Source: Verrucomicrobiota bacterium
GTDB lineage: Bacteria > Verrucomicrobiota > Kiritimatiellia > SS1-B-03-39 > UBA6053
Assembly (NCBI GenBank): GCA_020831625.1
Contig: JAFIGD010000001.1
Span: forward strand, 139,296 to 203,295
Length of the DNA: 64,000 nucleotides
Direction: 5' to 3'
Position 1 is the stretch's first letter, and each line of letters starts with the position of its first letter. Below the pieces are notes generated by a model. That model was not told where the DNA came from, ran no database searches, and worked only from the letters and a program-made list of their open reading frames with translations. This document shows positions 1 through 64,000 of the stretch, piece after piece. The position numbers and the translations under genes were made by a program.

Positions 1-835
1 GGCACCGCGGACACACGCAAATCCAGCTCACGCCCCATCACATTAATTTGAATGCGCCCGTCCTGACACACCCGCTTTTCGGCGATCCGCATATTCGCCA
101 TGATCTTCAAACGCTGAATAATCGCCGACTGCAGCCGCTTCGGCGGACTGTCCACCTCCTGCAAGACCCCGTCAATCCGGTAGCGGACCCGCAGTTTTTT
201 CTCCATCGGCTCAATGTGAATGTCCGAAGCCCGCTTGCGGAATGCCTCGATAATAATCAAACTCACCAGTTTGATGATCGGCGCATCCTCCTCGGTCGTC
301 TCCTCGGAATCCCCGAACAGTTCCCGGGTTTCATCGGTCGCAATCCCGGAAATCGTCGCTTCGGTCAATTCCTGCAGCGCCGAACCGATCCGGCCGCCCC
401 CGCCCGCATAAAACAGATTAATCGCCGACTTGATCTCCTTCTTGGCGGCCACCACCGGCACCACATCATAGGGCAGCGAATACCGCAGGCTGTCAATCGT
501 GTCCAAATCCTGCGGATCCGCGATCGCCACCGTCAGCTCATTCCCCCGCTTCCACACCGGTATCACCATGTAGCGCCGGGCCAGCTCCGCCGGAATACAG
601 TCGATCACTTCCTGATCCACATCGATTTCACGCAGCGAAACCGTCTCCATTCCATACTGCTCGGCCATCACCTGCAGAATTTCCTGGGCGGTCACCATCC
701 CCGATTCCTCCAATACCTCCGTGACCGTCGAGTTCTTTTCCTTGACCAGATAGGCGGTTTTATCCGCGATCGCCTGATCAATCATCCCCGCTCTAAGCAG
801 GGTCTCCAGCGTATATTCATCATTCGGTGTCAAAA
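1..835 (-). CDS. Type II secretion / type IV pilus assembly ATPase (GspE/PilB family), N-terminal part only. The gene continues beyond the window start. The plus-strand ORF 48..851 is its shadow.
   Basis: The reverse-strand translation reads ...LETLLRAGMIDQAIADKTAYLVKEK...RKRASDIHIEPMEKKLRVRYRIDGVLQEV...RVCQDGRIQINV, which are classic GspE/PilB N1/N2-domain motifs (SDIHIEP, RIDGVL, QDGRI). The first ATG is at 785 and a TTG at 833-835 is the first possible start after an in-frame stop at 867-869; which is used is not determined. There is no stop before position 1. Confidence 0.65.
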
Positions 836-869
836 CGGTTCCTTGGATTAAAAAGATTGTCGAACATTA

Positions 870-891
870 AAAGCGGGCCGTCAATCGACGG
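870..891 (-). terminator. Weak candidate intrinsic terminator after gatB
   Basis: Minus-strand reading shows a short GC hairpin (ccgtc-gatt-gacgg, 878-891) followed by CTTTTAAT (873-866), just downstream of the gatB stop. The stem is only 5 bp. Confidence 0.2.
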
Positions 892-916
892 GTGGAACAC
901 AGCCTAGACCAATCGT

Positions 917-2353
917 TCACGGTTTCGCAAGCTTTTGTTTTAAAAGATCCAACACCATGGGCGGATTCGCCTTGCCGCGGCTCTTCTTCATCACCTGTCC
1001 CATCAGGAATTGTAAAGCAGATTCTTTGCCGCTCCTGTAATCATCCACCACTTTCCCGTTTTCGTCAATCACCTCGTTCACAAACCCCTCGATCGCCCCC
1101 GTGTCGCTCACCTGCGCCATGCCCCGGGCCTCGACAATTTTCGCGGGATCCCCGCCCTCCTTCAACATCACCGCGAACACCTCCTTGGCCTTGGTGCTGT
1201 TCAGGGTCCCCTTGTCCACCAGGGCGATCAGCGCGCTCAATCCGGCAGTCGGCACCGGGAAATCCCCGATCTCCAGATCCGACTCCGACAGCACCCGCAT
1301 CACCTCCGTCATCACCCAGTTGGCCGCCGCCTTGGGATTTTTCCCGGCCGCCGCCTCGAAATAATCCGCAATTCCCTTGTCCGCCACCAGCACGCCCGCG
1401 TCGTAATCCGACAGACCGTATTCCTCGACAAACCGCGCCTGCCGCTTCGCCGGCAATTCCGGCAATTCCGCCCGCCAGCCCTCGATCTCCGCCTCCGTCA
1501 GCCGAATCCGCGCCAGATCCGGATCGGGGAAATAGCGGTAATCATGCGCATCCTCCTTCGTCCGCATGGAGCGGGTCACCCCCTGCTCGTCATCCCACCG
1601 CCGCGTCTCCTGCACCAGCCGCTCCCCGGCACCCACCGCCTTGATCTGACGCCGCACCTCATACGCCAGCGCCCGGTGAACTCCCCGGAACGTGTTCATA
1701 TTCTTGATTTCCGCTTTCACCCCCAGCACATCCGCACCCGCCTCCGCCACACTCACATTGATGTCGCAGCGGATATTGCCCTCCTCCAGATTGCAATCGC
1801 TCACCCCCCCGTACTGCAGAATCCGTTTCAGCGCCGTCAAATACGCGAACGCCTCATCCTCGTTGTGCAGATCCGGCTCGGTTACAATCTCCATCAGCGG
1901 CGTGCCCGCCCGGTTGTAATCAATCCCGCTCGCCCCCCGCAAATGCGTCGACTTGCCCACATCCTCTTCCAGATGAATCCGGTTGATGCGGATAAAGCGC
2001 TTCACCCCGTTCACCTCGATCTCAATGCCCCCGCCCAGACACAGCGGCTGATCATACTGCGTGATCTGATAATTCTTCGGCATGTCCGGATAAAAATAAC
2101 TCTTCCGGTCATGTTTGCTCACTTGGGCGATTTCACAGCCCAGCAGCAGCCCTGTCATCACCGTTTTCCGCACCGCCTCCCGGTTCAACACCGGCAGCGA
2201 GCCCGGATATCCCAGACACACCGGACACACCAGTGTGTTCGGCGGCGCGTCCGACCGCACCGCGCAGCCGCACCAGATTTTCGTGTTCGTATTCAACTGA
2301 ACATGCGTCTCCAACCCGATGGTCGGAACCAGTTTCGATGCCGAAATACTCAT
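917..2353 (-). CDS. gatB: Asp-tRNA(Asn)/Glu-tRNA(Gln) amidotransferase subunit B
   Basis: 478 aa. The N-terminus reads GLETHVQLNTNTKIWCGC...PPNTLVCPVCLGYPGSLPVLN, the GatB signature. Its ATG overlaps the gatA stop (ATGA at 2350-2353). Confidence 0.95.
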   Translation of the reverse strand: MSISASKLVPTIGLETHVQLNTNTKIWCGCAVRSDAPPNTLVCPVCLGYPGSLPVLNREAVRKTVMTGLLLGCEIAQVSKHDRKSYFYPDMPKNYQITQYDQPLCLGGGIEIEVNGVKRFIRINRIHLEEDVGKSTHLRGASGIDYNRAGTPLMEIVTEPDLHNEDEAFAYLTALKRILQYGGVSDCNLEEGNIRCDINVSVAEAGADVLGVKAEIKNMNTFRGVHRALAYEVRRQIKAVGAGERLVQETRRWDDEQGVTRSMRTKEDAHDYRYFPDPDLARIRLTEAEIEGWRAELPELPAKRQARFVEEYGLSDYDAGVLVADKGIADYFEAAAGKNPKAAANWVMTEVMRVLSESDLEIGDFPVPTAGLSALIALVDKGTLNSTKAKEVFAVMLKEGGDPAKIVEARGMAQVSDTGAIEGFVNEVIDENGKVVDDYRSGKESALQFLMGQVMKKSRGKANPPMVLDLLKQKLAKP

Positions 2354-3828
2354 GCGCGCGCCCCCTCAATCACAGGTTTACGGGTGTGCCACTCCGTGGT
2401 GGACTCAAACGCGTGCCCCGCCCGGAGCAGCGAAACCTCATCAAACGCCGGCGCCAGCAGCTGCAATCCGACCGGCAGCCCGCCCGACGTGAAGCCACAG
2501 GGCACCGAAAGCCCCGACCCGCCCGCCAGATTCGTCGGAATCGTGCAGATATCCCCCTTATACATCGTCAGCGGATCATCCACTTCCTCCCCGATCCGGA
2601 ACGCCGCCGTCGGCGCCACCGGGGTCGCCAGCACATCGCACTGCGCGAACACCGTCCCAAAATCCCGCTGAATCAGTGCCCGCGCCTTCAACGCCTTCAC
2701 ATAATACGCGTCGTAATAGCCCGAACTCAGCACATACGTCCCCAGCAGAATCCGCCGTTTCACCTCCGGTCCGAACCCCGCCTCCCGCGTGCGCCGCATC
2801 AGCTCCACCGGATCCTCCGCGTCCCGCCGCGCCCCGTACCGCACCCCGTCAAACCGCGCCAGATTGGCCGACGCCTCCGCCGGCGCGATGATATAATACG
2901 CCGGCACCGCATACTTCAAATGCGGAAACGAGACCGGAACCACCTCCGCCCCCAGCGACACCAAATGATCTACTGCCGCCCGCACCGCCGCCTCCACCTC
3001 CGGATCCACCCCCACCCCGAAAAACTCCTCCGCCAACCCGATCCGCATACCCTTCACCTCCCCCGTCAGCGCCGCCCCGAAATCCGGAACCGCCACCCGC
3101 GCCGAGGTCGTGTCCCGCGCGTCATGCCCCGCAATCACCTGCAGCGTCGAGGCCGCGTCCGCCACCGATTTACTCAACACGCCCACCTGATCCAGCGAAC
3201 TCGCGAACGCCGTCAGCCCGAACCGGCTCACCCGCCCGTAGCCCGGCTTCAGCCCCACACAACCGCAAAACGCCGCCGGCTGCCGCACACTGCCCCCCGT
3301 GTCACTCCCCAGCGAAACCACCGCCGAATCCGCCGCCACCGCCGCCGCGCTTCCCCCGCTCGACCCGCCCGGCACCCGGTCCAAATCCCACGGATTCCGC
3401 GTCACCGCCAGCGCCGAATTCTCCGTCGACGCCCCCATCGCGAACTCATCCATGTTCACCCGGCCGAACAGCACCGCCCCCGCCTCCCGCAGCTTCGCCA
3501 CACAGGTCGCGTCATAGGGAGACACATACCCCTCCAGCAGTTTCGACGCGCACCGGCACGACTGCCCCTTCACATTCAGCAAATCCTTGATCGCCACCGG
3601 AATCCCCAGCAGAGCCCCCTTCTCCCCCGCCGCCCGCCGCCGGTCCGCCGCGTCCGCCTGCGCCAGCGCATCCTCCACATTCACCTCCACATACGCTTTC
3701 ACCAGTGGATCCACCGCTTCAATCCGCGCCGCCAACGCCGACACCACATCGCGCGACGAACAGGCCCCCGACACCATCAATCCCTGCAATTCCCCGACCG
3801 ATTTTTTGACAAGTTCTGACATATCCAT
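2350..3828 (-). CDS. gatA: Glutamyl-tRNA(Gln) amidotransferase subunit A (amidase signature family)
   Basis: 492 aa with the amidase signature GGSSGGSAAAVAA, and KDLLNVKG. It lies between gatC and gatB. Confidence 0.95.
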   Translation of the reverse strand: MDMSELVKKSVGELQGLMVSGACSSRDVVSALAARIEAVDPLVKAYVEVNVEDALAQADAADRRRAAGEKGALLGIPVAIKDLLNVKGQSCRCASKLLEGYVSPYDATCVAKLREAGAVLFGRVNMDEFAMGASTENSALAVTRNPWDLDRVPGGSSGGSAAAVAADSAVVSLGSDTGGSVRQPAAFCGCVGLKPGYGRVSRFGLTAFASSLDQVGVLSKSVADAASTLQVIAGHDARDTTSARVAVPDFGAALTGEVKGMRIGLAEEFFGVGVDPEVEAAVRAAVDHLVSLGAEVVPVSFPHLKYAVPAYYIIAPAEASANLARFDGVRYGARRDAEDPVELMRRTREAGFGPEVKRRILLGTYVLSSGYYDAYYVKALKARALIQRDFGTVFAQCDVLATPVAPTAAFRIGEEVDDPLTMYKGDICTIPTNLAGGSGLSVPCGFTSGGLPVGLQLLAPAFDEVSLLRAGHAFESTTEWHTRKPVIEGARA

Positions 3829-3831
3829 TTC

Positions 3832-4128
3832 CTATTCAATCATTTGCGGAACCCGAACCAACTGCTGGACCGCCCCCGGCGCATTCCGGATCATCTCCTC
3901 ATGCTCCAGCGAAGCCTCCACCACATCCTCCCGGAACACATTCTCCAACGGATGCGGATGCGACAACGGCTCCACGCCCTCGAAATCCAGCTCATCGAGC
4001 TGATGCACAAACGCCAGCACCTCGTCCAACTGCGACTGCAGCGCCGTCACCTCCGCCTCGTCCAGGTCGATCCGGGCCAGCTTCGCCACATACCGCACAT
4101 CAATATGATCCGTATCCGGTGTATTCAT
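3832..4128 (-). CDS. gatC: Glu-tRNA(Gln) amidotransferase subunit C
   Basis: 98 aa reading DVRYVAKLARIDLDEAEVTALQSQLDEVLAFV, a GatC-like sequence. It sits 3 nt upstream of gatA. Confidence 0.9.
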   Translation of the reverse strand: MNTPDTDHIDVRYVAKLARIDLDEAEVTALQSQLDEVLAFVHQLDELDFEGVEPLSHPHPLENVFREDVVEASLEHEEMIRNAPGAVQQLVRVPQMIE

Positions 4129-4486
4129 AGGGCCTTCCGCTACCGACAGAATCCCTTCAGGTCAAGCGCGCGAACCCTAAAACACCTTCGCCTTCAGCTT
4201 TACGGAAAACCCGTACCCCAAAGTATCCACGGATTTTCCATCGGACACCCGCCCGGCTCGGAATCACAACCCTGCCCGTGATCGGAATCACTTTGTTGGT
4301 ATGCATCGTGCTGATTTCCACCGTTTCCGGGACTCCACCGATTAGGAACACGATCCATGATCGAAATAAAGGGCCGGTTCAGTCAATGACCGACCCGGTT
4401 GAGAAAACCGCTTTCCTTTTTGGCTGGAGTCGCTAGGGAATTCCTCCTTCGTTTTATTCTAACCTCCATCCATAAGGAAATCATCC

Positions 4487-4954
4487 ATGAGCGAACAAAC
4501 CCCGCCCAAATCCATCCTCTCCGCCGAACTTGAAGTCATCGGCACCATCAAAACCTCCGGCTCCGTCCAGATCGACGGCCGCGTCGAAGGCGAAGTCATC
4601 TCCCAGGGCGATGTCTTCCTCGGAAAATCCGGTTCCGTCAAAGGCAACCTGAACGTCAATTCCATCAGCGTCGCCGGCACCATCCAGGGCAACATCATCG
4701 CCAAGGACCGCATCGAACTCAAATCCACCGCCCGCCTCATGGGCGATATCAAGGCCAAGCGCCTCGCGGTCGAAGACGGCGTCACCTTCGTCGGTAAATC
4801 CGAAGTCAACCCCACCGGTCAGCCGATCAAATTCGACGACACTCCGGCCAAACAGCCCGAAGCGTCCCAGGCGGATCAGGGCGGACAGTCCGGCGGCCAG
4901 CAGGGCGGACAGTCCGGCGGACAACAGGGCGGACAGGGCGGCAACCGCAAGTAA
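4487..4954 (+). CDS. Bactofilin (DUF583/CcmA-type cytoskeletal polymer) with a Gly/Gln-rich C-terminal tail
   Basis: 155 aa. It has beta-helical bactofilin repeats (IGTIKTSGSVQIDGRVEGEVISQGDVFLGKSGSVKGNLNVNSISVAGTIQGNIIAKDRIELKSTARLMGDIKAKRLAVEDGVTFVG) and a C-terminal (QSGGQQGG)n tail. Confidence 0.85.
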   Translation: MSEQTPPKSILSAELEVIGTIKTSGSVQIDGRVEGEVISQGDVFLGKSGSVKGNLNVNSISVAGTIQGNIIAKDRIELKSTARLMGDIKAKRLAVEDGVTFVGKSEVNPTGQPIKFDDTPAKQPEASQADQGGQSGGQQGGQSGGQQGGQGGNRK

Positions 4955-4969
4955 TCGGCGTATACGCCG

Positions 4970-5758
4970 ATGGCGTCCAAAAAAACCAAAGTCGTGGATG
5001 GATTCACGGCCATCCGCGCGGCCCAGGAGGCCGCCCCGCCTGGGCCTGGAGCCCCAATGCGCCCCGCTGCCCCCCAAAAACCCGCCCCCCCCCCCCCCCC
5101 CCCCCCCCCCCCAACCCGCGCCCGCATCGGCAAATCCGTGCTCCCCTCCAAGCGGGAAATCATCTGCCCCCAATGCGGCTACGTCTCCGAAGTCACCGGC
5201 AAACTCCAGCTCTTCGTCTGTCAGGGCTGCCGACACCGGATGAAACTCGACGATGTCACCCTCCCCGAGGGCGACTGGTCCGCAGAGATTGAAACCGGCG
5301 GCGATGTCACCGTTCCCGCCGGAACCATCCTCAAAGGCGGAAAAATCACCGCCAATGATATCCATCTGCACGGGAAAATGGAAGGCGCCGAACTCCGCGC
5401 CAGCCGCCGCATCCGCGTCCATAAAGGCGCAGTTATCGACTGGGTCCGCGCCAACTTCCGCGATCTGGAAATCGGCCCCGGCCTCAACATCACCCCCGGC
5501 AAACCCCTCGACGCCCGCAACATCGAACTCCACGGAGCCTTCTGCGGCAACCTCCGCCTCACCGGCACCCTCACGATTCATCCCCCCGGCGACTTCTCCG
5601 GTCAGGTCCGCGCCGCCGGCCTGACCGTCCACGAGGGCGGCGGCCTCCGCGCCTCGCTCGACATTAACCCCGAACACGCCCCGCCCCCGCAGCCGCCGCA
5701 ACCCAAATCCCCCAGCCGCCCCCTCCGCAAATCCCTCACCCCTCCGCCCAAACCATGA
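4970..5758 (+). CDS. Bactofilin-domain protein with an N-terminal proline-rich linker and a CxxC..CxxC zinc-ribbon
   Basis: 262 aa. It has a zinc ribbon (ICPQCGYVSEV...FVCQGCRHRM), a bactofilin-like repeat core (VTVPAGTILKGGKITANDIHLHGKMEG...IELHGAFCGNLRLTGTLTIH) and proline-rich termini. A poly-C tract encodes P9. Confidence 0.7.
   Translation: MASKKTKVVDGFTAIRAAQEAAPPGPGAPMRPAAPQKPAPPPPPPPPPTRARIGKSVLPSKREIICPQCGYVSEVTGKLQLFVCQGCRHRMKLDDVTLPEGDWSAEIETGGDVTVPAGTILKGGKITANDIHLHGKMEGAELRASRRIRVHKGAVIDWVRANFRDLEIGPGLNITPGKPLDARNIELHGAFCGNLRLTGTLTIHPPGDFSGQVRAAGLTVHEGGGLRASLDINPEHAPPPQPPQPKSPSRPLRKSLTPPPKP
5085..5112 (+). repeat. 28-nt homopolymeric C tract inside the bactofilin-like CDS, encoding a poly-Pro run
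   Basis: Counted directly: C at every position 5085-5112, followed by AA. It is in frame in this assembly (KPAPPPPPPPPPTRA). Confidence 0.9.
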
Positions 5759-7053
5759 TCCCGCCCGGCGCTCACGTCCACATCAGCGGGGTCGGCGGTG
5801 TCGGCATGAACGCCATCGCCCAGCTCCTCGCCGCCGACGGCTGCCGCGTCACCGGCTCCGACCGCTTCCTCGATCAGGGCACCCGCCTCCCCGTCTTCGA
5901 CGCCCTCGAAGCGCAGGGCGTCACCCTCGTCCCCCAGGACGGCTCCGCCCTCACCGCCGACACCGCCGCCCTCGTCATCAGCACCGCCGTCGAAGACACC
6001 AACCCCGAACGCCGCCGCGCCCGCGAACTCGGCATACCCGAACACCACCGCGCCGCGATCCTCGCCGACTTCGCCCGCCGCGGCCCCCAGATCGCCATCG
6101 CCGGCACCAGCGGCAAAACCACCTGCACCGGCTGGCTCGGCGTCGTCCTCGAACACTGCGGCCGCAACCCCAACGTCGTCAACGGCGGCGGCATCCTCAA
6201 CTGGAAATCCCCCGCCGCCCCCGGCAACGTCCGCCTCGGAGCCCCCGGCAACGAATGGGTCATCGAAGTCGACGAAAGCGACAAAAGCCTCCTCCGCTTC
6301 CACCCCGACACCGCCGTCATCACCAGCATCACCGCCGATCACCATTCCCTCGCCGACACCGTCGCCCTCTTCCGGCAGTTCGCGCAACAGGTGAAACACC
6401 ACCTCGTCTGCGGCCCCGGCGTGCGCCCCCACCTCGAAAACACCCCCGGCCTCACCGCCGAACTCCACGACATCGGCCCGCCTCTTCCCGTCCGTCACCC
6501 CGGCGAACACAACCGCGTCAACGCCGCCATCGTCGCCCGCCTCGCCGAATGCCGCGGAATCGACCCCGCCGCCGCCCGCAGCGCCCTTGATGCTTTTCAG
6601 GGGGTCGAACGCCGCCTCGAATCCCGCACCCCGCCCGGCGCCCGCCCCCGCGTGTTCGACGACTACGCCCACAATCCCGAAAAAATCGCCGCCGCCATCC
6701 GCGCCCTCCAGGAACCCGGCGAATCCCTCATCGTCCTCTGGCGTCCCCACGGCTTCGCCCCCCTCCGTCAAAACTTCGACGCCCTCGCCGCCGCCTTTGC
6801 CGACACCCTCCGCGCTCAGGATGAAGCCTGGATCCTCCCCGTCTTCTACGCCGGCGGCCTCGCCCCCAAAGGTATCGAAGGTGCCGACCTCGCCGACGCC
6901 ATTCAACAGCGCGGCACCAACGCCCGCGCCCTCGCGGACTATCCCGAAACCCTCGACCTCCGCCCCGGCCAAACCCTCCTCGTCATGGGCGCCCGCGACC
7001 CCGAACTTCCCGCCTTCGCCGGCCGCGTCGCCCGACACCTCCGCCAGCCGTGA
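5755..7053 (+). CDS. Mur ligase family protein (MurC / Mpl-like UDP-N-acetylmuramate ligase)
   Basis: 432 aa. The N-terminus reads HISGVGGVGMNAIAQLLAADGCRVTGSD, the P-loop reads IAIAGTSGKTTCT, and EVDESD is present; these match MurC/Mpl motifs. It shows ATGA start/stop overlap with the upstream bactofilin gene (5755-5758). Confidence 0.75.
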   Translation: MIPPGAHVHISGVGGVGMNAIAQLLAADGCRVTGSDRFLDQGTRLPVFDALEAQGVTLVPQDGSALTADTAALVISTAVEDTNPERRRARELGIPEHHRAAILADFARRGPQIAIAGTSGKTTCTGWLGVVLEHCGRNPNVVNGGGILNWKSPAAPGNVRLGAPGNEWVIEVDESDKSLLRFHPDTAVITSITADHHSLADTVALFRQFAQQVKHHLVCGPGVRPHLENTPGLTAELHDIGPPLPVRHPGEHNRVNAAIVARLAECRGIDPAAARSALDAFQGVERRLESRTPPGARPRVFDDYAHNPEKIAAAIRALQEPGESLIVLWRPHGFAPLRQNFDALAAAFADTLRAQDEAWILPVFYAGGLAPKGIEGADLADAIQQRGTNARALADYPETLDLRPGQTLLVMGARDPELPAFAGRVARHLRQP

Positions 7054-9059
7054 ACACCCCGGAGACCTTCTGGCTCTTCCCCGCCCTGCTTTGGTGCGCC
7101 GGGCTCCTCCTCCTCGCCCTCGCCCTCTGGCCCTGCACCGCCCGCCTCTTCGCCGGACTTCCCGACCGCGGCGCAAGCCTCGCCCTCCCCGGCGGCGTCT
7201 TCGTCTACCTCCTCGCCGCCCAGCTCCTCTGGCGCACCCGCCTGCTCACCCTCCACCCCGCCTGGATGGGCCTCCTCGTCCTCGCTCTCGGCACCCTCGG
7301 CTGGACCCGCTTCCCGCCCGCGCCGCTTCTTCCCGACCGCAAAGCACTCCGTCCCGCCCTCCTCGTCTTCACCCTCGCCTTCTTCTTCTGGGCCGGCGTC
7401 CGCGCCGCCGCCCCCGGCATCCACCACACCGAACAGCCCATGAACCTCATGTGGATGCGCGCGGCCATGACCGCCCACACCCCGCCCATTCCCGACGCCT
7501 GGTTCGGCGGCGCCCCCGCCACCTACTACGCCGAAGGCCACCAAATGCTCGCCTTCCTCGCCCACCTCTTCGGCACCCCCGCCGGCCTCGCCTACAACCT
7601 CGGTCAGGTCACCCTCTTCGCCCTCACCTGCACCCTCGCCTACGCCGCCGGAACCCACCTCCTCCCCGACGATCCCCGACCCGCCCGCACCGGAATCCTC
7701 GCCGTGTCCCTTCTCTTCATCTCCAACCCCGCTGGAGCCCTCCACGCCCTCGGGCGCGACCTCCCCCACGCCTGGTGGTGGAACAGCACCCGCATCCTGC
7801 GCGACGGCGACACTGAACTCATCACCGAATTCCCCTTCTTCAGTTTCTGGCTTGGCGACAACCACGCCCACCTCATCGGCCTCCCCGTCCTCCTCCTCTC
7901 CTTCATCGCCGCCCTGCAGCTTTACCAAAAGCGCCCCGCCGGATTCGCGGACGGATTTTTCACCGCCCTCCCCGCCGGGCTCGCCCTCATCTGGAGTCTA
8001 TGCGTCAACCCCTGGCAGGCCCCCACCGCCCTCGCCCTCCCCCTGCTCGCCCTCCTCCTTCATCCCTCCCGCACCCCGCCCAACCGCGCCGTGCTCGCCG
8101 GACTCCTCACCCCCCTTCTCCTCATTTCCCCTCTCACCGAAAGCACCCCCTTCCAGGGCATCGCCCTCAACACCTTCGGACTCCGCCCGCCCCTCGATCT
8201 CCTCAAACACTTCGGCTTCTTCCTCCCCGGACTCCTCCTCCGCCCCCGCAAACACCCCCTCCTCTTCGCCATCCTCCTCCTGGCCCTCGCCATGCTCCTC
8301 ACCCCCGAAATCGTCTACGCCCGCGACGCCTTCGGCACCCGCATGAACACCGTCTTCAAAGTCTACTACCAGGTCTGGCTCCTCCTCGCCCTCCTCGCCG
8401 CCGCCGGCCTCACACACCTCACACGTCACTCGTCACTCGTCATTCGTCACTCGTCATTCGTCACTCGTCATTCGTCACTCGTCACTCGTCATTCGTCACT
8501 CGTCACTCGTCATTCGTCATTCGTCATTCGTCACTCGTCACTCGTCATTCTCCTCGGTTTGCTCTATCCCCTCCGCCTCGCCCTCCCCGCCTGGAACCGC
8601 GCCCCCCGCACCCTCCACGCCGCCGCCGTCCTCCCCGCCGATCAGCGCGAACTCATCGACATCGCCGACCGCCTCATCCAGCCCGGCGACCGCATCCTCG
8701 AAGCCCCCGGCACCGCCTACGACCCCCATACCAGCCTCCTCGGCACCTGGACCGCCGGCCATACCCTCCTCGGATGGACCGGACACCAGGCCCAATGGCG
8801 TCCCGGCGCTCCACACCCTGACATCCTGCCCCTTTTCTCCGCCGATCCGGGAACCCTCCTCAACACCCACAACATCCGCTGGATTCTCATCGGCCCCGCC
8901 GAACGCGCCCTCACCACCCCCGAATGGCGCCGCCGGATCGAATCCCAAAGCCACACCCCCGTCCAAAACGCCACCTACCAGCTCCACCAACTCCGCAGAC
9001 TTGAAGACACCCTCCCCGCCGAAGCCCGGGTGGAGGACTCCATCGCGGATATTTTGTGA
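7050..9059 (+). CDS. Polytopic membrane protein of the DUF2298 (chlor_Arch_YYY) type, carrying an internal heptanucleotide-repeat-encoded (TRHSSLV)n insert
   Basis: 669 aa with a GTG start overlapping the Mur ligase stop. It has multiple TM helices. The motif HHTEQPMNLMWMRAAMTAHTPPIPDAWFGGAPATYYAEGH resembles the DUF2298 signature (TEKPMD...NYYYFGH). The family assignment is from memory. Confidence 0.5.
   Translation: MNTPETFWLFPALLWCAGLLLLALALWPCTARLFAGLPDRGASLALPGGVFVYLLAAQLLWRTRLLTLHPAWMGLLVLALGTLGWTRFPPAPLLPDRKALRPALLVFTLAFFFWAGVRAAAPGIHHTEQPMNLMWMRAAMTAHTPPIPDAWFGGAPATYYAEGHQMLAFLAHLFGTPAGLAYNLGQVTLFALTCTLAYAAGTHLLPDDPRPARTGILAVSLLFISNPAGALHALGRDLPHAWWWNSTRILRDGDTELITEFPFFSFWLGDNHAHLIGLPVLLLSFIAALQLYQKRPAGFADGFFTALPAGLALIWSLCVNPWQAPTALALPLLALLLHPSRTPPNRAVLAGLLTPLLLISPLTESTPFQGIALNTFGLRPPLDLLKHFGFFLPGLLLRPRKHPLLFAILLLALAMLLTPEIVYARDAFGTRMNTVFKVYYQVWLLLALLAAAGLTHLTRHSSLVIRHSSFVTRHSSLVTRHSSLVTRHSSFVIRHSSLVILLGLLYPLRLALPAWNRAPRTLHAAAVLPADQRELIDIADRLIQPGDRILEAPGTAYDPHTSLLGTWTAGHTLLGWTGHQAQWRPGAPHPDILPLFSADPGTLLNTHNIRWILIGPAERALTTPEWRRRIESQSHTPVQNATYQLHQLRRLEDTLPAEARVEDSIADIL
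8424..8549 (+). repeat. Heptanucleotide microsatellite CGTCA(C/T)T, 18 tandem copies (126 bp), inside the DUF2298 CDS
   Basis: Counted unit by unit. The C/T variant order is ACT,ACT,ATT,ACT,ATT,ACT,ATT,ACT,ACT,ATT,ACT,ACT,ATT,ATT,ATT,ACT,ACT,ATT. The unit length is not a multiple of 3, and the total of 126 bp keeps the frame. Confidence 0.9.
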
Positions 9060-9070
9060 GTGGATGCGGG

Positions 9071-10657
9071 CTAACGCCCAACGGTGATTCGGTTCCCCGG
9101 GTCTCCGTAGGCGGCGTCGGGACAGGTGGCGGTTTGTTCCCGGACAATGTTGCGGCCCTCCGGGTCCGTCTCAGGAGTATACCAAACCCGTTTTTCAAAT
9201 TTACCGTTGCGGTAAAAAGTGGTGACGGCCGGACGGCTTGGGCTGGACGGGCGTTGGGCATCCGGATCGGGATGTTCGAACCCGTGAATCCGCACTTCGC
9301 CGAGGTGTGTGGCCTCTGCGGGGACTTCGGGGGGCGCGGGAGGGTCATAGTCGGTCACATGCCGGGTCATCCGCCGCTTTCCGGGAGGGGCTCCGTCTGA
9401 AAACGAGTCGAGCAGACCGCCGAGCAGGTCGTCGGTCTCTTCGATGGCGGCGGACGGATCGGGCACATATTCGATCACGGTGCGGTGGGTGGCGACAGGG
9501 CGGATCTCCAGCGTTCTGAAGCCCCGCTCATTGTAATCGTAGGCCACCCAGTTCCCGTCGCTTTCCAGACGATGCTTGATTTTCCCGCGGTGGGAGGCGG
9601 GCTCGGCATAGTGGATGTCGGCGGTTTCCCGGTCGCCGATTTTCCGGTGACGCTCCATTACATGCCAATTGCCCGCAATCCGTTCACTGCGCTCCGTTGT
9701 AACGCGTATCGTGCCGCCGCACAGGACGGTTCCCCGCTGACGAAAAAAATATTTCCCGTCATCGGAATACCACCGGCGGCGCCAGGGATGCGTCACCTCC
9801 CAGTTCTCGTCGCAGCGGTCGAGGTCGTAATCGCCCAGAGGATTGACGGTCCACTGATAATACGTGGGCTCTCCCCGGCTGCGCCGCGTGTATATCCGCA
9901 GATCACTCTTTTCATAGGGACCGGGATTTTCCACCCATGCCTGAAGAAAGGGATCCAACCCTTCTGGTGCGATATATCGGCCTTCATGGAGCACCGGAGG
10001 ATTTTTCTCAATCTCATCGTAAATAATCACCGTATAGGAACCGCTGTCGGTGTCTTCGACGACAGCGAAGTGCGTGGGGGTGAGCACCTGTTCGATCACG
10101 CCGTCCCCGTCGGTAAAAATCTGAATCCCCAGATCCGCGAGCGTGACGGGATCACCTTCGGGCGATTGCCGCATCACCACCGCGCCGAAGGGACGGTTTT
10201 TTCCGCCCCGGGCAATCATCAGAATTTTTTCACCGTCATGAAGGGTCAGTTCAAAGTAGGCGGGATTCACGGCGGTGGGCTGCCGCGCATCATCCAGCAT
10301 CCGCACGGTGACATCGCGGCCGCCGCGTGCGGGCCGGCCCACGTAGGTATCTGAACCCTCCAAAAATTCCGGACGGAGATACACATTGTCCCGATAGGTG
10401 ATTTTAATTTCCGCCGGCGTGACCCCGTCCGGCTGGAATTCGGTGACCCGCCGCACCGTGTACCCGTAAACAAAACGCAAAAAGTGACGGTGGTGAAACT
10501 CATCGGTGTGCTCATGTGTATGAATCGACAGCATTGGGCGCTCCTCCCCCTGCGGCACGGATCGTGGCCCCAAAAACCAGTGTTGATGCATTGCGTTCGC
10601 GGGAATGACCGGCAAAAACGCGGCCAATATCCATTGACATAAGATTCTTTTGTTCAT
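9071..10657 (-). CDS. Secreted protein of unknown function; last gene of the MoxR/vWA operon
   Basis: The ORF track gives 9071..11230, but the first ATG with a signal peptide (MNKRILCQWILAAFLPVIPANA) is at 10657. The gene lies 38 nt downstream of the Trx/HEAT gene. No family was recognised. Confidence 0.55.
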   Translation of the reverse strand: MNKRILCQWILAAFLPVIPANAMHQHWFLGPRSVPQGEERPMLSIHTHEHTDEFHHRHFLRFVYGYTVRRVTEFQPDGVTPAEIKITYRDNVYLRPEFLEGSDTYVGRPARGGRDVTVRMLDDARQPTAVNPAYFELTLHDGEKILMIARGGKNRPFGAVVMRQSPEGDPVTLADLGIQIFTDGDGVIEQVLTPTHFAVVEDTDSGSYTVIIYDEIEKNPPVLHEGRYIAPEGLDPFLQAWVENPGPYEKSDLRIYTRRSRGEPTYYQWTVNPLGDYDLDRCDENWEVTHPWRRRWYSDDGKYFFRQRGTVLCGGTIRVTTERSERIAGNWHVMERHRKIGDRETADIHYAEPASHRGKIKHRLESDGNWVAYDYNERGFRTLEIRPVATHRTVIEYVPDPSAAIEETDDLLGGLLDSFSDGAPPGKRRMTRHVTDYDPPAPPEVPAEATHLGEVRIHGFEHPDPDAQRPSSPSRPAVTTFYRNGKFEKRVWYTPETDPEGRNIVREQTATCPDAAYGDPGNRITVGR

Positions 10658-10695
10658 GAAACAGCCTTTCAATTTCAGGAGAGGACAGACAGGAT

Positions 10696-13600
10696 TCAGG
10701 CGGGCTTTTTCCACCGCGCATAGGTGATCAACAGCGAAAAACAGAACGCCGCGCCCCAGAGCGCGGGCGGAAGCTGCGCGGCCGCGCCGGGCCACACGGA
10801 AAGAGGCGCGCTGAGTCCGATGAGGAAAAGGATGCCCGCGACCACCAGTGTCGGAATCCACGGCGGGGTTTGTTTGGTGAGCAGGGGCCCGGAAAGACTG
10901 TTTCGGTTTGACCGCCGCAGTTGAACCGCCAGATTTCCGCCCTGGCTGAGCACCAGCATCACCACAACCGCGAGCATAACGTTCGCGGGCAGCGAAACAG
11001 GAAGCAGCGCGCCGATGAACAGCGCCGCAAGGGCGGCAGGCAGTGCCTTCGCGGGGGGGATCGGCGAAAAAAGCGCAAGTACCGGCAGACTCAGCAACAG
11101 AAGCAATCCGAGCTGCGGCGTGGGACGGATCCGGACACGCGGCGTGGCGGAGGCCGGAGCCGCCTCCGGCCGCGCCTCCCGACGGGTTACTTCGGGAAGC
11201 TCTCCGGGCTCTTCTTCGGGCTCCGCCCAATCCGCGGCGTCCGTCTCCGGAGCGGCGGGCCGGGGAACGGGAATCCAGCCGGTGCCCGGCGAATCCAGCG
11301 ACCGGGCGATGATGTCGCCAATGCGGTCGAACTCCAGGGCCTCGGCTCCGCAGTCCGCTCCGCCCGCGCCGGCAACCATCGGGGTGAGGCCGACCTGGCT
11401 CAACGGCAGGCCGTAGGCGAGATAAATTTCATAATACAAATCCAGAGCACCCGGTTCCGTGATGTCGATTTCGCGGACGGTCAAATCCGGAAACGTGGAC
11501 TCATACGTGTTCAACATTTCCCGGACCACAATACAGTCCGGGCAGCCTTCACTGTAAAAGTACAGCAGTGTGAGCGTGGTTGCCCCCTCCTCAGGCCGCA
11601 TCCCGTCCGGGTTCTCGTCAGCAGAGTCAGGATCCGTATCCGCGCGAAGAAAGGCCGTCCGGATTTCGTCCCCGGGTTCGCTGTCCGCGGTTTCGGGAGT
11701 TGCCCGGGAGTGACGGCTGTACCAGGGTGCGGTGCGTTCCCGAACCCGCCAGACATCCCGACTCGCAAGCCAGTCGACAAACGGCCGGTATTCGGGTCCG
11801 AGCCGGAGAAGCTGGGACTGAACCGGATCCCAGATGGCTTCCGCGATCGCGGAGGCGTCCGGCAACTGCGGCAGCGCCTCCAGCCAGTCGGCCGCCTCCG
11901 GCGCGCGGGCTTGACTGATGAGCGCCGCGCCGGCCAGAACACGAACCTCGGGCATGGCGTCGGTAAGCAGGTGATTCAACCGTTGTTCCGCATCCGGCGA
12001 AACGCGGGCGGGCGCGGCGCGGCGGCTGAGCGAGACCGCCATCTCCGGCAGGATCTGCCAGGACATCCGCTTGGATTCCGTCCGCAGGAACCACCAGGGC
12101 AGCACCCGCCGCACCGGGGTCGCCGGATCGCGGGTCAGCCGGTCGAGTTCATCCGCTGTCAGCGGCGCGGATTGGTTCAGTCGCGCCACCCAGGCCTGGG
12201 CGCGGAGATGCGGATCCACCAGGTTCCGTGTGTGCGGCTGTACGCCGACCGTAAACGCCTCGTTGCGGTGATACGCCGCCAGGGCAAGCGCCAGCGAAAG
12301 CCGGGCGAAGGCGGGCGGCGTGTCCGGGGTGTCGATGCTCAACCCTTTTTCGATATACGGACGCACCTCCCGCAGCGCGCTTTCGCGGAGTTGCTCCTGA
12401 AGTTGATGACGGTTCCACGGAACGCTCTCAGGAGAAATCGCGGGAGGATCCTCAAAAAACAACGGCAGAAAGGTTCCGGCGAAATCACGCCCGGCCAGCT
12501 CAAGGGTTGCGGCGGTGCGGACGGAGCTTCGCGGATCGTCAAGCAGATCGCGGGCGGCCCGCAGCATCATGTCATCATTGCCGGGCCGGTTCAGCAGCCG
12601 GGTCAGATCCTCTTCGGGAAGCGTTGCGGCATGTTCGATCAGATGCGGCAGCGCGGCGGCATTGCCCATTTCCACCAGCACCCGGGCACTCACCAGCCGC
12701 AGGGCCTCGTCCTCTGTGGTTTGAAAGAGGTCAAGCAGCGTTTCCTCAAGGGACGCGCCGCCGTCAACGGTGGCGGGAGCGGCGGGCTCCTCGAACGCCG
12801 CGAGCAGATCGTCGAGACCGGCGGCATCGGGTTCGGGAGCGGGGGCGGGGGCGGAGGGCTCGGCAAACGCCCCAAGGAGGTCATCCAGGAGCGGATCGCC
12901 CGCGCCGTCGGCGGTGGCCTGTGCGCCGGTCAGGCCGCGCAGGAGGGATGAGATCGGATCAGGCCCGGAGGTGGAGCGGGGAAGACGGATCGCGTCCGCA
13001 ACCGCCAGACGGAACGCATCGGGACCCTGCCGGAGCGCGCGGACAAGCTGCGCCTCGGCTTCCCGGCGTTCGCGCCCGGAGGCGGACAGTCCGTGGCGGG
13101 CCAGCAGCCGGAGCGCCGCCGCGCTGACATCCGCGTCCGAATGCTCCGCAAGTTTCAGGCCGGCGCGGACGCGGGAGGAGGCGCATCCGTCCAGGATGCC
13201 GAGCACCGTCACCAACTCCTCGTGCTCCCGGTCGGCCAGGGTTTCAAAAAACGCTTCCGGAAGCGTCACCCGCGATCCGCAGGCGATCCGGAGCAGGGAA
13301 AGGCGGTCCTCTGGAAATTCCGCCCACCAGGTCTCGATCATGCGCCCGCGCTGTTCAGTGTTTTCAGCCAGACCGAGCGCGGTTTCCAGGATCATGTTGC
13401 GGGCGAAGGGGTCGGGATCCCGGGCGTGTTTCATTAGGTCCGGCAGACGGTCCCGGGAGCGGGTCCCCCCCAGAGTCCGGGCCGCCTCGGCGCGCACCCG
13501 CCACCGTTCGTCCTCCAGGAGTTCAGTGACCCGCGGAATCAGCGAGGGATAACGGCCTTCGCGGACGGCATTGAGCGCGGCGAGGATGCGCTCCTCGTTC

Positions 13601-15045
13601 CCGGAGTCGAGCTGGGTGCGCAGCCAGTCCGAGACGGCCGCCGCTTCCTCAGGGGTCTGCGTGGAGGAGGCTATGCCAAACACATCCGGAGACTCCCCGT
13701 CCGGAGCGGTCGCGCTTTTCAGATTTCGCATGGCGGTGACCGCCACATCGATGCTCTCTTCGGTTTCAAGATGGGTCAGCACCTGCGGAAGCGCCTCCGG
13801 TCCCCCGCGCAGCAGCAAGCCTTCCACCACCGCCTCACGAATGAGAATATCCGAATCGTTCAGAAAGGCGGACAGCACCGGAACCGCCTCGCGGCCGCGC
13901 TCGCGGACCGCGCGCAACAGGTGCAGACGGGTGTCCAGCGGGGCGCGGCGGAGCCGATGGGCGGCGGCACCGGGATCCGGCCAGCCGATCCGCTGGAGGT
14001 CGAGGGTCAGGATCACGTCCTTCAGCCGGCTCCGCAGGGGTTCGGTCACCGCCTCCTGCTCCAGCAGCTCCTGAAGATAGGGCTGAACCGCGGGTCCGGC
14101 AAGCGCCAGGGTGCGCATGGCGCGTTGTTCGCGTTCGGGAACATCGGAACCGAGTTCGCGGACGGCATCCTCGACCTGTTCACGGGTGAGACGGGCAAAC
14201 CGGGGACGGGCCTGTTCGACGTCCGGGGCGTCCTCCACCCAGGCGCGCCAGGCGGTCCGCGCCTCGCGGGCCGCTTCGGACGCGGGCGGGGACCATGGGT
14301 CGAAGCCCCGGGAGGTTCCGGCCAGTTCCTCAAGCAGTTCCAGTGCCCCCAAACGCACGACCAACCGGGGATGCTCCAGCAGATCCACCCACATCGCCAC
14401 GGGCGGCGGAGACATCGTCCGCAGGGCCTCGCGCACGTTTCCGCCCGGATCCGCCGCCGGCAGCAGCGTCAGGGCTTCAATCAAAAGATCAGGGGTGGGC
14501 GGCGCCTCCGCGAGGCGTCGGAGCAGACCCGCATGTCGTGTCGCGCCGGGAATCTGTCCGGGGGAAAGGATCTGATCCAGCACCGCGCTGAAATCCTCCG
14601 AGGGCAGGAAGCCCGCAATCCGGAAAAGTTCCCGTCCGTCGGAATCCATCCAAACGACCGTGGGCACATTGCGGACTCCGCGCCGCATGGCCTGTGAGGG
14701 GTTGCGGTCCACATCGATTTCCACCAGAGTGAACCGGCGGAGGGCCGGACGGAGATCCGGATCGGCCAGCACCTCCTGTTTCAGACGGCGGCACCAGGAG
14801 CAGCCGGGACTGCTGAACAGCACCATCATCATTTGCCCCTGCGACTTGGCGCTCATCTGGGCGACATCCATATTCTCCAGCCAGCGCAAATGATCCGGCC
14901 CCGGATCCGGCAACGACAGCCGGTCAAGTTCCCTTAACATGCCGGGCCCCGGCGACGCCGCGTCTCCGCCCGGATCAAAGCGGGGCGGAGCCGCCCCCGA
15001 AGGGAGCAGCGCGCAGCAAAGAAGGAGAATATAGATGCGGGTCAT
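10696..15045 (-). CDS. Giant membrane-anchored protein with two thioredoxin-like CxxC modules and HEAT/PBS-lyase-like repeats
   Basis: Start chosen at the ATG at 15045 (signal peptide MTRIYILLLCCALLPSGAAPP), 1 nt after the upstream stop. Motifs include MMMVLFSSPGCSWCRRL (Trx-like), later LLYFYSEGCPDCIVV (second Trx-like) and many HEAT-like repeats (RVRAEAARTLG, PEVRVLAGAAL...). The C-terminus has TM helices. Confidence 0.65.
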   Translation of the reverse strand: MTRIYILLLCCALLPSGAAPPRFDPGGDAASPGPGMLRELDRLSLPDPGPDHLRWLENMDVAQMSAKSQGQMMMVLFSSPGCSWCRRLKQEVLADPDLRPALRRFTLVEIDVDRNPSQAMRRGVRNVPTVVWMDSDGRELFRIAGFLPSEDFSAVLDQILSPGQIPGATRHAGLLRRLAEAPPTPDLLIEALTLLPAADPGGNVREALRTMSPPPVAMWVDLLEHPRLVVRLGALELLEELAGTSRGFDPWSPPASEAAREARTAWRAWVEDAPDVEQARPRFARLTREQVEDAVRELGSDVPEREQRAMRTLALAGPAVQPYLQELLEQEAVTEPLRSRLKDVILTLDLQRIGWPDPGAAAHRLRRAPLDTRLHLLRAVRERGREAVPVLSAFLNDSDILIREAVVEGLLLRGGPEALPQVLTHLETEESIDVAVTAMRNLKSATAPDGESPDVFGIASSTQTPEEAAAVSDWLRTQLDSGNEERILAALNAVREGRYPSLIPRVTELLEDERWRVRAEAARTLGGTRSRDRLPDLMKHARDPDPFARNMILETALGLAENTEQRGRMIETWWAEFPEDRLSLLRIACGSRVTLPEAFFETLADREHEELVTVLGILDGCASSRVRAGLKLAEHSDADVSAAALRLLARHGLSASGRERREAEAQLVRALRQGPDAFRLAVADAIRLPRSTSGPDPISSLLRGLTGAQATADGAGDPLLDDLLGAFAEPSAPAPAPEPDAAGLDDLLAAFEEPAAPATVDGGASLEETLLDLFQTTEDEALRLVSARVLVEMGNAAALPHLIEHAATLPEEDLTRLLNRPGNDDMMLRAARDLLDDPRSSVRTAATLELAGRDFAGTFLPLFFEDPPAISPESVPWNRHQLQEQLRESALREVRPYIEKGLSIDTPDTPPAFARLSLALALAAYHRNEAFTVGVQPHTRNLVDPHLRAQAWVARLNQSAPLTADELDRLTRDPATPVRRVLPWWFLRTESKRMSWQILPEMAVSLSRRAAPARVSPDAEQRLNHLLTDAMPEVRVLAGAALISQARAPEAADWLEALPQLPDASAIAEAIWDPVQSQLLRLGPEYRPFVDWLASRDVWRVRERTAPWYSRHSRATPETADSEPGDEIRTAFLRADTDPDSADENPDGMRPEEGATTLTLLYFYSEGCPDCIVVREMLNTYESTFPDLTVREIDITEPGALDLYYEIYLAYGLPLSQVGLTPMVAGAGGADCGAEALEFDRIGDIIARSLDSPGTGWIPVPRPAAPETDAADWAEPEEEPGELPEVTRREARPEAAPASATPRVRIRPTPQLGLLLLLSLPVLALFSPIPPAKALPAALAALFIGALLPVSLPANVMLAVVVMLVLSQGGNLAVQLRRSNRNSLSGPLLTKQTPPWIPTLVVAGILFLIGLSAPLSVWPGAAAQLPPALWGAAFCFSLLITYARWKKPA

Positions 15046-15046
15046 G

Positions 15047-15739
15047 TCAGTACAACAGGGCGTAAACGAGAATATTGACAACGATTTCAGCGGCGTTGCG
15101 GATTTCATTGCCGCCACAGCAGCAACAGCCCTCAACCTTGGCGCTGTCGTTCAAACCTTCCGGTGAAAACACGACCACCAGCTTTCCGTTCCGCTCCAGC
15201 CCGGAAATCTTCACCTCCGGTCCGGGATTGGTCAACTCCACCTGCTCGATGTCGTACACGGTGTTCCAAAGCGGGTGCTCCCGGTCGATGTGCGTGAGAC
15301 GGCTGTCATCAAACAACCGGTTGATTTCACGCCGGAACGCCTCGGTCCACTCCTGGCTGCTGCAGCCGGAGGAGGCCAGAAGAAAACCGCCGCGGTCAAG
15401 ATACCGCCGCAGATTCTCCCGCTCGGCGGGCGAAAACATGAAGTCTTTTTCCCCGGTCATCATCACAAAGGGATACTGAAACAGCTCGGGGGAATCGAGT
15501 TTCACACTGGTGAAACGGCGGGCCACCGGGATGCCGGTTTCCCGTTGCGCCACGCTTAAAAACTCGTCGCTGAAACAACGGGACGTGTGCGTGCCCGCGA
15601 AGATCAGGTTGGCGGCCTGAATCACCCCCTCTTTTTCCTCCTGCGCCCGCGCGAACGGCATCAGAAGCAGACAAAGCAGGAGGCGCAACGCCGTCGGGTG
15701 TGAACTGTGTGTGGATGTTTTCATAACCATGACTTCCAT
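15047..15739 (-). CDS. DUF4159-type protein (family associated with BatA/MoxR aerotolerance-like operons)
   Basis: The ORF-track start at 15757 is TTG. The first ATG is at 15739, with further ATGs at 15730 and 15724; the last precedes a signal peptide (MKTSTHSSHPTALRLLLCLLLMPFARAQ). The C-terminus reads VEGCCCCGGNEIRNAAEIVVNILVYAL and the middle reads ELFQYPFVMMTGEKDFMFSPAERENLRRYLDRGGFLLASSGCSS, both typical of DUF4159. Confidence 0.65.
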   Translation of the reverse strand: MEVMVMKTSTHSSHPTALRLLLCLLLMPFARAQEEKEGVIQAANLIFAGTHTSRCFSDEFLSVAQRETGIPVARRFTSVKLDSPELFQYPFVMMTGEKDFMFSPAERENLRRYLDRGGFLLASSGCSSQEWTEAFRREINRLFDDSRLTHIDREHPLWNTVYDIEQVELTNPGPEVKISGLERNGKLVVVFSPEGLNDSAKVEGCCCCGGNEIRNAAEIVVNILVYALLY

Positions 15740-15746
15740 GTACGGG

Positions 15747-18515
15747 TTAAAACTCAAAAAAGTGGCGGATGGCCTCCCGATAGCGCTGCGGGGCCTGGTG
15801 AATACGGATCTCCTCCGCGGAAAGCCCTTCGTCTCCGGCCTCAGGGCTTTCGGCGGTGCGCTCCTCCACCCGGCGGTCGCCGCCGCGTCCCCGGCCGAGG
15901 GTATAGCCCTCCACCGCCTGCCCCCGGGGCAGTTGCAGATTCAGCCGGTTGGGCCCCAAAAGGGGAATGGCCAGCGACGAGGAGCCCTGAACCGCATAGC
16001 CGTCGTCTGAAAATCCGCCCGGTCCGCCGCCGGAACCGCCGGGACTGCCGCCCGTGCCCCGCCCGATGCCGTGTCGGAGCGCGCGCAGCAACTGATTCAG
16101 CGAGGTGGCCAGTCCCCCTCCCTCACACTGTCCGGACGGCATGCCCGGCGATCCGCCCCGGCACATTTGCCCAAACGGATTGCCCTCTTCTCCGCCGCCT
16201 TCGCCCCCCTCCTCTTCCGGACGCGGCGCGCGCAGCGCGTCCAGCGCCGCTCTGGAGAACTGCCAGGCCTGACGGTGGGCCTCATTCAGGGCGGAATCCG
16301 CCGCGTCGCGCATATAGTCCCCGGCCCCGGAAGCCTCCAGCCCCCGCACCATGTTCTCCACATGCTCCCGCCATTCCTCAAAATCGTCCGGCAACGCTTC
16401 GGCCCGTTCCCGGGCGCCCGTGACCCAGTTCCGCAAATCCTCCTCCAGAGCGCGCTGATGCTCCTGCAGCCGGCGCAGACGGTCCCGCTCTCCGGGCGGA
16501 AGACTGTAGGCGTAACGGGCGAATTCGCGCTCCAGAATTTCCTGACGCTGGATCAGGCGCTGGAATTCGACCGCATGCTCCATCAGCGCCCCGAAGGCCA
16601 AAAAGGCGGCCTCATCCTGTTCCTGACCGCTCATCGCCCCGCGCAGATCCAGAAAGGCCGCCCCCATCTCCTGAACCTGAAGATCCAAATGCGGATCCCG
16701 GTGGGAAAGCGACTCCAGCGTCTCCGCCTGCTGCGCGAAATGACCGCGCAGCGCCCGGATCGACTCCACACCGCCCTGCTCAACATCAAAAATCGGAAAA
16801 TCCTCCTCCAGGGCCGCAAAAGCCTCCTCTGCCCGCCGCAAAACCGCCGCCGCCTCCGCAAGCGCGGCGTCCACCGCCTCCCGGTCCGGGTCGCCCTCTA
16901 AAATCTCATGCAGCGTGCGGTAAGCCTCCGCCACCTCGTTCAACACATTCGACCGCAGGGCGAACCGATGCCGGAAGCCTTCGAGCAACTCCCGGTTCCG
17001 CAACTGCTCGGCGTATTCCTCCGTGGTGATCACCTGAACCCGCACCATGTCTGACACCCCGGTTTCCGGCCGCTCCGGCCGGTGGTCGCGGGCCTCCAAA
17101 TAGAGTTCCAGCACCTGGCCGGGCTCGACCCCCAGAGCCTGCAAATCCATCTCCGTCTCAAAGCCCTGCCGGCGCTGAGGTTCGCCCTCCCACAGCACGT
17201 CGGGGCGGTCAATAAACCCGCTCATGCCCCGCACGAGGGTGAGGCGGGTGACGCCGATGTCATCGCTTCCGTACCCCTCGACCCGCAGCCGGGTGTCGGG
17301 CGTGGCCAATGTGAAACGGGACGGCTCGGTAATCACCGCCAACGGACGCTGATCCGGAAGCGCGCGCTGGGATCCCTCCAGCGGCGAGACAGTTCCCTGT
17401 CCCTGCAGGTCGCGGACCCGCACCTCGATTTCCGCGCTCCGCTCCAGCATCCAGCGGAATTCCGCCCGGCCGTCCGGCAGGAGCACCGCCCGAACCTGCG
17501 TGGAGCCCCCGGCATGGCGCAGCGTGAGCTCCCCGCCGGAAAGCGGCCGGTTGCTCTCCAGGGTCAGCCGCACCTGGGATCCGGCGAAGGCCTCGATGCC
17601 GCGCGCGCCGAAGGCAAAGGTCTGCGGGGAACGTCCGGTGTATTCGGGAGGCAGAACCTGAACCCGCGCGGAGGTCACCTGAGGCAGCGTGTGCACCTCC
17701 ACCGTCCGCCAGGGACTGCGGACCCGCCCGATCATAAAGCAATACGCCACCGGGCGGGTGACGGACTCCAGCCGCTGCGAAAACTGATTGTCCTGTTCGC
17801 GGAAACAGCCGGCGTCACGCTCCACCCCGTCGATGCGCGTGCGCAGCATGACCGGGTGCGCCGGGGTGCCGCCGGTGATGCGGACCCCCACCTGCACATC
17901 CCCGCCGTAGACCACCTCCGGGGCGTCGGGCAGGAACTCAAACCGCAAGGGGGTCCACGGCGGCAGATCCGCGCCGGGGTTGGCGAGACGGGCGCCGACC
18001 ACCTGAACAATCTCCGCATGTACGCGGGCCAGATACGCGGCGCCGGCGCCCAGCAGCAGACAGGTCCCCGCGAAAAACAGAAGCTGTGAAAAGGGAACCG
18101 CCGCGCGGAACGGCGTGGCGCGCAGGGCGTCCAACCCGTCCTGCACCGCCCGCGCGCGCATGGCGAGATGAAGAGAGCCCTTGTCGGCGGCAGGCCCCGA
18201 AAGATCCAGCGCGCAGGAAATCGTGCGGCGGCGGTCCTTGCGGAAGCGGTCCAGCCGCAGCGCCAGATCCGCCAGGCTGCCGGGCGCGCGGAGTCCGATG
18301 AGCCCCACGCCCAGACAAAGTCCGGGCAACAGCAGATTCCAGGTGCGGCGGGTGGCTTCCGGCAGAGAGAACACCGCGTCCGCATACATGTAGAGCCCCA
18401 GGAGCGGAAGGCCCAGCGCCGCGATCCGCAACCCGAGCAGCAACAGAGTGCTCCCGGATTGAAGCAGCCACCAGAGGCGGAGTTTCAGCAACAATGTGGA
18501 CGGAGAGGAACGCAT
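15747..18515 (-). CDS. Large membrane protein with N-terminal TM helices, coiled-coil and Gly-rich segments; unknown function; operon member
   Basis: 922 aa. It begins with 2-3 hydrophobic helices. There is a long acidic coiled-coil region and a GGEGGGEEG...GGSPGGSGGGPGG low-complexity region. Its ATG overlaps the upstream stop (tgATG at 18513-18517). Confidence 0.5.
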   Translation of the reverse strand: MRSSPSTLLLKLRLWWLLQSGSTLLLLGLRIAALGLPLLGLYMYADAVFSLPEATRRTWNLLLPGLCLGVGLIGLRAPGSLADLALRLDRFRKDRRRTISCALDLSGPAADKGSLHLAMRARAVQDGLDALRATPFRAAVPFSQLLFFAGTCLLLGAGAAYLARVHAEIVQVVGARLANPGADLPPWTPLRFEFLPDAPEVVYGGDVQVGVRITGGTPAHPVMLRTRIDGVERDAGCFREQDNQFSQRLESVTRPVAYCFMIGRVRSPWRTVEVHTLPQVTSARVQVLPPEYTGRSPQTFAFGARGIEAFAGSQVRLTLESNRPLSGGELTLRHAGGSTQVRAVLLPDGRAEFRWMLERSAEIEVRVRDLQGQGTVSPLEGSQRALPDQRPLAVITEPSRFTLATPDTRLRVEGYGSDDIGVTRLTLVRGMSGFIDRPDVLWEGEPQRRQGFETEMDLQALGVEPGQVLELYLEARDHRPERPETGVSDMVRVQVITTEEYAEQLRNRELLEGFRHRFALRSNVLNEVAEAYRTLHEILEGDPDREAVDAALAEAAAVLRRAEEAFAALEEDFPIFDVEQGGVESIRALRGHFAQQAETLESLSHRDPHLDLQVQEMGAAFLDLRGAMSGQEQDEAAFLAFGALMEHAVEFQRLIQRQEILEREFARYAYSLPPGERDRLRRLQEHQRALEEDLRNWVTGARERAEALPDDFEEWREHVENMVRGLEASGAGDYMRDAADSALNEAHRQAWQFSRAALDALRAPRPEEEGGEGGGEEGNPFGQMCRGGSPGMPSGQCEGGGLATSLNQLLRALRHGIGRGTGGSPGGSGGGPGGFSDDGYAVQGSSSLAIPLLGPNRLNLQLPRGQAVEGYTLGRGRGGDRRVEERTAESPEAGDEGLSAEEIRIHQAPQRYREAIRHFFEF

Positions 18516-20734
18516 CAGATCAACCCCATTCTACGGCGAAGGCCCCATTCCAACAACGGAAAAAGCATCATGATGAACAGAATGCCGCCCCGGGCCCAGC
18601 GGGGATGCCAGACGGCCTCGCCGGTGGGGGTGAGGACATCGGTGGTTTCAAGGGTAAAGGCCCGTGCGGGATCTTCATCCTCCAGCCAGAGGCCGCCGCT
18701 GCGCTCCACGAACGTTCGGAGGGGTTCATCCTGAGGATCAAGTTGATCGAGTTCCCCCGGAGGAGGTGGCACCCGCAGCGGACGCGGACTGTCGGAGGCC
18801 TCCTCATCGCCCTCCTCGATCACCGTCAGCCAATACAGCCCCGGCGCGTCGGGTGTCCACTGACCGGTCAGCGCCCCCCCGCGTCCCGAAGGATAAAGAA
18901 CCGCCTCCCGGCTGCCTCCCGCCTCATCCCGAATGATCACCCTGGGCGGGCGGGTGGCCGGCTCATCGCGCGGAAGGCGGCGCTCGGCGTGCAGGCGGAT
19001 TTCCGTCCCGGCGGTCAACGCATCGGCTTCCCAGTCCAGACTCCAGGTGCGGCCGGGCTGAAAGCGCGCCGCCTGAGTGGTCCACAGCAGCACCTGCGTC
19101 CAAAAATCACCATACCACCGGTCTTCCGCCAGGGCGTCCGCCTGAAAATCCCAGTGCCACATTCCCTCCCCGTTGAGCAGGAGCAATTGACCGTTGCCGT
19201 AGGGCCGGCGGATCATGACCGGCCAGGCGCTGTCCTCGCCCGGCTCCGCCGCCTCCAGCAGCACCGCGGCCATTCCGTCGGTGAGCCGGAGATTCCGCAA
19301 CCCGCGCAGGGGCGGCAGCTGCTGCCAAACCTCCGAATCCATCCCCGGCAGCAGGTCGCCGAACAGGCCCGCGTTCGCGCCGGAGCGCGTGGGACGGGCC
19401 AGCCGAAGATCGGAGCGGTCCTCGCGCCACTCCACCGGCAGCAGCGATTCGAGCGCGGGACGCGAAACCGTGACCGGACGTCCCCGGGTGAAAATCACCG
19501 CCCCGCCGTGATCGCGGACAAAGCGGTGGAGCGCGGCGGTGCTTTCATGCGTGAACAGATAATCCATTCCGCGTCCCAGCAGAATCAAATCAAATTCGCG
19601 GAAGTCCAACGCCTCTCCGGGCAGACGGGCACTGTCCTCCGAGCGGGGGGCGGGGCTGTCCGGCTCCACCCGGAAAAACCGGTTGTCCGCCAGGCGGTGA
19701 AGGGTCGTGAGCCGGACCCCCTGGCGGCCGCGGAACCATTGCGCCAGGAATTTGCTGTCCCAGTGGGGAATCCCCTCCAGCAGGAGCACGTTCAGGTTAA
19801 TCTCCACGGCGTGAACCCGGAGGTCGCGGACATTGTTATCGACACGGGCTTCCGAAGGATCGGCCTCCAGCTCCAGCCGGAAGCTGTGCAGACCCTCCTC
19901 CAATTCCGGGGTGTGGAGCGTAAAGGGCGTGTCGCTGTTTTCGGGCAGGTCCAGCCGGGTTTCCGCCACCGCGCGGCCGCTCTCATCCCGGAGCACCAGC
20001 CGCTTGCGGAGCGGCGGAAGATGGCGCGATCTCACCGTGCCGCGCACGGCGCGTTCGGAACCGGCGGTCACGGTCAGCAGATCCTGATGCGGCCGCAGAT
20101 CAAGGTCCGGGCGTTCCACCGGAGACCCGATGCGCACGGCGGAGACGGGGATACGGTTGGCGCGGGCGCGCAGCGCCAGGGCCTCGAGTTCGCCTCCGGG
20201 TTCGCGGTCAACCGGCGTCGTGGGAATACCGTCCGTCAGAATCAACAGCCCTCTGGCGGGATGCGGATGACTTTGCGCCCGGTCCAGCGCGCCGCGAACC
20301 GCCCGGACAAAATCGGTGCCGGTTCCGTCGGGAGAAAGGCTGTCGAGATCCGCGGCAGACTGTTCCGGCTCCAGCGCGTCGGCGAACGGCAGAACCCGGA
20401 CCCGGGCGCGCGGCTCATCCGGCAGGGCGGCGATCAGACGTTTGGCCGTTTCAAACCGGGTGCTTTCATCGGACCGCCCGGCCACATCCATGGAGCCGCT
20501 GCGGTCCAGAAGCACCCATGCGTTACCGGACAGATCGGCGTCCAGCGCGCGGAACTCACCGGGATTGAACAGCAACACCCCCATGCAAAGCAGCGTGCAG
20601 AGGCGAAGCAACGGCGAAAGAGACCGCCAGGGGGCGGGCAGCGCGCCGGAGGTCTTTTTGGCGGTGAGCAAAACCCCGGCGGCAAGGGCCACCATCAGCG
20701 GTATCAGCGTTTCAAGAGGCAGAAGCGGATTCAT
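18515..20734 (-). CDS. BatA-like membrane-anchored von Willebrand factor A (vWA) domain protein (second copy)
   Basis: 739 aa. The N-terminus reads MNPLLPLETLIPLMVALAAGVLLT (BatA_N-like). The vWA/MIDAS motif is VLLDRSGSM. Its start overlaps the upstream stop. Confidence 0.7.
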   Translation of the reverse strand: MNPLLPLETLIPLMVALAAGVLLTAKKTSGALPAPWRSLSPLLRLCTLLCMGVLLFNPGEFRALDADLSGNAWVLLDRSGSMDVAGRSDESTRFETAKRLIAALPDEPRARVRVLPFADALEPEQSAADLDSLSPDGTGTDFVRAVRGALDRAQSHPHPARGLLILTDGIPTTPVDREPGGELEALALRARANRIPVSAVRIGSPVERPDLDLRPHQDLLTVTAGSERAVRGTVRSRHLPPLRKRLVLRDESGRAVAETRLDLPENSDTPFTLHTPELEEGLHSFRLELEADPSEARVDNNVRDLRVHAVEINLNVLLLEGIPHWDSKFLAQWFRGRQGVRLTTLHRLADNRFFRVEPDSPAPRSEDSARLPGEALDFREFDLILLGRGMDYLFTHESTAALHRFVRDHGGAVIFTRGRPVTVSRPALESLLPVEWREDRSDLRLARPTRSGANAGLFGDLLPGMDSEVWQQLPPLRGLRNLRLTDGMAAVLLEAAEPGEDSAWPVMIRRPYGNGQLLLLNGEGMWHWDFQADALAEDRWYGDFWTQVLLWTTQAARFQPGRTWSLDWEADALTAGTEIRLHAERRLPRDEPATRPPRVIIRDEAGGSREAVLYPSGRGGALTGQWTPDAPGLYWLTVIEEGDEEASDSPRPLRVPPPPGELDQLDPQDEPLRTFVERSGGLWLEDEDPARAFTLETTDVLTPTGEAVWHPRWARGGILFIMMLFPLLEWGLRRRMGLI

Positions 20735-22722
20735 GTCCGCACCGCCCGGGAAGATGCGCTTCGGATCGTCGCGATCTGTTCAAACAGGGCGAACAGAAAC
20801 GCCAGCGCCGCCAGCAACGGCCAGAGCGGACGTCCCTCGCGGAGCGTGTTCAGGTCCGTCGCGCGGGAGAGCAGAGACAGCCCGCCGCCTTCCAGTTCCT
20901 CCGGGCCGCGGGTGGTCAGGTCGGATTCCGCGGCGGGGAGATTCACCGCGCGGACCTGCAGGGTTCCGCCGCTGTCCGCGTTGCGGTAGCGGTAAAATCC
21001 GGGCGGAAGCGGCCCGGCGGCGCGGACCGTGTTTTCATCCACCCGCAGGGGAAGGGTCTCCCCCTGTGGGTCGACAAGTTCGGGCCGGGCCGCGGGCAGT
21101 TGCCCCCGGGGCGTGAGCAGCACATCTCCGGAATCCGCCGGCGCCGGCACCCGGGAGGGACGCGCCCGAAACAGCCACTCCCCGAACAGGGAAACCCATT
21201 CAACCTGCGCCGACAGCGTGCTGTCTTCCGGACTCAGGGACGCCGCCCATAAAAAGACCGAGGGCCGTTCCCGATGCCGCAGCCAGACCGGCTCTCCGCT
21301 CTCCAGCAGCAGCAGAGGCTCGTGCGCATCGGGTTCGGGCGACAGGGCTGCGAACCGCGACACCAACCCCCGCGCCGGGGACCCGTACCGTCCGTCTGCA
21401 AACAGGCTCAGGAGATCGGGCCAGGGCTCGGGCACCCGCAGGGACCGGGCGGGCTCAAGCCGGGCGGACGCGCCGGGAGAGGCGCGCAGCCCCAGCCACG
21501 CATTCGCGGCGGCGGTGGCATTGCCCGGACGGACCATCAGCAATCCGCCCCGCTCCACAAAAGCAGTGACCAACTCAAGCCCGGCACCGTCCCAGCCGCT
21601 GATCAGCAGCACATCGTGGGTGTCGGCAAGATCCTGCAGACGGGTCAGATGGGTTCCCGTCACCCCCGGCAGCGCATCCAGTCCGCGCAGCCAGACACGG
21701 GCGGTGTCATCACTGCCATACACCGCCGCGCGCAGCGACGCCTGAAGACTCACCGTCCCGCGCCGGATATTGTCGGCCGGAAACGCGTCCGCCTCCAGTT
21801 CCGCCGCCACCGGAAAGGTGCCGGAATCCTCAATCTCCATCGGCACCGTGATCAACGCACTGCCGCCGGCAGGCAGATCCGCGGACCGCTGTTCCCGCCG
21901 CTCGCCCACACGCACCACCAGCGAGCGGCGCACCGGCGCGGCGGAAAAATTCCGCACATCCACCTCCACTGTGAACGGCTGCCCCGCCACCGGCGCGGGC
22001 GGGTACACCCGCAGGCCGGTGACCGCCTGATTGGGCACGCTTTCGGTCGCGACCGGCAACAGACGCACAGTGACCCCTTCGGGCACCTGGAAATCGGCCG
22101 GGTCCCATCCGCCCGGCTGAAAATCCGAGAGAATCACAATTTCGCGGGGACCCGGAAGATCACGTAACTGACTGACCGCCAGCAGATACGCCTCGTGCAG
22201 CGATCCGCCCTCCAGAGTGGCGGGCAGGCGGCGGATTTCATCGATCAAATGGCTCTTGTTCACCCCGGGTTCGGCGTAAAGACTTTCAGGGAGTGCACGC
22301 GCGCGGATCACATTTGCGCGGTCGCGGGCGGAAAGGTGCCGGAGGATATCCGCGGCCTCGGCGCCGGCGCGGGCGTATCGGGATTGCGCCCCTTCCCCCG
22401 CGCGCATGCTCGCGGTGGCGTCCAGGACTACCACCACATTCCGCCCATGTTCCTCCAACCCCGCCAGCGGCCGCTCCGTGAAATACCGGGGCTGCAAAAA
22501 AACGCCAACCATGCAGGCGACCCAGAGAGTGCGGAGAATCAACAAGAGCCAGTGATGCGGACGCTTGATCCGGGCATTGTTCCGGTGCGCCCGCTCCAGA
22601 AGCATCAGCGAGGGGTACGCCAGCAGCCGCGGACGCGGGCGGGCCATCAAATGCAGCAGCAGCGGCCCCGCCACGAGGGGAACCAACGGAAGCAGTCCGG
22701 GATTGTCGAGACCAATGCTCAC
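20731..22722 (-). CDS. BatA-like aerotolerance-type vWA domain membrane protein
   Basis: 663 aa. A GTG start at 22722 overlaps the DUF58 stop. The N-terminus reads LDNPGLLPLVPLVAGPLLLHL (BatA_N). The vWA motif is VVVLDATASM. Confidence 0.7.
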   Translation of the reverse strand: MSIGLDNPGLLPLVPLVAGPLLLHLMARPRPRLLAYPSLMLLERAHRNNARIKRPHHWLLLILRTLWVACMVGVFLQPRYFTERPLAGLEEHGRNVVVVLDATASMRAGEGAQSRYARAGAEAADILRHLSARDRANVIRARALPESLYAEPGVNKSHLIDEIRRLPATLEGGSLHEAYLLAVSQLRDLPGPREIVILSDFQPGGWDPADFQVPEGVTVRLLPVATESVPNQAVTGLRVYPPAPVAGQPFTVEVDVRNFSAAPVRRSLVVRVGERREQRSADLPAGGSALITVPMEIEDSGTFPVAAELEADAFPADNIRRGTVSLQASLRAAVYGSDDTARVWLRGLDALPGVTGTHLTRLQDLADTHDVLLISGWDGAGLELVTAFVERGGLLMVRPGNATAAANAWLGLRASPGASARLEPARSLRVPEPWPDLLSLFADGRYGSPARGLVSRFAALSPEPDAHEPLLLLESGEPVWLRHRERPSVFLWAASLSPEDSTLSAQVEWVSLFGEWLFRARPSRVPAPADSGDVLLTPRGQLPAARPELVDPQGETLPLRVDENTVRAAGPLPPGFYRYRNADSGGTLQVRAVNLPAAESDLTTRGPEELEGGGLSLLSRATDLNTLREGRPLWPLLAALAFLFALFEQIATIRSASSRAVRT

Positions 22723-23588
22723 GGAGTCAGCCCCTCCAGACAGCGCAGCACGGGTTGATCGGTGCCGACGACCCGATAGGCGATTCCCCGCCGCATGGCC
22801 AGTTCCCGGAAGGCGCGGTGATGGTCGTCCAGCACCTTCCGGTAGGCGGCGCGCAACTCCCGGGGATCGGCGTTAAGTTTTTCAGAGGTCTCCAAATCCC
22901 GGAAGGCGATCAGCTCGCCCTCGGGCAGGTCCCGCTCCCGGGGATCCAGCACATGCACCAGGTGAAGATCAACCCCCTGATGCACAAAGGGATTCAACGC
23001 CGTGAAACACTCCGCGGGATCGCAGTAGAAATCGGAAAACACCACCAGCGTGCACCGGCGGTTCAGCAGCGTGTTCAAATGACGGAGATCAGCAGGCAGA
23101 TCCGTCACGCCCGCGGCCCCGCTCTGATCCAGGGTGTGCAGGAGATGATTCACATGCCGCGCGCTGCCGCCGGGCGGATGCCACTCCTGTTTTCCGTCCC
23201 GCGCAAGTAAAAGCCCCACCTGATCCTGACTGTGATGCACCACATGCGCCAGACAGGCGGCGGCCTGGGAGGCGAAACGGTGTTTGGCGGGCGATTCGCC
23301 GAAGGCCATGGACGCGCTCGCATCCAGCAGGATCACGCAGCCGGTCTGGGATTCCTGCTCATAGGTGCGCAAGACATGCCGGTCACTCCGCGCAAACACC
23401 CGCCAGTCCACCCGGCCGGGATCGTCACCGGGCGCATACGCGCGGTAATCCCGGAACTCCGTGGAGGAGCCTCGCGCCGGGGACATGTGGCGGCCGGCGT
23501 GACGGCCCTCCACCCGGGTCCGGGGAGCGAAGCGCACCTTCTCCAGCTCGCGCAGCAGCGCCGGGGTGAGTAAACGGGAGGCGGACAT
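22719..23588 (-). CDS. DUF58 protein (MoxR partner with a vWA-like fold)
   Basis: 289 aa reading GSSTEFRDYRAYAPGDDPGRVDWRVFARSDRHVLRTYEQE...VILLDASASM, the DUF58 hallmark. It lies directly downstream of MoxR. Confidence 0.8.
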   Translation of the reverse strand: MSASRLLTPALLRELEKVRFAPRTRVEGRHAGRHMSPARGSSTEFRDYRAYAPGDDPGRVDWRVFARSDRHVLRTYEQESQTGCVILLDASASMAFGESPAKHRFASQAAACLAHVVHHSQDQVGLLLARDGKQEWHPPGGSARHVNHLLHTLDQSGAAGVTDLPADLRHLNTLLNRRCTLVVFSDFYCDPAECFTALNPFVHQGVDLHLVHVLDPRERDLPEGELIAFRDLETSEKLNADPRELRAAYRKVLDDHHRAFRELAMRRGIAYRVVGTDQPVLRCLEGLTP

Positions 23589-23602
23589 GGATACGGACCG
23601 GT

Positions 23603-24604
23603 TTAATCCAGACGTTTAAGCAGCGTGGCGATGATTTCCTCGACGCTGACCCCTTCGCCCACCGCATTGTAGTTGGGCACCACGCGGTGACGCAGCACCG
23701 GAGCCGCGACCGCATGCAGCTCTTCAGCGGTGGCGGCGGCTTTGCCCCGGATGAGCGCCAGCGCCCGCGCCGCGCGCGCCAGATTCTGCGAGGCACGCGG
23801 TCCGGCGCCCCAGGCGACATAGTGCTTCACATACTCGTCGGCGGTTTCCGAGCCCGGCCGGGTGGCATGCACCAGATTGATGATCATGTCCAGCACCGGA
23901 TCCGGCAGCGGGGCCCGCGTGGCCGCCGCCTGAAGCGTCTCCAGTTCGCCCTCCTTCAACAGACTCCTCGCCTCCGGCTGGTGCTCGCCAATCGTCGCCT
24001 GAACAATCCGTTTTTCCTCTTCACGGGTCGGATAGCCCACATTCAGGCTGTACAGAAAACGGTCCAACTGCGCTTCCGGAAGCGGATAGGTCCCCTCCTG
24101 CTCAATCGGATTCTGCGTGGCGAACACAATAAACGGAGACGGAAGGCTGAGTGTCTTTCCGGCCACGGTCACCTGCTTTTCCTGCATGGCCTCCAACAGG
24201 GCGGACTGCGTTTTCGGCGGTGTGCGGTTGATCTCGTCCGCCAAAATCAGATTGGCGAACACCGGACCGTGTACAAACTCGAATTCCCGCCGCATCCCGT
24301 CGGCGTGGGTTTGCAGGATCTCACTGCCCAGAATATCCGTGGGCATCAGGTCGGGCGTGAACTGAATCCGGTGAAAACTCAGACCCAACACCTGACCCAG
24401 CGTGTTGATCAAAAGAGTTTTCGCCAGACCGGGCACCCCGATCAACAGGGCGTGCCCCTTGCAGAGCAGACAGGTCAGCAGTTCCTCCACCACATCATCC
24501 TGACCGATGATGACCCGGCCGATTTCCAAGCGGATATTTTGCAGGGTGGCGCGGACATCATCCCAGTCCGGGGTGACGGGGTTTGCGGGGTCGGATGTGC
24601 TCAT
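23603..24604 (-). CDS. MoxR-family AAA+ ATPase
   Basis: 333 aa. Walker A reads LLIGVPGLAKT, Walker B reads LILADEINR, and sensor 1 reads ATQNPIEQEGTYPLPEAQLDRF. Its ATG overlaps the upstream stop (ATGA at 24601-24604). Confidence 0.9.
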   Translation of the reverse strand: MSTSDPANPVTPDWDDVRATLQNIRLEIGRVIIGQDDVVEELLTCLLCKGHALLIGVPGLAKTLLINTLGQVLGLSFHRIQFTPDLMPTDILGSEILQTHADGMRREFEFVHGPVFANLILADEINRTPPKTQSALLEAMQEKQVTVAGKTLSLPSPFIVFATQNPIEQEGTYPLPEAQLDRFLYSLNVGYPTREEEKRIVQATIGEHQPEARSLLKEGELETLQAAATRAPLPDPVLDMIINLVHATRPGSETADEYVKHYVAWGAGPRASQNLARAARALALIRGKAAATAEELHAVAAPVLRHRVVPNYNAVGEGVSVEEIIATLLKRLD

Positions 24605-27480
24605 GGTTCGGGGGTTTCCTCGGGTTCGGGGCCTTTGAATTGGATCATAAATATGGTTTGCGCGCCATAGGGAATGTCGGCGGGCGTCAGCCAGGCATCC
24701 ACCGTTTTGTGGAAATCCTCACCGCCGTACATGCCCATCATCATCATTTCTTCGGTCATTTCGTCTTCCGACAGCTTCGTCAGCCGGACCTCATCCTCCA
24801 GGCCGAAGGACCGCATCCCGTAAAAATTCGGACCGTGCAACATCACATGCACACCGTCTGTCGTTTGCCCGCGCATCATCCGGTCAGTACTGAACAGGAT
24901 CGAGACCCCGGGTTTAATGCCGGTTTCCCGGATATACATCATGCCGGATTCCCCCTGACGGGCGGCGTCCTGCACCTGTTGCAAAAGCGCAAGCAAGTGA
25001 TCCTTCGTCAACGCCCCGCCCACCGCCGGCAGGTCCTCCAGCCATTCAGGCAGATCGTCCGCCAAATGAATCACCTTCCGGCGGGGACCGGTCATCGCGG
25101 ACCAGAGATCTTTGTTGTTTTGAATCGAAGGACGGTCCAGTTGTTCCAGAATCCAGAGCGCTTCATTCATATCCGCAGAGTTCAGCAGGTTCAACAGGGC
25201 CTCAACATCCGACCCGCGGAGAACGGCGCTCATTTCTTCGGCCCGTTCCTCAGACACATTGCCGCTGTCGGGCAGCACCGCGGACCAGTCCACCTCCCCG
25301 CCCTCAAGAACCGTGCGGGCGGCGGGCAAGAGCAGCTCAGCCACACCCGCGCCATCCCCGGGACCGGCGGAGGCCATCGCCTGATGGATACCGACAAGCT
25401 TGTCCATGTCATCCAGCTGCAGCATCAGGATGCCGAAGGCGGCCGCGGAAAGGATCGCGGGGTCGTCTCCCTCCAACAGGGGCAGCCAGAGTTCGGGAAT
25501 CAAATGAATTTCGGTTTCGCCACCCTCCGCTCCTTCGGTGCCGACAACATCCGGCTCCTCCGTGTCGGCAACGTCCGGACCGTCTCCCTCCGGATCGAGA
25601 TAGTACAAAAGCATATCCGATGAATCACTGTGCATGCCGAAGTCCGATTCATCCATTCCCGACATTTGCAGCAGCCCCAGGGTCAACTGAATCAACTGCA
25701 CTTTCTGACCGGACTCTTCGGCGGCGTCCAGCCGGGCAAGCAGCACCCGCTGCACGGCTTCCGTGTCGCGCGTAAGCGCCCGGAGCTGTAGAAAGTCGTT
25801 GGGCCGCGGGCTTTCCCCCTTCAGAACAAGATCCGCCAACCCGTCCAAGGTCAACCCGGCCGGAACGGCGTCTTCACCGTCGGCGGCCTCCGCCGCCTCC
25901 GGCGGCTGCAGACTCGCCAGCAATTGTTCGATCATCTCTTTCTCCCAAGAATCCTCCTCCTCGAGCTTCTCCCCGAAACGCTCCGAAATAATATCCGCGA
26001 CTTCACGCCGGAAGGCGGCCCCCTCCTCCCCTTCAAACAGAGGGGTCCAGGAGGCCACGTCCCCCAATTCATACAAATGCGCCGTCTGAACCCGGGCGGA
26101 AACCTTTTCCCGGATCTCACCGATGATCTCCGAGTCCCCCGAGGCCAGCAACGTGAACACCACATCCGGCCCCAATTCATCGAACGACTCACCCCGCTCA
26201 TACAGAAACTTGGCGATCTCCAAACGGGTTTTTCCCCGGAACGCCGCGTGAACCTCCTCCGCGGCCGCCGTCAATTCCCCTCCGGAAAGCGTGTCCAGCT
26301 CATCCGGATGCACCGCGCGAAGCCATTGTTCGGCAAGTTCGGACAATTGAACCGGCCGGGGAAAGGACCGCCGCAACTCCCTTAACTCCCAGTCCTCCCG
26401 ACCCCCGGAGAAAGGATTGTGACGGTTCCCGCTCACCTCCTGCGCGGAGAGCGGAAGCACACGGACATCCTCAACCAGGGCGATAAACACCGGAATCGCG
26501 TCCGCGCCCAGATCCCAAAGCGTCTCAAAAAAAGCGCGGGTCTCATCATTCAGAAACCCGTGATCCCGGGCTTCGCGGATCATCAGCCGCTTCGGACGCA
26601 ACAGCCAGTTCTCTTCCCCCGAAAGCATCGAATAAAACGCGGGGTCCCGGTCCGAGACAAACAATTCATACAATTCACGCTGCGCGTCGCTGAACGCCGC
26701 GGGAAGTTCAGGAGCCGGATCCCCCAGGGCCGTGCGCCAGGTTTCCAACACCTCATCGGCGATTGCGGCGGAAAGCCAGGTGGCGCGGTGCTGCGTCAAC
26801 ATGGCGTCCAGCGCCTCAGCCAGCGCCTCCAGTTCCCCGTCCAGCAGATAGTCCTGAAACCGGTCATGATAATTCAAATCGTGCAGCGCGCTCAGTCCCG
26901 CCACCAGCGTTTCCCGCCGTCCGGCGGTTTCAAACAGAAACGCGGCCAATTGATTCGCGATATCCGGGTGGCCGACTTGATGCAGGCGCACCGCCATGAT
27001 CATATAATTCCCGAGTTCCCGCGGACCGATCCGCAAGGTCCGGCCCTGCTCGCGGTTCCGGTTCCACTGATCAAACTGCCGCCGCAGATCACGCATCAGA
27101 TCTGCGGACATCACGGTGACCGCGTCTTCAGCCGGGGAACTCCGCATCCGCATCCCGCTCGAAGCCCGAACCGGACCGTCCCACATCCGGTTTCCCCGAA
27201 GAAGCTTGATCTCCCCGTCCTCCTCCCAGAACCAGCCCGCATACGACTGACCGCCGGAATACGAAATGCTGTGCATTCTCGACGAACGCTCCGCACTGAA
27301 GATGTGCCGGGCCGGTTGAGCGCCTTCCGGAACCGGCAGCAGCCCCGCACGCTCAAACACCGCGAACCCCGCCGAATTATCCGGCGCATTCACAATTAAA
27401 ACCGGAAAATCCTCCGCATACAGCAAAGACATAAAGGGGAAAAGAAAGGCGGAACAGCGGGTAAACAGTTTGGCGCTCAT
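24601..27480 (-). CDS. Large secreted protein of unknown function; first gene of the MoxR/vWA operon
   Basis: 959 aa with an ATG at 27480 and a signal peptide (MSAKLFTRCSAFLFPFMSLLYA). It is acidic and helix-rich. No family was recognised. Confidence 0.55.
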   Translation of the reverse strand: MSAKLFTRCSAFLFPFMSLLYAEDFPVLIVNAPDNSAGFAVFERAGLLPVPEGAQPARHIFSAERSSRMHSISYSGGQSYAGWFWEEDGEIKLLRGNRMWDGPVRASSGMRMRSSPAEDAVTVMSADLMRDLRRQFDQWNRNREQGRTLRIGPRELGNYMIMAVRLHQVGHPDIANQLAAFLFETAGRRETLVAGLSALHDLNYHDRFQDYLLDGELEALAEALDAMLTQHRATWLSAAIADEVLETWRTALGDPAPELPAAFSDAQRELYELFVSDRDPAFYSMLSGEENWLLRPKRLMIREARDHGFLNDETRAFFETLWDLGADAIPVFIALVEDVRVLPLSAQEVSGNRHNPFSGGREDWELRELRRSFPRPVQLSELAEQWLRAVHPDELDTLSGGELTAAAEEVHAAFRGKTRLEIAKFLYERGESFDELGPDVVFTLLASGDSEIIGEIREKVSARVQTAHLYELGDVASWTPLFEGEEGAAFRREVADIISERFGEKLEEEDSWEKEMIEQLLASLQPPEAAEAADGEDAVPAGLTLDGLADLVLKGESPRPNDFLQLRALTRDTEAVQRVLLARLDAAEESGQKVQLIQLTLGLLQMSGMDESDFGMHSDSSDMLLYYLDPEGDGPDVADTEEPDVVGTEGAEGGETEIHLIPELWLPLLEGDDPAILSAAAFGILMLQLDDMDKLVGIHQAMASAGPGDGAGVAELLLPAARTVLEGGEVDWSAVLPDSGNVSEERAEEMSAVLRGSDVEALLNLLNSADMNEALWILEQLDRPSIQNNKDLWSAMTGPRRKVIHLADDLPEWLEDLPAVGGALTKDHLLALLQQVQDAARQGESGMMYIRETGIKPGVSILFSTDRMMRGQTTDGVHVMLHGPNFYGMRSFGLEDEVRLTKLSEDEMTEEMMMMGMYGGEDFHKTVDAWLTPADIPYGAQTIFMIQFKGPEPEETPEP

Positions 27481-27569
27481 AGATCTCCAATGAAATACAA
27501 CGTTAAAAAGGCATAAACAAATGACACTTTTTAAGCAGGGAGATCAAGAGAGAATTTAAAAAAAGTGGC

Positions 27570-28472
27570 TCAGCCGTGCTGATACAAGCCACAACCCATC
27601 TCACCCCGGTACCGCGCCAGCACCTCGGCATTGGCCTCGATCCGGCAGTCGCCCCAGTCATGCCACATCGGATAGGCCGCCCAGTTCCAGTTGATGTAAC
27701 AAAACGCTTTGATGCCGGGCTGACTTCGGATCAACCCGAAATACGGCGCATACCACGCCGCCCAGCTTTCCGCTCCGTCATGCACCCCGACCCGGCGCGA
27801 GGTCGACTCGCCGATCATCACCGGTTTGCCGTGCGCTTCCGCCGCCTTCAACAGCGCCAGCGTTCCAGGCGCGGACATATGCTCCGCGTCAAACACATCG
27901 ATCCCCCACCAGTCCACGTAGTCATCCCCCGGATAATAGGTTGGAAATTCCTTATCCACCCCGTCCTCCGCATAACACCACACCGTGGCCACGTTCCGCA
28001 GGTCCGCCGCCCGCATCGCGTCCACAATCCGCCGCCATGCGGCCACAAACGTCTCCGGCTCATACCCGTTCCACTGTCCGTTGAACTCGTATCCGATCCG
28101 CAAAAACACCGGCCGGCCGTACGTCCGCAGCCGCTCAATCAGATTCGCGACCGCCTCATCATGCAGCCCCGCCGCCACCTCCTGCTCATAATGCTGCTCC
28201 GGACTCCCGTCCTTGGTCATGCTCAGCCCGATCTGCGGAATCATCACCGCATCCGGATACGCCTCATGATACCCGTCCAGCGCGGCCATCCGTCCCCCCG
28301 GCATATTCCGCAACCCGCAATAATGCATAAACAGCGCCGGATGCGAATTCCCGCCCAGCGCGTTCACATAGTGTTCAAAGGCCTCCGTCGACTGACCGGC
28401 GCCGTGCAGCACCCGGTCTTCCGGTTCCAAATACGCGCCATAATTTTTTCGGGGCAAATACGTGTTGTCCAT
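27570..28472 (-). CDS. Clan GH-A glycoside hydrolase, GH26-like (mannanase-type fold)
   Basis: 300 aa. It reads FLRIGYEFNGQWNGYEP (compare the GH26 motif R.GHEMNG.W) and KPVMIGESTS (candidate nucleophile Glu). The family call is tentative. Confidence 0.5.
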   Translation of the reverse strand: MDNTYLPRKNYGAYLEPEDRVLHGAGQSTEAFEHYVNALGGNSHPALFMHYCGLRNMPGGRMAALDGYHEAYPDAVMIPQIGLSMTKDGSPEQHYEQEVAAGLHDEAVANLIERLRTYGRPVFLRIGYEFNGQWNGYEPETFVAAWRRIVDAMRAADLRNVATVWCYAEDGVDKEFPTYYPGDDYVDWWGIDVFDAEHMSAPGTLALLKAAEAHGKPVMIGESTSRRVGVHDGAESWAAWYAPYFGLIRSQPGIKAFCYINWNWAAYPMWHDWGDCRIEANAEVLARYRGEMGCGLYQHG

Positions 28473-28481
28473 CGTTTCTCC

Positions 28482-30254
28482 TCAGCTTTGAAGGTCTTTC
28501 ATCTGCCGGAACGCGCTGTCGGCGCGGGCGGCAAGTTCATCATACGTTCCGCTTTCCACAATCCGCCCCTTTTCCATCACCACCACCCGGTCCGCGTTGC
28601 GGATGGTCGACAACCGGTGCGCCACAATCAGCGTGGTCCGGCCCCGCACCAGACGCTCAATCGCCTCCTGCACCAGTTTTTCCGACATCACATCCAGCGC
28701 CGAGGTCGGTTCATCCAGCACAATCACCCGCGGATCCCGCACCAGCGCCCGCGCGATCGCCAGCCGCTGCCGCTGGCCGCCCGAAAGCCGCGCCCCGCCC
28801 TCCCCCACCCGCGTGTTCAACCCCTCCGGCAGCCGCTCCACAAACTCCAGCACATTCGCCGCCACCAGAATCTCCTCAAACCGGGCCTCATCCACATCCT
28901 CCATCCCGAACAGAATATTCTCCCGGATCGTCCCCTCAAACAGCACACTCTCCTGCGGCACCACCGAAATAAAGCGCCGCCAGCTCCGCATGTCGATCGA
29001 CTCCATGTCCCGGCCGTCCAACAAAACGCTGCCGGATGTCGGCCGCCTGAAGCCGATCGTCAACCGCAGCAAGGTCGATTTCCCGCCCCCGCTCGGCCCC
29101 ACCACCGCCACACATTCCCCCGCCCGGATCGCAAAATTCACCGCATCCAGCGCCGGGTCGTCCGCGGGACTGTAGCGATACGTCACCTGCCGGTATTCAA
29201 TGTCGCCCCGCACCCCGTCCACTCCGTCCTTGCCCTGGTTCAACTCCAAATCCGGACACTCCAGCACCTCGCCGATGGACCGCACCGACTCCATGCCCTT
29301 GGCCATCTGCGGATACAGGTTCAACATCATCGTGAAGTTCATCATCATCTGATGAAACAGCGCCATAAACAACACCACCTCGCCGGTCGTGATCCACCCC
29401 CTCCGCGCAAAAAAAACGCCCGCGAACAGCATCCCCAGACTTGCGAACTGGAACGTCGCCCAGCTCGACGACTGAAACAGCGCGTTGATTTTATCCAGAC
29501 GGCGGCCCGAAGAATGCACCCGGTCAATCTGACTCTCCACCCGCACCGTCGCCTTCTCCTCAATCCCGTGCGCGCGGCTCACCGGGATCATATCAATCAT
29601 CTGACTCACCTCGGAATTCATCATCTCCAGGCTTTGCCGGAAATCCTGGTTTTCCCTGCGGATCCGGTTTTTAAACACATGCGTCAACCCCAGCACCATC
29701 GGCACCATAATCATATACACCAGCAACATCCAGGGCTGACGCGCCAGCGTGATCACCACCATTGCCGCCAGGGTGCTCAACGCCATCACCCCCGTTTCTC
29801 CGAACTGGTTCGCCACCGTCTGCACCTGCTCCACGTCCCGCAGCACCTTCGCCTGCAAACGGCCCGACTCCACCGTGTCGTGATACGGAATCGACAACTG
29901 CTGCAGCCGCGTCACCAGCGCCTGCCGCAGCCGACCCTCCAGCCGCCGGGTCAAACCGCTGAGCTGTGAAACATAATAGGTATGAAACGGCACATTTCCG
30001 CACAGCAGCAGCATCTGCGCCGCCACCGCGAACCCCATCCCCCGGACCGTCACCCCGCTCTCCCCGCTCAGCCAGTCGATCACCATCGCCGTCACCAGCG
30101 GCATTCCCCAGGCCGGGGACTGCTTGATCACAAACACCGTCAGCATCCAAAGCGCCCGCAGCGGCGAACAATCCGTCCACCGCCACAGCGTGCGCAGCGG
30201 GCTGCTGCTCTGATAAGACCATTCAAGCGGTGTAAACGGACGGGATGACGACAT
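28482..30254 (-). CDS. ABC exporter, fused permease plus ATPase (MsbA/MdlB type)
   Basis: 590 aa with six N-terminal TM segments. Walker A reads GPSGGGKST, the signature reads LSGGQRQRLAIARAL, and Walker B reads VIVLDEPTSALD. Confidence 0.85.
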   Translation of the reverse strand: MSSSRPFTPLEWSYQSSSPLRTLWRWTDCSPLRALWMLTVFVIKQSPAWGMPLVTAMVIDWLSGESGVTVRGMGFAVAAQMLLLCGNVPFHTYYVSQLSGLTRRLEGRLRQALVTRLQQLSIPYHDTVESGRLQAKVLRDVEQVQTVANQFGETGVMALSTLAAMVVITLARQPWMLLVYMIMVPMVLGLTHVFKNRIRRENQDFRQSLEMMNSEVSQMIDMIPVSRAHGIEEKATVRVESQIDRVHSSGRRLDKINALFQSSSWATFQFASLGMLFAGVFFARRGWITTGEVVLFMALFHQMMMNFTMMLNLYPQMAKGMESVRSIGEVLECPDLELNQGKDGVDGVRGDIEYRQVTYRYSPADDPALDAVNFAIRAGECVAVVGPSGGGKSTLLRLTIGFRRPTSGSVLLDGRDMESIDMRSWRRFISVVPQESVLFEGTIRENILFGMEDVDEARFEEILVAANVLEFVERLPEGLNTRVGEGGARLSGGQRQRLAIARALVRDPRVIVLDEPTSALDVMSEKLVQEAIERLVRGRTTLIVAHRLSTIRNADRVVVMEKGRIVESGTYDELAARADSAFRQMKDLQS

Positions 30255-30257
30255 GGA

Positions 30258-32936
30258 TTATCCCCCAATCTCCCGCTCCAAAACCTCCCACTCCTTGTTC
30301 GTCACCATCACAAACCCGCAGGTTCCCCCGCTCAGCTCCGCCCAAAGCCCGCCGATCATGCGGTCATCCTCCGCCGAGGCCATGCGGTCGCCGCCCTTGT
30401 ATTCCACCACCAGAATCCGCCCGTCCCTCAACTTGCAGACAAAATCGGGAAAAAAGCGGCCGTTGCCCTTCTGAAGAAAAAAGGAGCACCCCGGCCTGCC
30501 GACCAGATTGCGCACCCAGAATTCAACCCCGTCCTGACGATCCAGCCAACAGGCGCATTGGTATTCCTCTTTGGAATCAAACGCGCCGATGCGCGGATAG
30601 TAATGCTTGTCGAAACAATAATCCCCCCATTCCCCCCGGTCGTCCCGTGTGGGCGCATAGGCGTCCGGATGAAACTCAAAGCGGTACTCCGAGCCCACCC
30701 GGACCCGCTCATCCCGCCCCTCCCCGAACAAAAACTCCCCGCAGGCGTTCTGCGCCGCCGCCGCGCGCAGAGCGTGGACCCTCGCCTCCAGCAGATTCCG
30801 CAACTGAAACTTCTGCCGGTTCGCCTTCGCCAAATCATATCCGTCCTGAGACAACAGATCCCCCAGCCAGGCCGCCACAAAGGCCCGCTTGCTGGCGTGC
30901 GTGATGCCCGGATCATGCACCTGCTTGCAGAACCAGGCCGCCAGCCTGGCATCCGTCCAGTTTTCCGGCGTGTATGCAAGCCCCAGATCCCGGCTCAATT
31001 CCCGGCTGAACGAAGTCTTCACCCGCCCCGCATCCTCATCCACATCAATCAGCCCCGCCTCCTTCACCCTGGAGGTCAACGCCAGCGCCGAAAGCTGCGC
31101 TTCGGTCACATACGCCTCCGCCAAAGGCAGCTCCCACGGATAATCCACCGCCTCCGGCTCATCAAACAGCCGCAACTCCCCGTCGATCAACACCTCCATC
31201 TGAGGAACAAAAAACGCCTTCCCCCGCTCCGAAGGCGTGTGGAAAATCTGCACCGCCTCCGTGCGGCTGGCCACGCCGGCCCGGCTGATCGCCTCCCGGG
31301 TCGCATCCATCACCGCCCCCCGCGAAACCTCCTCCGTCTCCGCCTCCGTCAGCGGCGCATTCAGCACCAGCACCTTTTCTTTTTTGTTCCACACCACCTT
31401 CCGTTTCGTCTGCGCGGACAGCCCCGACACATCCAGCTCCTCGCCCAGCTTCACCTCCACCGGCGTGATGCGGATGCGGCCTTCGCCCCGCTTGAAATCC
31501 AGTTTCGCCTGCTCCGGGGACCGCGCCGAAACAAACTCCGACGCCTCCTGCCGGTTGAACCCCGAACTCTGCACCAGACATTCCCGCAACATCTCCGCCG
31601 TCTCCCCGAAATCCCGCGACACCACATACGCGTACGACCGGTTCAACGCCTCATGTTTCCGCTTCACCGCCTGCGGCTGACGCAGAATCCGCCCCAGCAA
31701 CTGCTCCACCGCCGTCGCGCTCTTCACCCCCGCCATGCTCACCAGCACATACGCGAACGAACAATCCCACCCCTCCGCCAGCGCCTTCTGCGTGATCACA
31801 TACTTCACCGGACACCGCTCCGAAAAAATTCCGCCCGGATACGCCGACTCCAGCGCCTCCAGCTCCCGCTCACTGCCCGTGGCCACCGCGATCTCCGCCT
31901 CCGGCACATTGTGATTCTCCATCAGCTCCCGCTTCACCCACTCGTAATCCCGCGTCTCTTTGTTTTTCGACTTCGGCTCCGACTGAATCAGCACCAGCGG
32001 ACGCAGATACGGAGCCCCCTCCCGATGCTCCCGCTCCGCCAGCACATTCAATTGATCCCGCTGATCCAAGGCCAGCGCCAGACAACGCTTATCCTCCGGC
32101 ACCGTCTCCAACTGAATCGGCAGCTTGATCATCTCCTCCCGCTTCAACTCCACCGCCGAAACCGAATGCAGCACATTGCTCGGCGTCCTCTCCATGTCCG
32201 GCGTCGCCGTCAGCTCCATGATCCCCAACGGCTTAAACTTCGCCAGCGTGTCAAAGGCCAGTTCCGTGCGGCTGTTGTGCGCCTCGTCCACAATCACAAA
32301 CGGACGCCGGAGCCGCAGCACATTCGCCAGCGAATACGGAACCGTGCCCCCATCCGCGTCTCTCAGCAACCCCGCCCGCTGCGAGTCCGTCAGCCCGTCA
32401 AACAAATGCTGCAGAGCCCCGTTGCTCTCATACACCTTGCGGATCTCCTCATTCTCCACCTGGAACGCCTGCCGCGTCCCCACAATCACCACCGTCCCCG
32501 TCTCCAGCATGGAGCGGTTCAACGCCTTCGCGTCATCCAAATCGATCACCGTCACCGGACCCGCCTCCCGCAGCGCCGCGTGATACGGATGATCCACACC
32601 GCACAAGCCAGCCAGCGTCTGCTCCCGAATCGCCTTCGACGGCACCAGCCACAAAATCACACTGTGCTCCGTATGCAGCAGCCGCTGATTCACCAGCGCC
32701 ACACTCTTCGCCGCCAAAAACGTCTTCCCGCCCCCCGTCGGCACCCGCAGACAAAAATACGGCATATCCTCTTCAAACCCGCGCAGCGGCGTGAACGCCG
32801 ACTTCTGCCCCCAAAGCGCCTTCGTGGTTTCCTGAAACGCATAATCCGCGTTCCCCATCCGCTGGCAGGTCCGGAAATACAGCTCAATGCTGCTGAGCGC
32901 ACTCGCTTGATATTCTTTTGGCGTGAAGGTGGGCAT
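30258..32936 (-). CDS. res: Type III restriction endonuclease Res subunit (SF2 helicase plus C-terminal PD-(D/E)xK nuclease)
   Basis: Start chosen at the ATG at 32936 (MPTFTPKEYQ); the ORF-track start at 32990 is TTG and lies in an AT-rich spacer. Motif I reads VPTGGGKTFLA, motif II reads FVIVDEAHNS, and the C-terminus reads PDFVCKLRDGRILVVEYKG. Confidence 0.8.
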   Translation of the reverse strand: MPTFTPKEYQASALSSIELYFRTCQRMGNADYAFQETTKALWGQKSAFTPLRGFEEDMPYFCLRVPTGGGKTFLAAKSVALVNQRLLHTEHSVILWLVPSKAIREQTLAGLCGVDHPYHAALREAGPVTVIDLDDAKALNRSMLETGTVVIVGTRQAFQVENEEIRKVYESNGALQHLFDGLTDSQRAGLLRDADGGTVPYSLANVLRLRRPFVIVDEAHNSRTELAFDTLAKFKPLGIMELTATPDMERTPSNVLHSVSAVELKREEMIKLPIQLETVPEDKRCLALALDQRDQLNVLAEREHREGAPYLRPLVLIQSEPKSKNKETRDYEWVKRELMENHNVPEAEIAVATGSERELEALESAYPGGIFSERCPVKYVITQKALAEGWDCSFAYVLVSMAGVKSATAVEQLLGRILRQPQAVKRKHEALNRSYAYVVSRDFGETAEMLRECLVQSSGFNRQEASEFVSARSPEQAKLDFKRGEGRIRITPVEVKLGEELDVSGLSAQTKRKVVWNKKEKVLVLNAPLTEAETEEVSRGAVMDATREAISRAGVASRTEAVQIFHTPSERGKAFFVPQMEVLIDGELRLFDEPEAVDYPWELPLAEAYVTEAQLSALALTSRVKEAGLIDVDEDAGRVKTSFSRELSRDLGLAYTPENWTDARLAAWFCKQVHDPGITHASKRAFVAAWLGDLLSQDGYDLAKANRQKFQLRNLLEARVHALRAAAAQNACGEFLFGEGRDERVRVGSEYRFEFHPDAYAPTRDDRGEWGDYCFDKHYYPRIGAFDSKEEYQCACWLDRQDGVEFWVRNLVGRPGCSFFLQKGNGRFFPDFVCKLRDGRILVVEYKGGDRMASAEDDRMIGGLWAELSGGTCGFVMVTNKEWEVLEREIGG

Positions 32937-33149
32937 GTTTTTTCTAGAATTGTGGTTTTGTCTTAAAATGAAATGCTTTTCCCTTAGCAAAGGTCATCTT
33001 TCCCCTTAGATACTGTAAATCATTCATTACAAGCAAATTGCAACACTTTATCCCTTTTACCTTAAAATGACCTCTTTTGTTCTTAGCACTCTGAAACATC
33101 ACACTTAAACGGCATTAACCTCTTTAAAATAACAACTTATGTAATATTT

Positions 33150-35093
33150 TTACTTTTTCCTTACAGACAGGGTGTTTTTTCTTATGTTCAGTTTGGGCTT
33201 TATTGCAGCCCTGTAGGCTTGATCCACCCGATTAGGCTTGTCCGGATATTTCAGGAGCAACAGCCCATGCCGAACCATTGATGTTAAGAAACGTTGCCGC
33301 AAACCATCCGGATTTCGGTTTAACAGGGCAGCAATTTGGGATCTGGTCAACCAGTGTTCACTGCAAATACTTAAAATAATCCCTTCCATCTCCTTTGTTT
33401 CCAGTCGCTTGCAGGATCTGGAAACCTCCGCTAAATTATAGAGTTGCTCCAGTGTGCCTCCGTCCAAGTCTGGAAAAACAGTGGCAAGTTTGTTTATGAC
33501 CTCCTCTTGTATACGTACGGAGTGATCATCCTTACCTACGGAGTGATCGCCCTTACGTACGGAGTGATCGCCCTTACGTACGGAGTGATCGCCCTTATGT
33601 ACGGAGTGAATATCCTTGTGTGAGAAGTCAGTAACAGGCGTCAGTTTATACCTCGTCCATCTTCCCTGTCCTTGCTGTTGCAGAAACCCCTCACCTGTAA
33701 GCTTTTGTAGGAGCTGGGTCACATCAGATGCATGCAGCCGGGTAATTTGCCGCATGCGGGCGTTATCTACCCCCCCTTCTATATCCGCAGTCACCAAAAC
33801 TTCGACTTCTTGTTTCGTGCAACCGTCAAAGCGTTTGCCAAATTGCTTTTGCAGGCGGGATAAGGATTCCTCCGGTATGAGACTGACCATCGGCAATACC
33901 CACTCCACCCGATCAGGCTGTACAGTCTCCCGTACAGTTGGCGAGCGCCAGTGTTGTGATTCCCAACCACGGCGGATTTTATCAACACCGGATCCTGCCC
34001 GTTCCGCCAGACCCAACTGGGTAAACATTTTCTGCAAGGACTTATTACGGCACTCACTGACATTTCCACGCAGTAATTGATCCAATGAAATAAGCAACAT
34101 GCCAGGATTGGAGAAAACAAAACGATCCCGGTATTTCTCTATAACAATGCCGCCCTGTCCCTGATAATCGGCATGAATCAAGGCATTGACCAAAGCTTCA
34201 CGAATTGCCTCATGGACAACGCTCTCCCCTTTGCGAAAAAGATTCGCATCCAGTTGAAAAGGCAATTTAATGTCATCCGAAAGCCGCTGAACCACCCGCA
34301 AGTAAAACTGAAAAAGGTTCGGAGGCCATGTCCCGTCCATCATCAGCCTGTCCGTGTAACGGACATCAGGGTCATCGGAGAATTTTTCGCGGTAATCAAC
34401 ATGATAATCAGGAAGAGCCTCCGTTATCGTCTCCTCGCGCCCAAACATAAGAAGCCCGGCGATCGTCAGTCCTTCCTTCTCTGTTTTTCGATCCTGACGC
34501 CAACCGCCCAACTTTGATAACAGCCCTATATCATCTTCACTCAACCAGGGATGCGTTGGCTTATGTGAACCAAATCGCTGCCGGAACTGCTGTAAACTTT
34601 CCCGGTCAAGATCCTTGAGACCGAATCCTTCCAGAATTCGACTGTCTGCAGGTGCCTCCGCCCGGTCTGAAAGCATTCGCCCCACTTCCTGTTCCGTACA
34701 GTGATAGTCGCCTTCGTAATTCCTACGGTAGGTTCCTGTGAGCGGGTTTTGATCCAAATACACCGGACGTTGCTGTCGGGAGGCCCTGGGAATCCGAATC
34801 GCAAGAATATTCTTATCCTCAATCCGAACTTCCTCAACATCCACGTCCGTAAGCAGATTCAGGCTGACTTTGGACCGGTTATTTATCGTGTCCCAAAAAG
34901 ATTTCTTAAGTTTGGAAGTATTCTCAACCCCACATACATTTCCATTATCTTCAACACCCAACAGAACCACTCCACCATTGGAGTTTGCCAACGCACTGTA
35001 ACTCTCCCATAAACTTTTAGGCACACCGCCTTTGGCAGCCTTGAATTCCAAATCTTCACATTCCGTCCAATCAAGGCGACTGAGAAGGTCCAT
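33150..35093 (-). CDS. Schlafen-like ATP-binding protein, COG2865 type (AlbA_2 plus HATPase_c_4 plus C-terminal wHTH), inserted between mod and res
   Basis: Start chosen at the ATG at 35093 (MDLLSRLDWTECEDLEFKAAKGG). The HATPase_c_4 signature reads REALVNALIHADYQGQGGIVIEKYRDRFVFSNPG. It contains a 7-aa tandem repeat linker. It has lower G+C than res and the flanking mod segments. Confidence 0.7.
   Translation of the reverse strand: MDLLSRLDWTECEDLEFKAAKGGVPKSLWESYSALANSNGGVVLLGVEDNGNVCGVENTSKLKKSFWDTINNRSKVSLNLLTDVDVEEVRIEDKNILAIRIPRASRQQRPVYLDQNPLTGTYRRNYEGDYHCTEQEVGRMLSDRAEAPADSRILEGFGLKDLDRESLQQFRQRFGSHKPTHPWLSEDDIGLLSKLGGWRQDRKTEKEGLTIAGLLMFGREETITEALPDYHVDYREKFSDDPDVRYTDRLMMDGTWPPNLFQFYLRVVQRLSDDIKLPFQLDANLFRKGESVVHEAIREALVNALIHADYQGQGGIVIEKYRDRFVFSNPGMLLISLDQLLRGNVSECRNKSLQKMFTQLGLAERAGSGVDKIRRGWESQHWRSPTVRETVQPDRVEWVLPMVSLIPEESLSRLQKQFGKRFDGCTKQEVEVLVTADIEGGVDNARMRQITRLHASDVTQLLQKLTGEGFLQQQGQGRWTRYKLTPVTDFSHKDIHSVHKGDHSVRKGDHSVRKGDHSVGKDDHSVRIQEEVINKLATVFPDLDGGTLEQLYNLAEVSRSCKRLETKEMEGIILSICSEHWLTRSQIAALLNRNPDGLRQRFLTSMVRHGLLLLKYPDKPNRVDQAYRAAIKPKLNIRKNTLSVRKK
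33513..33617 (-). repeat. 21-bp tandem repeat, 5 copies, in frame within COG2865 gene 1; encodes (KGDHSVR)n
   Basis: Units ACGTACGGAGTGATCATCCTT / ACCTACGGAGTGATCGCCCTT x3 / ATGTACGGAGTGAATATCCTT were counted at 33513-33617. Confidence 0.85.
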
Positions 35094-35124
35094 TGGATTA
35101 AAATGAGTAGGCTTCGGCATCAGA

Positions 35125-36720
35125 CTACACCTCAATCGCATAAGGGGTTTGCTTGAACACGATTTGCTCCCGCTGCAGGGCGGAGGCCCCCAGGCGGCTG
35201 GCGGCCGCATATATCACCTTCGGCCCTTCATGAACCGGCAGCCCGTCCAGCACCGGACGCGTGAGAATATTGCCGCCCTGCGGACGCCGGTCACCCAGAA
35301 TCCCGTTGAACAGCAGATAAATCCCCCTTCCCTCATGCACCCCCAGCAACGGACTCGTCCCGTCGCCCGTGTACCCCAGACCCGTCTCCGAAAACCAGAC
35401 AAAATCCGCCAACTGCGCAAAGGTCACATCCTCCCGGATATCCCCGAACTCGTTGAACAGCGGCTCCCCGCTCAGACGGCAAAACTGAAATCCCCCGCCC
35501 AGCCCCGCCACCACCTTGCCCTTCGCGTCCGCATACCCCGCCGACACCCGCCGCACCCGCTCCGCCGTGATGTCCCGGGCAATGTTCTCCTCCATCTCCA
35601 CCAGAATGAATTTCCGCGTCCCCCCGTCCTCCGCATTCTGCTTCAACACCGCGTGCCCCGTCGTCCCGCTGCCGGCAAAACTATCCAAAATCATATCACC
35701 TTTGTCAGTCGCAATTTGAATAATGCGTTGAAGCAATCTAGTTGGTTTGGGGGTGTCAAAAGCTGTTTGTGTACCGAAAATCGCTCTAATCTCTTTCTTT
35801 GCCTCATCTGTATGACCTACTTCGTCATGCGGCCACCAAGTCCAAGGTACAAAACCCTCAACTTCTGACAAAAAGCGAATAATGCTTGGTTGTGAGTCGC
35901 CCTTCTTTCCGAAATAAATTCTACCCTCTGTCAGTAATTTTAGAAATTCACTTTCGATGGTTGACCAACAACGTCCTTCTGGCGGAATGATTTTTTTACC
36001 AGAAGGCGTTGTGATCTCGTACATTTGATTAGGCCTATAACCCTGTGCTGTCATGGGAATCCCACGCCATCGGCCTTTTGGATCATTATTTGGATTTTTG
36101 TAAACCTTGGCCTGTTTCTCGGTTAAAGGAACGAGATTCCTTGATTCTTGGAATTTTTTGGGGTTTGGAGCGTACACAAGCAAGTATTCATGTGCATCGC
36201 CGATGGAACCCCGATTTTCTCTAGAATAACGCTTTTGCCATGTATTACATGCAACGAATGAGGATAGCCCAAAGATTTCATCCATTAACGAGCGCAAGTT
36301 ATGGATCTCGGAATCATCCATTGAGATCCAAATAGATCCATCCGGCCGCAAAAACTGCTTCAGCAGCACCAGTCGCGGATACATCATGCAAAGCCACTTG
36401 TCATGACGGCAAAGATCCTCGGCCTCCTTGCCGACGGCTTCCCCCAGCCACTTTTTGATTTCCGGCGCGTTCGAGTTGTCGTTGTACACCCATCCCTCAT
36501 TCCCGGTGTTGTAGGGCGGATCGATGTAGATGCACTTCACCCGGCCCGCGTACTTCGGCAGCAGCGCCTTCAGCGCGTGCAGATTGTCCCCCTGCACAAT
36601 CAGGTTCCCGTCACGCCCCCCGCCCGCCGACAGCCCCGCATCCGGCTCCAGCAGCCGAAACGGCACCTCCTTGTGATGCCGAATCACCGCATCCTTCCCA
36701 ATCCAGTCCAGCGTCGGCAT
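35125..36720 (-). CDS. mod: Type III R-M Mod subunit (beta-class N6-adenine DNA methyltransferase) with a low-GC central target-recognition region
   Basis: Start at the ATG at 36720 (MPTLDWIGKD); the ORF-track start at 36738 is TTG. Motif IV reads IYIDPPYN (about aa 64-71) and motif I reads DSFAGSGTT (about aa 346-354). Nucleotides about 35690-36340 between them are visibly AT-rich. Confidence 0.85.
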   Translation of the reverse strand: MPTLDWIGKDAVIRHHKEVPFRLLEPDAGLSAGGGRDGNLIVQGDNLHALKALLPKYAGRVKCIYIDPPYNTGNEGWVYNDNSNAPEIKKWLGEAVGKEAEDLCRHDKWLCMMYPRLVLLKQFLRPDGSIWISMDDSEIHNLRSLMDEIFGLSSFVACNTWQKRYSRENRGSIGDAHEYLLVYAPNPKKFQESRNLVPLTEKQAKVYKNPNNDPKGRWRGIPMTAQGYRPNQMYEITTPSGKKIIPPEGRCWSTIESEFLKLLTEGRIYFGKKGDSQPSIIRFLSEVEGFVPWTWWPHDEVGHTDEAKKEIRAIFGTQTAFDTPKPTRLLQRIIQIATDKGDMILDSFAGSGTTGHAVLKQNAEDGGTRKFILVEMEENIARDITAERVRRVSAGYADAKGKVVAGLGGGFQFCRLSGEPLFNEFGDIREDVTFAQLADFVWFSETGLGYTGDGTSPLLGVHEGRGIYLLFNGILGDRRPQGGNILTRPVLDGLPVHEGPKVIYAAASRLGASALQREQIVFKQTPYAIEV

Positions 36721-36852
36721 CAGCAAGCCCCCCGGCAAACAGGAACCACCACAACATCACACCAAAAACGCATCAGATCACTCATTCCCCACTTCCTACC
36801 ACGCCCCCCGCCACCGGTCCAACCCCATTTTCAGATCACTCCGGGAAAAATG
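36660..36852. repeat. Copy A of an approximately 190-bp direct duplication covering the mod 5' end, start codon and upstream region
   Basis: Aligns, with substitutions and small indels, to 38847-39033. Both contain ...aatgccgaatcaccgcatc...cgtcggcatcag(c/t)aagccccccgg...aaaaacgcatca...ccacgccccc...ggtccaacc(c/t)cattttc...ccgggaaaaatg. Confidence 0.8.
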
Positions 36853-37372
36853 AGCCTGACTTCATTGTCACCCCTCATCCTCCGCACTTCCGTCATACAA
36901 AACCCGGCCGCTCAACTTGGAAACCATGATCAAACGGGAACTGCGAAGCATTGTACCGTCTTTTCCGTCATTCCAAGGCGAGAAAACGAACCACGATGGC
37001 TCAGAAGGCATATTATAGAGGCATATTTTTTCCGATAATGTACTCATGAGGGCTGGTGGAAGAGTGTAAACTCATTTTTATTCGCGGGTGTTTTGACAAA
37101 ACTGAATCATCCCCCTGCTGAAGTCAAGCAGGGAGGCACCTGAACAGAATCTAAAACACGCCGGAAAGGTATCAGGGTCCACCTGCCCGCAGTGCTGCGC
37201 ACAGCGTTGCAGGCGGGTCATCAGTGGTTTTCCCCAGTCGATCCGGTCGATCCCGGTAATCCCGTCAAAAATGCGCAGGACAGGCTTTGCTCCCTTCGCT
37301 CTCTTTGTTCTCTTTATCCTCTTCTGTAAAAATGATGAGATTTGCAGGTTCATCAGGTGAAAGGCCGCTTAA

Positions 37373-37431
37373 CTTGTTCAATTATTTTTCTTGTTCAATT
37401 ATTTTGAACAATGTATGATTCATGAACAATG
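37373..37431 (+). promoter_or_regulatory. Operator-like array of TTGTTCA / TGAACAA half-sites immediately upstream of, and overlapping, the start codon of CDS 37429
   Basis: TTGTTCAATTATTTT occurs twice (37375, 37392). There is a perfect inverted repeat TGTTCAA-ttatt-TTGAACA (37392-37410). TGAACAATG occurs twice (37405, 37423), the second containing the ATG. Confidence 0.4.
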
Positions 37432-38433
37432 AAACCTGAACACCAGTGGATTGCCCTGCGAAATGCCCTCATCGAACTTCCGGGGGAACCGATCTCGATT
37501 GACGAGAATCATTCTATTTTCACCTATCCCTCGGGCAAGGAAGTTGAATGGCGGTTTGGGGAAAAGCTAAGCACCCCATTTGTGGAGGGTTTGCTGAAGC
37601 ATAAGAGCAAAAAACCCTTGCTGCTGTTCTCACCTTACATCTCTCCCACCTTCGCGGAGCGGCTTCAGCGTAACGGGGTCTTTTTTGTGGATGAAACCGG
37701 GAATGCCTATCTTGAGTGGCCGGGGTATTATTTGTTTATCTCGCGGGACGTGCCAAAGAACTTGCGCCCCGGGAACAGTCAAAGAAAAGCGGGTAAGGAT
37801 TTTTCCCCCAGCGCACTCAAGCTGATCTATCTCTTTCTTACCGATACGAATAAGGGTGTCGGCGCGCGGGTGAATCATACCGTCCGACAATTAAATGCCG
37901 TCACGGGTATTTCCACCGGATCCATCAGCAACACCATGGACAGCCTGAAGGCGCAAAATTTTCTCGAAGAACGGGAGCCGGGAGTGCGGCGACTGGCCCA
38001 ACGGGAAAAATTGTTCGAACGCTGGGTGGAGGACTACACCCGCAAACTTCGGCCCAAACTGGTGGTGGAACACTACCGGCTCCCGCATCCCGGCTGGGCA
38101 AGTGAGCTGGTGCATACGGATGGCCCTGGCAAGTGGGGAGGCGAGGTGGCCGGGTCCAGACTCACCGGACATCTGGTGCCGGAAACCGTCACCCTTTACA
38201 CGGAAAATTTGCCGGCCAACTTTATTGTGAAAAATGACCTGCGCAAAGACCCGGCGGGGCGGGTGGAGATTCTGAGGCCCTTTACACCAATGGACCTGAC
38301 GGATCCAGCAGAGGCCTGTGTCCATCCTCTGCTCGTATATAGCGATCTCATGGCCTCCGAAATCGACCGCAACCTGGAAACCGCAAAACGGATTTATGAA
38401 AAATACCTTCGGCCTCTGGCAACATCCGATTGA
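37429..38433 (+). CDS. Low-GC hypothetical protein with a putative winged-helix segment (tentatively AbiEi-like antitoxin/regulator)
   Basis: 334 aa at about 50% G+C by eye. A candidate wHTH reads VRQLNAVTGISTGSISNTMDSLKAQNFLEE. It is preceded by the inverted-repeat operator. The family call is speculative. Confidence 0.4.
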   Translation: MKPEHQWIALRNALIELPGEPISIDENHSIFTYPSGKEVEWRFGEKLSTPFVEGLLKHKSKKPLLLFSPYISPTFAERLQRNGVFFVDETGNAYLEWPGYYLFISRDVPKNLRPGNSQRKAGKDFSPSALKLIYLFLTDTNKGVGARVNHTVRQLNAVTGISTGSISNTMDSLKAQNFLEEREPGVRRLAQREKLFERWVEDYTRKLRPKLVVEHYRLPHPGWASELVHTDGPGKWGGEVAGSRLTGHLVPETVTLYTENLPANFIVKNDLRKDPAGRVEILRPFTPMDLTDPAEACVHPLLVYSDLMASEIDRNLETAKRIYEKYLRPLATSD

Positions 38434-38836
38434 GAAAATAGTTTCCCTGCCCATGTTGGTCGTCCTGAAAATTGTGGCCGTGATGGACAGGGAACACGCC
38501 CGCCATAAAAAAGACGGTACCGATATTGCCTTCATTCTTGAAAACTACCTCAACGCGGGCAACGGTTTGCGTTTATTGGAGGGACCGAATGCGGATTTGA
38601 TGGCAGCTTGCGGCAATGATCTGGATGCCGCCACTGCGCGACTGTTGGGACGGGACATGGCCACGGAAATGCACCCGGACACCAGAAACCGCATTCGCAC
38701 ATATCTCGAGGAACAGGTGAAGAGTAGTGGGCGTTGTCACTTGGTTCATGGACTGATGGCTTCGTCCCGCTTCCCGACCTTCCCTGTTGCACGGGCTTGT
38801 CTGGGCAATGTACTTGCAGGGATAGAAAACATATGA
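38396..38836 (+). CDS. Low-GC small protein overlapping the previous CDS; KDGTDIAFIL motif reminiscent of the C-terminal region of AbiEii-type nucleotidyltransferases (tentative; possibly a frameshifted remnant)
   Basis: The ATG at 38396 lies inside the 3' end of the upstream CDS in another frame. The ORF track extends it to a GTG at 38318. It reads LKIVAVMDREHARHKKDGTDIAFILENYL. It is too short to contain an NTase fold. Confidence 0.3.
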   Translation: MKNTFGLWQHPIEKIVSLPMLVVLKIVAVMDREHARHKKDGTDIAFILENYLNAGNGLRLLEGPNADLMAACGNDLDAATARLLGRDMATEMHPDTRNRIRTYLEEQVKSSGRCHLVHGLMASSRFPTFPVARACLGNVLAGIENI

Positions 38837-38846
38837 TGAAAACCAA

Positions 38847-39033
38847 AACAGAACCTGCTGATAATGCCGAATCACCGCATCTTTGCCAATCCAGCGTCGG
38901 CATCAGTAAGCCCCCCGGAAAACCAGGCCCAATCCACCATCACAGCAAAAACGCATCACATCTCTCATCCCCCACTCCCTGCCACGCCCCCGCCCCCGGT
39001 CCAACCTCATTTTCTAACGACACCGGGAAAAAT
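38847..39033. repeat. Copy B of the mod 5' duplication, including a degenerate MPTLDW start-codon fragment (38858-38903, minus strand)
   Basis: Minus-strand atgccgacgctggattggcaaagatgcggtgattcggcat matches the mod start with a small deletion. It also drives the spurious ORF 38550..38903. Confidence 0.8.
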
Positions 39034-39059
39034 GTTGCTCCTTGGTAACAATTGTTACC

Positions 39060-39440
39060 GATTTAAGGAGTCCAACCCCATTTCCTGATCACTCCGGGAA
39101 AAATGAGTCGTTCCGACGCTCGAAAAAGGACCGGCATGATTTTCCGAACGTCGGAACGTTGGACTGGACCATTTCAAGGCTCGGAGGCAAAGCGGAAAAG
39201 CATCAGTGTCCACCTTCCCGCAGTGCTACGCGCAGCGTTGCAGGCGGGTCAGTGTCATCAGTGGTTTTCCCTCACCATACCTAAATCCCTTCCGCCCAGG
39301 CACAGAGGATAGGTATCAGTGTTCATCAGTGTCATCAGTGGTTTTTCTCCACCGCACCTTGCCCCTCCACCCAAGCACGGCGGACAGGTAGATATCCGTG
39401 TCCATCCGTGTCCATCCGTGGTTCTATTCTTCCGTGCCCC
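39060..39440. repeat. Mosaic of short interspersed repeat families X, Y, Z and W in non-coding DNA downstream of the 128-aa ORF
   Basis: X element: ccaaccccatttcctgatcactccgggaaaaatgag (also at about 36815 and about 39000). Y element: palindromic hairpin gttccgacgctcg...cgtcggaac (39098-39148; also 46662-46710 and 61985-62035). Z element: cccgcagtgctacgcgcagcgttgcaggcgggtca...tcagtggttttcc (also about 37180-37235). W elements: two units of cacRgMggaYaggtatcagtg...atcagtggttttt, the same family as the 52745-53455 array. Confidence 0.8.
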
Positions 39441-39448
39441 GGGTTCCC

Positions 39449-39835
39449 TCATCCTCCCGCATTCTCCGCGATCACCCGCTCCAGCTCCTCGATCATCTTC
39501 ACGAGGTCGCTCAAATAGATCGCCTCGGCCATGGGCTTGCCGTCGCTTTGATCCCGAAGCGGCACGAAAAATCCGTCCCGCCATTGCTTGCATTTCGCAA
39601 CCAGGGCGTCGTGCGCCAGCGCCCTCGCGGCGGTTTCGTCCAGCAGACGCATGATTTCCCGCAAAATGAATTGCGTCACCGCCCCTTTCTGCGCGAGCAG
39701 GGTGCGGATCTCGGGATCGAGGCCGGCGGAGCGCGCGTCGAGTTCCCGGTTGAGTTCCCCCAGAATTTCCGTGGCCGTGTCCAAGGCATGGCTGCTGGTT
39801 TTGGGTTTATTCGCCACTTTATTCGCCTTGGACAT
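39449..39835 (-). CDS. Small hypothetical protein (128 aa) overlapping the 3' end of the giant ATPase gene by 17 nt
   Basis: ATG at 39835. No motif was recognised. It is helical and charged. Confidence 0.45.
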   Translation of the reverse strand: MSKANKVANKPKTSSHALDTATEILGELNRELDARSAGLDPEIRTLLAQKGAVTQFILREIMRLLDETAARALAHDALVAKCKQWRDGFFVPLRDQSDGKPMAEAIYLSDLVKMIEELERVIAENAGG

Positions 39836-42800
39836 GACCGCCCCCCTGTCCGAGTTCGTCGATCAAAACGCGGTACGCCCCCCGGGCCCGCCGCAGACGT
39901 TCCTGCAAGTGCTCGGGATCGCTTTCCCCTTCGTGATGCAGACTCTCCTGCAGGCGCTCGAACTGCTGCTCCAGCAACAGCGACAGCTTGGAGGCCCCCG
40001 CCGGTTTTTCCGCTTTCGCCGCCACTTCCGGGGGCCGCGCTCTGGCGAGAATATCCTCCAGCCGGTCCAGGGTGTCCGCGCCGAGAACCGTTTCCACCGG
40101 ACCCGCGGGCGCTTTGCCGCCCACGCCCTGCTTCAGCACGTCGCGAATTTCGTGCAGACCCTCGCCCAGTCCGGAAAGCTGGGCCACCGCCTGCCCCACC
40201 CGGTCGTCCTCTCCGGCGCCGCGCAACAACTGATTGCGGGCGTAGGAGCGTTTGATTTCCGCCCACCGGGCCTGTTCTTCTTCGGTGGCCAAGTCGAGGA
40301 TCAACCTGAATTTCAGCAGGTTGGCCTCCGCGCCGGTCGTGAGCGTCTGGGCTTCGTTGGTGTATTCGGAATAAATCGTGGTTTCCAGTTCCCGCTCGTT
40401 CATCACCGCCTCCACCTTCTCGGCGAGACGGTTCATGTTGCGGTAGGACCCCTGCAGCTTGAAAGCCGGTTCGGTGCGGAACTCGTCCGCCTGCCCGGCG
40501 CTGCGGATGTATTCCTCGTTCACGCGCAGGACCACGTCCCGGATGCGAATCATCTTTTCCATCACCGAAATAATTTCCTGCAGCTCGCCCGCGGAATAGT
40601 TGCCTTCCAGCTCCACCCCTTCGCGGGACCCGGTTTCGGCGATGCGGATGACCGAATAAATGTCTTTCTTGCTGCCGGAGGACAGCCGGTTCAGGGCCGG
40701 ATTCGAGGTGAGCGCGTTTTCGAGGAAGCTGAGCTTGAACACGTCGCCGTTGTCCCCGAGAATGTCCCCGAGGTTATAGGTGTCGGCGCGGTTGGCGAGC
40801 ATGTCGGGGATACGGAATTTCTCCCCGCTTTCGGTGTAGGGGTTCCCGGCCATGACCACAGACACTTTTTTGCCGCGCAGGTCGTAGGTTTTCGTGTTCC
40901 CTTTGTACACACCCTCGATTTTGCGCTGCGCATCGCACAGCGAAATGAATTTCTGCAGAAACTCGGGATTGCAGTGCTGGATGTCATCGAGATAAATCAT
41001 CACGTTGTCGCCCATTTCCAACGCCAGCCCCAGCTTGTGCAGCTCCTCGCGGGCGGCGGCGTTGGGCGCTTCACTCGGATCGAGCGATGTGACGTGATGC
41101 CCGATGGCGGGTCCGTTGATTTTCATAAACACCACGCCCAATCGGTTGGCGACGTATTCCATCAGCGTGGTTTTCCCGTACCCGGGCGGGGAAATGAGCA
41201 TCAACATGCCGCTGCGGTCAGTACGGGTGTTGTGACCCGCCACCCCGATCTGCTTGGCGAGGTTGTCGCCGATCAGCGGCAGGTACACGCGGTCGATGAG
41301 CCGGTTGCGCACAAAGGAGGTCATCACCCTGGGCTTGAATTCGTCCAGACGCATTTCCTTGCGGGTCCGCTCCAGAAATTCCTTTTTCATGCGGCCGAAG
41401 GCCTCGAAACGGGGCACGGATTCGCGCACAAAGCGGTCCAGCCGCAACACGAATTCGTTGTACCGCAGTTCCAACCGACCCTCCTGCAATCGGCGGTGCG
41501 CCCCGCGCAGTCCCCCGATCTCCCGGCGGGTCCCCAGTTCGGAAACGCGGGCGGGCGCATAGGCCTCGGCGAACACCAGCGCCGCCGCCTCGTCCAGTCC
41601 TTCGGCCCATTCCCCGTTGGGCTTGCTTTCCAGATAACCGCGCATCCATTCACGGATCAGGCCATATTCCGCCACCGGACGGCTTCGGACCTTTTCCCGC
41701 GCCTCGTCGAACGCTTTTTGACCCGCGAGCTTCTTGAGATGCGCCTGAAACGCCTTGATCAGCGCCCCGGCTTCGGGGCTGATGGGATGCTCGCCCTCCC
41801 CGGTTTCCACGTCGAACAGATACGTCGCAGCAGTCTCCGCCAGCCGGGGATCAAACCAGGGGACGGATTCCGCGAACGCGGCGATGCGGTCCCGCAATTC
41901 GCTCAGCGCGTCGTCCTGACGCCGCTGCTGACGGAAGACTTTGTTGGAGGCGGCCATGCCCTGCAAACGGGCCTGCATGATCTCAAAGGCCTCGTCCTGT
42001 TTGAACCCGGTCCAGAACACCAGCGCCAGCGCCCGGGCGGAGGTGTGCGCCCGCAGCAGACCCAGCGAAAAATGCATTTCCAAAAGCGCCTTGAGGATTT
42101 TCCCGGCATCCTCGTCATGCACCCCCTTTTGATAGCCCTCGGCATAGCGGGGCGCCATAAAGGTCTGCACCTTCTGAATCAGCGCGGGCTCCTCCAGCTC
42201 CGCGTCCTCGGGTCGGGCATCCGCCAAGAGGCGATATGCCAGATATTCGGCCCGATAGACCTCCGCATCCTCTGAAATCAGATCCTGGGACCACACGGAG
42301 CGGGTTTCGAGAAACGCGGAATCGGTGATGGCTTCGAAAAAATTGGTGCCGGTCAGGTGCATCATCATCTGATCGCCGCGCGGCACGATGGTGAGGTCCA
42401 GCGCCTGGGTGTTCACCGAGAACTGATGCCGCCCGAATTTGATGATGTTTTCCCCGCCCACGAACAACTCGGATCGGTCATGCAACTGCCGCACCCCCTC
42501 CTCGCGGGCGCTCTTGAGCTTGGTCTCAATGTCCCCGGCTTTCACCGGATCATCCAGTTCCTTGAGCTGATCCACAATCCCGCGCAGCTTCTCAATCATC
42601 AAATCGGAGGCGAAGTAGCCGTTGATCTCCTCCACGGTTTTCATCGCGTCCACGCGACCCTTGACGCTGTTGAGAATGCGTTCCGCGCTGCGCTGCAGCG
42701 TGTCGGCCCGTTTGTTGCGCGCCTCCACCAGCGACAGACGGCGGGTTTCGAAGGCGTTGTACACTTCCTCCCGCTTTTCGGAGAGCTTGGCCACATAGTC

Positions 42801-45017
42801 GTCGAAATCGGAGAATTTCCCCTCCAGTTCCTCCAACTGAATCATCACCCGTCCCAAATAGCTCTCGCATTTTTCCGGGGAATCACAGACATCCAGATAA
42901 TTAATCACCGCCTGGGACAGCAGCTTCATTTGCGAGGCGAACTCGGCTGAGCCCTCCACCTGGGCCAAATCCCGGATCTTGTTGGTCAGCGCCGCCCGGG
43001 CCTGATTGATCCCGGAAAACAGCGCCGAAATTCCGTCAATGATCCGGGTGCGCTGGGTGGCGTCGTCGATTTTCAGATTGCTGACGATTTCGATGAGCAT
43101 TTCCAGTTCGCCGCTGACCGCCTCGATTTCCTCCTTGAGTTCCTCCCCGTCCTTCACCTTGTCGAGTTTGGCGATGCGCGGTTCCAGGCCTTCAATCTTC
43201 TTCGCGTACGGGGTCATGGCATCGTCGCGCAGCAGGAAATCCACGCATCGCCGGGCCTGACGCTCCGTATGCTCGCGCACCGTTTTTTCCAGCTCATCCA
43301 CCCTCGCCCCGTCCATATAGCGCAGCTCGCGCAGGGAAATCACCTTGCCCCGCAAAGCCCGCAGGCCGGAGAGGGTGTCCACGTGGCCGTTGATGTCGTC
43401 GTGACGCCGCAGACGGATTTCGTTCAGAAGATCCCGGGTTTCTTTTTCCGCCTCCTTGAGCCGCGACGCGGCCGCGTTTTGCAACTGCACCACCTTCTCG
43501 TACTCGTCAATGGCGGCGGCGGCGGCCTCTTTGATTTTCTCCAGCGGCTCGCCCGGATCAAACGCAGCAGACTCGCGGATCCAGAAAAAACTGTCCAGCA
43601 AATCGGTGGATTGACGTGAAACATCCACATACAGATTCGCGTAATTGTCCTCGCGGTTGAGCAGACCCAGCAGTGTCTGACAGCCCGCCATACAGCGGAC
43701 AATATCGCGGTTGCCGATTTTAAAGAGCATCGAATCCTTGTGTTCGGTCACCGCCTCCGCCGTGGCCGAATACGGGGTTTGCCAGACCTGCACCACATGC
43801 GATTTGGTGTGCTCTTCCTGGGCCTTGAAATACATCAGCTCCCCGTCTTTAAAGAGACTGTAGCCGTGGCAGTCGATGGGGGTCTCCACGGTCTGGCTGA
43901 TCAAATTGTAGGAGAGCAGTCCATAGGTCCCGTTTTCACGGTTGTAGAAAATAAACAGGGTGTCCTCACCGTTCGGCGAGGCCACGCGCCGCTCGAAAAG
44001 CATATCGCTGTTGGCGCTGTCGAACTGTTTGTATTCACCGGTCTGGAGATAATAGCCGTTGGGGAAAATAATCCCGTGGTCCTCGGGCAGCAGCACGCAG
44101 GCTCCGGCGATGGCGTCCATGCGCCGCGCCTCGCGGACCTTTTCGCTGTACACGAAATAGCGGAATTTGCTTTCGCGGTAGGGTTTGATTTTCATCAAAA
44201 TCAAATTGCCCACGGAGGCGAAATGAAATTCCGCGTCGTCCAGGGTTTGATCCGGATCCTCCACCGCCTCGGTATAAATCCCCTCGCCGCTGGTCGTGTT
44301 GTCCTCGATCTTGATGGTCAAATTGCCGCCCATGGTTTCCACGAACACCCGGTCCTGGAACGAAATGTGGGGGAATTCGCCGCTGCGCTGCATGTCGCGG
44401 GTGGCCCGCACCCACTCGAACTCGTGCTGGGACGGAAACCGGTATTCATGATCGCTGCGGTTGTCCACATACGTGAACGACCCGTCATCCCCGCGCAGCC
44501 ACTTAAAACACTTCACATCCTTCACGTCCTTGCCCACACGGAACACCATGAAAATATGAGGCCCCACCCGCATGAACTTGGAGAAACGCGTATTCTTGTA
44601 GTATTTGTACAGCTCCGAAAAATCGCGGGCAAACCCCGGATCGTTTAGCAGATCCAGCGTGTCTTCGGTCAGTTTGTGATCCTCAAAGCGATAGACCGCG
44701 AACACATCCTCCGGGGTCATCTCCCTGCGGAGGCCCAGTTGCACATTATAGCCGAAGAGCATTTTCGAGCCCACCGCCACCATGTCGCGCGGCACGCAGT
44801 TGTTGGCCGTCAGCACCCGCTCCGTGCCCACCAGTTTTGGTTCCACGGAGCCGAACACATCACGGCGGGCCGCATTCAGCTTGTCCACCCGCTCCTGCAG
44901 CGCCTCGCCATGCCCCCGCAGACGGCGGCGGATGATCTCATACGCGCCCCCCTCAAACACCGGAGCCTCCGCGCCCGCTTTTTGTTCGTCAGTAACGTTG
45001 GATTTGGAATCAGTCAT
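39819..45017 (-). CDS. Giant (1732 aa) protein with a C-terminal AAA+ ATPase domain (MoxR/McrB-like arrangement); N-terminal roughly 1270 aa unknown and partly coiled-coil
   Basis: Walker A reads LISPPGYGKTTLMEY (about aa 1273-1287, nt about 41160-41200). Walker B reads NVMIYLDDIQH. The sensor region reads VSVVMAGNPYTESGEKFRIPDMLANRADTY (compare MoxR ATQNP...PEAQLDRF and McrB GTMNtaDrs...ALrRRF). It starts 29 nt after COG2865 gene 2. Confidence 0.7.
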   Translation of the reverse strand: MTDSKSNVTDEQKAGAEAPVFEGGAYEIIRRRLRGHGEALQERVDKLNAARRDVFGSVEPKLVGTERVLTANNCVPRDMVAVGSKMLFGYNVQLGLRREMTPEDVFAVYRFEDHKLTEDTLDLLNDPGFARDFSELYKYYKNTRFSKFMRVGPHIFMVFRVGKDVKDVKCFKWLRGDDGSFTYVDNRSDHEYRFPSQHEFEWVRATRDMQRSGEFPHISFQDRVFVETMGGNLTIKIEDNTTSGEGIYTEAVEDPDQTLDDAEFHFASVGNLILMKIKPYRESKFRYFVYSEKVREARRMDAIAGACVLLPEDHGIIFPNGYYLQTGEYKQFDSANSDMLFERRVASPNGEDTLFIFYNRENGTYGLLSYNLISQTVETPIDCHGYSLFKDGELMYFKAQEEHTKSHVVQVWQTPYSATAEAVTEHKDSMLFKIGNRDIVRCMAGCQTLLGLLNREDNYANLYVDVSRQSTDLLDSFFWIRESAAFDPGEPLEKIKEAAAAAIDEYEKVVQLQNAAASRLKEAEKETRDLLNEIRLRRHDDINGHVDTLSGLRALRGKVISLRELRYMDGARVDELEKTVREHTERQARRCVDFLLRDDAMTPYAKKIEGLEPRIAKLDKVKDGEELKEEIEAVSGELEMLIEIVSNLKIDDATQRTRIIDGISALFSGINQARAALTNKIRDLAQVEGSAEFASQMKLLSQAVINYLDVCDSPEKCESYLGRVMIQLEELEGKFSDFDDYVAKLSEKREEVYNAFETRRLSLVEARNKRADTLQRSAERILNSVKGRVDAMKTVEEINGYFASDLMIEKLRGIVDQLKELDDPVKAGDIETKLKSAREEGVRQLHDRSELFVGGENIIKFGRHQFSVNTQALDLTIVPRGDQMMMHLTGTNFFEAITDSAFLETRSVWSQDLISEDAEVYRAEYLAYRLLADARPEDAELEEPALIQKVQTFMAPRYAEGYQKGVHDEDAGKILKALLEMHFSLGLLRAHTSARALALVFWTGFKQDEAFEIMQARLQGMAASNKVFRQQRRQDDALSELRDRIAAFAESVPWFDPRLAETAATYLFDVETGEGEHPISPEAGALIKAFQAHLKKLAGQKAFDEAREKVRSRPVAEYGLIREWMRGYLESKPNGEWAEGLDEAAALVFAEAYAPARVSELGTRREIGGLRGAHRRLQEGRLELRYNEFVLRLDRFVRESVPRFEAFGRMKKEFLERTRKEMRLDEFKPRVMTSFVRNRLIDRVYLPLIGDNLAKQIGVAGHNTRTDRSGMLMLISPPGYGKTTLMEYVANRLGVVFMKINGPAIGHHVTSLDPSEAPNAAAREELHKLGLALEMGDNVMIYLDDIQHCNPEFLQKFISLCDAQRKIEGVYKGNTKTYDLRGKKVSVVMAGNPYTESGEKFRIPDMLANRADTYNLGDILGDNGDVFKLSFLENALTSNPALNRLSSGSKKDIYSVIRIAETGSREGVELEGNYSAGELQEIISVMEKMIRIRDVVLRVNEEYIRSAGQADEFRTEPAFKLQGSYRNMNRLAEKVEAVMNERELETTIYSEYTNEAQTLTTGAEANLLKFRLILDLATEEEQARWAEIKRSYARNQLLRGAGEDDRVGQAVAQLSGLGEGLHEIRDVLKQGVGGKAPAGPVETVLGADTLDRLEDILARARPPEVAAKAEKPAGASKLSLLLEQQFERLQESLHHEGESDPEHLQERLRRARGAYRVLIDELGQGGGHVQGE

Positions 45018-45046
45018 GAGATTAAAAGGTATTTAGGTTATTTTAT

Positions 45047-46555
45047 TCAGGATTCGATAAATTCGAGTCCCTGGGACGTAAGGCGATATTTTTGTAAAGG
45101 ACTTTTCGGTTTTTCCGGAAGCGTCATTTCCACCAAGCCGCATTCAAGCAACGGGATCAAATGCCGTTTATAGTTTAAATAAGCATTGGCCATCCCTATA
45201 GAGTGAAACAATTCAGCTTTGTTTTTCGCTCCTGATTTCATTTCACGAAGCAACTTGTACCCCTGCTTACTCACTTGCTCACCAGCTTGCTCACCAGCTT
45301 GCTCACCAGCTTGCGTATTCTTTTTACGGTTTCGATCAGACACATTCGTTTCCTGATTTGTTTTCGATCCTTCTTTTTGCGACAGGCGACTCTGTTCCGG
45401 CATCAGGGTTAAAGCATTTTTTAAGAAGACGGTAACCCGAACCCGATTAGCCAGTTCTCTTATTTCAGGGTCCTTCAGCCCCAGATTTTCCGCCTCGCGG
45501 AATATACCGGGAATGCCGCTGCCCCATTGCTCAATAAAATCGAGTTCCTTAAACACACGTGCAATCACCGGATTCCTGATCTGAGAAACACCAAGTTTCA
45601 AATCCTCCGGTCGCAGACCCGGCAATAAAAGTCCGGGATTCTCAACTTCAATCCGATCATCATAAAACGCAACACGAACGGGTGTGCCTGTATGGGAATA
45701 ATCCGCATGAACCAAAGCATTGATCACAACCTCACGAAGAATGTTTATGGGAATACTCCAAAGATCTTTCCTGCGAACATCCGAGAAATCAGCCCCGCGC
45801 ATAGCGTGTTTCTTTAAAAACAACATGATTTCCGCCACAGATTTGGGCATGGGGTCATTGATTTCAATGTGATCAAAAATCACAGCTTTGTCCTGCCCCA
45901 TAAAACGGCCGCACTGTATCCATGCGTCGTCAAAATAACGGCGGCGGTTGAGTCCGTACAGCAAAAACCCGCCATGGCTGGGAACCAATTTCCCCTGATG
46001 AAGCACAAGGATTTTAAGACTTTGCATTTTCAGTTCATCAATGATTACGGTTGAAAAATCCTCCCGGATTCTTTCCAGATCCAAATCCTCAACTCCGAAT
46101 TGAGGCATCGGTAACGCATCAAAGCTTACACCTGCCGAACCTCTTTCCAGTTCTGAGATCAGCCGGGTGTCCGCCTGGCGGTTCGTGGCGCCTAACCTGA
46201 CATAAACCCCTTTTTCCATCCCTTCACTTTTTAAGTAATGCGGTCGCGTGTTGCTGGGAAAAACCTCAAGCAATAAAAGCGTTTTCCCGTTTACAGTGGT
46301 TAATTCGATATTTGGCACCAGGTGAGGGGCTATACAATCTGAAATTAAATTGCTGATTCGCTCCACTTCTCCCAGTGGATCTTGAACGCCCACCACATTA
46401 CCGTGATCATCCAGACCGACGATCACCCGCCCCCCGGCAGAATTAGCAAAAGCCACCAGTGTTTTCATCAGGGGTTTAGGTGAAGAAAGGTCACGCTTGA
46501 ACTCAAGCGTTTTACTCTCAGGATCCTTTAAAAGTTCTGGTATGGACAGGGACAT
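45047..46555 (-). CDS. Schlafen-like ATP-binding protein, COG2865 type (AlbA_2 plus HATPase_c_4 plus wHTH), paralog 2
   Basis: Start chosen at the ATG at 46555 (MSLSIPELLKDPESKTLEFKRD); the ORF-track start at 46600 is GTG. It reads LREVVINALVHADYSHTGTPVRVAFYDDRIEVENPG. It contains an (AGEQ)3 repeat linker. Confidence 0.7.
   Translation of the reverse strand: MSLSIPELLKDPESKTLEFKRDLSSPKPLMKTLVAFANSAGGRVIVGLDDHGNVVGVQDPLGEVERISNLISDCIAPHLVPNIELTTVNGKTLLLLEVFPSNTRPHYLKSEGMEKGVYVRLGATNRQADTRLISELERGSAGVSFDALPMPQFGVEDLDLERIREDFSTVIIDELKMQSLKILVLHQGKLVPSHGGFLLYGLNRRRYFDDAWIQCGRFMGQDKAVIFDHIEINDPMPKSVAEIMLFLKKHAMRGADFSDVRRKDLWSIPINILREVVINALVHADYSHTGTPVRVAFYDDRIEVENPGLLLPGLRPEDLKLGVSQIRNPVIARVFKELDFIEQWGSGIPGIFREAENLGLKDPEIRELANRVRVTVFLKNALTLMPEQSRLSQKEGSKTNQETNVSDRNRKKNTQAGEQAGEQAGEQVSKQGYKLLREMKSGAKNKAELFHSIGMANAYLNYKRHLIPLLECGLVEMTLPEKPKSPLQKYRLTSQGLEFIES
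45267..45314 (-). repeat. 12-bp tandem repeat (caccagcttgct, about 3.7 copies), in frame in COG2865 gene 2; encodes (AGEQ)n
   Basis: cacttgct caccagcttgct caccagcttgct caccagcttgcg, read at 45271-45314. Confidence 0.8.
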
Positions 46556-46661
46556 TTGAGGTACTTGGGTGAAGGATTTTCCTAAAGAACAAGAATGCAC
46601 ATTATTCCAAAAAAATAAGCGTTCACGTAATCATAAATCAGCAATTCGTTTCTTAAAAGTG

Positions 46662-46710
46662 TTTCCGACGCTCGGAAAGGATGTGCCTCCATTTTCCGAG
46701 CGTCGGAACG
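46662..46710 (-). terminator. Palindromic Y-family hairpin immediately downstream of the flotillin stop; candidate terminator
   Basis: ttccgacgctcgg / ccgagcgtcggaa is a perfect 13-bp stem with a 17-nt loop. On the minus strand it is followed by ACACTTTTAAG. Confidence 0.4.
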
Positions 46711-46717
46711 GATCAGT

Positions 46718-48715
46718 TCAGGCCTTCGCGGCTTTGACTTTTCCCAGCAGTTCGGACACGTCCCTGCCGCCGAGGTTGAGCTTCCCGGCCACGTCGCTGA
46801 GGCGGTCGAGCGTCGAGAGGGTCTTCTCGTCGTCGGTCATCGCCGACATGCGGGCGAGCAGGGCGGAGACGCTGATGTTCTTCAGATCCTCGCTGCTCAT
46901 CCCGAAACGGCCGGCGAAGGTCCGCAACTGGCTGGTGAAGGCCTCGGGATCGCCGCTGAACAGCGTGTTGCTCACGTCGGTGAGCAGACGGCTGTTGTCC
47001 ATCAGGCTGTCCAGCGATTTGCCGTTGCTGACCGAATTGACGATCTTCTCGAAGAAGGTCGATTCGCCGCCGACAATGTCGATGTTGGCGCTCTTGAGCG
47101 CCTCGCCCACCAGGGCGGACTGCTCGCGGGCGATATCGCGGCTGACGTTGACGGCCGCAAGCTGCAGCTCGAGGTCTTTGTTGAGCCGGAGTTTGAACTC
47201 CTCGTGCTCGCGTCCCACTCCGTCGAAGAGCTTCATCGCTTCGGCTTTCTTCTCGATGCCCTGGGCTTCGGCAAAGGCCTTTTCCTGAACCACCTTCGCT
47301 TCGGCGCGGCCGAATTTCTCGCTCGCTTCGGCCTTGGCCTCCAGCACCCGGGCCTCGCCCATGCCGATGACCGCCTCCTCCTGCGCCTTGGCGTCGGCCA
47401 GGATCTTGCGGGCGTCCGCTTCGCGTTCGGACGCATCGCGCGCCGCCTGCGCCTCGATCACCCGCTCTTCCGCCGCATGTTTGGCGGCGTCGCGCAGCGC
47501 TTCGGCCGCGAGCACCTTGCGGATCTTTTCGGCCTCGCCCGACTCGCGGGCGTTGGTTTCCGCCACCTGACGCGCACGCTCGGCGGTCGCGAATTCCTGA
47601 GTGTCCTTGATCTTTTCCTGCTCTTCGACCACGGTGCGCTCCACCGCGACCCGCTCGCGAATGACCTCCTGGATGTTTTTCTTTTCAACCTCCAGGGCCT
47701 TCTCTTTTTCGATTTCCTGCAGTTCAACCACCCGTTCGCGCTCCACGCGCTCCAGGCCGCGGTCTTTCTCCACCCGCTCGGTTTCCACCGCTTCGGTGCG
47801 CTCTTTGTTCTTTTGCGCCACGATGATCTGCCGCATGCGGTTCTCTTCCGCCACCGCGACCTCCTCGGCAGTCTGAATGCGCACCCGCTCGGAGCGGAGC
47901 CGCTCCTCCTCCTGCACCACTTTGGACTGCGCCTCCTCGCGGGCGGTGATCTCGGCGATCTCCCGGAGCTGCTTCTGCTCCGCGTCCGCCTGCTGACGCT
48001 CCAGTTCCAGGATGGCCTCGCGGGCCTCCACGTCCTGCTTCTTGATCGTCTTTTCTTTGTTGCGGTTGATGTGGTTGGCCAGAATCGCCTGATTCGCGGT
48101 CAGCTCCACAATCTTCTTAATCCCCTCGGAATCAAGAATGTTGTTGGGATCCAGCTCCGCGAGCTTGGTCTGCTCCAGATAGTCGATCGCCGCGTCGTCG
48201 AGCACATACCCGTTCAGGTCGGTACCGATGACTTTGAGGATCTCCTCCTTGAACTGCTCCCGGTTGGTGTACAGATCCACAAAGTTGAACTGCTTGCCGA
48301 CCGTTTTCAGCGCCTCGGAGAACTTCGCGTCAAAGAACGCCACCAGCTCGCGCGGATCCGATCCGCGTTTGCAGCCCAGAGACTGGGCAACCTTGAGCAC
48401 GTCCTGCGGGGTCTTGTTCACCCGCACGAAGAAGGCCACCTTCACGTCCGCGCGCAGATTGTCTTTGCAGATCAGTCCGTCGCTGCCGTCGCGGTTGATT
48501 TCGATACGCTTTACCGAAATGTCCATCAGCTCCATGCGCTGCAGCACGGGAATGATGAGCATGCCGATGAAGCTCACTTTGGTGCCGCCGATGCCGTTCC
48601 GGATAATGGCGGTACTTTGCTCCACCTTCTTGTAGCAGGCGGAATAGAGGAAAAACAGGCCCGCGAGGATGATGCCCAGCACCATAAACGCAGCCGTGAT
48701 AATTTGTGCAATCAT
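46718..48715 (-). CDS. Flotillin / SPFH (band 7) family protein with a long Glu/Ala-rich coiled coil (YqiK/FloT-like)
   Basis: 665 aa with an N-terminal TM and an SPFH core (TAIIRNGIGGTKVSFIGMLIIPVLQRMELMDISVKRIEI...), then EA-repeat coiled coils. Confidence 0.8.
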   Translation of the reverse strand: MIAQIITAAFMVLGIILAGLFFLYSACYKKVEQSTAIIRNGIGGTKVSFIGMLIIPVLQRMELMDISVKRIEINRDGSDGLICKDNLRADVKVAFFVRVNKTPQDVLKVAQSLGCKRGSDPRELVAFFDAKFSEALKTVGKQFNFVDLYTNREQFKEEILKVIGTDLNGYVLDDAAIDYLEQTKLAELDPNNILDSEGIKKIVELTANQAILANHINRNKEKTIKKQDVEAREAILELERQQADAEQKQLREIAEITAREEAQSKVVQEEERLRSERVRIQTAEEVAVAEENRMRQIIVAQKNKERTEAVETERVEKDRGLERVERERVVELQEIEKEKALEVEKKNIQEVIRERVAVERTVVEEQEKIKDTQEFATAERARQVAETNARESGEAEKIRKVLAAEALRDAAKHAAEERVIEAQAARDASEREADARKILADAKAQEEAVIGMGEARVLEAKAEASEKFGRAEAKVVQEKAFAEAQGIEKKAEAMKLFDGVGREHEEFKLRLNKDLELQLAAVNVSRDIAREQSALVGEALKSANIDIVGGESTFFEKIVNSVSNGKSLDSLMDNSRLLTDVSNTLFSGDPEAFTSQLRTFAGRFGMSSEDLKNISVSALLARMSAMTDDEKTLSTLDRLSDVAGKLNLGGRDVSELLGKVKAAKA

Positions 48716-48718
48716 GTC

Positions 48719-49360
48719 TTAATACTCCATGGGGGTGATAATGTAGATGTCTCGTTCTGTCTGATGCTGTAAAATAACCGCCTCGCTCCCTTTGGAAATT
48801 TCCTCCCCTTCGGTGCGGACGTTCAAGGTAATGGGCGCGCCCTCGTCCACAATCTCCGCCTGCCCGAAGACGGCGTCGGCTTTGGAGGAGGTCACCACCA
48901 CCCGGGACCCGATCAGATCCCTTCTGGCGGACACGTCCTTCTGCATTTGTTTGAAAAGGGGCACCATTGGCAAGGTGATCACCTTGGCCGCGTGCGCGCT
49001 GAAAACCAGGTTGACCCCGAACACGGCCAGGCCGATCAGGGGGACCGCCCGGCTCCCCAGCATTTCATTGGCGATCATGCCCGTCACCCAGAAACTGAGC
49101 GCGAAAAAGCTCACGAAAATGGAAATGGGCACATACTTGATGTTGAAATACTCAAAAAAAGCGTCGAAGGCGGTGTGCGCGGCCTCAGGGCCCGCATCGC
49201 CCTCGAATTCGATCTCGGGCAGATCGAGATCAAGAGACGACAAATCCATCACGCCGAAAATCACCGTCAGCCAGTAAATCACCACCAGCAGCAGCAAGAG
49301 CGTCGCCGGCAGGTTCACCACGTGAAACGCGGCGTGATAGAATTCAATCAGGGAACTCAT
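48719..49360 (-). CDS. NfeD/YqiJ-like membrane protein (flotillin partner)
   Basis: 213 aa with multiple TM helices and a C-terminal soluble beta-rich segment. It is upstream of, and coupled to, flotillin, and its ATG overlaps the pspA stop. Confidence 0.55.
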   Translation of the reverse strand: MSSLIEFYHAAFHVVNLPATLLLLLVVIYWLTVIFGVMDLSSLDLDLPEIEFEGDAGPEAAHTAFDAFFEYFNIKYVPISIFVSFFALSFWVTGMIANEMLGSRAVPLIGLAVFGVNLVFSAHAAKVITLPMVPLFKQMQKDVSARRDLIGSRVVVTSSKADAVFGQAEIVDEGAPITLNVRTEGEEISKGSEAVILQHQTERDIYIITPMEY

Positions 49361-50031
49361 TCGCTTTTCGCGCCTCCGCCCGAGAGTTTCGCTTTCAGCG
49401 CCGCCATTTCCGCGTCCACTTTGAGATCCCGGCGCTCGGCGGTGCTGTCATGCGGACGGAATTCGCCCCGCATTTCCCGGTCAATCTCGACCTGCGATTC
49501 AAGTTCAAGCACCGCATCCTCCAGACGCTCGAAGCCAAGCTCTCCCGGCGAACGCAGGTTGTCGAGCTGACGGCCCATCGATTTCTCCGCATCCGCCGCC
49601 CGTTTCCGGGCGCGCAGATCCATCATATACGAACGGGCCTGGTTGAGCTGATCCTGGATTTCCACCAGATTCTCCTTCAACTCGTCGTAGGTTTCCCGCC
49701 GACTGGTCAGCACCGGCTCCAAATTCTGAATGCGCTCCTCGGTTTTCACCTTCTCCGCCAGGGCGCGGCGGGCGGTGGTCTCGTCCCCGGCGGTGAGAGA
49801 GGCCTCCGCCCGGGCCGCCAGGTCGTCGCGCGACGCCCGCAGACTGTCCAGATTTTTCTCCAGACGCTTGTAGGTCACCGCGAAGCCGGCCAGTGCGTTT
49901 TTGGCTTCGGTGGAGGCGTTCTCCAGTTCGGTGATTTTGGCGAGAACCTCCGCCTCGGGCGTTTCCACCTGATTCAGCCACTGGGTGATGTTCCCTTTGG
50001 CGATGCGTCGAATGCGTTCAAGAATGGCCAT
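49357..50031 (-). CDS. pspA: PspA/IM30 (Vipp1) family protein, copy 1
   Basis: Start at the ATG at 50031 (MAILERIRRIAKGNITQWLNQVETPE, the canonical PspA N-terminus), 1 nt after the upstream stop. The ORF-track start at 50088 is an upstream in-frame extension. Confidence 0.8.
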   Translation of the reverse strand: MAILERIRRIAKGNITQWLNQVETPEAEVLAKITELENASTEAKNALAGFAVTYKRLEKNLDSLRASRDDLAARAEASLTAGDETTARRALAEKVKTEERIQNLEPVLTSRRETYDELKENLVEIQDQLNQARSYMMDLRARKRAADAEKSMGRQLDNLRSPGELGFERLEDAVLELESQVEIDREMRGEFRPHDSTAERRDLKVDAEMAALKAKLSGGGAKSE

Positions 50032-50032
50032 G

Positions 50033-50770
50033 TCAGACTCCTTTCGTGCTTGAAGCGGCTGCGGTTGAGGCGGCGGAGGTTTTGTCACTGATTTTGGCTT
50101 TCAGCGCCGCCATGCGGCGGTCCAGCTCCGCTTTGCTGTTCAGTTCATCAATCCGGCGTTCCAGCGAAGCGGTGCGTCCGCCGCCGCCGCCAACCCCGGC
50201 GAGGTCCTTGCGCACCTCCAGCGCGGATTCTTTCTCCTCCACTCTGGATTCAATCGCGGCCACCGCGTCGAGAATGCTGCCCGACGACGTCACCGGACCC
50301 GAAACCGTGCGCTGAATTTTCTCCTGCGAGGCCACCACCCGGGCGCGGGTGAGCAGCTCGTCCTTTTTGGCGCGAATTTCGCGGAGCTGATTCTGCGTTT
50401 CCTCACGGGCGGCTTTGGCGGCCGCCAGCGACGCGTCGGCAACATCTTTTCCTGCCTCCAGCCGCAACAGATCCGATTCCAGCTTCATTTGCACCTCCAG
50501 CGCCTCGCGGGCGGTGGACTCCTCCCCGTGCTCCAGGGCGGATTCCGCGCCGCGGGTCATTTTTTCCAATTTTTCGCGGGCGCTTTCCAGAGCCTTGGCG
50601 GCGGATTTGGCATTCGCCATCGCTTTGGCCTCCGCCCCGGTCGCGGCGCGGATCTGATCCTCCATTTCGCGAACCAATTGCGGGAAAACCACTTCCGGAT
50701 TTTCGGTGTTCGACAGAAAAACCTCAAGTTTTCCGGTCGTGACTCTTTTCATTCTGCTCATGATACTCAT
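50033..50770 (-). CDS. pspA: PspA/IM30 family protein, copy 2
   Basis: 245 aa (MSIMSRMKRVTTGKLEVFLSNTENPEVVFPQLVREMEDQI...). It is coiled-coil throughout. Confidence 0.75.
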   Translation of the reverse strand: MSIMSRMKRVTTGKLEVFLSNTENPEVVFPQLVREMEDQIRAATGAEAKAMANAKSAAKALESAREKLEKMTRGAESALEHGEESTAREALEVQMKLESDLLRLEAGKDVADASLAAAKAAREETQNQLREIRAKKDELLTRARVVASQEKIQRTVSGPVTSSGSILDAVAAIESRVEEKESALEVRKDLAGVGGGGGRTASLERRIDELNSKAELDRRMAALKAKISDKTSAASTAAASSTKGV

Positions 50771-51267
50771 TTTTGGTTCTCCTTATGTTGAGGTGAATCG
50801 GTTTCGTCAAGCTCAGGCGCAAACGCGCCCATTTCACAACCCAAAACAAACTGTTCGCCAACGCGTTTCAAATCCTCCCATTCGACCCGGATGCTCTTGG
50901 CCTCATCCTTGTCGATTCCGTTTTCATGCGCCATGCTTTTGGACACCATGTCCAGCATTTCCGAAAATTCTTTCAGGATCCTCTGGGTCATGTTCAGCAC
51001 CCGCAGTTCCGTCTCCATCATGTCCGGAGCGATGTTTTCGATAAAAAATCCGTTCACCTGCTCGCACAGCCAAATAATCGGACCGTGGTCGCCGGTGATC
51101 TGGCAGAGGTTGAGAATGCGGTCCAGCGGATTGTCCGCCCCGCTCGCGTCCCTCCCCTTCGCCTCGCACCATTTGTAAATCAGCGAAGGCGACAGGGCCA
51201 TATCGGCCGCCACCGATTTCACGCCGGCTTTGGCAACCGTTTGTTTGATAATTTCATGTGAGTCCAT
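50767..51267 (-). CDS. Putative HTH transcription regulator (phage CII / YdaS-like helix-turn-helix)
   Basis: 166 aa. Its HTH candidate reads VKSVAADMALSPSLIYKWCEAKG, which resembles the lambda CII segment ...SQISRWKRDW. It is the first gene of the psp/flotillin operon. Confidence 0.45.
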   Translation of the reverse strand: MDSHEIIKQTVAKAGVKSVAADMALSPSLIYKWCEAKGRDASGADNPLDRILNLCQITGDHGPIIWLCEQVNGFFIENIAPDMMETELRVLNMTQRILKEFSEMLDMVSKSMAHENGIDKDEAKSIRVEWEDLKRVGEQFVLGCEMGAFAPELDETDSPQHKENQK

Positions 51268-51637
51268 CGTTTCTTCCTTCCATAGATTGGGTCGATGAGG
51301 GCATTGTGCATCTTTTCCCCCTCAACCACCAATTATAATTCGCGAAAAAAAATAGAATCAGCCCGGAACGGGCAATTCACCGTAGCCGTGGGTTTCGAGG
51401 GCTGTTGGGCAGGCTTAGGGTGAGACCACGGATGTTTAGCCGCCGGCAGTGATGCAAGGGTGTTTTGAACACAAGGACGCAAAGAAACACCAAGTGCCTT
51501 CTCCACATTCCCCCACGCATTCTGCGTGACAAGCTTCCCCAAAGCCTTCGTTTCCTTCCTTACCTTCTGTAAAAACAGGGGAAAGTCCCGGCCCGGCAAC
51601 GCTTGACTGTCCTGATTTCCTGCATAAATCAATCGCC

Positions 51638-52744
51638 ATGAATATCGGCATTATCGGCGTCAGCGGATTTGGAGCGCGGCATTATGATGACCTGCTCCGC
51701 GAAGTGGAACAGGGAAACGCAACGGCGGCCGCCGCCTGCATCATCAATCCCGAAGAGGTTCTGGAAAAAGTGGCGCGCCTCCGATCCCTGGGCTGTCGCA
51801 TCTATGATGATGTGTCCTCACTTTTCGCGGCGGAAACCGGACGCCTGGACCTGGTGCTCATCCCCACCGGCATCGCCACCCACCGTCCCTTCACAGAGAT
51901 GGCCCTGGCCGCCGGCGCGCATGTTTTCGTCGAAAAACCGGCCGCTCCCACCGTGGCCGATGTCGACGCCATGATCGAAGCAGAGGCAAACGCCGGCCGC
52001 CGCGTGTTTGTCGGATTTCAGCACCGCTATGATCCCCTGACCCGTGAGCTGCAGCAGCGCCTGCATTCCGGCGAACTTGGCCGAATCCTCGAAGTGCGGG
52101 GGTCGGGCTCCTGGCCCCGGGCGCTTTCCTATTACCAACGCAACGCCTGGGCCGGCAAACTCCGGCACAACGGCGCGCCCGTGAATGACGCGCCCTTTAA
52201 CAACGCCTTCGCGCACGATGTGTTAACCGCTCTCTGGTTCGCCTCGCCGGAATGTGGCCGCGCCGCCGACCCCCTGCGCGTCGAAGCCGAACTCCACCGC
52301 GTGAACGACATTGAAAGCTGCGACACCGCCTTTCTGCACCTTGAAACCGACGGGGCCCCGGTGCATCTCGCCTTCACCCACGTCGGCGAAACACCCCGGG
52401 AGCCCCGCATCCGCGTGATCGGCGAAAAAGGGGAATTCATCTGGTCGCATAAGGAGGCCCGAATCCTCGGCGGAAACGGCCAGATCGTCTGTAAAGACTG
52501 TCTCTCCACAGAGGCCCTGAGATCGGCCATCTTCCGAAATATCCGCGAGGTTCTCCGGAACAGTCCCGATGCCGGCCCGGTCTGTACGCTCCCCCTCGCC
52601 CGCGCCCAAACCCGCGCCGCCGAAACAGCCCTCGCCGCACCCATCCGCCAAGTTCCCCCCAATCACATCCGCCGCCTGCAAACAGAAGACGGAGAAATCC
52701 GCCTGATCTGGGACGAAGCGGACGCGCGGCTGGCCGAATTCTAA
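51638..52744 (+). CDS. Gfo/Idh/MocA family NAD(P)-dependent oxidoreductase
   Basis: 368 aa. The N-terminal Rossmann motif reads MNIGIIGVSGFGARHYD, and a typical EKP (VFVEKPAA) motif is present. Confidence 0.8.
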   Translation: MNIGIIGVSGFGARHYDDLLREVEQGNATAAAACIINPEEVLEKVARLRSLGCRIYDDVSSLFAAETGRLDLVLIPTGIATHRPFTEMALAAGAHVFVEKPAAPTVADVDAMIEAEANAGRRVFVGFQHRYDPLTRELQQRLHSGELGRILEVRGSGSWPRALSYYQRNAWAGKLRHNGAPVNDAPFNNAFAHDVLTALWFASPECGRAADPLRVEAELHRVNDIESCDTAFLHLETDGAPVHLAFTHVGETPREPRIRVIGEKGEFIWSHKEARILGGNGQIVCKDCLSTEALRSAIFRNIREVLRNSPDAGPVCTLPLARAQTRAAETALAAPIRQVPPNHIRRLQTEDGEIRLIWDEADARLAEF

Positions 52745-53455
52745 CGCCCAGGCACGGCGGATAGGTATCAGTGTCCATAAGTGTTATCAGAGGTTTTTCC
52801 TCTCCGTACTCTACATCCTCTCCACCCAGGCACGGCGGAAAGGCATCCGTTTTCATCCGTGGTTCCTCTCCACCGGAATTCAACCACTGATTCCACTGAT
52901 TTTCACTGATCCAGCACGACGGAAAAAATCGGGAATTCATTTCATAAACGCCATACACAATATCAACGTCCATCCGCAGGTACTCTCGACCACCCAAGCA
53001 CGGCGGAAAAGTATCAGTGTCCATCAGTGTTATCAGTGGTTTCTCTTCCCCGCACCCTAAATCGCTTTCACCCAAGCACGGCGGAAAGGCATCAGTGTTA
53101 TCAGTGGTTTCTTTTCACCGTACCCTAAGTCCCCTCCGCCCAGGCACAGCGGACAGGTATCAGTGTTCATCAGCGGCTCCTCTCCACCGGAATTGAACCA
53201 CTGATTCCACTGATTTTCACTGATCCAGCACGCCGCAAAAATTTGAGAGTTCATTTCATACATTCCATACATAAGATCAACTCCCATCCGAACTTCTCCG
53301 CCACCCAAGCACGGCGGAAAAGTATCAGTGTCCATCAGTGTTATCAGTGGTTTCTCCTCTCCATACCCTACCCCTCCGCCCAGGCACGGCGGAAAGGCAT
53401 CCGTGTCCATCTGTGTCCATCCGTGGTTAAACCAACCCTCTTATCACAGGCCTAC
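52745..53455. repeat. Degenerate tandem array of the W repeat family (about 55-bp core with three direct ATCAGTG heptamers), filling the whole convergent intergenic region
   Basis: Core: ccaRgcacRgcggaMaRgYatcagtgtccatcagtgttatcagtggtttctc. Units start at about 52753, 52831, 52999, 53077, 53145, 53310 and 53395, giving spacings of 78, 168, 78, 68, 165 and 85. Two units carry an insert of about 110 bp with three inverted heptamers (cactgattccactgattttcactgat). The whole arrangement is present as two copies of a roughly 305-bp super-repeat. Confidence 0.85.
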
Positions 53456-53459
53456 AGTG

Positions 53460-54530
53460 TTAGGCCTTGGAATGCCGGACGGTTTCGCGCGGCTCAATCA
53501 ATTCGTGAACCGTCAGCACCGCGCTGCCGAGGAGCAGACAGGCCATGACCTGATGGGCGACGGCAACGTGAAGCTGAACGCCCGAAACCAGAGTGTACAT
53601 CCCCAGAACAAACTGCAGGATGCCGCACAGAAACAACAGATTAAACCCAAGCTTTTGACGCTCCATCAGGCGGTGCGACTGCGCGAACAGCCAGAGCGCG
53701 ATCAGCGCCGCCACGACCGCCAAGCCCAAGTGACGGTGCACGAACTGCACCGCCGCAGGATCGGTGAAAATATTCCACCGCGTCTCCGGAAAAAACCGTC
53801 CGCCCATCAGCGGGTACGTATTGTACATGTGACCCGCCTGCAGGCCGGCGGTAAACGCGCCGTACACAATCTGGAGCGCCAACAGGCCCAGGAAAATCAT
53901 GCTGTATTTCCGCAGCCGGACCACGGAATGATAATTGGTTTTCCGGTGTGTCCAGAACGGGTTCAAATCCAGCACAATCCACAACAGATAACTGAAGAGC
54001 GCCAGCGCCATGGACAAATGCGCGGCCAGCCGGAAATGACTCACCCGCGGGAGTTCCGCGAAACCGCTGCGCACCATAAACCAGCCGAGAAATCCCTGTC
54101 CGCCCCCCAGAATCAGTCCCAGCAAAAGTTTCCACCGCAGAGAGCCTTTCACCCGCCCCCGCACCCAGAACCAGACCATCGGCAGCGCGTAGGCCAAACC
54201 GATAAACCGACCCAGCAGCCGGTGAATATATTCCCAAAAATAGATCTCCTGGAAATCCGGAAGCGTCATCTCCCCGAGATTGCGGCTGAACTGCTCGTAC
54301 TGGGCGGTGGCGTTCTGCTTGTAGAGATCAAACGCCTTCTGCCATTCGCTCTCGTTGCGCGGGGGAACCGCGCCCATGATCGGATTCCAGTCCGCAATCG
54401 ACAACCCGGAGCCGGTCAGCCGCGTGATCCCGCCCACCGCCACCATAATCACAATCAGCGTACACACCAGCCAAAGCCAGTAGGCGACAGGGCGGGGATC
54501 GTCGGGCGAAAGCCTGGTCTTCTTTTTCAT
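53460..54530 (-). CDS. ctaA: Heme A synthase (COX15/CtaA family)
   Basis: 356 aa with 8 TM helices. It has the conserved His-containing helices typical of CtaA/COX15 (HRLLG..., HRHLG...). Confidence 0.8.
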   Translation of the reverse strand: MKKKTRLSPDDPRPVAYWLWLVCTLIVIMVAVGGITRLTGSGLSIADWNPIMGAVPPRNESEWQKAFDLYKQNATAQYEQFSRNLGEMTLPDFQEIYFWEYIHRLLGRFIGLAYALPMVWFWVRGRVKGSLRWKLLLGLILGGGQGFLGWFMVRSGFAELPRVSHFRLAAHLSMALALFSYLLWIVLDLNPFWTHRKTNYHSVVRLRKYSMIFLGLLALQIVYGAFTAGLQAGHMYNTYPLMGGRFFPETRWNIFTDPAAVQFVHRHLGLAVVAALIALWLFAQSHRLMERQKLGFNLLFLCGILQFVLGMYTLVSGVQLHVAVAHQVMACLLLGSAVLTVHELIEPRETVRHSKA

Positions 54531-54544
54531 CGGTTCTCCATGAT

Positions 54545-55849
54545 TTAAATCGCGGCTCCAGCGGGAAGACGAGCCTGAACCGCCCGGTCCATCGCGTCAA
54601 AGGACGGCAATCCGGTGCGCTCCGCGTGTTCGGGGGAGGTGCGGACCGCCTGATAGCGGCGGTGGAACTGACGCGCCATGCTCCGGTAGCCCCTGGCGCG
54701 TTCCGCGTCCCGTCCGTCCCACTCACGGGCCTGCACGAGCAGGGCCGTGAGCCGGATCATCGCCTGATCCCGGCTCAAGTGGGCGGGATCGTCCTCCAGA
54801 CGGCTTTGCGCCAGCAGGTTCAGCAACCCCTCCGGTCCCGGAAGCAGTTCCACATTCAAACGGGTTAACCGGCCATACAGTGCCAGCGCCTCAACGCTTC
54901 GGCCATATTCCGCGTGCAGCAGAATGGACTCCATCAGCACCATCTCCATCGAGCGGCGGGTCAAATCCCCGAAAAGCGGGTCCGCATCCAGCCGCTCCAG
55001 TTCGGCCAGGAGACGGTCGGTCAGCTCAAACCGCGGCAGCGCCAGCAGCGGCTTGCCGTCGCTGTCGGTCAACAGCTCGCCCTGCATCAGAAGCTGGGCC
55101 AGACTGTGCAGCCGCATCCGCTGCAGGTTCCGGGCCTGAAACCGGTTGCCGCGCACAACTCCCAGGCCGCGGTCCGCCCAATAAAGCGAATGCGTGGCGG
55201 GAATCCGCCAGTCCAGCGGGCCGAAGGTTTCCTCCAGCGCACCCATCGACTCCGGCCGCATGCGGAACACCCGCTCCACTTCCCGCAGACCGTCGGGATG
55301 CGAAAACGCCGCCTCCGCCTTGCGCGCCAGCTCCGCTTTGTAAAAAAGATGGGCCTGATCAAAATCCATGCCGATTTTGTGCTGAAACATCCAGCCGATG
55401 TTCCAGTGCAGCACCGGCGAGACCGGATTGTTGCGCAGACCGTCGTTGCGCAGCAGATCCAGTCCGTGCGAGACCCAGCGCCAGCGGTCCTCCGGCTCCG
55501 AAAACAGCACGCTGATGTTATAGGCCAGGTTCCAGGCCTGAAATTCCCAGACCTCCGGAATCGTCGGCTCCAATTGCGAGATCCAGGTGGCCAGTTGCAC
55601 CAGTTCAAAATACTGGCCGTTCTCCTGCAGTTCCGCCGCGCGGACCCAGAGCACATCCGCGACCAGGCCCCGGAATGCGCCGAACGCCACCGTCGTCATC
55701 GCCACCAGCGGGGTGGTGTCCTCCGGCGCGACAAACTGAAGATTATCCGCGCCCCGGCGGGCCACCAAATCCGCGTGCCGCCCGCCCGCCAGCAACAGCA
55801 GCACCGCGCCCGCCACCCCGAACAGCCGCGCCTTTGTCTTCGGATTCAT
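54545..55849 (-). CDS. Hypothetical exported protein (N-terminal signal/anchor); unknown function; downstream of the ABC-2 transporter genes
   Basis: 434 aa with an N-terminal hydrophobic segment (MNPKTKARLFGVAGAVLLLLAGG). No motif was recognised. Confidence 0.45.
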   Translation of the reverse strand: MNPKTKARLFGVAGAVLLLLAGGRHADLVARRGADNLQFVAPEDTTPLVAMTTVAFGAFRGLVADVLWVRAAELQENGQYFELVQLATWISQLEPTIPEVWEFQAWNLAYNISVLFSEPEDRWRWVSHGLDLLRNDGLRNNPVSPVLHWNIGWMFQHKIGMDFDQAHLFYKAELARKAEAAFSHPDGLREVERVFRMRPESMGALEETFGPLDWRIPATHSLYWADRGLGVVRGNRFQARNLQRMRLHSLAQLLMQGELLTDSDGKPLLALPRFELTDRLLAELERLDADPLFGDLTRRSMEMVLMESILLHAEYGRSVEALALYGRLTRLNVELLPGPEGLLNLLAQSRLEDDPAHLSRDQAMIRLTALLVQAREWDGRDAERARGYRSMARQFHRRYQAVRTSPEHAERTGLPSFDAMDRAVQARLPAGAAI

Positions 55850-57222
55850 TCCGCCACCCCCGTTTCGCGTCTGGAAAACAGACCGATCCCGATCAGCGAA
55901 ATCACCGCCAGTCCCGGCAACATGCGGAAGCCGGCCGTGCGCCCCACTTCACCGGCGGAAACCAGCACCCCGCGCGACACCCGGTCCAAAGGACGGTCCA
56001 CATCCAGCGGACGAATCAAGGCGTGCATCCCGCGATAAGCTACCATCGAGGCCCGGTCCACACTCTGCATCACCGCCCCGTACTCCCGGTTCGGATTCAG
56101 CGTCGTACCCTCCTCCAACACCCGCTCCAGGGTGCCCGAGAACGCCTGCAGCACCAGAATCATCGCGGTCGCATAACAGGCCACCGGCAGGGAAAACAGA
56201 CTTCCCGCACTCACGCCCAGCGCCGCCAGCAGCGCCAACAGCCCGGCCAGCAGCGCCAAAGCCCGGAATAGATTGGGGCCAAATCCCCCCGCGGCCCGGT
56301 ACAGCAGCACCCCGTCGCGGGTGCGGAAAAACACCGTCTGCGACTCTTCACTCAAATTGTGAAACGAAACCCGGAGCCGGTCCGCGCCGAGAAGGGCCTC
56401 GGTCACCGGCACATCCAGCACCGTTTCGCCGCTGGGGGTCTGGTCAATCCGCGCCGTGAACACCGCCATCTCCCCGTCGCCGACACGGATACGCCACTCG
56501 CCCGGAATGCGGCTCACCCCCATCGAGGCCCCGTCAAACGTGAACGACAATTGCAGCCGGTCCGTTTCCGTGAGCGGACGGCTGAGCGGAAAGTCCCAGT
56601 GAACCTCCTCATCCTGCTGCGCGGCGTAGCGAAAGGTCAGCGCAAGGTTCTGCAACTCGCGCAGCACATCTTCTTTCGGCGCTTCCGGGTGAATCCGGCC
56701 CAGGCGGATCTGCTCATCATACAGGGCCAGCGCCCGCACCGTCATATCCTCCTCCTTGGGACGCTCCGGACGGCGCGCGGTCAGCAGTGTGGCTTCAATC
56801 CGCGCCCGCTCCTCCGCGCTCACGCCCGGATCCCGCGCCCGCTGCATCACCCGCCAATACGTCACCCCGCCGCAAATCATCAACAACGAAACCGACAACG
56901 CGCTGACCGCCAGCCACTTGCCCCACCACAGCACCGCCCGCGACACCGGTTTGGTCAGCACCATCTGCAGCCGCTTGCTGCTCAAATCCCCGGCCACCGC
57001 CGCGCAGGACACCCACAGTGTCATCGCCGCCAGCAGCGCCACCGAAATTCCAGTGCTGTAGCGCACATGCATCCGCAGTTCGCCGGCCAGGGTGCCGTCG
57101 GCCCGCAGCCCCAGCGGCAGAAGCAGCAGCGTGCCGGCCACCAACACCAGCATCGACCACGCCACGCGCTCGCGCAGCGCCGCGCGCAGGGTCAGTTGAG
57201 CAATCGCGAACAGTTGTCTCAT
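55846..57222 (-). CDS. ABC-2 family permease with a large extracytoplasmic insert
   Basis: 458 aa. The N-terminal TM block has the ABC-2 motif GDLSSKRLQMVLTKPVSR. A loop of about 200 aa is followed by C-terminal TM helices. Its start overlaps the ABC ATPase stop. Confidence 0.6.
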   Translation of the reverse strand: MRQLFAIAQLTLRAALRERVAWSMLVLVAGTLLLLPLGLRADGTLAGELRMHVRYSTGISVALLAAMTLWVSCAAVAGDLSSKRLQMVLTKPVSRAVLWWGKWLAVSALSVSLLMICGGVTYWRVMQRARDPGVSAEERARIEATLLTARRPERPKEEDMTVRALALYDEQIRLGRIHPEAPKEDVLRELQNLALTFRYAAQQDEEVHWDFPLSRPLTETDRLQLSFTFDGASMGVSRIPGEWRIRVGDGEMAVFTARIDQTPSGETVLDVPVTEALLGADRLRVSFHNLSEESQTVFFRTRDGVLLYRAAGGFGPNLFRALALLAGLLALLAALGVSAGSLFSLPVACYATAMILVLQAFSGTLERVLEEGTTLNPNREYGAVMQSVDRASMVAYRGMHALIRPLDVDRPLDRVSRGVLVSAGEVGRTAGFRMLPGLAVISLIGIGLFSRRETGVAE

Positions 57223-58154
57223 GCGGCGTCTTCGTCCTTTGCGGTGAGAAACGCGGCCAGACGGCCCTCGGCGCGGGTGCCGCTCCCCTCCCCGCTTTCG
57301 CGGCGGGCCTGGGCGACCACTTCCAAAAAGAACGTCTCCAAATCGCGGCGGGTCGGTTCCAAATCGGGTCGCTGACCCAGAATGCCCTCCAGCGCGTCCA
57401 GCAGTTCGACGCGCTTGCTGTCGTCCAACTCCCCCAGCCGGATCTGCAAATGACCCGCCACCTGCAGCAGTTCACGGATCGGACCCGCAGCGCGGACTTT
57501 GCCGCCATACAAAATCGACACCCGGTCGCAGACATCCTCCACATCCGCGAGCAGATGCGAGGAGAGCAGCACCGTTTTCCCGCGTTCCGCCAGTGCGGTC
57601 ACAATATCCTTCACCTGCCGCGTGCCCAGAGGGTCCAGCCCCGAAGTCGGTTCGTCGAGAATCACCAGATCCGGATCATTGATCAGCGCCTGGGCCAGAC
57701 CGATCCGCCGCGCCATGCCTTTGGAAAACTCCCCCACCCGGCGGCGGCCCGTATGGGACAGCCCCACCATGTCCAGCAGTTCGTCGATCCGCCGCTCCCG
57801 CTCCGCCCCCGCCAGCCCGAACAGGGCCGCATAAAAGCGGAGCGTTTCCCGCGCATCCAGATACGGATACAAATACGACTCCTCCGGCAGATAGCCCACC
57901 CGCTTTTTCACATCCACATCCCGCGGCGGACGCCCCAGCACCTTCACCTCGCCCGCATCGGCGTGCAACAGACCCAACAGCACCTTGATGGTGGTGCTTT
58001 TCCCGGAGCCGTTCGGCCCCAGCAGCCCGAAAACCTCCCCCGGCCGCACGTCCAGGGAAATGCCGTCCACCGCCCGCGCCCGGGGACGCCGCCAGAAATC
58101 CCGGAAGATTTTGGTCAGTCCGTCAATGTGAATTACAGGCTCTTCGGATGTCAT
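57219..58154 (-). CDS. ABC transporter ATP-binding protein
   Basis: 311 aa. Walker A reads GLLGPNGSGKST, the signature reads FSKGMARRIGLAQAL, and Walker B reads LVILDEPTSGLD. Confidence 0.9.
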   Translation of the reverse strand: MTSEEPVIHIDGLTKIFRDFWRRPRARAVDGISLDVRPGEVFGLLGPNGSGKSTTIKVLLGLLHADAGEVKVLGRPPRDVDVKKRVGYLPEESYLYPYLDARETLRFYAALFGLAGAERERRIDELLDMVGLSHTGRRRVGEFSKGMARRIGLAQALINDPDLVILDEPTSGLDPLGTRQVKDIVTALAERGKTVLLSSHLLADVEDVCDRVSILYGGKVRAAGPIRELLQVAGHLQIRLGELDDSKRVELLDALEGILGQRPDLEPTRRDLETFFLEVVAQARRESGEGSGTRAEGRLAAFLTAKDEDAA

Positions 58155-59161
58155 CAGCGTACCTCCATGCGTTCAAAAGATCCCAGTGCCAGCAGCAGAA
58201 TGCCCAGCGACCACGCCCCGGCGTACACCGCCGCGTGACCCACATAATGCCAGGGCACCTGACCGCCGCCGGTCAGGGCGTCGGCCATCCAGAAATGCTG
58301 CCAGTTCGGCAAAAGAATATACAAGCCCCGCGCCCACAGCGCCGATGCCGCCCGTCCCGCCAGCAGATAATCGGACATCAGCCCCAGCAAAAACGCCCCG
58401 CCGCAAATCGACAGCGTCGGCACCACCGCCAGCCGCAGGGCGCAGAACAGGGCCAGCGCCTGCAGCATCAGCGCCGCGAACGTAAGCAGCAAACAGGCCG
58501 GCAGCAGCGCCCAGCGCACCGGCACCGCCTCTCCCGCCATCGGATCCACATGCGTATGATCGCCGTGATCAATCACTCCCGCGCCGGAGCCGCCGTCCAG
58601 CGACAGCGTCCACAAAAACGCCAGCAACAGCATCACCGCCATGCACCAGAACGCCGTGGAGGCGAACGGACGGCGGGTAAAGTAATTGATCACCCCCGCC
58701 AGCGCGTAGGCCGACAGCACCGCCAAAAACAGCGGCACCAGAAATTCCCAGCCCACCTGAAACTGCCGCGCCGCCGCGCGGTCCGCCAGCAGTATCGCCA
58801 GCGTGCACATCCCCGCGAACACCAGCATGATCACCGACACCCCCGCGTATTTCGCCGCCAGAAAGCGCGTCCGGCTGATCGGCTTGCTCAAAATCGCCCC
58901 CGCCGTGCCCCGGCGGATCTCCCGGCTCACCGCCCCGCAGGCCGCCGTGGCCGACAACAGCAGCGCCCCCAGAAACATCACCGCCATCGCGCTGTCCCGC
59001 ACCAGCTTTCCCGGTTCCCCCAGATTGTGCGTAATCAAAAAAGGCAGGCTCCCGATAAACAAAATCAGCGTAGTCACCAGCAGCAGCAGCGCCGGCTGAC
59101 GCGGGATCTCCACCACCGTCAGCCGGGCCAGCGGCCAAAAGGAGCCCTGCCGCTCACTCAT
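58154..59161 (-). CDS. ABC-2 family transporter permease
   Basis: 335 aa with 6 TM helices. It carries the ABC-2 motif SREIRRGTAGAILSKPISR. Confidence 0.7.
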   Translation of the reverse strand: MSERQGSFWPLARLTVVEIPRQPALLLLVTTLILFIGSLPFLITHNLGEPGKLVRDSAMAVMFLGALLLSATAACGAVSREIRRGTAGAILSKPISRTRFLAAKYAGVSVIMLVFAGMCTLAILLADRAAARQFQVGWEFLVPLFLAVLSAYALAGVINYFTRRPFASTAFWCMAVMLLLAFLWTLSLDGGSGAGVIDHGDHTHVDPMAGEAVPVRWALLPACLLLTFAALMLQALALFCALRLAVVPTLSICGGAFLLGLMSDYLLAGRAASALWARGLYILLPNWQHFWMADALTGGGQVPWHYVGHAAVYAGAWSLGILLLALGSFERMEVR

Positions 59162-60042
59162 CGACCGGCCCTCCGCTGTTTCGACGCCTCCTCCAGCGCC
59201 TTCCGTTCCCGGTCCGTCAAACTGTGCAGCCCCTGCTCCGCCACCTTGTCGAGCAGCGCGTCAACGTGCAGCGCCTGATCCTGCGAGCGCTTCCGCTTGT
59301 ACGCGTTCACTTTCTCCTTCACATGCCAGCGCAAAAAGCCGGGCACCCGGCCGGGATTCGCGTGAAAATACCACACCCCCGCCGCCGAAAGCCCCAGAAC
59401 CGTCACCAGCAGAACCGGCTGACTCTGCACCAGCGCCGGCCGGCTCATCCACGACACCATCACGCCCGAAATCAGCCCGCCCAAATGCCCCTCGTGGCTG
59501 ATCCCCCCGGAAGGACTGTGTACCCCTTTAAGGGTATACAGTAGAAAGCCCATCGCATAAAACCAGGCCGGAATCGGAATCGGCAGCGGAAACAGCATGA
59601 TCGACATCCCCGGCATCAGAAACACACAGGCGAACAAGACCCCCAGCGCCCCGCCCGACGCGCCCAGCGCCTGATACTCCTCCTTCCGGTGCAGCAGCAG
59701 ACACAGCCCTGACCCTCCGATCACCGACAGAAAAAATACCCCCAGCAGCATATCCGGACCGAACGCCCGCTCCAGGCCCCGCCCGAAAAAGAACAGCGTG
59801 ACCGCATTGCTCGCGAAATGCCCCCAGTTCGCGTGCAGAAAGGCCGGACTCACCAGCCGCACCCACTGACGCCGCAGGCGGATCGCCTCGCTGCTGAAGC
59901 GGTACTTGGCCATAACCCCATAGCGGGTCAGCCCCTGATGGGTGGTCAACCCCAGGACAATCAACAAAAGAAGAGTGATATGATCCGATTGCATAGACGA
60001 TGCCCGCATACATACGCCTCCAGCGCATTCCGTCAACGCCAA
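59158..60042 (-). CDS. Rhomboid family intramembrane serine protease
   Basis: It reads HANWGHFASNAVTLFFFGRGLE, has the GxSG motif GASGGALGV and the catalytic His helix HLGGLISG. The start codon choice is uncertain (several candidates). Confidence 0.8.
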   Translation of the reverse strand: MALTECAGGVCMRASSMQSDHITLLLLIVLGLTTHQGLTRYGVMAKYRFSSEAIRLRRQWVRLVSPAFLHANWGHFASNAVTLFFFGRGLERAFGPDMLLGVFFLSVIGGSGLCLLLHRKEEYQALGASGGALGVLFACVFLMPGMSIMLFPLPIPIPAWFYAMGFLLYTLKGVHSPSGGISHEGHLGGLISGVMVSWMSRPALVQSQPVLLVTVLGLSAAGVWYFHANPGRVPGFLRWHVKEKVNAYKRKRSQDQALHVDALLDKVAEQGLHSLTDRERKALEEASKQRRAGR

Positions 60043-60074
60043 GCCGACAGAGATTCAGGAAATTGAATTGTTCA

Positions 60075-60103
60075 TTGCCTTTTTTACGGAAATACCGTAT
60101 ATA
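60075..60103 (+). promoter_or_regulatory. Candidate sigma70-type promoter for vapBC
   Basis: TTGCCT (60075-60080), a 17-bp spacer, then TATATA (60098-60103). The vapB ATG is at 60111, so the mRNA would be nearly leaderless. Confidence 0.35.
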
Positions 60104-60110
60104 AGGTAAA

Positions 60111-60359
60111 ATGAAAACAACGCTGATTTTAGACGATACCTTGGTTCGAAAAGCGAAATCGAAAGCCGCCTTGCAGGGATGCTCCTTGAGCCGGTATATG
60201 GAAGCTTGTCTCAAAAAAAGTTTACAGGAACCCGATCCTCAATGCGTTGGCGACTGGCTTCACTTACTCCCCGACACGCCGGCCTCCGCCCGGAATGAAG
60301 TCGAAAAACAGATTCAGTCCGGGGGATTTGACGACATTGAACCGGAAATGTGGTTATGA
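60111..60359 (+). CDS. vapB: Type II antitoxin, VapB-like (ribbon-helix-helix/CopG type)
   Basis: 82 aa (MKTTLILDDTLVRKAKSKAALQGCSLSRYMEACL). It overlaps the PIN toxin gene by 10 nt. Confidence 0.75.
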   Translation: MKTTLILDDTLVRKAKSKAALQGCSLSRYMEACLKKSLQEPDPQCVGDWLHLLPDTPASARNEVEKQIQSGGFDDIEPEMWL

Positions 60360-60733
60360 TCCTGGATACCAACGCCATCTCCGCGTTACAGGGAAACGAT
60401 AAAAAGCTCATCGCCAAGCTATGCAGTCAGGTTGACCTGATGCTTAACCTCATCTCTCTGGGAGAATACCGGTACGGCATAGACGGATCCCGGCACCGGG
60501 ACGAACTTTCCGCATGGCTGGACGCCTTGACCCGACGCGCAAAGGTGCTGACTCCGGACCTGAAAACCCTGCCGTTTTACAGTCAAATTCGCCATGAACT
60601 AAAAACCGCAGGCACACCGATTCCCGCGAATGATGTATGGATTGCCGCAATCTGTCGGCAGCATAAACTCCCGATCCTCAGCCGTGATGCACATTTTGAT
60701 AAAATTAAAGGATTAAAACGGATCACGTGGTGA
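60350..60733 (+). CDS. vapC: PIN-domain toxin VapC
   Basis: 127 aa. It reads MILDTNAISAL... and has conserved acidic residues (D at about 5, E at about 40, D at about 95), typical of VapC. Confidence 0.75.
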   Translation: MVMILDTNAISALQGNDKKLIAKLCSQVDLMLNLISLGEYRYGIDGSRHRDELSAWLDALTRRAKVLTPDLKTLPFYSQIRHELKTAGTPIPANDVWIAAICRQHKLPILSRDAHFDKIKGLKRITW

Positions 60734-60744
60734 TTTAGGGAATG

Positions 60745-60907
60745 ACCTGAATCCGTGAGATATTTGCTAAGAAGGTGTGCAAGATCATGAAGCGAAAGGA
60801 TTTGTCGGAAACCGAGGCATACCCTTGCGGTCTGTAGAGCGTTTCCGACAATTTCTTGCAGCTCATGAGATTGTGCAGATTCAACGCAAAGATCTCACGG
60901 ATTCAGG
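60745..60907. repeat. Approximately 160-bp imperfect long palindrome (arms of about 80 bp with perfect 16-bp termini) just downstream of vapC
   Basis: The termini cctgaatccgtgagat (60747-60762) and atctcacggattcagg (60890-60905) are exact reverse complements. Internal blocks agatcatga/tcatgagat and attgtcggaaac/gtttccgacaat are also mirrored. Confidence 0.8.
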
Positions 60908-61082
60908 AATGAGACAACCAAAATCGTGCGTGTTAAAAAAACCGAATCAGCCGAACTTGCAGAGGCTCCAGGGTCACTTCGCCCTCGCAGTGTCCTCCGT
61001 TCAGCAGATCCTCCCCGCCGAAGGGCAGATGGAGGGTGGCGGGTTCTTTCCGGCTGTTGACCAGTCCCAGTTGTCCTTAGCT

Positions 61083-62261
61083 TCAGCGGCCTGAGCGGCG
61101 GCCGAAACTGATGAGCAGGCTTTCCTCGGCATCGGGCAGCCAGGCTTCGCCCTCCAGATCGGCGATGGCCATTTCTCCGATGTAGTCAATGCCGGGTCGC
61201 TCGCCGGTGACTTTCCACGGAAAAGGTCCGTTGCTTTGGGCCATGTCGGGAAAATGATTTTCGTCGAGGGTAACCGCAAACGGACTGGTGACGGTCGTGA
61301 CCAGATTTGTATTGGCGAAAATTTGCACCGTGGCTTCGGGATGTGCGGTGCCCTGTATGGTGAACTGCCGGAGGTTTTCGCGGAAGGTGGAGGCTCCGGA
61401 TTTATTGGGGTCGAAGTTGGCGGCGAGCACCTCCCCGTTGAGTTTCTCCTGGGTCAGTTCGCCCCGGTCGGTGAAGACGTACTCGCGATCTTCCCCGGTC
61501 CGCTGGGCACGGGCCAGGGAACCGTTGTCCGCGTAGGTGTAGGTGGTGTCGATGCCTTGACGGGTCAGAACATGTACACGCCCGAACGCGTCGGGAGTCC
61601 AGCTCTGGTCAAACTCGGACTTGCCGGTGCTGATGCCCTCGAATCGTCCGCCATTCCCGCGCTGGCGGGACCAGGTGAAAGTGGGTTGGTTGTCGACACG
61701 GTACTCGACCGTGTCGGCCACCCCGCCGTCACCGGAATAGTTGATTTCCACGGTAGGCAAGCCGGGAGCGCTGACCGTCAGTTTCCGCAGGCTTTCGCTT
61801 TCGTGGCGGTAAGTTGGAACAGCGCTGTAGCGGGGGATTCCCTCCTGCTTGATCTCCAAAAGCGACGCCCGCCCGCGCGAATCCGCGTTACGGACGAGTA
61901 GAAAACTCCCGGAGGTTTCATTGAAGTGACCCGGGTTCTTTTCCCACACGCGGCCCGGCGGTGAGGGGTGGGAATTTGGGTTTTCCGATAGTCGGAAAAA
62001 TGCGAAGTCTGAATTCCGACCGTCGGAAAGTTGAGGCGAAAAGGATTCTTGCCTTGTTGTGTGGGCGAAACAAGGCAGAACGATGGCTGTTAGCCAGAAA
62101 AAATAATATGTTAATATATTTTTCAATACTTTCGAGTAGTGCTGAGAAGGCATCTTCAACAGGACAGTGAGGAACAATTGGCCTGGCGCATGTGGGCTAA
62201 GAGTTTTAGGTTTAGAGACATTGTTAAAAAATAGTGCTATTGGAAAAGAATTGGCTTGCAA
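61083..62261 (-). CDS. YD-repeat (RHS-like) protein, probably a fragment; the true start is uncertain
   Basis: The C-terminal half contains YD-type repeats (TTYTYADNGSLARAQRTGEDREYVFTDRGELTQ). The 5' part of the ORF-track model contains the Y-family palindromic repeat (61985-62035), so translation more likely begins downstream, for example at the GTG at 61949. Confidence 0.4.
   Translation of the reverse strand: MQANSFPIALFFNNVSKPKTLSPHAPGQLFLTVLLKMPSQHYSKVLKNILTYYFFWLTAIVLPCFAHTTRQESFSPQLSDGRNSDFAFFRLSENPNSHPSPPGRVWEKNPGHFNETSGSFLLVRNADSRGRASLLEIKQEGIPRYSAVPTYRHESESLRKLTVSAPGLPTVEINYSGDGGVADTVEYRVDNQPTFTWSRQRGNGGRFEGISTGKSEFDQSWTPDAFGRVHVLTRQGIDTTYTYADNGSLARAQRTGEDREYVFTDRGELTQEKLNGEVLAANFDPNKSGASTFRENLRQFTIQGTAHPEATVQIFANTNLVTTVTSPFAVTLDENHFPDMAQSNGPFPWKVTGERPGIDYIGEMAIADLEGEAWLPDAEESLLISFGRRSGR
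61985..62035. repeat. Y-family palindromic hairpin element (third copy)
   Basis: tttccgatagtcggaaaaa...ttccgaccgtcggaaag. This is the same TTCCGAnnnTCGGAA palindrome pair as at 39098-39148 and 46662-46710. Confidence 0.6.
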
Positions 62262-62650
62262 CTTTGTTGTGAAAGCTGCGTTAATCCAATGAGACGTTCA
62301 GTGAGCGGTTCCCCATCGATGTCAAAAAAACATTCATCCATATTTTCAGGATTTATTCCAAATGAATTAGACACCTCAATTTGCCATTCACTGTTAAAAG
62401 CTACCGCTGGAATTTTTTTCATCTCGTCTTGTATGATTTTCAACTCTTTCTCAAGGAGGCTACTCTCTTCTATTGACCATTCGCCATCACAATCTGAATG
62501 TAATACTAAAACAGGAAATCTGCCCCCTGCCTTTCCATGCTCCAAATTATTTACAATTTGATCGCGAAAGTAATTAAAGTCAGCATAACTTCCAACTTCG
62601 ACGCCATCCAGCTCTTCGTCCTCATCAAAAATTGACAGATAAAGTCCCAT
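62237..62650 (-). CDS. Low-GC small protein, candidate second immunity/accessory protein of the RHS cassette
   Basis: 137 aa, with an ATG 3 nt after the previous gene. It is AT-rich relative to the genome. No motif was recognised. Confidence 0.4.
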   Translation of the reverse strand: MGLYLSIFDEDEELDGVEVGSYADFNYFRDQIVNNLEHGKAGGRFPVLVLHSDCDGEWSIEESSLLEKELKIIQDEMKKIPAVAFNSEWQIEVSNSFGINPENMDECFFDIDGEPLTERLIGLTQLSQQSCKPILFQ

Positions 62651-62653
62651 GCC

Positions 62654-62914
62654 TTAACTCCTTTCAATTTTAATCAATGAGCCGTGCTCACGTCGAAGAG
62701 CACGTAAACTCGAATGTATTTTGGTTTGTTTTGGTATACGGAGCACAAGTTTTTTTCCTTCAACACCTGCCCTATAGACAAGTAATCGTATCTGATATGT
62801 TGCTCGTAACTCGCTGACATTTTTTATCAGATAAAATTTATCGTAGCTTTCTGCATCTGGTTTTGCACCTCGAGCAACCTGGTGTTTCGTCTGCTTGAAA
62901 TCAAATGTATTCAT
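62654..62914 (-). CDS. Low-GC small protein, candidate RHS-toxin immunity protein
   Basis: The ATG at 62914 overlaps the RHS stop (ATGA at 62911-62914). It is 86 aa from that start. The ORF track extends to 62950. Confidence 0.45.
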   Translation of the reverse strand: MNTFDFKQTKHQVARGAKPDAESYDKFYLIKNVSELRATYQIRLLVYRAGVEGKKLVLRIPKQTKIHSSLRALRREHGSLIKIERS

Positions 62915-64000
62915 GGTGATGTCGTAGTTCCTCCCCAACGTAAAAACCAATCAGCAAATGTCGGGTTTACAGGTCGTGTTGTTTGAATTGTGATACCCTG
63001 GCCTGACTTCAGTGCATGGTACATCTGCAGACGTAGCTGGTAAGAAGAGTGTAAGGGACTTGATCCACCTTTAATTTCTAAAAAACCACCTTGGACACTG
63101 TCAAATATAATTCCCCTAGGAAGGCCGCCTTGTGTAAACTTTGGAGGCCCAACAATAATTTTAAATGCGGCACTCTCCATGTCCACTTGAGAAGGCCGCC
63201 AAACACTGGTGTTTTTCAGCAATCCAAGTTGTGCAAGTTGCTGACTCTCGTGTATTTGTCCTGCCCGTAAGTGGGAAGGTGACTGACTATTTTGCGGTAA
63301 AGAATATGGTGCCTGAACGACAAGGGGAACGGAAAAATCATAAGTAATTCTTTGCCCGACTTGGTCACTTACGATTCTGCTCCCACCTACCAGAAGTGCC
63401 GCAGCACCCGTATTTCCGATGGGTTCGATCCATTCGGTGATTCCCAAATATGAAGGATCTCTTGAGTCCACACCCATCAAATGCTGGAAACCGCCACCGC
63501 TGCCATGGGTGTTCATCATGGGATTTCCGAAAGAGGTTGCGACCGCAACAGAGGAAATCGTCGTATCCAAGATTCCTGCCACAGTTGCCTTTCCGCCTCC
63601 ACTCGCTTCAACCGGAGTCAGCAGAAAATGGAAAAACAAATCTTTCCGTAGAGACGGACTTCCCTCCCTCATTTGTCTGGAGAGGTCTTTGGGAATATTC
63701 GCCATCGCGGAAACAACTGCCGAATACTGTGCTCTGTAGTTCTTTCCGTCATAGGAGAAATCCAAGTATCGAGGCTGACTCTGCCCCACGGATCCATTGC
63801 TGCTGAAATACGTTTGGGCAGGACCCGTCACCACATTTCCAAGCGAAATATTCCCTTCATATTTCGGCCAGAACCACCCGCTGTTGTATGCCATCACCAA
63901 AGAGCCATCAGGTTGGACAGCGGAGACCCATTGTAATCCGAGAACGTCCACAAAATTCACCGGATCGTTCATGCAAAACGCGTACAGGTTCGGCGATTCG
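62911..64000 (-). CDS. RHS/YD-repeat polymorphic toxin, C-terminal part (conserved YxYxxNDPVNxxDxxGL junction plus a C-terminal variable toxin domain of about 340 aa); the 5' end lies beyond the window
   Basis: The minus-strand frame is open to position 64000 and reads ...ESPNLYAFCMNDPVNFVDVLGL, which is the RHS core/toxin boundary motif. The downstream domain is low-GC with no recognised motif. Confidence 0.7.
   Translation of the reverse strand, partial: ESPNLYAFCMNDPVNFVDVLGLQWVSAVQPDGSLVMAYNSGWFWPKYEGNISLGNVVTGPAQTYFSSNGSVGQSQPRYLDFSYDGKNYRAQYSAVVSAMANIPKDLSRQMREGSPSLRKDLFFHFLLTPVEASGGGKATVAGILDTTISSVAVATSFGNPMMNTHGSGGGFQHLMGVDSRDPSYLGITEWIEPIGNTGAAALLVGGSRIVSDQVGQRITYDFSVPLVVQAPYSLPQNSQSPSHLRAGQIHESQQLAQLGLLKNTSVWRPSQVDMESAAFKIIVGPPKFTQGGLPRGIIFDSVQGGFLEIKGGSSPLHSSYQLRLQMYHALKSGQGITIQTTRPVNPTFADWFLRWGGTTTSP

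Follow-up and report, generated by a model that had tools for sequence, protein, structure and literature searches.

The DNA analysed here, a 64-kb stretch referred to below as the window, carries on its plus strand a gene (7050–9059; 669 codons plus stop) for a membrane protein of the DUF2298 (Chlor_Arch_YYY) family. Membership is established by a match to Pfam PF10060 (225.9 bits, E 1.3e-66; cut-off 27.8), whereas the score against TIGR03662 (256.4 bits) lies below the threshold of that NCBIfam subfamily (300.25). The protein contains the conserved motifs YYxxG, EFPFFSF and DNHAH and is identical to MCC5842730.1 and MCH8526331.1. A literature search gave no functional papers on DUF2298, a family without experimentally known function. 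The AlphaFold2 model of the protein (pLDDT 92.7) matched STT3 (7oci_F, 2.6e-7), ALG12, AftA, ArnT, DPY19 and AftD in Foldseek, all at probability 1.00, with TM-scores of only 0.3–0.45. By these matches, its fold is that of the GT-C glycosyltransferases, and it is a putative enzyme of this class. Its GTG start codon overlaps the stop codon of an upstream gene for a MurC-like Mur ligase (5755–7053, plus strand; overlap GTGA), and the two genes are therefore probably co-transcribed. The same co-directional cluster, which is related to cell envelope and cell shape, includes a neighbouring bactofilin-domain gene holding a second long frame-shifting repeat, a C28 tract (5085–5112) located 3.3 kb upstream of the array described below.

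The original prediction had placed an 18-copy tract of the 7-bp unit CGTCA(C/T)T within the gene for this 669-aa DUF2298 membrane protein, and both the tract and its location proved to be exact. At positions 8424–8549 of the plus strand, in frame within the ORF, all 18 consecutive units match CGTCA[C/T]T, with 10 C and 8 T at the variable position in the order C C T C T C T C C T C C T T T C C T; nothing else varies from unit to unit and there is no decay elsewhere in the array. Tandem Repeats Finder reported a period of 7 over 8419–8547 (18.4 copies, 90% matches, no indels, score 202), and over the window the two-unit pattern was counted 17 times with overlaps allowed, whereas 100 dinucleotide-preserving shuffles gave an expectation of 0.10 and never reached this number. 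Apart from the C28 homopolymer, the array is the sole notable simple-sequence repeat of the window. The C/T interruptions break the 18-unit tract, so that the longest exact period-7 run measures 27 nt (3.9 copies), which exceeds the 3-unit threshold for heptamers (PMC2651432), yet is far below 18 pure units. Exact blocks of higher order are nevertheless present, with periods of 14 nt (55 nt, 3.9 copies) and 21 nt (62 nt, 3.0 copies); together with the exactness of the units, they indicate what appear to be recent multi-unit duplications. Single-strand secondary structure was not detected in the array (z-scores +1.4 and +1.7), making hairpin-driven expansion unlikely. The array also stands out in composition, with a GC content of 0.51 versus 0.68 for the DUF2298 gene, and its codons TCG, TCA, CGT and ACT are essentially absent from the remainder of the gene, TCG and TCA having no use there at all. 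These foreign codons and the low GC content point to an origin at the DNA level rather than by selection on the peptide and, considering that variation is confined to one position, the array looks young and slippage-made.

The array begins 1374 nt into the 2010-nt gene, i.e. 68% along, and codes for residues 459–500 as six TRHSS(L/F)V(T/I) heptads. It is preceded by the codons of the penultimate membrane helix (VFKVYYQVWLLLALLAAAG), recognized by hydropathy, and a short native left flank (LTHLT), which together occupy positions 8352–8423 (plus strand); in the homologue alignments, residues F436, K437, Y439, Y440, Q441 and W443 of this helix region are invariant or nearly so. The last membrane helix (residues 496–514, SSLVILLGLLYPLRLALPA; 8535–8591, plus strand), delineated by hydropathy and alignments, owes its first five residues to the final two repeat units. 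It is followed by a conserved C-terminal soluble domain (residues 515–669; 8592–9056, plus strand), in which G575 and W583 are invariant and W576, G578, H579, Q582 and R584 near-invariant. With the heptads, the positively charged turn that joins the last two membrane helices gains ~25 residues: the spacing between W443 and Y506 is 62 aa, compared with a family median of 37 (IQR 37–39, maximum 65), and judging from the alignments this loop is normally short and can be long in some DUF2298 members. The repeat-encoded loop contains six Arg and six His and neither Asp nor Glu, and it probably faces the cytoplasm. In the AlphaFold2 model, the array region extends helices 432–467 and 479–515, with the lowest confidence of the entire model (pLDDT 62–78).

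The predicted behaviour of the reading frame was borne out in silico. As had been claimed, all three forward frames of the array code for the same cyclic TRHSS(L/F)V(T/I) peptide, and simulated gain or loss of units alters nothing but the frame downstream; the three reverse frames each contain TGA stops. Among simulated alleles of 12–24 units, the native C-terminus was kept only at 18±3k copies, so that a one-unit change shifts the frame, as predicted. The out-of-frame alleles ended in 90 or 179 junk residues in place of the last membrane helix and of the conserved domain at the C-terminus, and would be expected to be non-functional. Matching sequences from other sources provided no second allele, the closest having 70% identity in the protein database and 41% in the metagenome contig scan, and no truncated or frameshifted fragments of the gene were found in either of these or by exact look-ups.

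The closest of these relatives, the only close ortholog (L002; 70% protein identity), resides on an independent 5-Mb JGI contig (Ga0573892_02 of 3300059090) and aligns with both flanks of the array, the DNA of the left flank being conserved. Between these same flanks, it carries a degenerate 7-bp array of its own, (CGACGTT)n, of ~5.6 copies (L002 7351–7389), which is short (3–4 perfect units) and decayed. Compared in register, the units of the two arrays (TTCGACG versus TTCGTCA) share five of seven bases, and 13 of 15 bases agree where the array meets the last helix, the ortholog carrying CaTCACT CcTCATT exactly at the place of the last two units of the window; the helix then starts with TCATCACTCCTCATT (SSLLI) in the ortholog versus TCGTCACTCGTCATT (SSLVI) in the window. 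The presence of a heptamer array between the same flanks in both genes implies that heptamer repeats have occupied this site in the past as well. The ortholog array codes for a different peptide, SFDVRRS. A conserved neighbourhood was also considered as a clue to an operon and was dropped, the genes neighbouring the ortholog being different from those in the window.

The source of the window is a metagenome-assembled genome (MAG), for which a literature search gave no paper on the assembly. In such a genome, a 126-nt repeat may not be reliable in its exact number of copies or in the order of its units; the repeat could then be real in kind, with its length, unit order or even presence in the gene resulting from mis-assembly. 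The exact repeats inside the tract reach up to 62 nt, near typical read or k-mer lengths if the contig derives from short-read data, and the two records with identical proteins might stem from a single assembly. However, the reading frame runs intact through the tract into the conserved C-terminal domain, the flanks align to an ortholog with its own array on an independent contig, and the units show a specific C/T pattern instead of a collapsed one, all of which renders an assembly artefact quite improbable.

Among known systems, one of the closest to the tract is the polysialate O-acetyltransferase NeuO encoded by the Escherichia coli K1 prophage CUS-3, whose poly-psi VNTR is a coding heptanucleotide repeat with 2–93 copies among isolates (PMC3046976). 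In both genes, the heptanucleotide is translated in frame, a full-length product results only at multiples of three units, and three units correspond to one seven-residue heptad with basic residues; judging from its predicted fold, the window gene may also resemble NeuO in encoding an enzyme that modifies cell-surface glycans. The two also differ. The NeuO tract lies 2 nt after the start codon, whereas that of the window starts deep in the gene, contains C/T variants and has one known allele; NeuO is a soluble left-handed beta-helix acetyltransferase located on a prophage, as opposed to a chromosomal polytopic membrane protein with the GT-C fold; and the heptads of NeuO make up a disordered extension at the N-terminus, whereas those of the window are positioned between two membrane helices and partly within one. 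The comparison raises the possibility that the number of TRHSSLV heptads grades the activity or interactions of the enzyme, as in the NeuO poly-psi domain. In keeping with this idea, the same heptad is encoded in every frame, such that in-frame alleles differ in heptad number alone, the heptads are modelled as a helical extension, and their Arg and His residues recall the positively charged NeuO heptad (PMC3046976). Nevertheless, the array codons are foreign to the gene, the ortholog has a different heptapeptide at the site, other homologs typically manage with ~37 residues between the anchor positions (median; maximum 65) and the model is least confident in precisely this region; we hence regard a length-tuned peptide as highly improbable.

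Our survey of DUF2298 repeats covered 120 proteins and 24 loci, among which only the 70%-identical ortholog shares a repeat: nucleotide heptamer arrays were found in none of the 23 distant loci and heptad-periodic peptides in none of the 119 other homologs. The repeat unit itself is widespread. A genome scan revealed CGTCAYT arrays at more than 119 loci in Verrucomicrobiota, Planctomycetota, Chloroflexota, Acidobacteriota, Cyanobacteria and Bacteroidota, some of them as inverted pairs, and the 18 units of the window constitute the longest exact array among the 133 examined. About 75 of 132 such arrays fall between genes and a further 20 lie next to gene ends, with the coding and intergenic calls in other genomes being crude and many of the in-ORF arrays at relative positions <0.15 probably representing artefacts of upstream ORF extension. 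Short in-frame arrays were identified inside genes for a dehydroquinase, a UvrA-like protein, HrpB, a kinase and another polytopic membrane protein; in the housekeeping genes among them, the arrays have 3–4 units and switching is implausible. An intergenic (CGTCATT)15 array (L068; Opitutaceae STL-VER4) was considered as a second assembly of the window contig and rejected as unrelated. The unit may resemble the cyanobacterial STRR2 repeat (TTGGTCA). In viral contigs, it occurs in 61 stretches, as against 47 and 65 for two composition-matched permuted heptamers, and we accordingly rejected a special status of CGTCAYT as a cross-phylum motif; a literature search for the literal heptamer strings yielded primer noise only.

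What is general, rather, is the period. In 810 kb of unrelated loci, we counted 186 exact period-7 arrays of at least three copies versus at most 13 for each of the remaining periods between 4 and 12, the sample having been chosen for CGTCAYT arrays, so that 127 of the 186 represent the seeded unit and 59 other units. This dominance agrees with the work of Mrázek et al. (2007), in which heptamers were the most abundant repeat class, as summarised in PMC4679880. The window array likewise conforms to generic prokaryotic heptamer repeats, including TAACTGA of Beggiatoaceae and cyanobacteria, in being a tandem repeat of a unit of 5–11 nt, here 7 nt, with an unremarkable sequence in the genome of a non-pathogen that is apparently not host-adapted, its free-living habit being read from the MAG origin only; it departs from them in that the generic repeats are mostly intergenic and of 2–6 copies (PMC4679880), whereas the window has 18 units inside an intact gene.

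Against this background, the tract could represent a selected contingency locus, that is, a slipped-strand on/off switch of the GT-C enzyme that varies an envelope glycan, for instance, in escape from phages, in the manner of NeuO and pglE. Phase variation of this kind would be mechanistically sound, although it is unproven: the unit, repeated 18 times inside the ORF, is not a multiple of three, copy number is predicted to switch between full-length and truncated products, and out-of-frame alleles would lose the last helix and a conserved domain. Coding heptanucleotide switches have precedents (PMC3046976, PMC7157529, PMC2651432), in particular, pglE of Neisseria, in which a heptanucleotide repeat governs phase variation of a glycosyltransferase (PMC7157529), a functional class with known phase-variable members to which the GT-C fold of the DUF2298 protein also points. 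In hmw1a of Haemophilus influenzae PittAA, a mid-ORF (AATTTTG)14 tract is associated with a frameshift (PMC2651432), showing that heptamer tracts deep in genes can switch expression. Further in favour of such a switch are the ortholog array at the same site with five of seven unit bases in register, the undecayed state of the window array outside the single C/T position and the C28 tract in a neighbouring gene of the cluster. However, pglE and the H. influenzae loci belong to host-adapted pathogens with documented copy-number polymorphism (and, for pglE, phenotypes), whereas the window derives from an environmental bacterium that is uncultured and for which one allele is known, and the respective enzyme families are unrelated to DUF2298. 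Neither the protein database nor the metagenome scan contained a copy-number variant, and the two GenBank accessions carry an identical protein. In addition, the longest uninterrupted period-7 run amounts to only 3.9 copies, and repeats are usually made more stable by interruptions; the 5′ end of the gene is far from the tract, the ortholog array is short and degenerate, no such tract exists in the other DUF2298 homologs examined (23 loci, 119 proteins) and heptamer arrays are generically abundant, occurring in housekeeping genes too. On balance, a selected contingency locus appears rather doubtful.

Starting from the array, its consequences for the frame, the fold, the ortholog array and the foreign codon usage, all of which were shown, we favour, with a probability of roughly 0.55, the explanation that the tract is a young slippage-made coding VNTR in the hairpin turn of a GT-C protein, a tolerated by-product more likely than a selected switch. 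The array would most likely have grown from native heptamer-like sequence at the site, its source being the general bacterial tendency to form heptamer arrays. Translated in frame as TRHSSLV-type heptads, it would have extended the hairpin and supplied the start of the last helix, the heptads being tolerable because they are rich in Arg and His and lack acidic residues. The array is probably hypermutable, with a copy number that changes easily, and selection at the protein level would hold this number at a multiple of three: slippage by 7 or 14 nt would generate null alleles with neither the last helix nor the periplasmic C-terminal domain, whereas slippage by 21 nt would alter loop length only. 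Given these outcomes, the locus would be a de facto stochastic on/off mutational site. Several observations weigh against a mere by-product, namely, the heptamer arrays at the same site in two 70%-identical lineages, which could mean selective maintenance, the 18 units, far above the 3–4 units of in-frame housekeeping arrays, the envelope glycosyltransferase class, typical of contingency loci, and the C28 tract, likewise long and frame-shifting, at a distance of 3.3 kb upstream within the cluster.

Read more boldly, the same observations could reflect a selected switch kept since before the two species split, with turnover of the unit (TTCGTCA/TTCGACG), which toggles a GT-C envelope glycosyltransferase in a free-living bacterium of the PVC group and is perhaps accompanied by a second switch in C28. 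We consider this unlikely; if true, phase variation of the kind familiar from pathogens would reach into an uncultured environmental lineage and a functionally uncharacterised family. To our knowledge, phase variation is essentially unstudied in Verrucomicrobia/Kiritimatiellae-type bacteria. Should the copy number prove to be fixed, the locus would offer a clean case in which a heptamer microsatellite has entered a membrane-helix hairpin and partly rebuilt it while leaving the gene intact, at a site still able to hold heptamer arrays in two diverged lineages. Should it vary, the tract would represent a coding switch of the NeuO/pglE style in a new setting, a DUF2298 gene of an environmental bacterium of the Verrucomicrobia/Kiritimatiellae type, and would imply that the product of this gene works on a surface structure exposed to fluctuating selection, such as that imposed by phages.

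The heptamer tract comprises 18 back-to-back exact CGTCA(C/T)T units at window positions 8424-8549, with C in 10 units and T in 8 (order, CCTCTCTCCTCCTTTCCT), exactly the coordinates, unit and copy number reported in the original prediction. It is best read, with a probability of roughly 0.55, as a young, slippage-made and probably length-unstable coding repeat that is accommodated by a permissive cytoplasmic hairpin of a GT-C enzyme, with null alleles as a by-product. Tandem Repeats Finder delimits the tract as 8419-8547 (period 7, 18.4 copies, score 202, no indels), and the two-unit pattern occurs 17 times in the window versus 0.10 expected from dinucleotide-preserving shuffles. The source is a metagenome-assembled genome (MAG), and an assembly problem is a minor, quite unlikely explanation. 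A run of 28 C aside, the 64-kb window contains no other simple-sequence repeat of notable size. Among other repeats, an intergenic interspersed family (39290-39425, 52884-52910, 52985-53190, 53198-53224 and 53295-53425) combines a conserved CCACCCAAGCACGGCGGAAA-type head with three tandem 10-bp units (YATCMGTGTY), has inverted CCACTGATT triplets nearby and a 68-bp period at 52990-53189 (Tandem Repeats Finder), and resembles a small REP/MITE-like element or binding-site cluster. Two further repeats preserve the reading frame: a 21-bp tandem repeat at 33512-33609 (4.7 copies of TACGTACGGAGTGATCGCCCT, 93% matches), where the sole long open frame, of 687 codons on the minus strand, would encode (K/R)GDHSV(R/H)-like heptads, and a perfect 12-bp repeat at 45274-45314 (3.4 copies of CTTGCTCACCAG) in a long minus-strand open frame of 527 codons, translated as an (AGEQ)n peptide.

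The tract lies within a plus-strand ORF of 669 aa (7050-9059) that matches Pfam DUF2298 with 225.9 bits and TIGR03662 (Chlor_Arch_YYY) with 256 bits, slightly below the model cut-off; two GenBank accessions carry the identical protein. The AlphaFold2 model, built from 76 homologs, is confident (pLDDT 92.7, pTM 0.93), and its significant PDB matches are exclusively GT-C glycosyltransferases (STT3, ALG12, AftA, ArnT, DPY19 and AftD, each with probability 1.00), making a cell-envelope enzyme that transfers lipid-linked sugars the most likely identity of the protein. No functional papers on the DUF2298 family were found in the literature searched. Directly upstream is a MurC-like gene, the stop codon of which overlaps the GTG start of the DUF2298 gene, preceded by two bactofilin-domain genes. 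Codon usage in 7050-9056 is biased toward C-ending codons (CTC for 106 of 127 Leu, ACC for 44 of 47 Thr and CGC for 31 of 37 Arg; GC3 of 0.87), which makes the coding strand strongly C-rich. The C28 run (5085-5112) shares a cluster of co-directional genes with the tract (bactofilin, bactofilin-like, MurC-like, DUF2298) and lies 3.3 kb upstream; it falls inside a plus-strand bactofilin-domain ORF of 262 aa (4970-5758), where it encodes an in-frame run of nine prolines. Its length is uncertain in a MAG assembly; a homopolymer of this size would be expected to slip very readily. The run could also simply reflect poly-Pro together with the extreme bias toward codons ending in C.

At the protein level, the tract corresponds to residues 459-500 (six TRHSS(L/F)V(T/I) heptads) and separates the penultimate membrane helix (…YYQVWLLLALLAAAG) from the last, after which comes a conserved C-terminal domain of 155 residues. 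W443 (invariant) and Y506 (near-invariant) stand 62 residues apart, whereas homologs keep this distance tight (median 37, IQR 37-39, range 30-65). The repeat thus lengthens the segment by ~25 residues and takes the place of the native turn and of half of the last helix, its first; ‘SSLVI’ comes from the final two units. The encoded loop contains six Arg, six His and no acidic residues. Given the positive-inside rule and the periplasmic location of the C-terminal domains of GT-C enzymes, the loop is probably cytoplasmic. AlphaFold2 models it as a continuation of the helices on either side, at lower confidence (pLDDT 62-78).

Variation across the 126 nt of the tract is confined to one position per unit, exact higher-order blocks are present (14 nt x3.9 and 21 nt x3.0), the GC content is 0.51 versus 0.68 for the gene, and the codons are foreign to it: TCG and TCA account for none of the 15 Ser codons elsewhere in the gene, and CGT and ACT are almost absent there. 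These features point to a recent origin by multi-unit slippage at the DNA level rather than to peptide selection. No secondary structure was found for the tract strands. Translation bore out the claim that every forward frame of the tract encodes the same cyclic heptad (TGA occurs in all reverse frames), and the predicted frame shift upon unit gain or loss is equally correct: in simulated alleles of 12-24 units, the native C-terminus is retained at 18±3k only, whereas copy numbers n≡1 and n≡2 (mod 3) yield 90 residues of Pro/Arg-rich and 179 residues of Ser/Pro-rich frameshifted peptide, respectively, both losing the last helix and the conserved C-terminal domain.

The mechanics of phase variation thus stand, and a selected contingency switch is possible but doubtful. 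The unit length of 7 nt, the 18 copies and the drastic outcome of a frameshift would suit a switch, as would the gene class, since glycosyltransferases include phase-variable enzymes such as Neisseria pglE (PMC7157529), and the C28 run in a neighbouring gene. Further precedents are (AATTTTG)14 in the middle of the H. influenzae hmw1a ORF (PMC2651432) and NeuO, a switch of like kind in a surface-glycan O-acetyltransferase, in which an AAGACTC repeat varies between 2 and 93 copies and the gene is on at multiples of three only (PMC3046976). However, interruptions break the tract into pure runs of no more than 3.9 units, it lies 68% into the gene, and no other allele was found in the protein database, metagenome contigs or exact look-ups. 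A NeuO-like length rheostat is a minor and very unlikely alternative.

Recurrence of a heptamer array in the ortholog also favours a switch, but that array is short and decaying. The sole close ortholog, a 622-aa protein with 70% identity encoded on a 5.04-Mb JGI contig, has a period-7 array of its own at the site of the tract, between the same well-conserved flanks (positions 7351-7389 of its 13.9-kb locus). Three CGACGTT units and then a series of decaying ones make up this array (5.6 copies, Tandem Repeats Finder), which encodes SFDVRRS/TFDVQRS. Directly after it stands TCATCACTCCTCATT, which shares 13 of 15 bases with the last two units of the tract; the CGACGTT-type units and those of the tract agree at 5 of 7 in-register positions (chance ~0.09 by our own calculation). 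The ortholog locus has no second period-7 array, 23 more distant DUF2298 loci have none, and heptad peptides are absent from 119 other DUF2298 homologs. The comparison suggests that either a heptamer array was inherited at this site from the common ancestor or the site is unusually liable to form, and tolerant of, such arrays.

A generic background of heptamer arrays also accounts for the tract without selection. Scanning species-representative genomes for (CGTCAYT)3 yielded over 119 loci spread across many phyla, mostly with 3-5 units; ~75 of 132 arrays are intergenic and 20 more adjoin gene ends. That this unit is itself special was ruled out, permuted control heptamers giving 47 and 65 stretches versus 61 in viral contigs. 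Across 810 kb of loci from unrelated genomes (L003-L121), exact arrays of at least three copies number 186 for period 7 and at most 13 for each of the other periods in the range 4-12; the loci were preselected for CGTCAYT arrays and 127 of the 186 represent the seeded unit, yet the remaining 59, with units unrelated to the search pattern, still outnumber each other period. Heptamers dominate among the repeat classes of these environmental genomes (810 kb of preselected loci), consistent with the work of Mrázek et al. (2007) summarised in PMC4679880. Several genomes have CGTCAYT arrays in close inverted pairs or clusters that could fold into long intergenic hairpins (L003 5774-5837, L029 7641-7744, L047 2353-2721, L070 3795-3937, L087 2658-2792, L092 5217-5297, L106 1590-1677 and L113 3591-4205).

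Short in-frame CGTCAYT arrays of 3-4 units also reside inside genuine genes, encoding a type I dehydroquinase (L075 3668-4390), a UvrA-like protein (L053 1786-5904), an HrpB helicase (L107 826-3453), a Ser/Thr kinase (L034 1-2826), a Wzx-like flippase (L073 5121-6788) and a PTPS_related polytopic membrane protein (L041 1619-4444). In the last, the array-encoded peptide TRHSSLVTRHSS is flanked by two hydrophobic segments that probably span the membrane, a placement much like that of the tract. Because most of these genes are housekeeping, in-frame heptamer insertions are generally a tolerated mutational by-product. For the DUF2298 gene, slippage would have generated the tract, the permissive cytoplasmic hairpin of the GT-C enzyme would tolerate it, and further slippage would give rise to null alleles as a by-product.

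Follow-up and report, generated by a model that had tools for sequence, protein, structure and literature searches.

Does the run of nine consecutive minus-strand genes (g1 to g9) at positions 9071-27480 of the window, the 64,000-nucleotide stretch of DNA from a Verrucomicrobiota bacterium analysed here, represent a Bat-type core of MoxR, DUF58, and BatA-like proteins that was expanded locally with large secreted proteins, as a sequence-only reading had proposed, and what might the encoded proteins do together? The nine open reading frames and the tight coupling described in that reading are found again, the junctions from g1/g2 to g8/g9 measuring, in order, -4, +14, -4, -4, -1, +22, +1, and +38 nt; the start of g2 overlaps the stop of g1 by 4 nt and g8 starts 1 nt past the stop of g7. 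Its gene boundaries stand as well, with the lengths of g8 and g9 corrected to 1449 aa (not 1450) and 528 aa (not 529). Features and coordinates are collected in Table 1.

Table 1. Features of the operon region, with positions in the window.
Feature	Position	Strand	Basis or remark
Candidate promoter region, AT-rich 89-nt gap upstream of g1	27481..27569	-	Read from the sequence; putative role from position only
g1, secreted, mostly alpha-helical protein, 959 aa	24601..27480	-	Signal-peptide-like N-terminus; conserved first operon gene
g2, MoxR (MRP-type) AAA+ ATPase, 333 aa	23603..24604	-	AAA_3 2.5e-62 and AAA_lid_2
g3, DUF58 protein, vWA-like fold, 289 aa	22719..23588	-	DUF58 1.8e-44; VWA_2 3.3e-11
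g4, BatA-type membrane protein, 663 aa, GTG start	20731..22722	-	BatA (BatA_N) 7.2e-11; VWA_2 2.2e-9; TIGR02226
g4, N-terminal double-TM domain with basic cytoplasmic loop	22489-22713	-	Positive-inside rule
g4, predicted periplasmic vWA domain, MIDAS DATAS, inside a larger periplasmic region	22120-22437	-	
g4, C-terminal TM	20770-20826	-	
g5, divergent g4 paralog, double TM, 739 aa	18515..20734	-	hhalign, VWA_2, topology
g5, predicted periplasmic vWA domain, MIDAS DRSGS	20108-20515	-	VWA_2 26.6 bits (cut-off 27)
g6, 922 aa, three TM helices within 18018-18446	15747..18515	-	Topology by positive-inside rule
g7, secreted DUF4159 protein, GATase1-like fold, 225 aa	15047..15724	-	DUF4159 2.1e-30; matches NCBI protein P0022
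g7, C50	15575-15577	-	Invariant
g7, C121, nucleophile-elbow position	15362-15364	-	Invariant
g7, C200-C203 in GCCCCGGNE	15116-15127	-	Invariant
g8, thioredoxin/HEAT protein with signal peptide, 1449 aa	10696..15045	-	Identical to NCBI protein P0001; Thioredoxin_2/7 and HEAT_2
g8, N-terminal Trx domain, DsbD-gamma-like, C82SWC	14566-14883	-	
g8, HEAT-repeat scaffold	about 11746-14448	-	
g8, Grx-like domain, C1168PDC	11296-11583	-	
g8, C-terminal TM region without conserved cysteines	10699-11133	-	
g9, secreted protein with no family assigned, 528 aa	9071..10657	-	ATG at 10657, not 10660

The DNA of the window has a GC content of 60-70% and antisense open reading frames of more than 250 aa are common, so that length alone is weak evidence for a gene. 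All nine are nevertheless considered real genes, because GC content at the codon positions follows the order GC3 > GC1 > GC2 in each of them, because six of the nine give Pfam matches above the gathering score, and because homologs of g1 to g8 occur in the same order elsewhere. Spacing and synteny suggest a single transcription unit. A consensus scan of the 89-nt gap upstream of g1 yields no sigma-70 match. The end of g9 lies 12 nt from that of a convergent DUF2298 gene, and about 3 kb upstream of the operon begins a stretch rich in restriction, Schlafen, and AbiE genes.

Gene order was compared with g8 as the anchor in 62 genome loci and, independently, with DUF4159 as the anchor in 80 metagenome loci. 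The succession from g2 to g8, i.e., MoxR, DUF58, BatA-vWA, the g4 paralog, a three-TM coiled-coil protein, DUF4159, and the Trx/HEAT giant, is kept in nearly all related loci whose DNA is long enough, and these loci span the Verrucomicrobiota (one Akkermansia genome included), Lentisphaerota, and Kiritimatiellota. Our own HMMs recover the ordered set g2 to g8 across the 62 genome loci, with L032 as the clear exception and with g2 and g3 undetected in L051. In five context look-ups, an unannotated gene for about 916-1017 aa is followed by MoxR and the remaining genes up to the HEAT/Trx giant in the same order, a layout that holds down to 25% identity of g8; the order recurs in Kiritimatiellia. 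Among the metagenome loci, g8 lies downstream of DUF4159 on the same strand in 54 of the 57 in which the downstream DNA extends for 600 nt or more, a count that includes cases masked by stop-to-stop ORF coordinates and four weak matches 1-1.6 kb away, and g6 directly precedes g7 in 43 of the 44 with upstream DNA.

The first and the last gene differ in their distribution. The very acidic g1 (net charge -89) matches no Pfam or NCBIfam model, and a profile search places it in an unannotated family of 483 cluster representatives, most of about 900-1070 aa. Members stand directly upstream of MoxR wherever this can be checked, and the C-terminal fragments that immediately precede MoxR in seven loci (L068, L019, L018, L049, L008, L003, and L063) match the corresponding ends of family members. 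The AF2 model of g1 is poor (pLDDT 56) and suggests helical repeats and a C-terminal beta domain. For g9, searches of the Pfam/NCBIfam type gave no family match and a scan with a g9 model found a counterpart in none of the 67 comparison loci; it follows g8 after the 38-nt gap and has the lowest GC3 (0.67) of the nine genes. Genes after g8 differ between loci, and the operon's neighbours elsewhere are varied housekeeping genes, e.g., rpsD, rpoA, fusA, and birA. Judged by these comparisons, g1 to g8 represent an ancestral layout that three PVC phyla have kept rigidly, and g9 is a lineage-specific add-on outside the conserved operon. The operon is thus not a locally expanded Bat core, and of the nine genes claimed for the operon eight belong to it. 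This eight-gene operon is previously undescribed.

The domain calls of the sequence-only reading (MoxR, DUF58, BatA-vWA, DUF4159, two CxxC modules, and HEAT repeats) are all confirmed by HMM searches. The MoxR protein g2 has a Walker A (GVPGLAKT) and a Walker B motif (LILADE). In the DUF58 protein g3, predicted to be the cytoplasmic partner of MoxR, the MIDAS motif reads DASAS, and the motif conserved across 34 orthologs is D.S.SM. The suspected doubling of BatA is real, as g5 is a divergent paralog of g4 over the full length (profile-profile comparison with hhalign, probability 99.2%, E 1.2e-19). Its C-terminal TM is followed by RRR, and g5 possibly contains a GATase1-like region, the L001 ortholog showing a weak match to GATase1_like (PF07090). 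For g6, no Pfam match was obtained, and among PDB sequences it matches designed coiled coils only; 46 orthologs could be aligned. Its large, predicted periplasmic domain is composed of a beta-rich part, a long helical/coiled-coil part (about 16176-17048), and a Gly-rich tail.

TM segments, and signal peptides in g1, g7, g8, and g9, were assigned from hydropathy and the positive-inside rule only, without a dedicated predictor. On this basis, a mainly periplasmic location is predicted for six of the eight conserved proteins. Of these, g1, g7, and most of g8 would be exported, and g4, g5, and g6 would expose only short basic loops on the cytoplasmic side, with their large domains, vWA/MIDAS included, in the periplasm; g2 and g3 are predicted to be cytoplasmic. 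The TM1-TM2 loop of g4 carries 9.8 K+R (36 orthologs, positive-inside rule) and the basic loop of g6 comprises 70 aa. The general idea of an envelope machine is sound.

The DUF4159 protein g7 stands out for its cysteines, which are invariant in all 57 operon orthologs as well as in 50 homologs from databases; in contrast, three non-PVC DUF4159 proteins from outside the operon possess none of them. The AF2 model (pLDDT 86) places C121 at a strand-GCS-helix elbow, and its best PDB match is the DUF4159 protein 4i66, followed by folds of the GATase1/ThuA/IFT52 type. The signal peptide seems to be of the Sec type and not of the Tat type. An alternative TTG start at 15757 would extend g7 to 236 aa.

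In g8, the C-terminal GCxxC is invariant among relatives (17/17 and 57/57). Of 57 relatives, 49 have a membrane domain fused to it whose NPC and CTGQ motifs give two TM helices one cysteine each; both motifs are absent from the clade of the window. Eight relatives do not have both TM motifs; in six of these the CxxC of the N-terminal Trx domain is present, and the remaining two are L026, which is cut off by the contig end, and L008. This N-terminal domain shows local matches to the C-terminal Trx domain (gamma) of DsbD/TsoB and to DsbH. It is absent from 36 of 57 relatives and therefore cannot be essential to the conserved function. A single cysteine in each of two helices is the pattern of DsbD/CcdA, unlike the CxxC of DsbB/VKOR, which is missing here, and we infer that the membrane domain is DsbD-like. 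It gives no PDB sequence match at E<=10, no Pfam DsbD match, and no detectable internal repeat; a weak ArsG match (E 0.003) and one SfLAP match are the sole hints of such a kinship.

Our preferred explanation, to which we assign a probability of roughly 0.45, is that g1 to g8 form a vertically inherited envelope operon of the Verrucomicrobiota-Lentisphaerota-Kiritimatiellota lineage, with g9 as one local extra, and that it encodes a trans-membrane MoxR/vWA complex with a dedicated reductive thiol module. The hexameric ATPase g2 together with g3 would act on the cytoplasmic loops of g4, g5, and g6 and thereby assemble or remodel a periplasmic g4-g5-g6 complex, which may hold g7 with its cysteine cluster as well as g1, whose acidic, helical chain is a candidate ligand for MIDAS. 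As the dedicated thiol-disulfide oxidoreductase of this complex, g8 would use the Trx-fold CxxC modules borne by its HEAT scaffold to keep the cysteine cluster of g7, or another client, reduced; adjacency and co-occurrence alone point to g7 as client. In most lineages, the two-cysteine membrane domain of g8 itself might import cytoplasmic electrons, as DsbD or CcdA do. In the clade of the window, both membrane cysteines are lost and the DsbD-gamma-like N-terminal Trx domain is present; the proposed electron path is therefore incomplete there, and a housekeeping DsbD/CcdA with its gene at another locus would have to supply the electrons.

The same cysteines and ATPase might instead serve metal-cofactor maturation, which we consider rather doubtful. 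The ATPase and MIDAS proteins would then load or remodel a metal centre in a polycysteine pocket of g7, much as in CoxD, NorQ/NorD, or chelatase-type MoxR/vWA pairs, and g8 would only keep the ligand cysteines of g7 reduced until metal insertion. Six to seven invariant cysteines of g7, four of them consecutive, lie on post-strand loops of the modelled alpha/beta fold, a placement fit for a metal or cluster site; g2 is kin to chelatase ATPases (weak matches to BchD/ChlD, BchI, and CobT-like proteins); g3, g4, and g5 have conserved MIDAS motifs; and MoxR-class ATPases help to assemble the metal centres of CO dehydrogenase and NO reductase (PMC3893208). However, MoxR and DUF58 seem to be cytoplasmic and g7 Sec-exported, a route that excludes a folded, metal-loaded protein, and the operon contains no gene for a metal transporter or chaperone.

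It is unlikely that the vWA proteins, g6, g1, and the HEAT giant constitute a structural or adhesive scaffold, a stabilising periplasmic lattice in which CxxC and polycysteine sites are oxidation sensors signalling to MoxR and not a catalytic reductase pathway. Such a role resembles the envelope role suggested for cmdA-D of Rhizobium, and envelope and cell-shape defects of cmd mutants (cited in PMC5700661, PMC3893208) would fit it, as would the helical-repeat giants g1 and g8, the coiled-coil g6, the retention of the operon in the window's clade despite lost membrane cysteines, and the signalling-complex role suggested for Leptospira Bat proteins (PMC3557215). Yet a GCxxC in 57 of 57 relatives and a membrane cysteine pair in 49 of 57 favour catalytic electron transfer over passive structure, and Pfam and NCBIfam searches of the eight proteins reveal no domain known for signalling output.

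The sequence-only reading had favoured oxidative protein folding, in which the Trx modules of g8 would insert disulfides into secreted operon products in the manner of DsbA/DsbB or VKOR-Trx fusions. Although the CxxC Trx-fold domains are presumably periplasmic, one being fused to a membrane domain in relatives, and g7 is apparently exported and cysteine-rich, this direction is very unlikely. A reductive one is preferred because the Trx domain resembles reductase-type families (DsbD gamma, DsbH), not DsbA, and because the membrane cysteines of most relatives are of the DsbD/CcdA type; also, few conserved cysteines in the other exported proteins, among them the periplasmic parts of g4, g5, and g6 in ortholog alignments, leave few candidate substrates. 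An NTP-dependent anti-phage or conflict system of the MoxR-vWA class, suggested by a bpMoxR (PF20030) match on g2 (44.5 bits, 1.2e-11) and by the defence-type genes upstream, is exceedingly improbable, since AAA_3 scores far higher on g2 (209 bits), beta-propeller and effector domains are absent, PADLOC is empty save for an OloA match below threshold in the HEAT region, and a fixed order in three phyla beside varied housekeeping genes is the reverse of what a mobile defence island would show.

Among known systems, the Borrelia BatA-like protein BB0173 has a measured periplasmic vWA topology that agrees with the one predicted for the membrane proteins of the operon (PMC5700661). The physiological output of the preferred envelope-redox complex is likely envelope maintenance under oxidising conditions, which fits reported Bat and cmd mutant phenotypes in other phyla. 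The Leptospira bat mutants, which display no oxidative-stress defect (PMC3557215), count against this. In Riemerella, loss of batA lowers survival of oxidative stress (PMC11834572), and Bat mutants of B. fragilis are partially rescued by reducing agents, for which export of reducing power was proposed (reported in PMC3557215). By joining a Bat-type MoxR/vWA complex to a predicted periplasmic cysteine-cluster protein and its own thioredoxin-type partner, the operon provides a redox link, open to test, for the Bat systems, whose function has long been obscure.

Translation together with a listing of open reading frames places nine consecutive genes, named g1 to g9 in transcription order, on the minus strand of the window (see table). 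The sequence-only reading had proposed this gene set, which stands, although translation and a match to NCBI entries shift three of its boundaries or lengths, those of g7, g8 and g9. The g7 product, read from an ATG, is the same as the NCBI protein P0022, and the g8 product is identical to the NCBI entry 'MAG: HEAT repeat domain-containing protein [Verrucomicrobia bacterium]'. Long ORFs are frequent on both strands of this GC-rich DNA, and ORF length alone is therefore no evidence for a gene. The reality of the nine genes is supported by their codon-position GC pattern (GC3 > GC1 > GC2 in 9/9), by family matches and by homologs elsewhere. An AT-rich gap of 89 nt lies 5' of g1, and the block ends at a convergent DUF2298 gene. 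Scans for promoters (3 promoter-like sites vs 2.2 expected) and terminators (terminator-like hairpins scattered within genes) were uninformative; we infer that g1 to g8 are co-transcribed.

Positions and properties of the genes and neighbouring features (window positions, except for the last line; negative junctions are overlaps)
Feature	Position	Strand	Product (aa)	Junction to next gene (nt)	Assignment
Block g1-g9	9071-27480	-			nine consecutive genes
g1		-	959	-4	acidic secreted protein
g2		-	333	+14	MoxR
g3		-	289	-4	DUF58
g4		-	663	-4	BatA-like vWA protein
g5		-	739	-1	paralog of g4
g6		-	922	+22	3-TM coiled-coil protein
g7	start 15724	-	225	+1	DUF4159
g8		-	1449	+38	Trx/HEAT giant
g9	9071-10657 (start 10657)	-	528		secreted protein
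DUF2298 gene	7050-9059	+			membrane glycosyltransferase-like protein
TCACTCG repeat in DUF2298 gene	8419-8547	+			candidate phase-variation switch
Defence-island-like stretch	~30258-48715	-/+			see text
Further overlapping run	53460-60042	-			see text
Second MoxR-DUF58-BatA set in comparison locus L018	17049-21229	+			see text

Some features of the surroundings deserve mention. The coding sequence of the DUF2298 gene contains 18.4 tandem copies of the 7-nt unit TCACTCG, which encode the peptide repeat RHSSLV(I/T); since a period of seven is not a multiple of three, gain or loss of one unit would shift the frame, which makes the repeat a candidate for a slipped-strand phase-variation switch. 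A few kb upstream of the operon, a defence-island-like stretch with a GC content of 0.51-0.58, against 0.60-0.70 nearby, encodes a ResIII helicase, two Schlafen/AlbA_2-HATPase_c_4 proteins, an N6/N4 DNA methylase, an AbiEi-like regulator, a 1732-aa DUF3686/AAA giant and a 665-aa protein without family. The further overlapping minus-strand run encodes heme A synthase (COX15-CtaA), a 434-aa protein belonging to no family and the permease and ATPase of an ABC-2 transporter.

The sequence-only reading had taken the arrangement for a locally expanded one. This is not borne out, as the order g1 to g8 is ancestral and the same across many loci. A word-indexed search returned 17 relatives of g8, and down to 25% identity their contigs all share one order, consisting of an unassigned protein of ~950-1017 aa, MoxR, DUF58, BatA, proteins of ~733 aa and ~920 aa, DUF4159 and the giant. 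A genome scan covering one genome per GTDB species was anchored on g8, the alignment of g6 having no stretch conserved enough to serve as anchor, and yielded 62 loci, which because of this anchor reach only to MoxR, so that g1 was checked via C-terminal fragments. By the labels of the source records, these loci belong mostly to Verrucomicrobiota, i.e., to Akkermansiaceae including an Akkermansia MAG, Luteolibacter including a cultured isolate, Haloferula, Chthoniobacteraceae and Spartobacteria, while 15 are labelled Lentisphaerota, two PVC group, and one each Omnitrophota, Desulfobacteraceae and 'uncultured bacterium'. With HMMs built from the window and the first loci, g2 to g8 are co-oriented and unchanged in order wherever the upstream DNA suffices. 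L032, a 3.2 Mb contig of a Verrucomicrobiae MAG, clearly departs from this, as its g8 relative stands alone with no g2-g7 in 9.7 kb upstream; in L051, g2 and g3 escaped detection by these HMMs. One Kiritimatiellia contig carries all eight genes.

An independent test is provided by metagenome loci anchored on DUF4159. In 54/57 of those whose downstream DNA extends for 600 nt or more, g8 follows DUF4159 on the same strand, a count that includes cases masked by stop-to-stop ORF coordinates and four weak matches 1-1.6 kb away; in the remaining three, g8 is inverted once (L105) and was not seen twice. Immediately 5' of g7, g6 is present in 43/44 metagenome loci. The synteny breaks of L032 and L105 may represent rearrangements or assembly errors. 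There is little room for doubt about the identity and conservation of the operon. Genes 3' of g8 vary by locus (rpsD; a YkuD gene followed by rpoA; birA; an M23 peptidase gene).

In four loci (L121, L130, L136, and L150), a g8-like ORF with a low score against the g8 model (58-199 bits) begins 1-1.6 kb past g7, which hints that in this subgroup a gene has been inserted or the N-terminal region has diverged. The locus L018, a contig of an uncultured bacterium, possesses ~3 kb downstream of g8 another MoxR-DUF58-BatA set that is more divergent, so the classical short MoxR operon can coexist with the eight-gene operon. Two contigs from human gut metagenomes, L144 and L147, encode a DUF4159 protein with the CCCCGGNE motif that is 50-51% identical to g7, in L144 within the same g4-g8 order; gut PVC bacteria thus also carry the operon.

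Searches with Pfam and NCBIfam HMMs bore out all domain calls of the sequence-only reading. The second gene, g2, encodes a MoxR protein (AAA_3 at 2.5e-62) with intact Walker A and B motifs, g3 encodes DUF58 (1.8e-44) and begins 14 nt downstream of MoxR, and g4 combines BatA_N (the double-TM TIGR02226) with VWA_2. Although g5 gives a near-threshold vWA match, it has the MIDAS motif DRSGS, and it aligns with g4 over its full length (hhalign 99.2%, E 1.2e-19, 547 columns), so that the earlier description as a 'double BatA' is justified. Walker and MIDAS motifs are intact. Between g4 or g5 and g7 no relationship was detected, although both regions are GATase1-like candidates. No Pfam or NCBIfam family was found for g1, g6 and g9, with Pfam searched to E<=10.

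Hydropathy and the positive-inside rule, applied to ortholog alignments, predict for g4 and g5 an outside N-terminus, a first TM helix, a basic cytoplasmic loop, a second TM helix, a large periplasmic region bearing the vWA domain and a C-terminal TM helix; the cytoplasmic loop of g4, which has 9.8 K+R in 30 residues, is the conserved BatA_N domain. For g6, the predicted order is an inside N-terminus, two TM helices, a basic cytoplasmic loop of 70 aa, a third TM helix and ~750 periplasmic residues. The N-termini of g1, g7, and g8 are signal-peptide-like. The predicted placement agrees with the vWA domain of Borrelia BB0173, which has been mapped experimentally to the periplasm (PMC5700661). 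If the topology is right, the cytoplasmic parts are MoxR, DUF58 and short basic loops only, and these loops seem the obvious candidates for contact points of the ATPase; the localisation of the operon proteins would follow this scheme.

The first gene of the operon evolves fast yet is conserved. A word-indexed search, which returned 4 homologs, made g1 appear near-unique, but an exhaustive profile search showed this to be a limit of sensitivity and not rarity: the family comprises 483 cluster representatives at E<=1e-3, of which 389 pass E<=1e-10, mostly of ~900-1070 aa, and the N-termini inspected resemble signal peptides. Conservation is indicated by ORF fragments that run into MoxR and match the extreme C-termini of the g1 family in seven distant loci, namely L068 (Kiritimatiellia), L019 (Victivallales), L018, L049 (Verrucomicrobiaceae), L008, L003, and L063 (the isolate Luteolibacter sp. 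Populi, NZ_CP161812.1, ~2.58-2.60 Mb). The window copy has a net charge of -89 and one Cys; the family as a whole is less acidic, its median net charge being -3.2 per 100 aa. An AF2 model of g1, mostly helical with a C-terminal beta domain, is unreliable (pLDDT 56, 4 sequences). Kinship between g1 and the HEAT region of g8 was considered and is not detectable (hhalign probability 20%). For g9, which is lineage-specific and stands outside the conserved operon, there is no counterpart in any comparison locus scanned with its model and no family or PDB match; several Tyr-Asp-rich segments, e.g., WVAYDYNERGF and TVIIYDEIE, recall YD/RHS-type repeats.

The DUF4159 protein g7 matches its family model at 2.1e-30, with 106.2 bits against a cut-off of 25.9. 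Its residues C50, C121 and C200-C203, the latter within GCCCCGGNE, are invariant in 57 operon orthologs and 50 database homologs, and C37 is kept in ~90% of them; conserved cysteines are few in the periplasmic portions of g4, g5, and g6. The AF2 model of g7 is confident (pLDDT 86) and displays a GATase1-like fold; it matches best with the DUF4159 structure 4i66 (Foldseek E 2e-12, TM-score 0.67-0.75; profile E 2e-16), and ThuA-like proteins, GATases and the N-terminal domain of IFT52 come next. In the model, C121 occupies a strand-Gly-Cys-Ser-helix turn, which is the nucleophile turn of class I amidotransferases. The protein of structure 4i66, Hoch_4089 from Haliangium, represents the same family and the same GATase1-like alpha/beta fold. 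In contrast to g7, however, C50, C121 and the CCCC motif are missing from three DUF4159 proteins outside the operon, i.e., 4i66 and those from a Gemmatirosa megaplasmid and a Corynebacterium plasmid, none of which has MoxR/vWA neighbours. A database search yielded more than 1600 DUF4159 homologs. In the literature searched, DUF4159 is mentioned solely by the Pfam database paper.

The giant g8 combines Thioredoxin_2/7 and HEAT_2 matches and contains exactly two CxxC motifs, C82SWC and C1168PDC, the second preceded by Gly and located in a Grx/Trx-like segment that immediately precedes the TM region. This C-terminal GCxxC is invariant in 17/17 relatives and in 57/57 of the larger set. In 49/57 relatives a membrane domain of ~250 aa comes next, in which the motifs DG-x-NPCAFA and ELACTGQVY are invariant; it has a single Cys in each of two helices but no CxxC. 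One or both of these motifs are missing from eight relatives, among them the window clade (window, L003, L005, L006, L008) and L009, L012, and L034, with L026 cut at a contig end; NPC and CTGQ are missing throughout the window clade, and the TM region of the window copy (aa 1305-1449) has no conserved Cys. The N-terminal Trx CxxC is present in 6/8 relatives without the TM motif(s) vs 15/49 others, and local alignments of the N-terminal Trx of g8 were obtained with DsbH and with the gamma domain, i.e., the C-terminal Trx, of DsbD and TsoB. For the membrane domain of the relatives, a weak ArsG match (E 0.003) covers nearly the full length and Pfam gave an SfLAP match in 1 of 9; a PDB profile search with HMMER was empty, and hhalign of the two halves detected no internal repeat (15.6% probability).

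We favour a reading in which the operon products form a trans-inner-membrane complex, and give it as a whole a probability of about 0.45. MoxR and DUF58 would act from the cytoplasm on g4, g5, and g6, whose periplasmic vWA/MIDAS and accessory domains would organise g7 and probably the acidic g1, and g8 would provide reducing equivalents to the cysteine cluster of g7, its presumed client, or to another client. In most lineages g8 may draw electrons through its own membrane conduit, while in the window lineage they would have to come from a general DsbD/CcdA via the DsbD-gamma-like N-terminal Trx. A self-contained PVC trans-envelope redox-chaperone machine, in which a hitherto unrecognised two-cysteine conduit, fused to the Grx-like domain and HEAT scaffold of g8, feeds electrons to a polycysteine DUF4159 held by MoxR-driven vWA proteins, seems rather doubtful in that full form. 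Maturation of a metal centre in g7 and a structural scaffold with redox sensing were also considered, as was oxidative folding; the reductive reading fits the partial rescue of B. fragilis bat mutants by reductants, as reported in PMC3557215, and the oxidative-stress sensitivity of the Riemerella batA mutant (PMC11834572). A conflict system, the remaining explanation considered, shares MoxR and a vWA partner with the operon but finds no support from PADLOC, and the housekeeping-like synteny counts against it.

To our knowledge, MoxR-DUF58-BatA-type operons are among the most widespread bacterial gene clusters without known mechanism. Their published phenotypes, i.e., aerotolerance, envelope integrity and virulence, are inconsistent between phyla. 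The PVC operon builds in two clues, a thiol-disulfide oxidoreductase, with its own membrane module in most relatives, and a partner with invariant cysteines, which turn a vague 'stress' function into a specific testable mechanism. If the self-contained redox-chaperone machine is real, it would give a Bat/MoxR-vWA envelope system its first concrete biochemical activity, support the 'export of reducing power' hypothesis of 1999 and add g1, g6 and the membrane domain of g8 as three new protein families. These unannotated families are sizeable (at least 483 clusters for g1) and are flagged for curation. As the hosts include a cultured Luteolibacter (L063), an Akkermansia MAG (L052) and the source organisms of the gut contigs (L144, L147), some hosts may be tractable and of medical relevance.

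Among known systems, the MoxR-vWA-beta-propeller conflict systems (Kaur et al., eLife 2020, PMC7159879) share MoxR, with a weak bpMoxR match, and a vWA partner. Unlike these, the operon has no beta-propeller (WD40-like), effector or mobility component: no beta-propeller or effector domains were found in the nine proteins with Pfam and NCBIfam. In DsbD/CcdA/ScsB, a Trx-fold CxxC is combined with a polytopic domain containing two single-Cys helices, a pattern seen likewise in the 49/57 relatives of g8. As in DsbD/CcdA, g8 joins a periplasmic Trx-fold CxxC to a membrane domain, but it differs in having ~900 HEAT residues between the modules and in being tied to a MoxR/vWA operon. Homology between the membrane domain of the relatives and DsbD/CcdA/ScsB (DsbD/CcdA belonging to the LysE superfamily) was undetected by HMMER (PDB, Pfam), and 'DsbD-like' therefore describes a pattern and not established family membership; the window g8, whose membrane cysteines are missing, falls outside the two-cysteine pattern of DsbD/CcdA.

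The core of MoxR, DUF58 and BatA/BatB-like paralogs is a known Bat/MRP-type module. The Bat operon of Bacteroides, spirochetes and Flavobacteriia (moxR, a DUF58 gene and batA-E; bb0170-bb0176 in Borrelia) also has an MRP-type MoxR, at or near its head, followed by DUF58 and encodes two membrane-anchored proteins with periplasmic vWA domains, the first with the BatA double-TM domain (PF07584); their counterparts are g4, with BatA_N and VWA_2, and its paralog g5. Both are about twice the typical length of BatA/BatB. BatC (TPR), BatD (PF13584), and BatE (SH3/TPR) equivalents were not detected among the nine proteins (E<=10 for g1, g5, g6, and g9), and the operon is therefore not a canonical Bat operon. 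In their place it starts with an acidic secreted protein of ~950 aa and, unlike Bat, includes a 3-TM coiled-coil protein, a DUF4159 with cysteine cluster and a HEAT/Trx/Grx protein of 1350-1550 aa. Literature searches returned no report that pairs Bat-type operons with a thioredoxin or HEAT protein and no description of the eight-gene arrangement, which is widespread and undescribed. For Bat, PMC3557215 reports the partial rescue of B. fragilis mutants by reductants and the proposal that Bat proteins export reducing power. As Leptospira bat mutants show no oxidative-stress defect of the Riemerella kind (PMC3557215), caution is warranted against over-generalising such a role.

The operon cmdA-cmdD (RL3499-RL3502) of Rhizobium leguminosarum is likewise MoxR-led and broadly conserved, and loss of its membrane proteins harms envelope integrity and cell shape, as cited in PMC5700661 and PMC3893208. 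It consists of four genes compared with eight here and has no reported thiol-redox component. Judging from alphaproteobacterial annotations, it presumably also unites the domains BatA_N and DUF4159 with a large TM protein. cmdA-D may be the closest functional analogue of the eight-gene operon.

Follow-up and report, generated by a model that had tools for sequence, protein, structure and literature searches.

A long-form Schlafen gene and an ordered repeat array between mod and res of a Type III restriction-modification locus in a Verrucomicrobiota bacterium

[quoted passage not shown] The main features are as follows, the first four in the order in which they are read from the minus strand:

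35125 to 36720, minus strand: mod, the Type III DNA methyltransferase gene, intact, 531 aa (Pfam N6_N4_Mtase, PADLOC MTase_III)
33150 to 35120, minus strand: long-form prokaryotic Schlafen gene in the mod-res slot, 1971 bp, 656 aa (Pfam, homologues)
32937 to 33149, minus strand: AT-rich spacer from the Schlafen gene to res, 213 bp, G+C 0.31
30258 to 32936, minus strand: res, the Type III helicase-nuclease gene, intact, 892 aa (Pfam ResIII, PADLOC REase_III)
37429 to 38433, plus strand: divergent AbiEi_2-family gene upstream of mod (Pfam AbiEi_2, E = 3e-29)

From the mod stop to the res start is 2188 bp (35124 to 32937), made up by the 1971-bp gene and the 213-bp spacer, and the ATG of the Schlafen gene comes only 4 nt past the TAG of mod. 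The G+C content of the Schlafen gene is 0.485 (GC3, 0.495), compared with 0.620 (GC3, 0.80) for res. These coordinates and compositions bear out the original prediction that a COG2865-type gene of lower G+C content and a 213-bp AT-rich spacer part mod and res.

In Type III systems, ATP-dependent cleavage needs a pair of unmethylated sites in inverse orientation, and Mod hemimethylates the DNA. Both R-M genes are full length. The mod product matches Pfam N6_N4_Mtase (PF01555, E = 4e-41) and, from residue 1 to 530, the full-length PADLOC profile MTase_III (PDLC03644, 542 positions, E = 6e-202), and it has DPPY and FAGSG motifs, as befits a Mod subunit, a beta-class N6/N4 methyltransferase whose target-recognition domain is central. 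The res product, counted from the ATG used by homologues, has the characteristics of a Res subunit, an SF2 helicase of about 900 aa with an endonuclease at the C terminus, matching Pfam ResIII (PF04851) and, over its full length (residues 4 to 878), the PADLOC profile REase_III (PDLC03650, 898 positions, E = 3e-119). Its homologues are up to 91% identical. The mod gene is a mosaic in G+C content, with 0.597 in the 5' part, 0.429 in the center, and 0.603 in the 3' part. The center lies between the DPPY and FxGxG motifs of the translation. No nucleotide homology of this segment to loci L085, L086, and L087 was found; the segments on either side are 83 to 88% identical to those loci, and their Mod proteins are 71 to 77% identical to the one in the window. 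This comparison indicates that the target-recognition region has been swapped:

35762 to 36313, minus strand: swapped target-recognition region of mod, G+C 0.43 (nucleotide comparison with L085 to L087)

The res gene had been described as looking native. Its high G+C content stands, but nativeness does not: nucleotide identity to L085 to L087 is 85%, the homology terminates exactly at the stop codon, and the flanking genes differ, so res is part of a transferable R-M module. An ABC exporter gene had also been placed 3 nt downstream of res. The first ATG of that ORF does lie at 30254, 3 nt beyond the res stop, but the Pfam ABC_membrane match begins at residue 50, and therefore the true start and the 3-nt gap are uncertain. 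The low-G+C center of mod, the ordered repeats in the spacer, and the placement of res within a transferable module had all gone unremarked.

The arrangement in relatives was compared in a subfamily of nine loci with res 69 to 100% identical, the window included, which is a small and phylogenetically related sample. A called gene or ORF lies between mod and res in eight of the nine loci, and in six it is of the Schlafen type (four in a 489-aa short form, two in the long form). The slot is filled as follows:

Window and L045: long Schlafen
L087, L083, L088, and L089: short 489-aa Schlafen/HATPase_c_4/HTH protein
L090: PADLOC candidate defense gene PDC-M04A/DUF3800
L086: 105-aa ORF
L085: repeats only

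In outgroup loci L215 to L218 (the nearest, res 60% identical), L213, and L214, as in plasmid homologues (res 33 to 37% identical), mod and res are 1 to 15 nt apart. Thus, the expectation that the two genes are normally adjacent was sound, and the outgroups show the mod-X-res arrangement to be noncanonical and derived. Nucleotide homology between the window and its relatives breaks exactly at the mod stop and restarts just upstream of res, and the middle gene has no nucleotide homology to the closest relatives. Together with the lower G+C content of the middle gene and of the mod target-recognition region, this means that cassette import, as the original prediction of an insertion implied, is real. 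However, a one-off split of a two-gene system is at odds with the occupancy of the slot across the subfamily. The window and L045 Schlafens are 61% identical to each other and each is nearer to genes of other contexts (69% and 85% identity), which argues for separate captures into one slot. These comparisons indicate that the mod-res position is a recurrent cassette slot and not a one-off disruption. The three-gene arrangement is common to relatives, and uniform G+C content is not, so the comparison of syntenic loci that had been proposed gave a divided answer. The AT-rich spacer and its box array are common to four relatives. If expression of mod and res is uncoupled, this is a trait of the subfamily and not an accident of this genome.

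The Schlafen protein of the window has more than 3000 homologues, the best of them 60 to 69% identical over the full length, and has the long-form architecture of AlbA_2, HATPase_c_4, and winged-helix regions. The following segments can be delimited in its gene:

34698 to 35063, minus strand: Schlafen/AlbA_2 nuclease-like domain, residues 20 to 141 (Pfam PF04326 SLFN_AlbA_2, E = 2.5e-17)
33924 to 34148, minus strand: predicted HATPase_c_4 (GHKL-like) domain, residues 325 to 399 (Pfam PF13749, E = 3e-14)
33512 to 33609, minus strand: 21-bp in-frame tandem repeat, 4.7 copies, encoding HSV(R/H)KGD heptads (Tandem Repeats Finder, 93% matches)

The AlbA_2 domain gave HMM alignments to 2KYY, SLFN13, and SLFN14 and a profile match to SLFN5. 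Foldseek matched SLFN13, SLFN5, SLFN14, and the tRNase domain of SAMD9, with an AlphaFold model of poor overall confidence (pLDDT 58.7) as the query. The HATPase_c_4 domain aligns with residues 300 to 399 of 3LMM, and its GHKL motifs are noncanonical. Two segments of the model, 415 to 495 and 540 to 640, mostly with pLDDT 65 to 87, had MarR/ArsR-type Foldseek matches. In the long form no Pfam helix-turn-helix (HTH) match was significant, whereas HTH_5/HTH_24 matches are present in the short form. A GHKL-like domain followed by a predicted HTH places the 656-aa protein in the pSlfn 'HisKinase-HTH' architecture.

The Ex4(E/D)xK motif of prokaryotic Schlafens (PMC13056530) is present in catalytic-type form as E20-CEDL-E25-F-K27. 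All 22 family members compared share E20, E25, and K27, which align to the SES...IEFK segment of Slfn13, where the catalytic glutamates E205 and E210 lie. The last acidic member of the Schlafen triad (D248 in Slfn13) aligns with D58. Across the long-form family this column varies among D, N, K, and S, and the adjacent E57 is nearly invariant (at least 90% conserved). Short-form relatives retain all of E20, E25, K27, and D58, the last being invariant there. The heptad repeats vary from about 2 to 12 copies among orthologues.

Long-form genes 60 to 70% identical to one another are found in Verrucomicrobiota, Desulfobacterota, Gammaproteobacteria, Chlamydiota, and other groups. Among 80 long-form genome loci, 28 have hsdR downstream on the same strand in Type I operons, where the gene is placed between hsdS and hsdR; in 24 of these no other called gene intervenes, and in 24 the gap is at most 58 nt. 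Comparable placements include one in a second Type III family (L003) and one in a DUF1156_MTase/PLD_Helicase system (L029), in both cases between the methyltransferase and the helicase-nuclease gene, and one directly 3' of a PglX/Type IIG methyltransferase gene at a contig end (L063). About 45 of the 80 loci have no recognized R-M neighbor, and many of these lie amid Chlamydiota housekeeping genes. Therefore, the protein can do without an R-M partner.

Far from being random, the AT-rich sequence that separates the Schlafen gene from res has a highly ordered repeat structure:

32956 to 33184, minus strand: six direct TAAGRMAAAA boxes in three pairs (pattern search and relatives)

The boxes start, on the minus strand, at 33184/33163, 33085/33064, and 32986/32965, so that they are 21 bp apart inside a pair and 99 bp apart from pair to pair. 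The first pair reaches into the 3' end of the Schlafen ORF, and the final box ends 19 nt ahead of the res ATG. The 64-kb window has six exact TAAGRNAAAA matches, compared with a whole-window expectation of 0.3, and five of them belong to the array. The search of the window found no box upstream of either mod or the Schlafen gene. The same 21/99-bp layout occurs in L087, L089, and L083, with two pairs in L088, and in the alignment of relatives the box columns are 74% identical versus 41% for non-box columns. A sigma-70-like promoter was not found in the spacer. Neither a conserved RNA structure nor an Rfam family was found in it, which favors a protein-binding DNA element.

We consider it somewhat probable (roughly 0.55) that the locus is a transferable PVC-group Type III module with a slot for exchangeable accessory defense genes, occupied in the window by a putative RNA-targeting Schlafen effector. 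The mod-res junction has turned into an accessory-gene slot within this PVC-group subfamily. The long-form gene was imported from a source of lower G+C content, probably replacing a short-form gene whose downstream spacer was left behind. With its 4-nt gap, the Schlafen gene is presumably read off the mod transcript, and the three units of about 99 bp, with two boxes each, probably act in cis to set the expression of res. The analogy with tRNA-cleaving Schlafens and with PrrC in Type Ic systems makes it most likely that the protein targets RNA as a second-line effector. The ATPase-like and DNA-binding domains would gate its nuclease according to the activity or failure of the neighboring restriction enzyme. 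Turnover of accessory toxin genes has been described for Type I and III R-M systems as 'repeated toxin displacement' (PMC3506569). Several points weigh against this reading: the many loci with no recognized R-M neighbor, the failure of two HisKinase-type Schlafens to give defense on their own (PMC13056530), the variable position 58 of the long form, the noncanonical GHKL motifs, the poor AlphaFold model, the lack of a sigma-70-like promoter in the spacer, the absence of the array from L045 and from Type I loci, and the small set of related loci.

It is possible, although we think it unlikely, that the Schlafen/HATPase_c_4/wHTH protein is instead mainly a DNA-binding regulator that, like a C protein, gates or delays res transcription. 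Its winged helix would bind the iteron-like array, and the Schlafen domain would bind nucleic acid and not cleave it. The COG2865-regulated R-M arrangement offered in the original prediction takes a concrete form with the conserved boxes upstream of res. Plasmid iteron-Rep systems provide a precedent for winged-helix proteins on direct repeats about 21 to 22 bp apart. The array, an ordered set of direct repeats right before res, is conserved in five of the six Schlafen-bearing loci and absent from all three loci that lack a Schlafen gene (res at least 69% identical). The clear ArsR/MarR-type HTH at the C terminus of the short form, the similar fold matches of the long form, and the missing RNA signature of the spacer point the same way. 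However, in L045 and at Type I loci the long-form gene directly abuts the R gene with no array, which makes the link of the array to the present protein uncertain, and the array in the window may be left over from a short-form gene that was displaced. Moreover, many family members have no R-M neighbor to control, and the strict Ex4ExK motif and 60 to 70% identity over 620 residues exceed the needs of a repressor. Covariation between box variants and HTH sequence was not visible among the four sequences compared. The likeness to C-protein systems consists of an HTH gene in the operon and repeated boxes upstream of the restriction gene; if controller-like, these could delay restriction relative to methylation. 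C proteins, which belong mostly to Type II systems, are HTH proteins of about 80 to 100 aa whose binding sites are inverted C-boxes preceding their own gene. The window protein, by contrast, has 656 aa and enzyme-like domains, and the boxes are direct and downstream of its gene.

An improbable alternative is that the Schlafen protein is an autonomous sensor-effector for which R-M operons are just favored landing sites or transfer vehicles, with no cross-talk. The many stand-alone copies, the other defense candidate in the same slot in L090, and the finding that 69.6% of bacterial Schlafen genes have a known defense gene within 10 kb (PMC13056530) would fit. However, the placement is highly specific (directly ahead of the helicase-nuclease gene and on its strand, with gaps usually 58 nt or less) and recurs in four types of ATP-dependent R-M-like systems, which is not a loose neighborhood. 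Furthermore, two HisKinase-type Schlafens, each alone in Escherichia coli, gave no defense (PMC13056530). A neutral or selfish insertion of a horizontally acquired gene, unlinked to restriction and simply parting res from the mod promoter, the first idea of the original prediction, is likewise improbable: the lower G+C and GC3 of the insert, its lack of nucleotide homology to the closest relatives, the L085 slot with repeats in place of genes, and the canonical outgroups would suit it, but slot genes of the Schlafen type in six of nine loci, in at least two classes and with at least two long-form captures, the equivalent placement of the family in R-M-like systems of three further kinds (Type I, a second Type III family, and one other), and an intact gene that keeps every family-invariant residue and is tightly coupled to mod, between a full-length mod and res, all argue against it.

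R-M-associated Schlafens are already on record in 2026 papers. Proteins with Schlafen, ATPase, and DNA-binding domains were described as 'tightly associated' with R-M (PMC13462974, cluster 7), and cluster 7 and the pSlfn 'HisKinase' and 'HisKinase-HTH' groups (PMC13056530) share with the window protein the Ex4ExK AlbA_2, GHKL-like, and HTH domains and R-M neighbors. Those papers treat the association at the neighborhood level only and do not characterize the present architecture; the window gene differs in its defined Type III mod-res slot, the box array that follows it, and its membership of a very conserved long form whose heptad linker is hypervariable. Cleavage of tRNA and defense against phage are on record for Cash and other bacterial Schlafens (PMC13462974, PMC13056530). 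The window protein resembles Cash as a candidate Schlafen nuclease effector of nucleic-acid-targeting immunity with a conserved catalytic acidic motif. However, Cash is gated by cA4 via a Csx15 sensor domain at type III CRISPR loci (PMC13462974), unlike the window protein with its GHKL-like and wHTH domains in an R-M operon.

PrrC, the guardian of EcoprrI (PMC12707154), provides a further parallel, a putative tRNA- or RNA-targeting gene inside an ATP-dependent R-M operon (Type Ic for EcoprrI). Such embedding suggests that an abortive response, linked to the restriction enzyme, serves as a back-up. PrrC itself combines an ABC-ATPase with a distinct anticodon-nuclease domain, without Schlafen, GHKL, or wHTH domains, and Pfam and PADLOC searches found no PrrC-type ABC-ATPase or anticodon-nuclease match in the window protein. 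Silencing of PrrC by EcoprrI and its activation by T4 Stp were shown experimentally. The best sequence and structure matches are two structural-genomics entries to which no function is assigned, DIP2311 of Corynebacterium diphtheriae (PDB 3LMM) and the NMR domain 2KYY, which have AlbA_2, HATPase_c_4, and wHTH in common with the window protein at only 15 to 25% identity. The divergent AbiEi_2-family gene upstream of mod is 81% identical to a gene placed equivalently relative to mod in L086 and belongs to the same defense island as the R-M locus.

Three genes occupy the region, all on the minus strand. The original prediction had described a mod gene, a COG2865-type (Schlafen-like) gene, an AT-rich spacer, and a res gene, and on re-check its coordinates and description were correct:

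36720-35125, minus strand: mod, 531 aa, matching Pfam N6_N4_Mtase and, from end to end, PADLOC's model for Type III methyltransferases
35120-33150, minus strand: Schlafen gene, 656 aa, with SLFN_AlbA_2 at residues 20-141 and HATPase_c_4 at residues 325-399
33149-32937, minus strand: spacer between the Schlafen gene and res, 213 bp, G+C 0.31
32936-30258, minus strand: res, 892 aa, a full-length match to the PADLOC Type III restriction enzyme model

The Schlafen ATG is four nucleotides past the mod TAG. The G+C content of res is 0.62 (GC3 0.80) and that of the Schlafen gene 0.485 (GC3 0.495), and the G+C of mod changes along the gene from 0.60 to 0.43 and back to 0.60. No NCBIfam model was found for the Schlafen protein. 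An ABC exporter gene was also thought to start 3 nt past the res stop. This is true of the first ATG of the ORF (28482-30254), but the ABC_membrane domain is not matched until residue 50, which makes the start, and with it the 3-nt gap, uncertain.

The window region was compared by BLASTN with L085, L086, and L087, the homologous loci in other genomes with the closest res relatives (res proteins 87 to 89% identical). Nucleotide identity was 83 to 88% across three blocks:

36851-36314, minus strand: 5' part of mod, including its leader
35844-35126, minus strand: 3' part of mod
32992-30256, minus strand: res

Homology breaks off exactly at the mod stop codon, restarts 0 to 56 nt ahead of the res ATG, and breaks off once more exactly at the res stop codon, which directly precedes the ABC exporter ORF. 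No nucleotide homology to these loci was found in the center of mod (approximately 36313-35762) or anywhere in the slot, the interval between the mod stop and the res start. The mod center lies between the DPPY and FxGxG motifs and is therefore the target-recognition domain. The genes flanking the module were different in every locus compared. Thus res, which had been considered native, belongs to a mobile R-M unit and travels with it. Scanning with res recovered only two loci in metagenomes and none in viral contigs.

The content of the slot varied among relatives. Two forms of Schlafen/HATPase_c_4 protein were found in it, a long form (656 aa in the window and 635 aa in L045) and a short form of 489 aa.

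Slot content and gap before res in the window and homologous loci; percentages are res identity to the window.
Window: res 100%; long Schlafen, 656 aa; gap 213 bp
L087: res 89%; short Schlafen/HATPase_c_4/HTH, 489 aa; gap 240 bp
L086: res 87%; 105-aa ORF with no family match; gap 6 bp
L085: res 87%; no gene, 633 bp of repeats
L083: res 76%; short form; gap 244 bp
L045 (Pontiellaceae): res 76%; long form, 635 aa; gap 22 bp
L088: res 74%; short form; gap 124 bp
L089 (Pontiella agarivorans): res 71%; short form; gap 243 bp
L090 (Akkermansiaceae): res 69%; DUF3800 protein, PADLOC candidate PDC-M04A; gap 446 bp

The slot protein of L090 (4676-5554) matched the candidate defense family PDC-M04A with an E value of 8e-19. 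Therefore, the slot takes unrelated defense candidates. The long and short Schlafens are remote relatives (28% identity across 107 residues by BLASTP), and the G+C of the slot gene is below that of res in relatives as well. In the next clade out (L215 to L218, res 60% identical) mod and res are 4 nt apart, and they are adjacent too in plasmid homologues at 33 to 37% res identity. This adjacency in the outgroups indicates that the three-gene layout is derived, as expected if an insertion had uncoupled mod from res. However, among the nine loci with res at least 69% identical the three-gene state is the usual one, and its cargo turns over. Hundreds of Type III loci have a res at least 55% identical to that of the window. 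On plasmids, homologues of res and of either Schlafen form were too distant (at most 46%) to guide the history of the locus.

Homologues of the long form number more than 3,000, and the best, which are from many phyla, are 60 to 69% identical over the full length. A scan restricted to one genome per species yielded 80 loci. The next gene on the same strand was hsdR in 28 of the 80, and in 24 of those 28 the gap was no more than 58 nt, with no other called gene before hsdR; hsdM and hsdS were upstream in the hsdR-linked loci wherever the contig reached that far. Other placements were inside a system of a different Type III family, flanked by its methyltransferase and restriction genes (L003, from Geothermobacter), between a DUF1156 methyltransferase and a PLD-helicase (L029), and after a PglX/Type IIG methyltransferase (L063). 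In many of the remaining loci, especially in one Chlamydiota clade, the long form was among housekeeping genes. Some Type I operons (L005, L016, L023, L041, and L053) carry two Schlafen/HATPase_c_4 genes, a long form of approximately 620 aa before hsdR in all five and, after hsdM, a gene of approximately 489 aa in four and of 626 aa in L023.

The window Schlafen is without a close relative. Its nearest neighbors, 68 to 69% identical, are in a Type III-like locus, in Type I loci, and in one locus without recognized R-M genes. The Schlafen of L045 is 85% identical to a gene of L040, a short Kiritimatiellales contig (3.9 kb) with no mod or res match on it, but only 61% identical to that of the window. 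Because the L045 gene is closer to that of L040 than to that of the window, the two long forms in the same Type III slot would most simply be separate captures.

Nuclease activity of the window Schlafen is plausible. In an alignment of 22 long-form members E20, E25, and K27 were invariant, and these make up Ex4ExK, by which the Schlafen active site is defined (PMC13056530). In a profile search they aligned with the SES..IEFK segment of Slfn13. The column of the third catalytic aspartate, D58 in the window protein, is variable across the long-form family and the neighboring E57 is nearly invariant; the short form retains E20, E25, K27, and D58. The AlphaFold2 model of the window protein was poor (pLDDT 58.7, pTM 0.28, GHKL region below 50), and thus its best Foldseek matches serve as domain-level support only. 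These were the uncharacterized COG2865 protein 3LMM, the 2KYY domain, SLFN13/5/14, the SAMD9 tRNase domain, and MarR/ArsR winged helices. At 33512-33609 (minus strand) the gene contains a 21-bp in-frame tandem repeat (4.7 copies, 93% matches) that encodes HSV(R/H)KGD heptads between two winged-helix regions. Heptads of the form (D/H)SVHKxx were present in every long-form family member, in approximately 2 to 12 copies, and this stretch is a hypervariable linker.

The best-supported reading is that the Schlafen gene is an accessory defense cassette and that the slot it occupies is a conserved part of a mobile Type III R-M module. The cassette would be expressed together with mod and would encode a Schlafen-type RNase gated by its own GHKL-like and DNA-binding parts. 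Cross-talk with the R-M system might be of the PrrC type, with the Schlafen as a guardian, or might involve sensing of restriction products. Four kinds of ATP-dependent R-M-like systems have the Schlafen upstream of the R subunit, which suggests that the two are in functional cross-talk. The accessory-cassette reading is consistent with the 'repeated toxin displacement' in Type I and III R-M systems (PMC3506569), and with the tight association of Schlafen proteins carrying ATPase and DNA-binding parts with R-M systems (PMC13462974).

The main rival is that the Schlafen protein is a controller that regulates res via an array of boxes, although the controller and accessory-effector roles could hold together. 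The 64-kb window has six exact copies of TAAGRNAAAA against an expected 0.3, and five of them fall within 229 bp, on the coding strand. The five exact boxes and one degenerate copy form three pairs (33184/33163, 33085/33064, and 32986/32965), with a spacing of 21 bp inside a pair and 99 bp from pair to pair; 19 nt separate the end of the last box from the res ATG. At the other end, pair one is in the last Schlafen codons, and array DNA encodes the C-terminal tail ..NIRKNTLSVRKK. A matching layout, within 1 to 3 bp, follows the short-form genes of L087, L089, and L083, and L088 has two pairs; the array is absent from L045, L085, L086, and L090. TAAG and the A-run hardly vary over 28 boxes, and between loci the box columns are 74% identical, versus 41% for the rest of the spacer. 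The first two units of L089 are nearly identical, indicating that the array is a tandem repeat of a unit of approximately 99 bp. We read the array as a putative protein-binding cis element of the 'short Schlafen + spacer + res' arrangement, kept when the long form replaced the short form in the window lineage. As a binding partner, the HTH of the slot protein suggests itself. Among the four short-form proteins (n = 4), no covariation was seen between the box variants GGA and GAC and the recognition helix. GTAAGG is present in the repeat unit inside the Schlafen gene, whose 21-bp period matches that of the boxes, possibly by coincidence.

Other explanations for the boxes fared less well. A role as Mod recognition sites was rejected because the mod target-recognition domains vary between loci while the boxes are constant. 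A CsrA- or Shine-Dalgarno-like RNA motif is unlikely because half of the boxes do not have GGA. An RNA structure in the spacer was dropped because RNAalifold predicted no conserved pairs in four spacers and Rfam gave zero matches at E ≤ 1 over 32700-37600. The scan for sigma-70 promoters and terminators gave nothing above the shuffled expectation, with no coding-strand promoter in the spacer. The paired-box pattern had 120+ matches in AT-rich viral contigs, which were judged to be chance.

A broader proposal, which we consider doubtful, is that GHKL-HTH Schlafens are dedicated partners of ATP-dependent restriction enzymes, with one protein as both controller and guardian of the R-M system. A Schlafen gene directly upstream of the R subunit would be coexpressed with it, and restriction activity, or inhibition of restriction, would license the Schlafen RNase. 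The Schlafens of the Type III subfamily would also bind the iteron-like 3 × 2 TAAGRMAAAA array and so gate res expression. A neutral, disruptive insertion between mod and res, close to the uncoupling insertion that the original prediction had suggested, could account for a derived layout but is unlikely, because the mod-X-res arrangement recurs in relatives and the genes are intact.

GHKL-HTH is the commonest architecture among bacterial Schlafens, and two HisKinase-type Schlafens tested alone provided no defense (PMC13056530). Schlafens with GHKL-like domains are about half of prokaryotic Schlafens and are without demonstrated function. Many of them are near R-M systems, according to two 2026 papers (PMC13056530, PMC13462974), and the association of this architecture with R-M is already published at the neighborhood level. 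Four features appear to be new: in a Type III subfamily, a defined slot between mod and res whose cassettes turn over; capture of Schlafens on independent occasions; a position right before R subunits; and a phased box array. The window locus and its relatives turn a loose association into a precise anatomy: the slot is fixed directly before the helicase-nuclease subunit, two Schlafen classes and another defense candidate have been captured there in repeated, independent events, and a conserved, phased array precedes res. Functional coupling would give, after PrrC, a second case of a restriction enzyme with an RNA-targeting back-up, and the first for Type III systems, and it could explain the inactivity of such Schlafens when tested alone. 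Even without such coupling, the locus cleanly illustrates how cassettes turn over within a mobile R-M module.

Two further genes are located upstream of mod:

37429-38433, plus strand: AbiEi_2-family gene, divergent from mod
38318-38836, plus strand: 172-aa ORF following the AbiEi_2-family gene

Their presence places the R-M module in a small defense island, and it is possible that they are an AbiE-like pair. L086 has an 81%-identical AbiEi_2 gene in the same position, followed by a 209-aa gene, and the 87% nucleotide identity between the window and L086 runs on into the start of the region after the AbiEi_2 gene. A 17-bp direct repeat (CTTGTTCAATTATTTTT, 1.9 copies, 100% matches) at 37373-37405, 24 to 56 nt upstream of the AbiEi_2 start, contains a TTGTTCAA/TTGAACAA palindrome and looks like a putative operator for the AbiEi_2 regulator. 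The leader and 5' end of mod occur a second time in truncated form (38843-39034, 39070-39107, and 39193-39271), 81% identical to 36655-36852; the ORF of this copy, read downwards from 38903, begins MPTLDW as mod does and departs from mod after that. The truncated copy is probably what remains of an earlier R-M copy, or was left by a rearrangement in which the AbiEi segment arrived. At the island edge (39249-39423) a short element that reads ..HGWTRI.. in one frame is tandemly duplicated. Related copies fill the empty slot of L085 (7368-8000), and the element may be a MITE-like repeat of these Verrucomicrobia.
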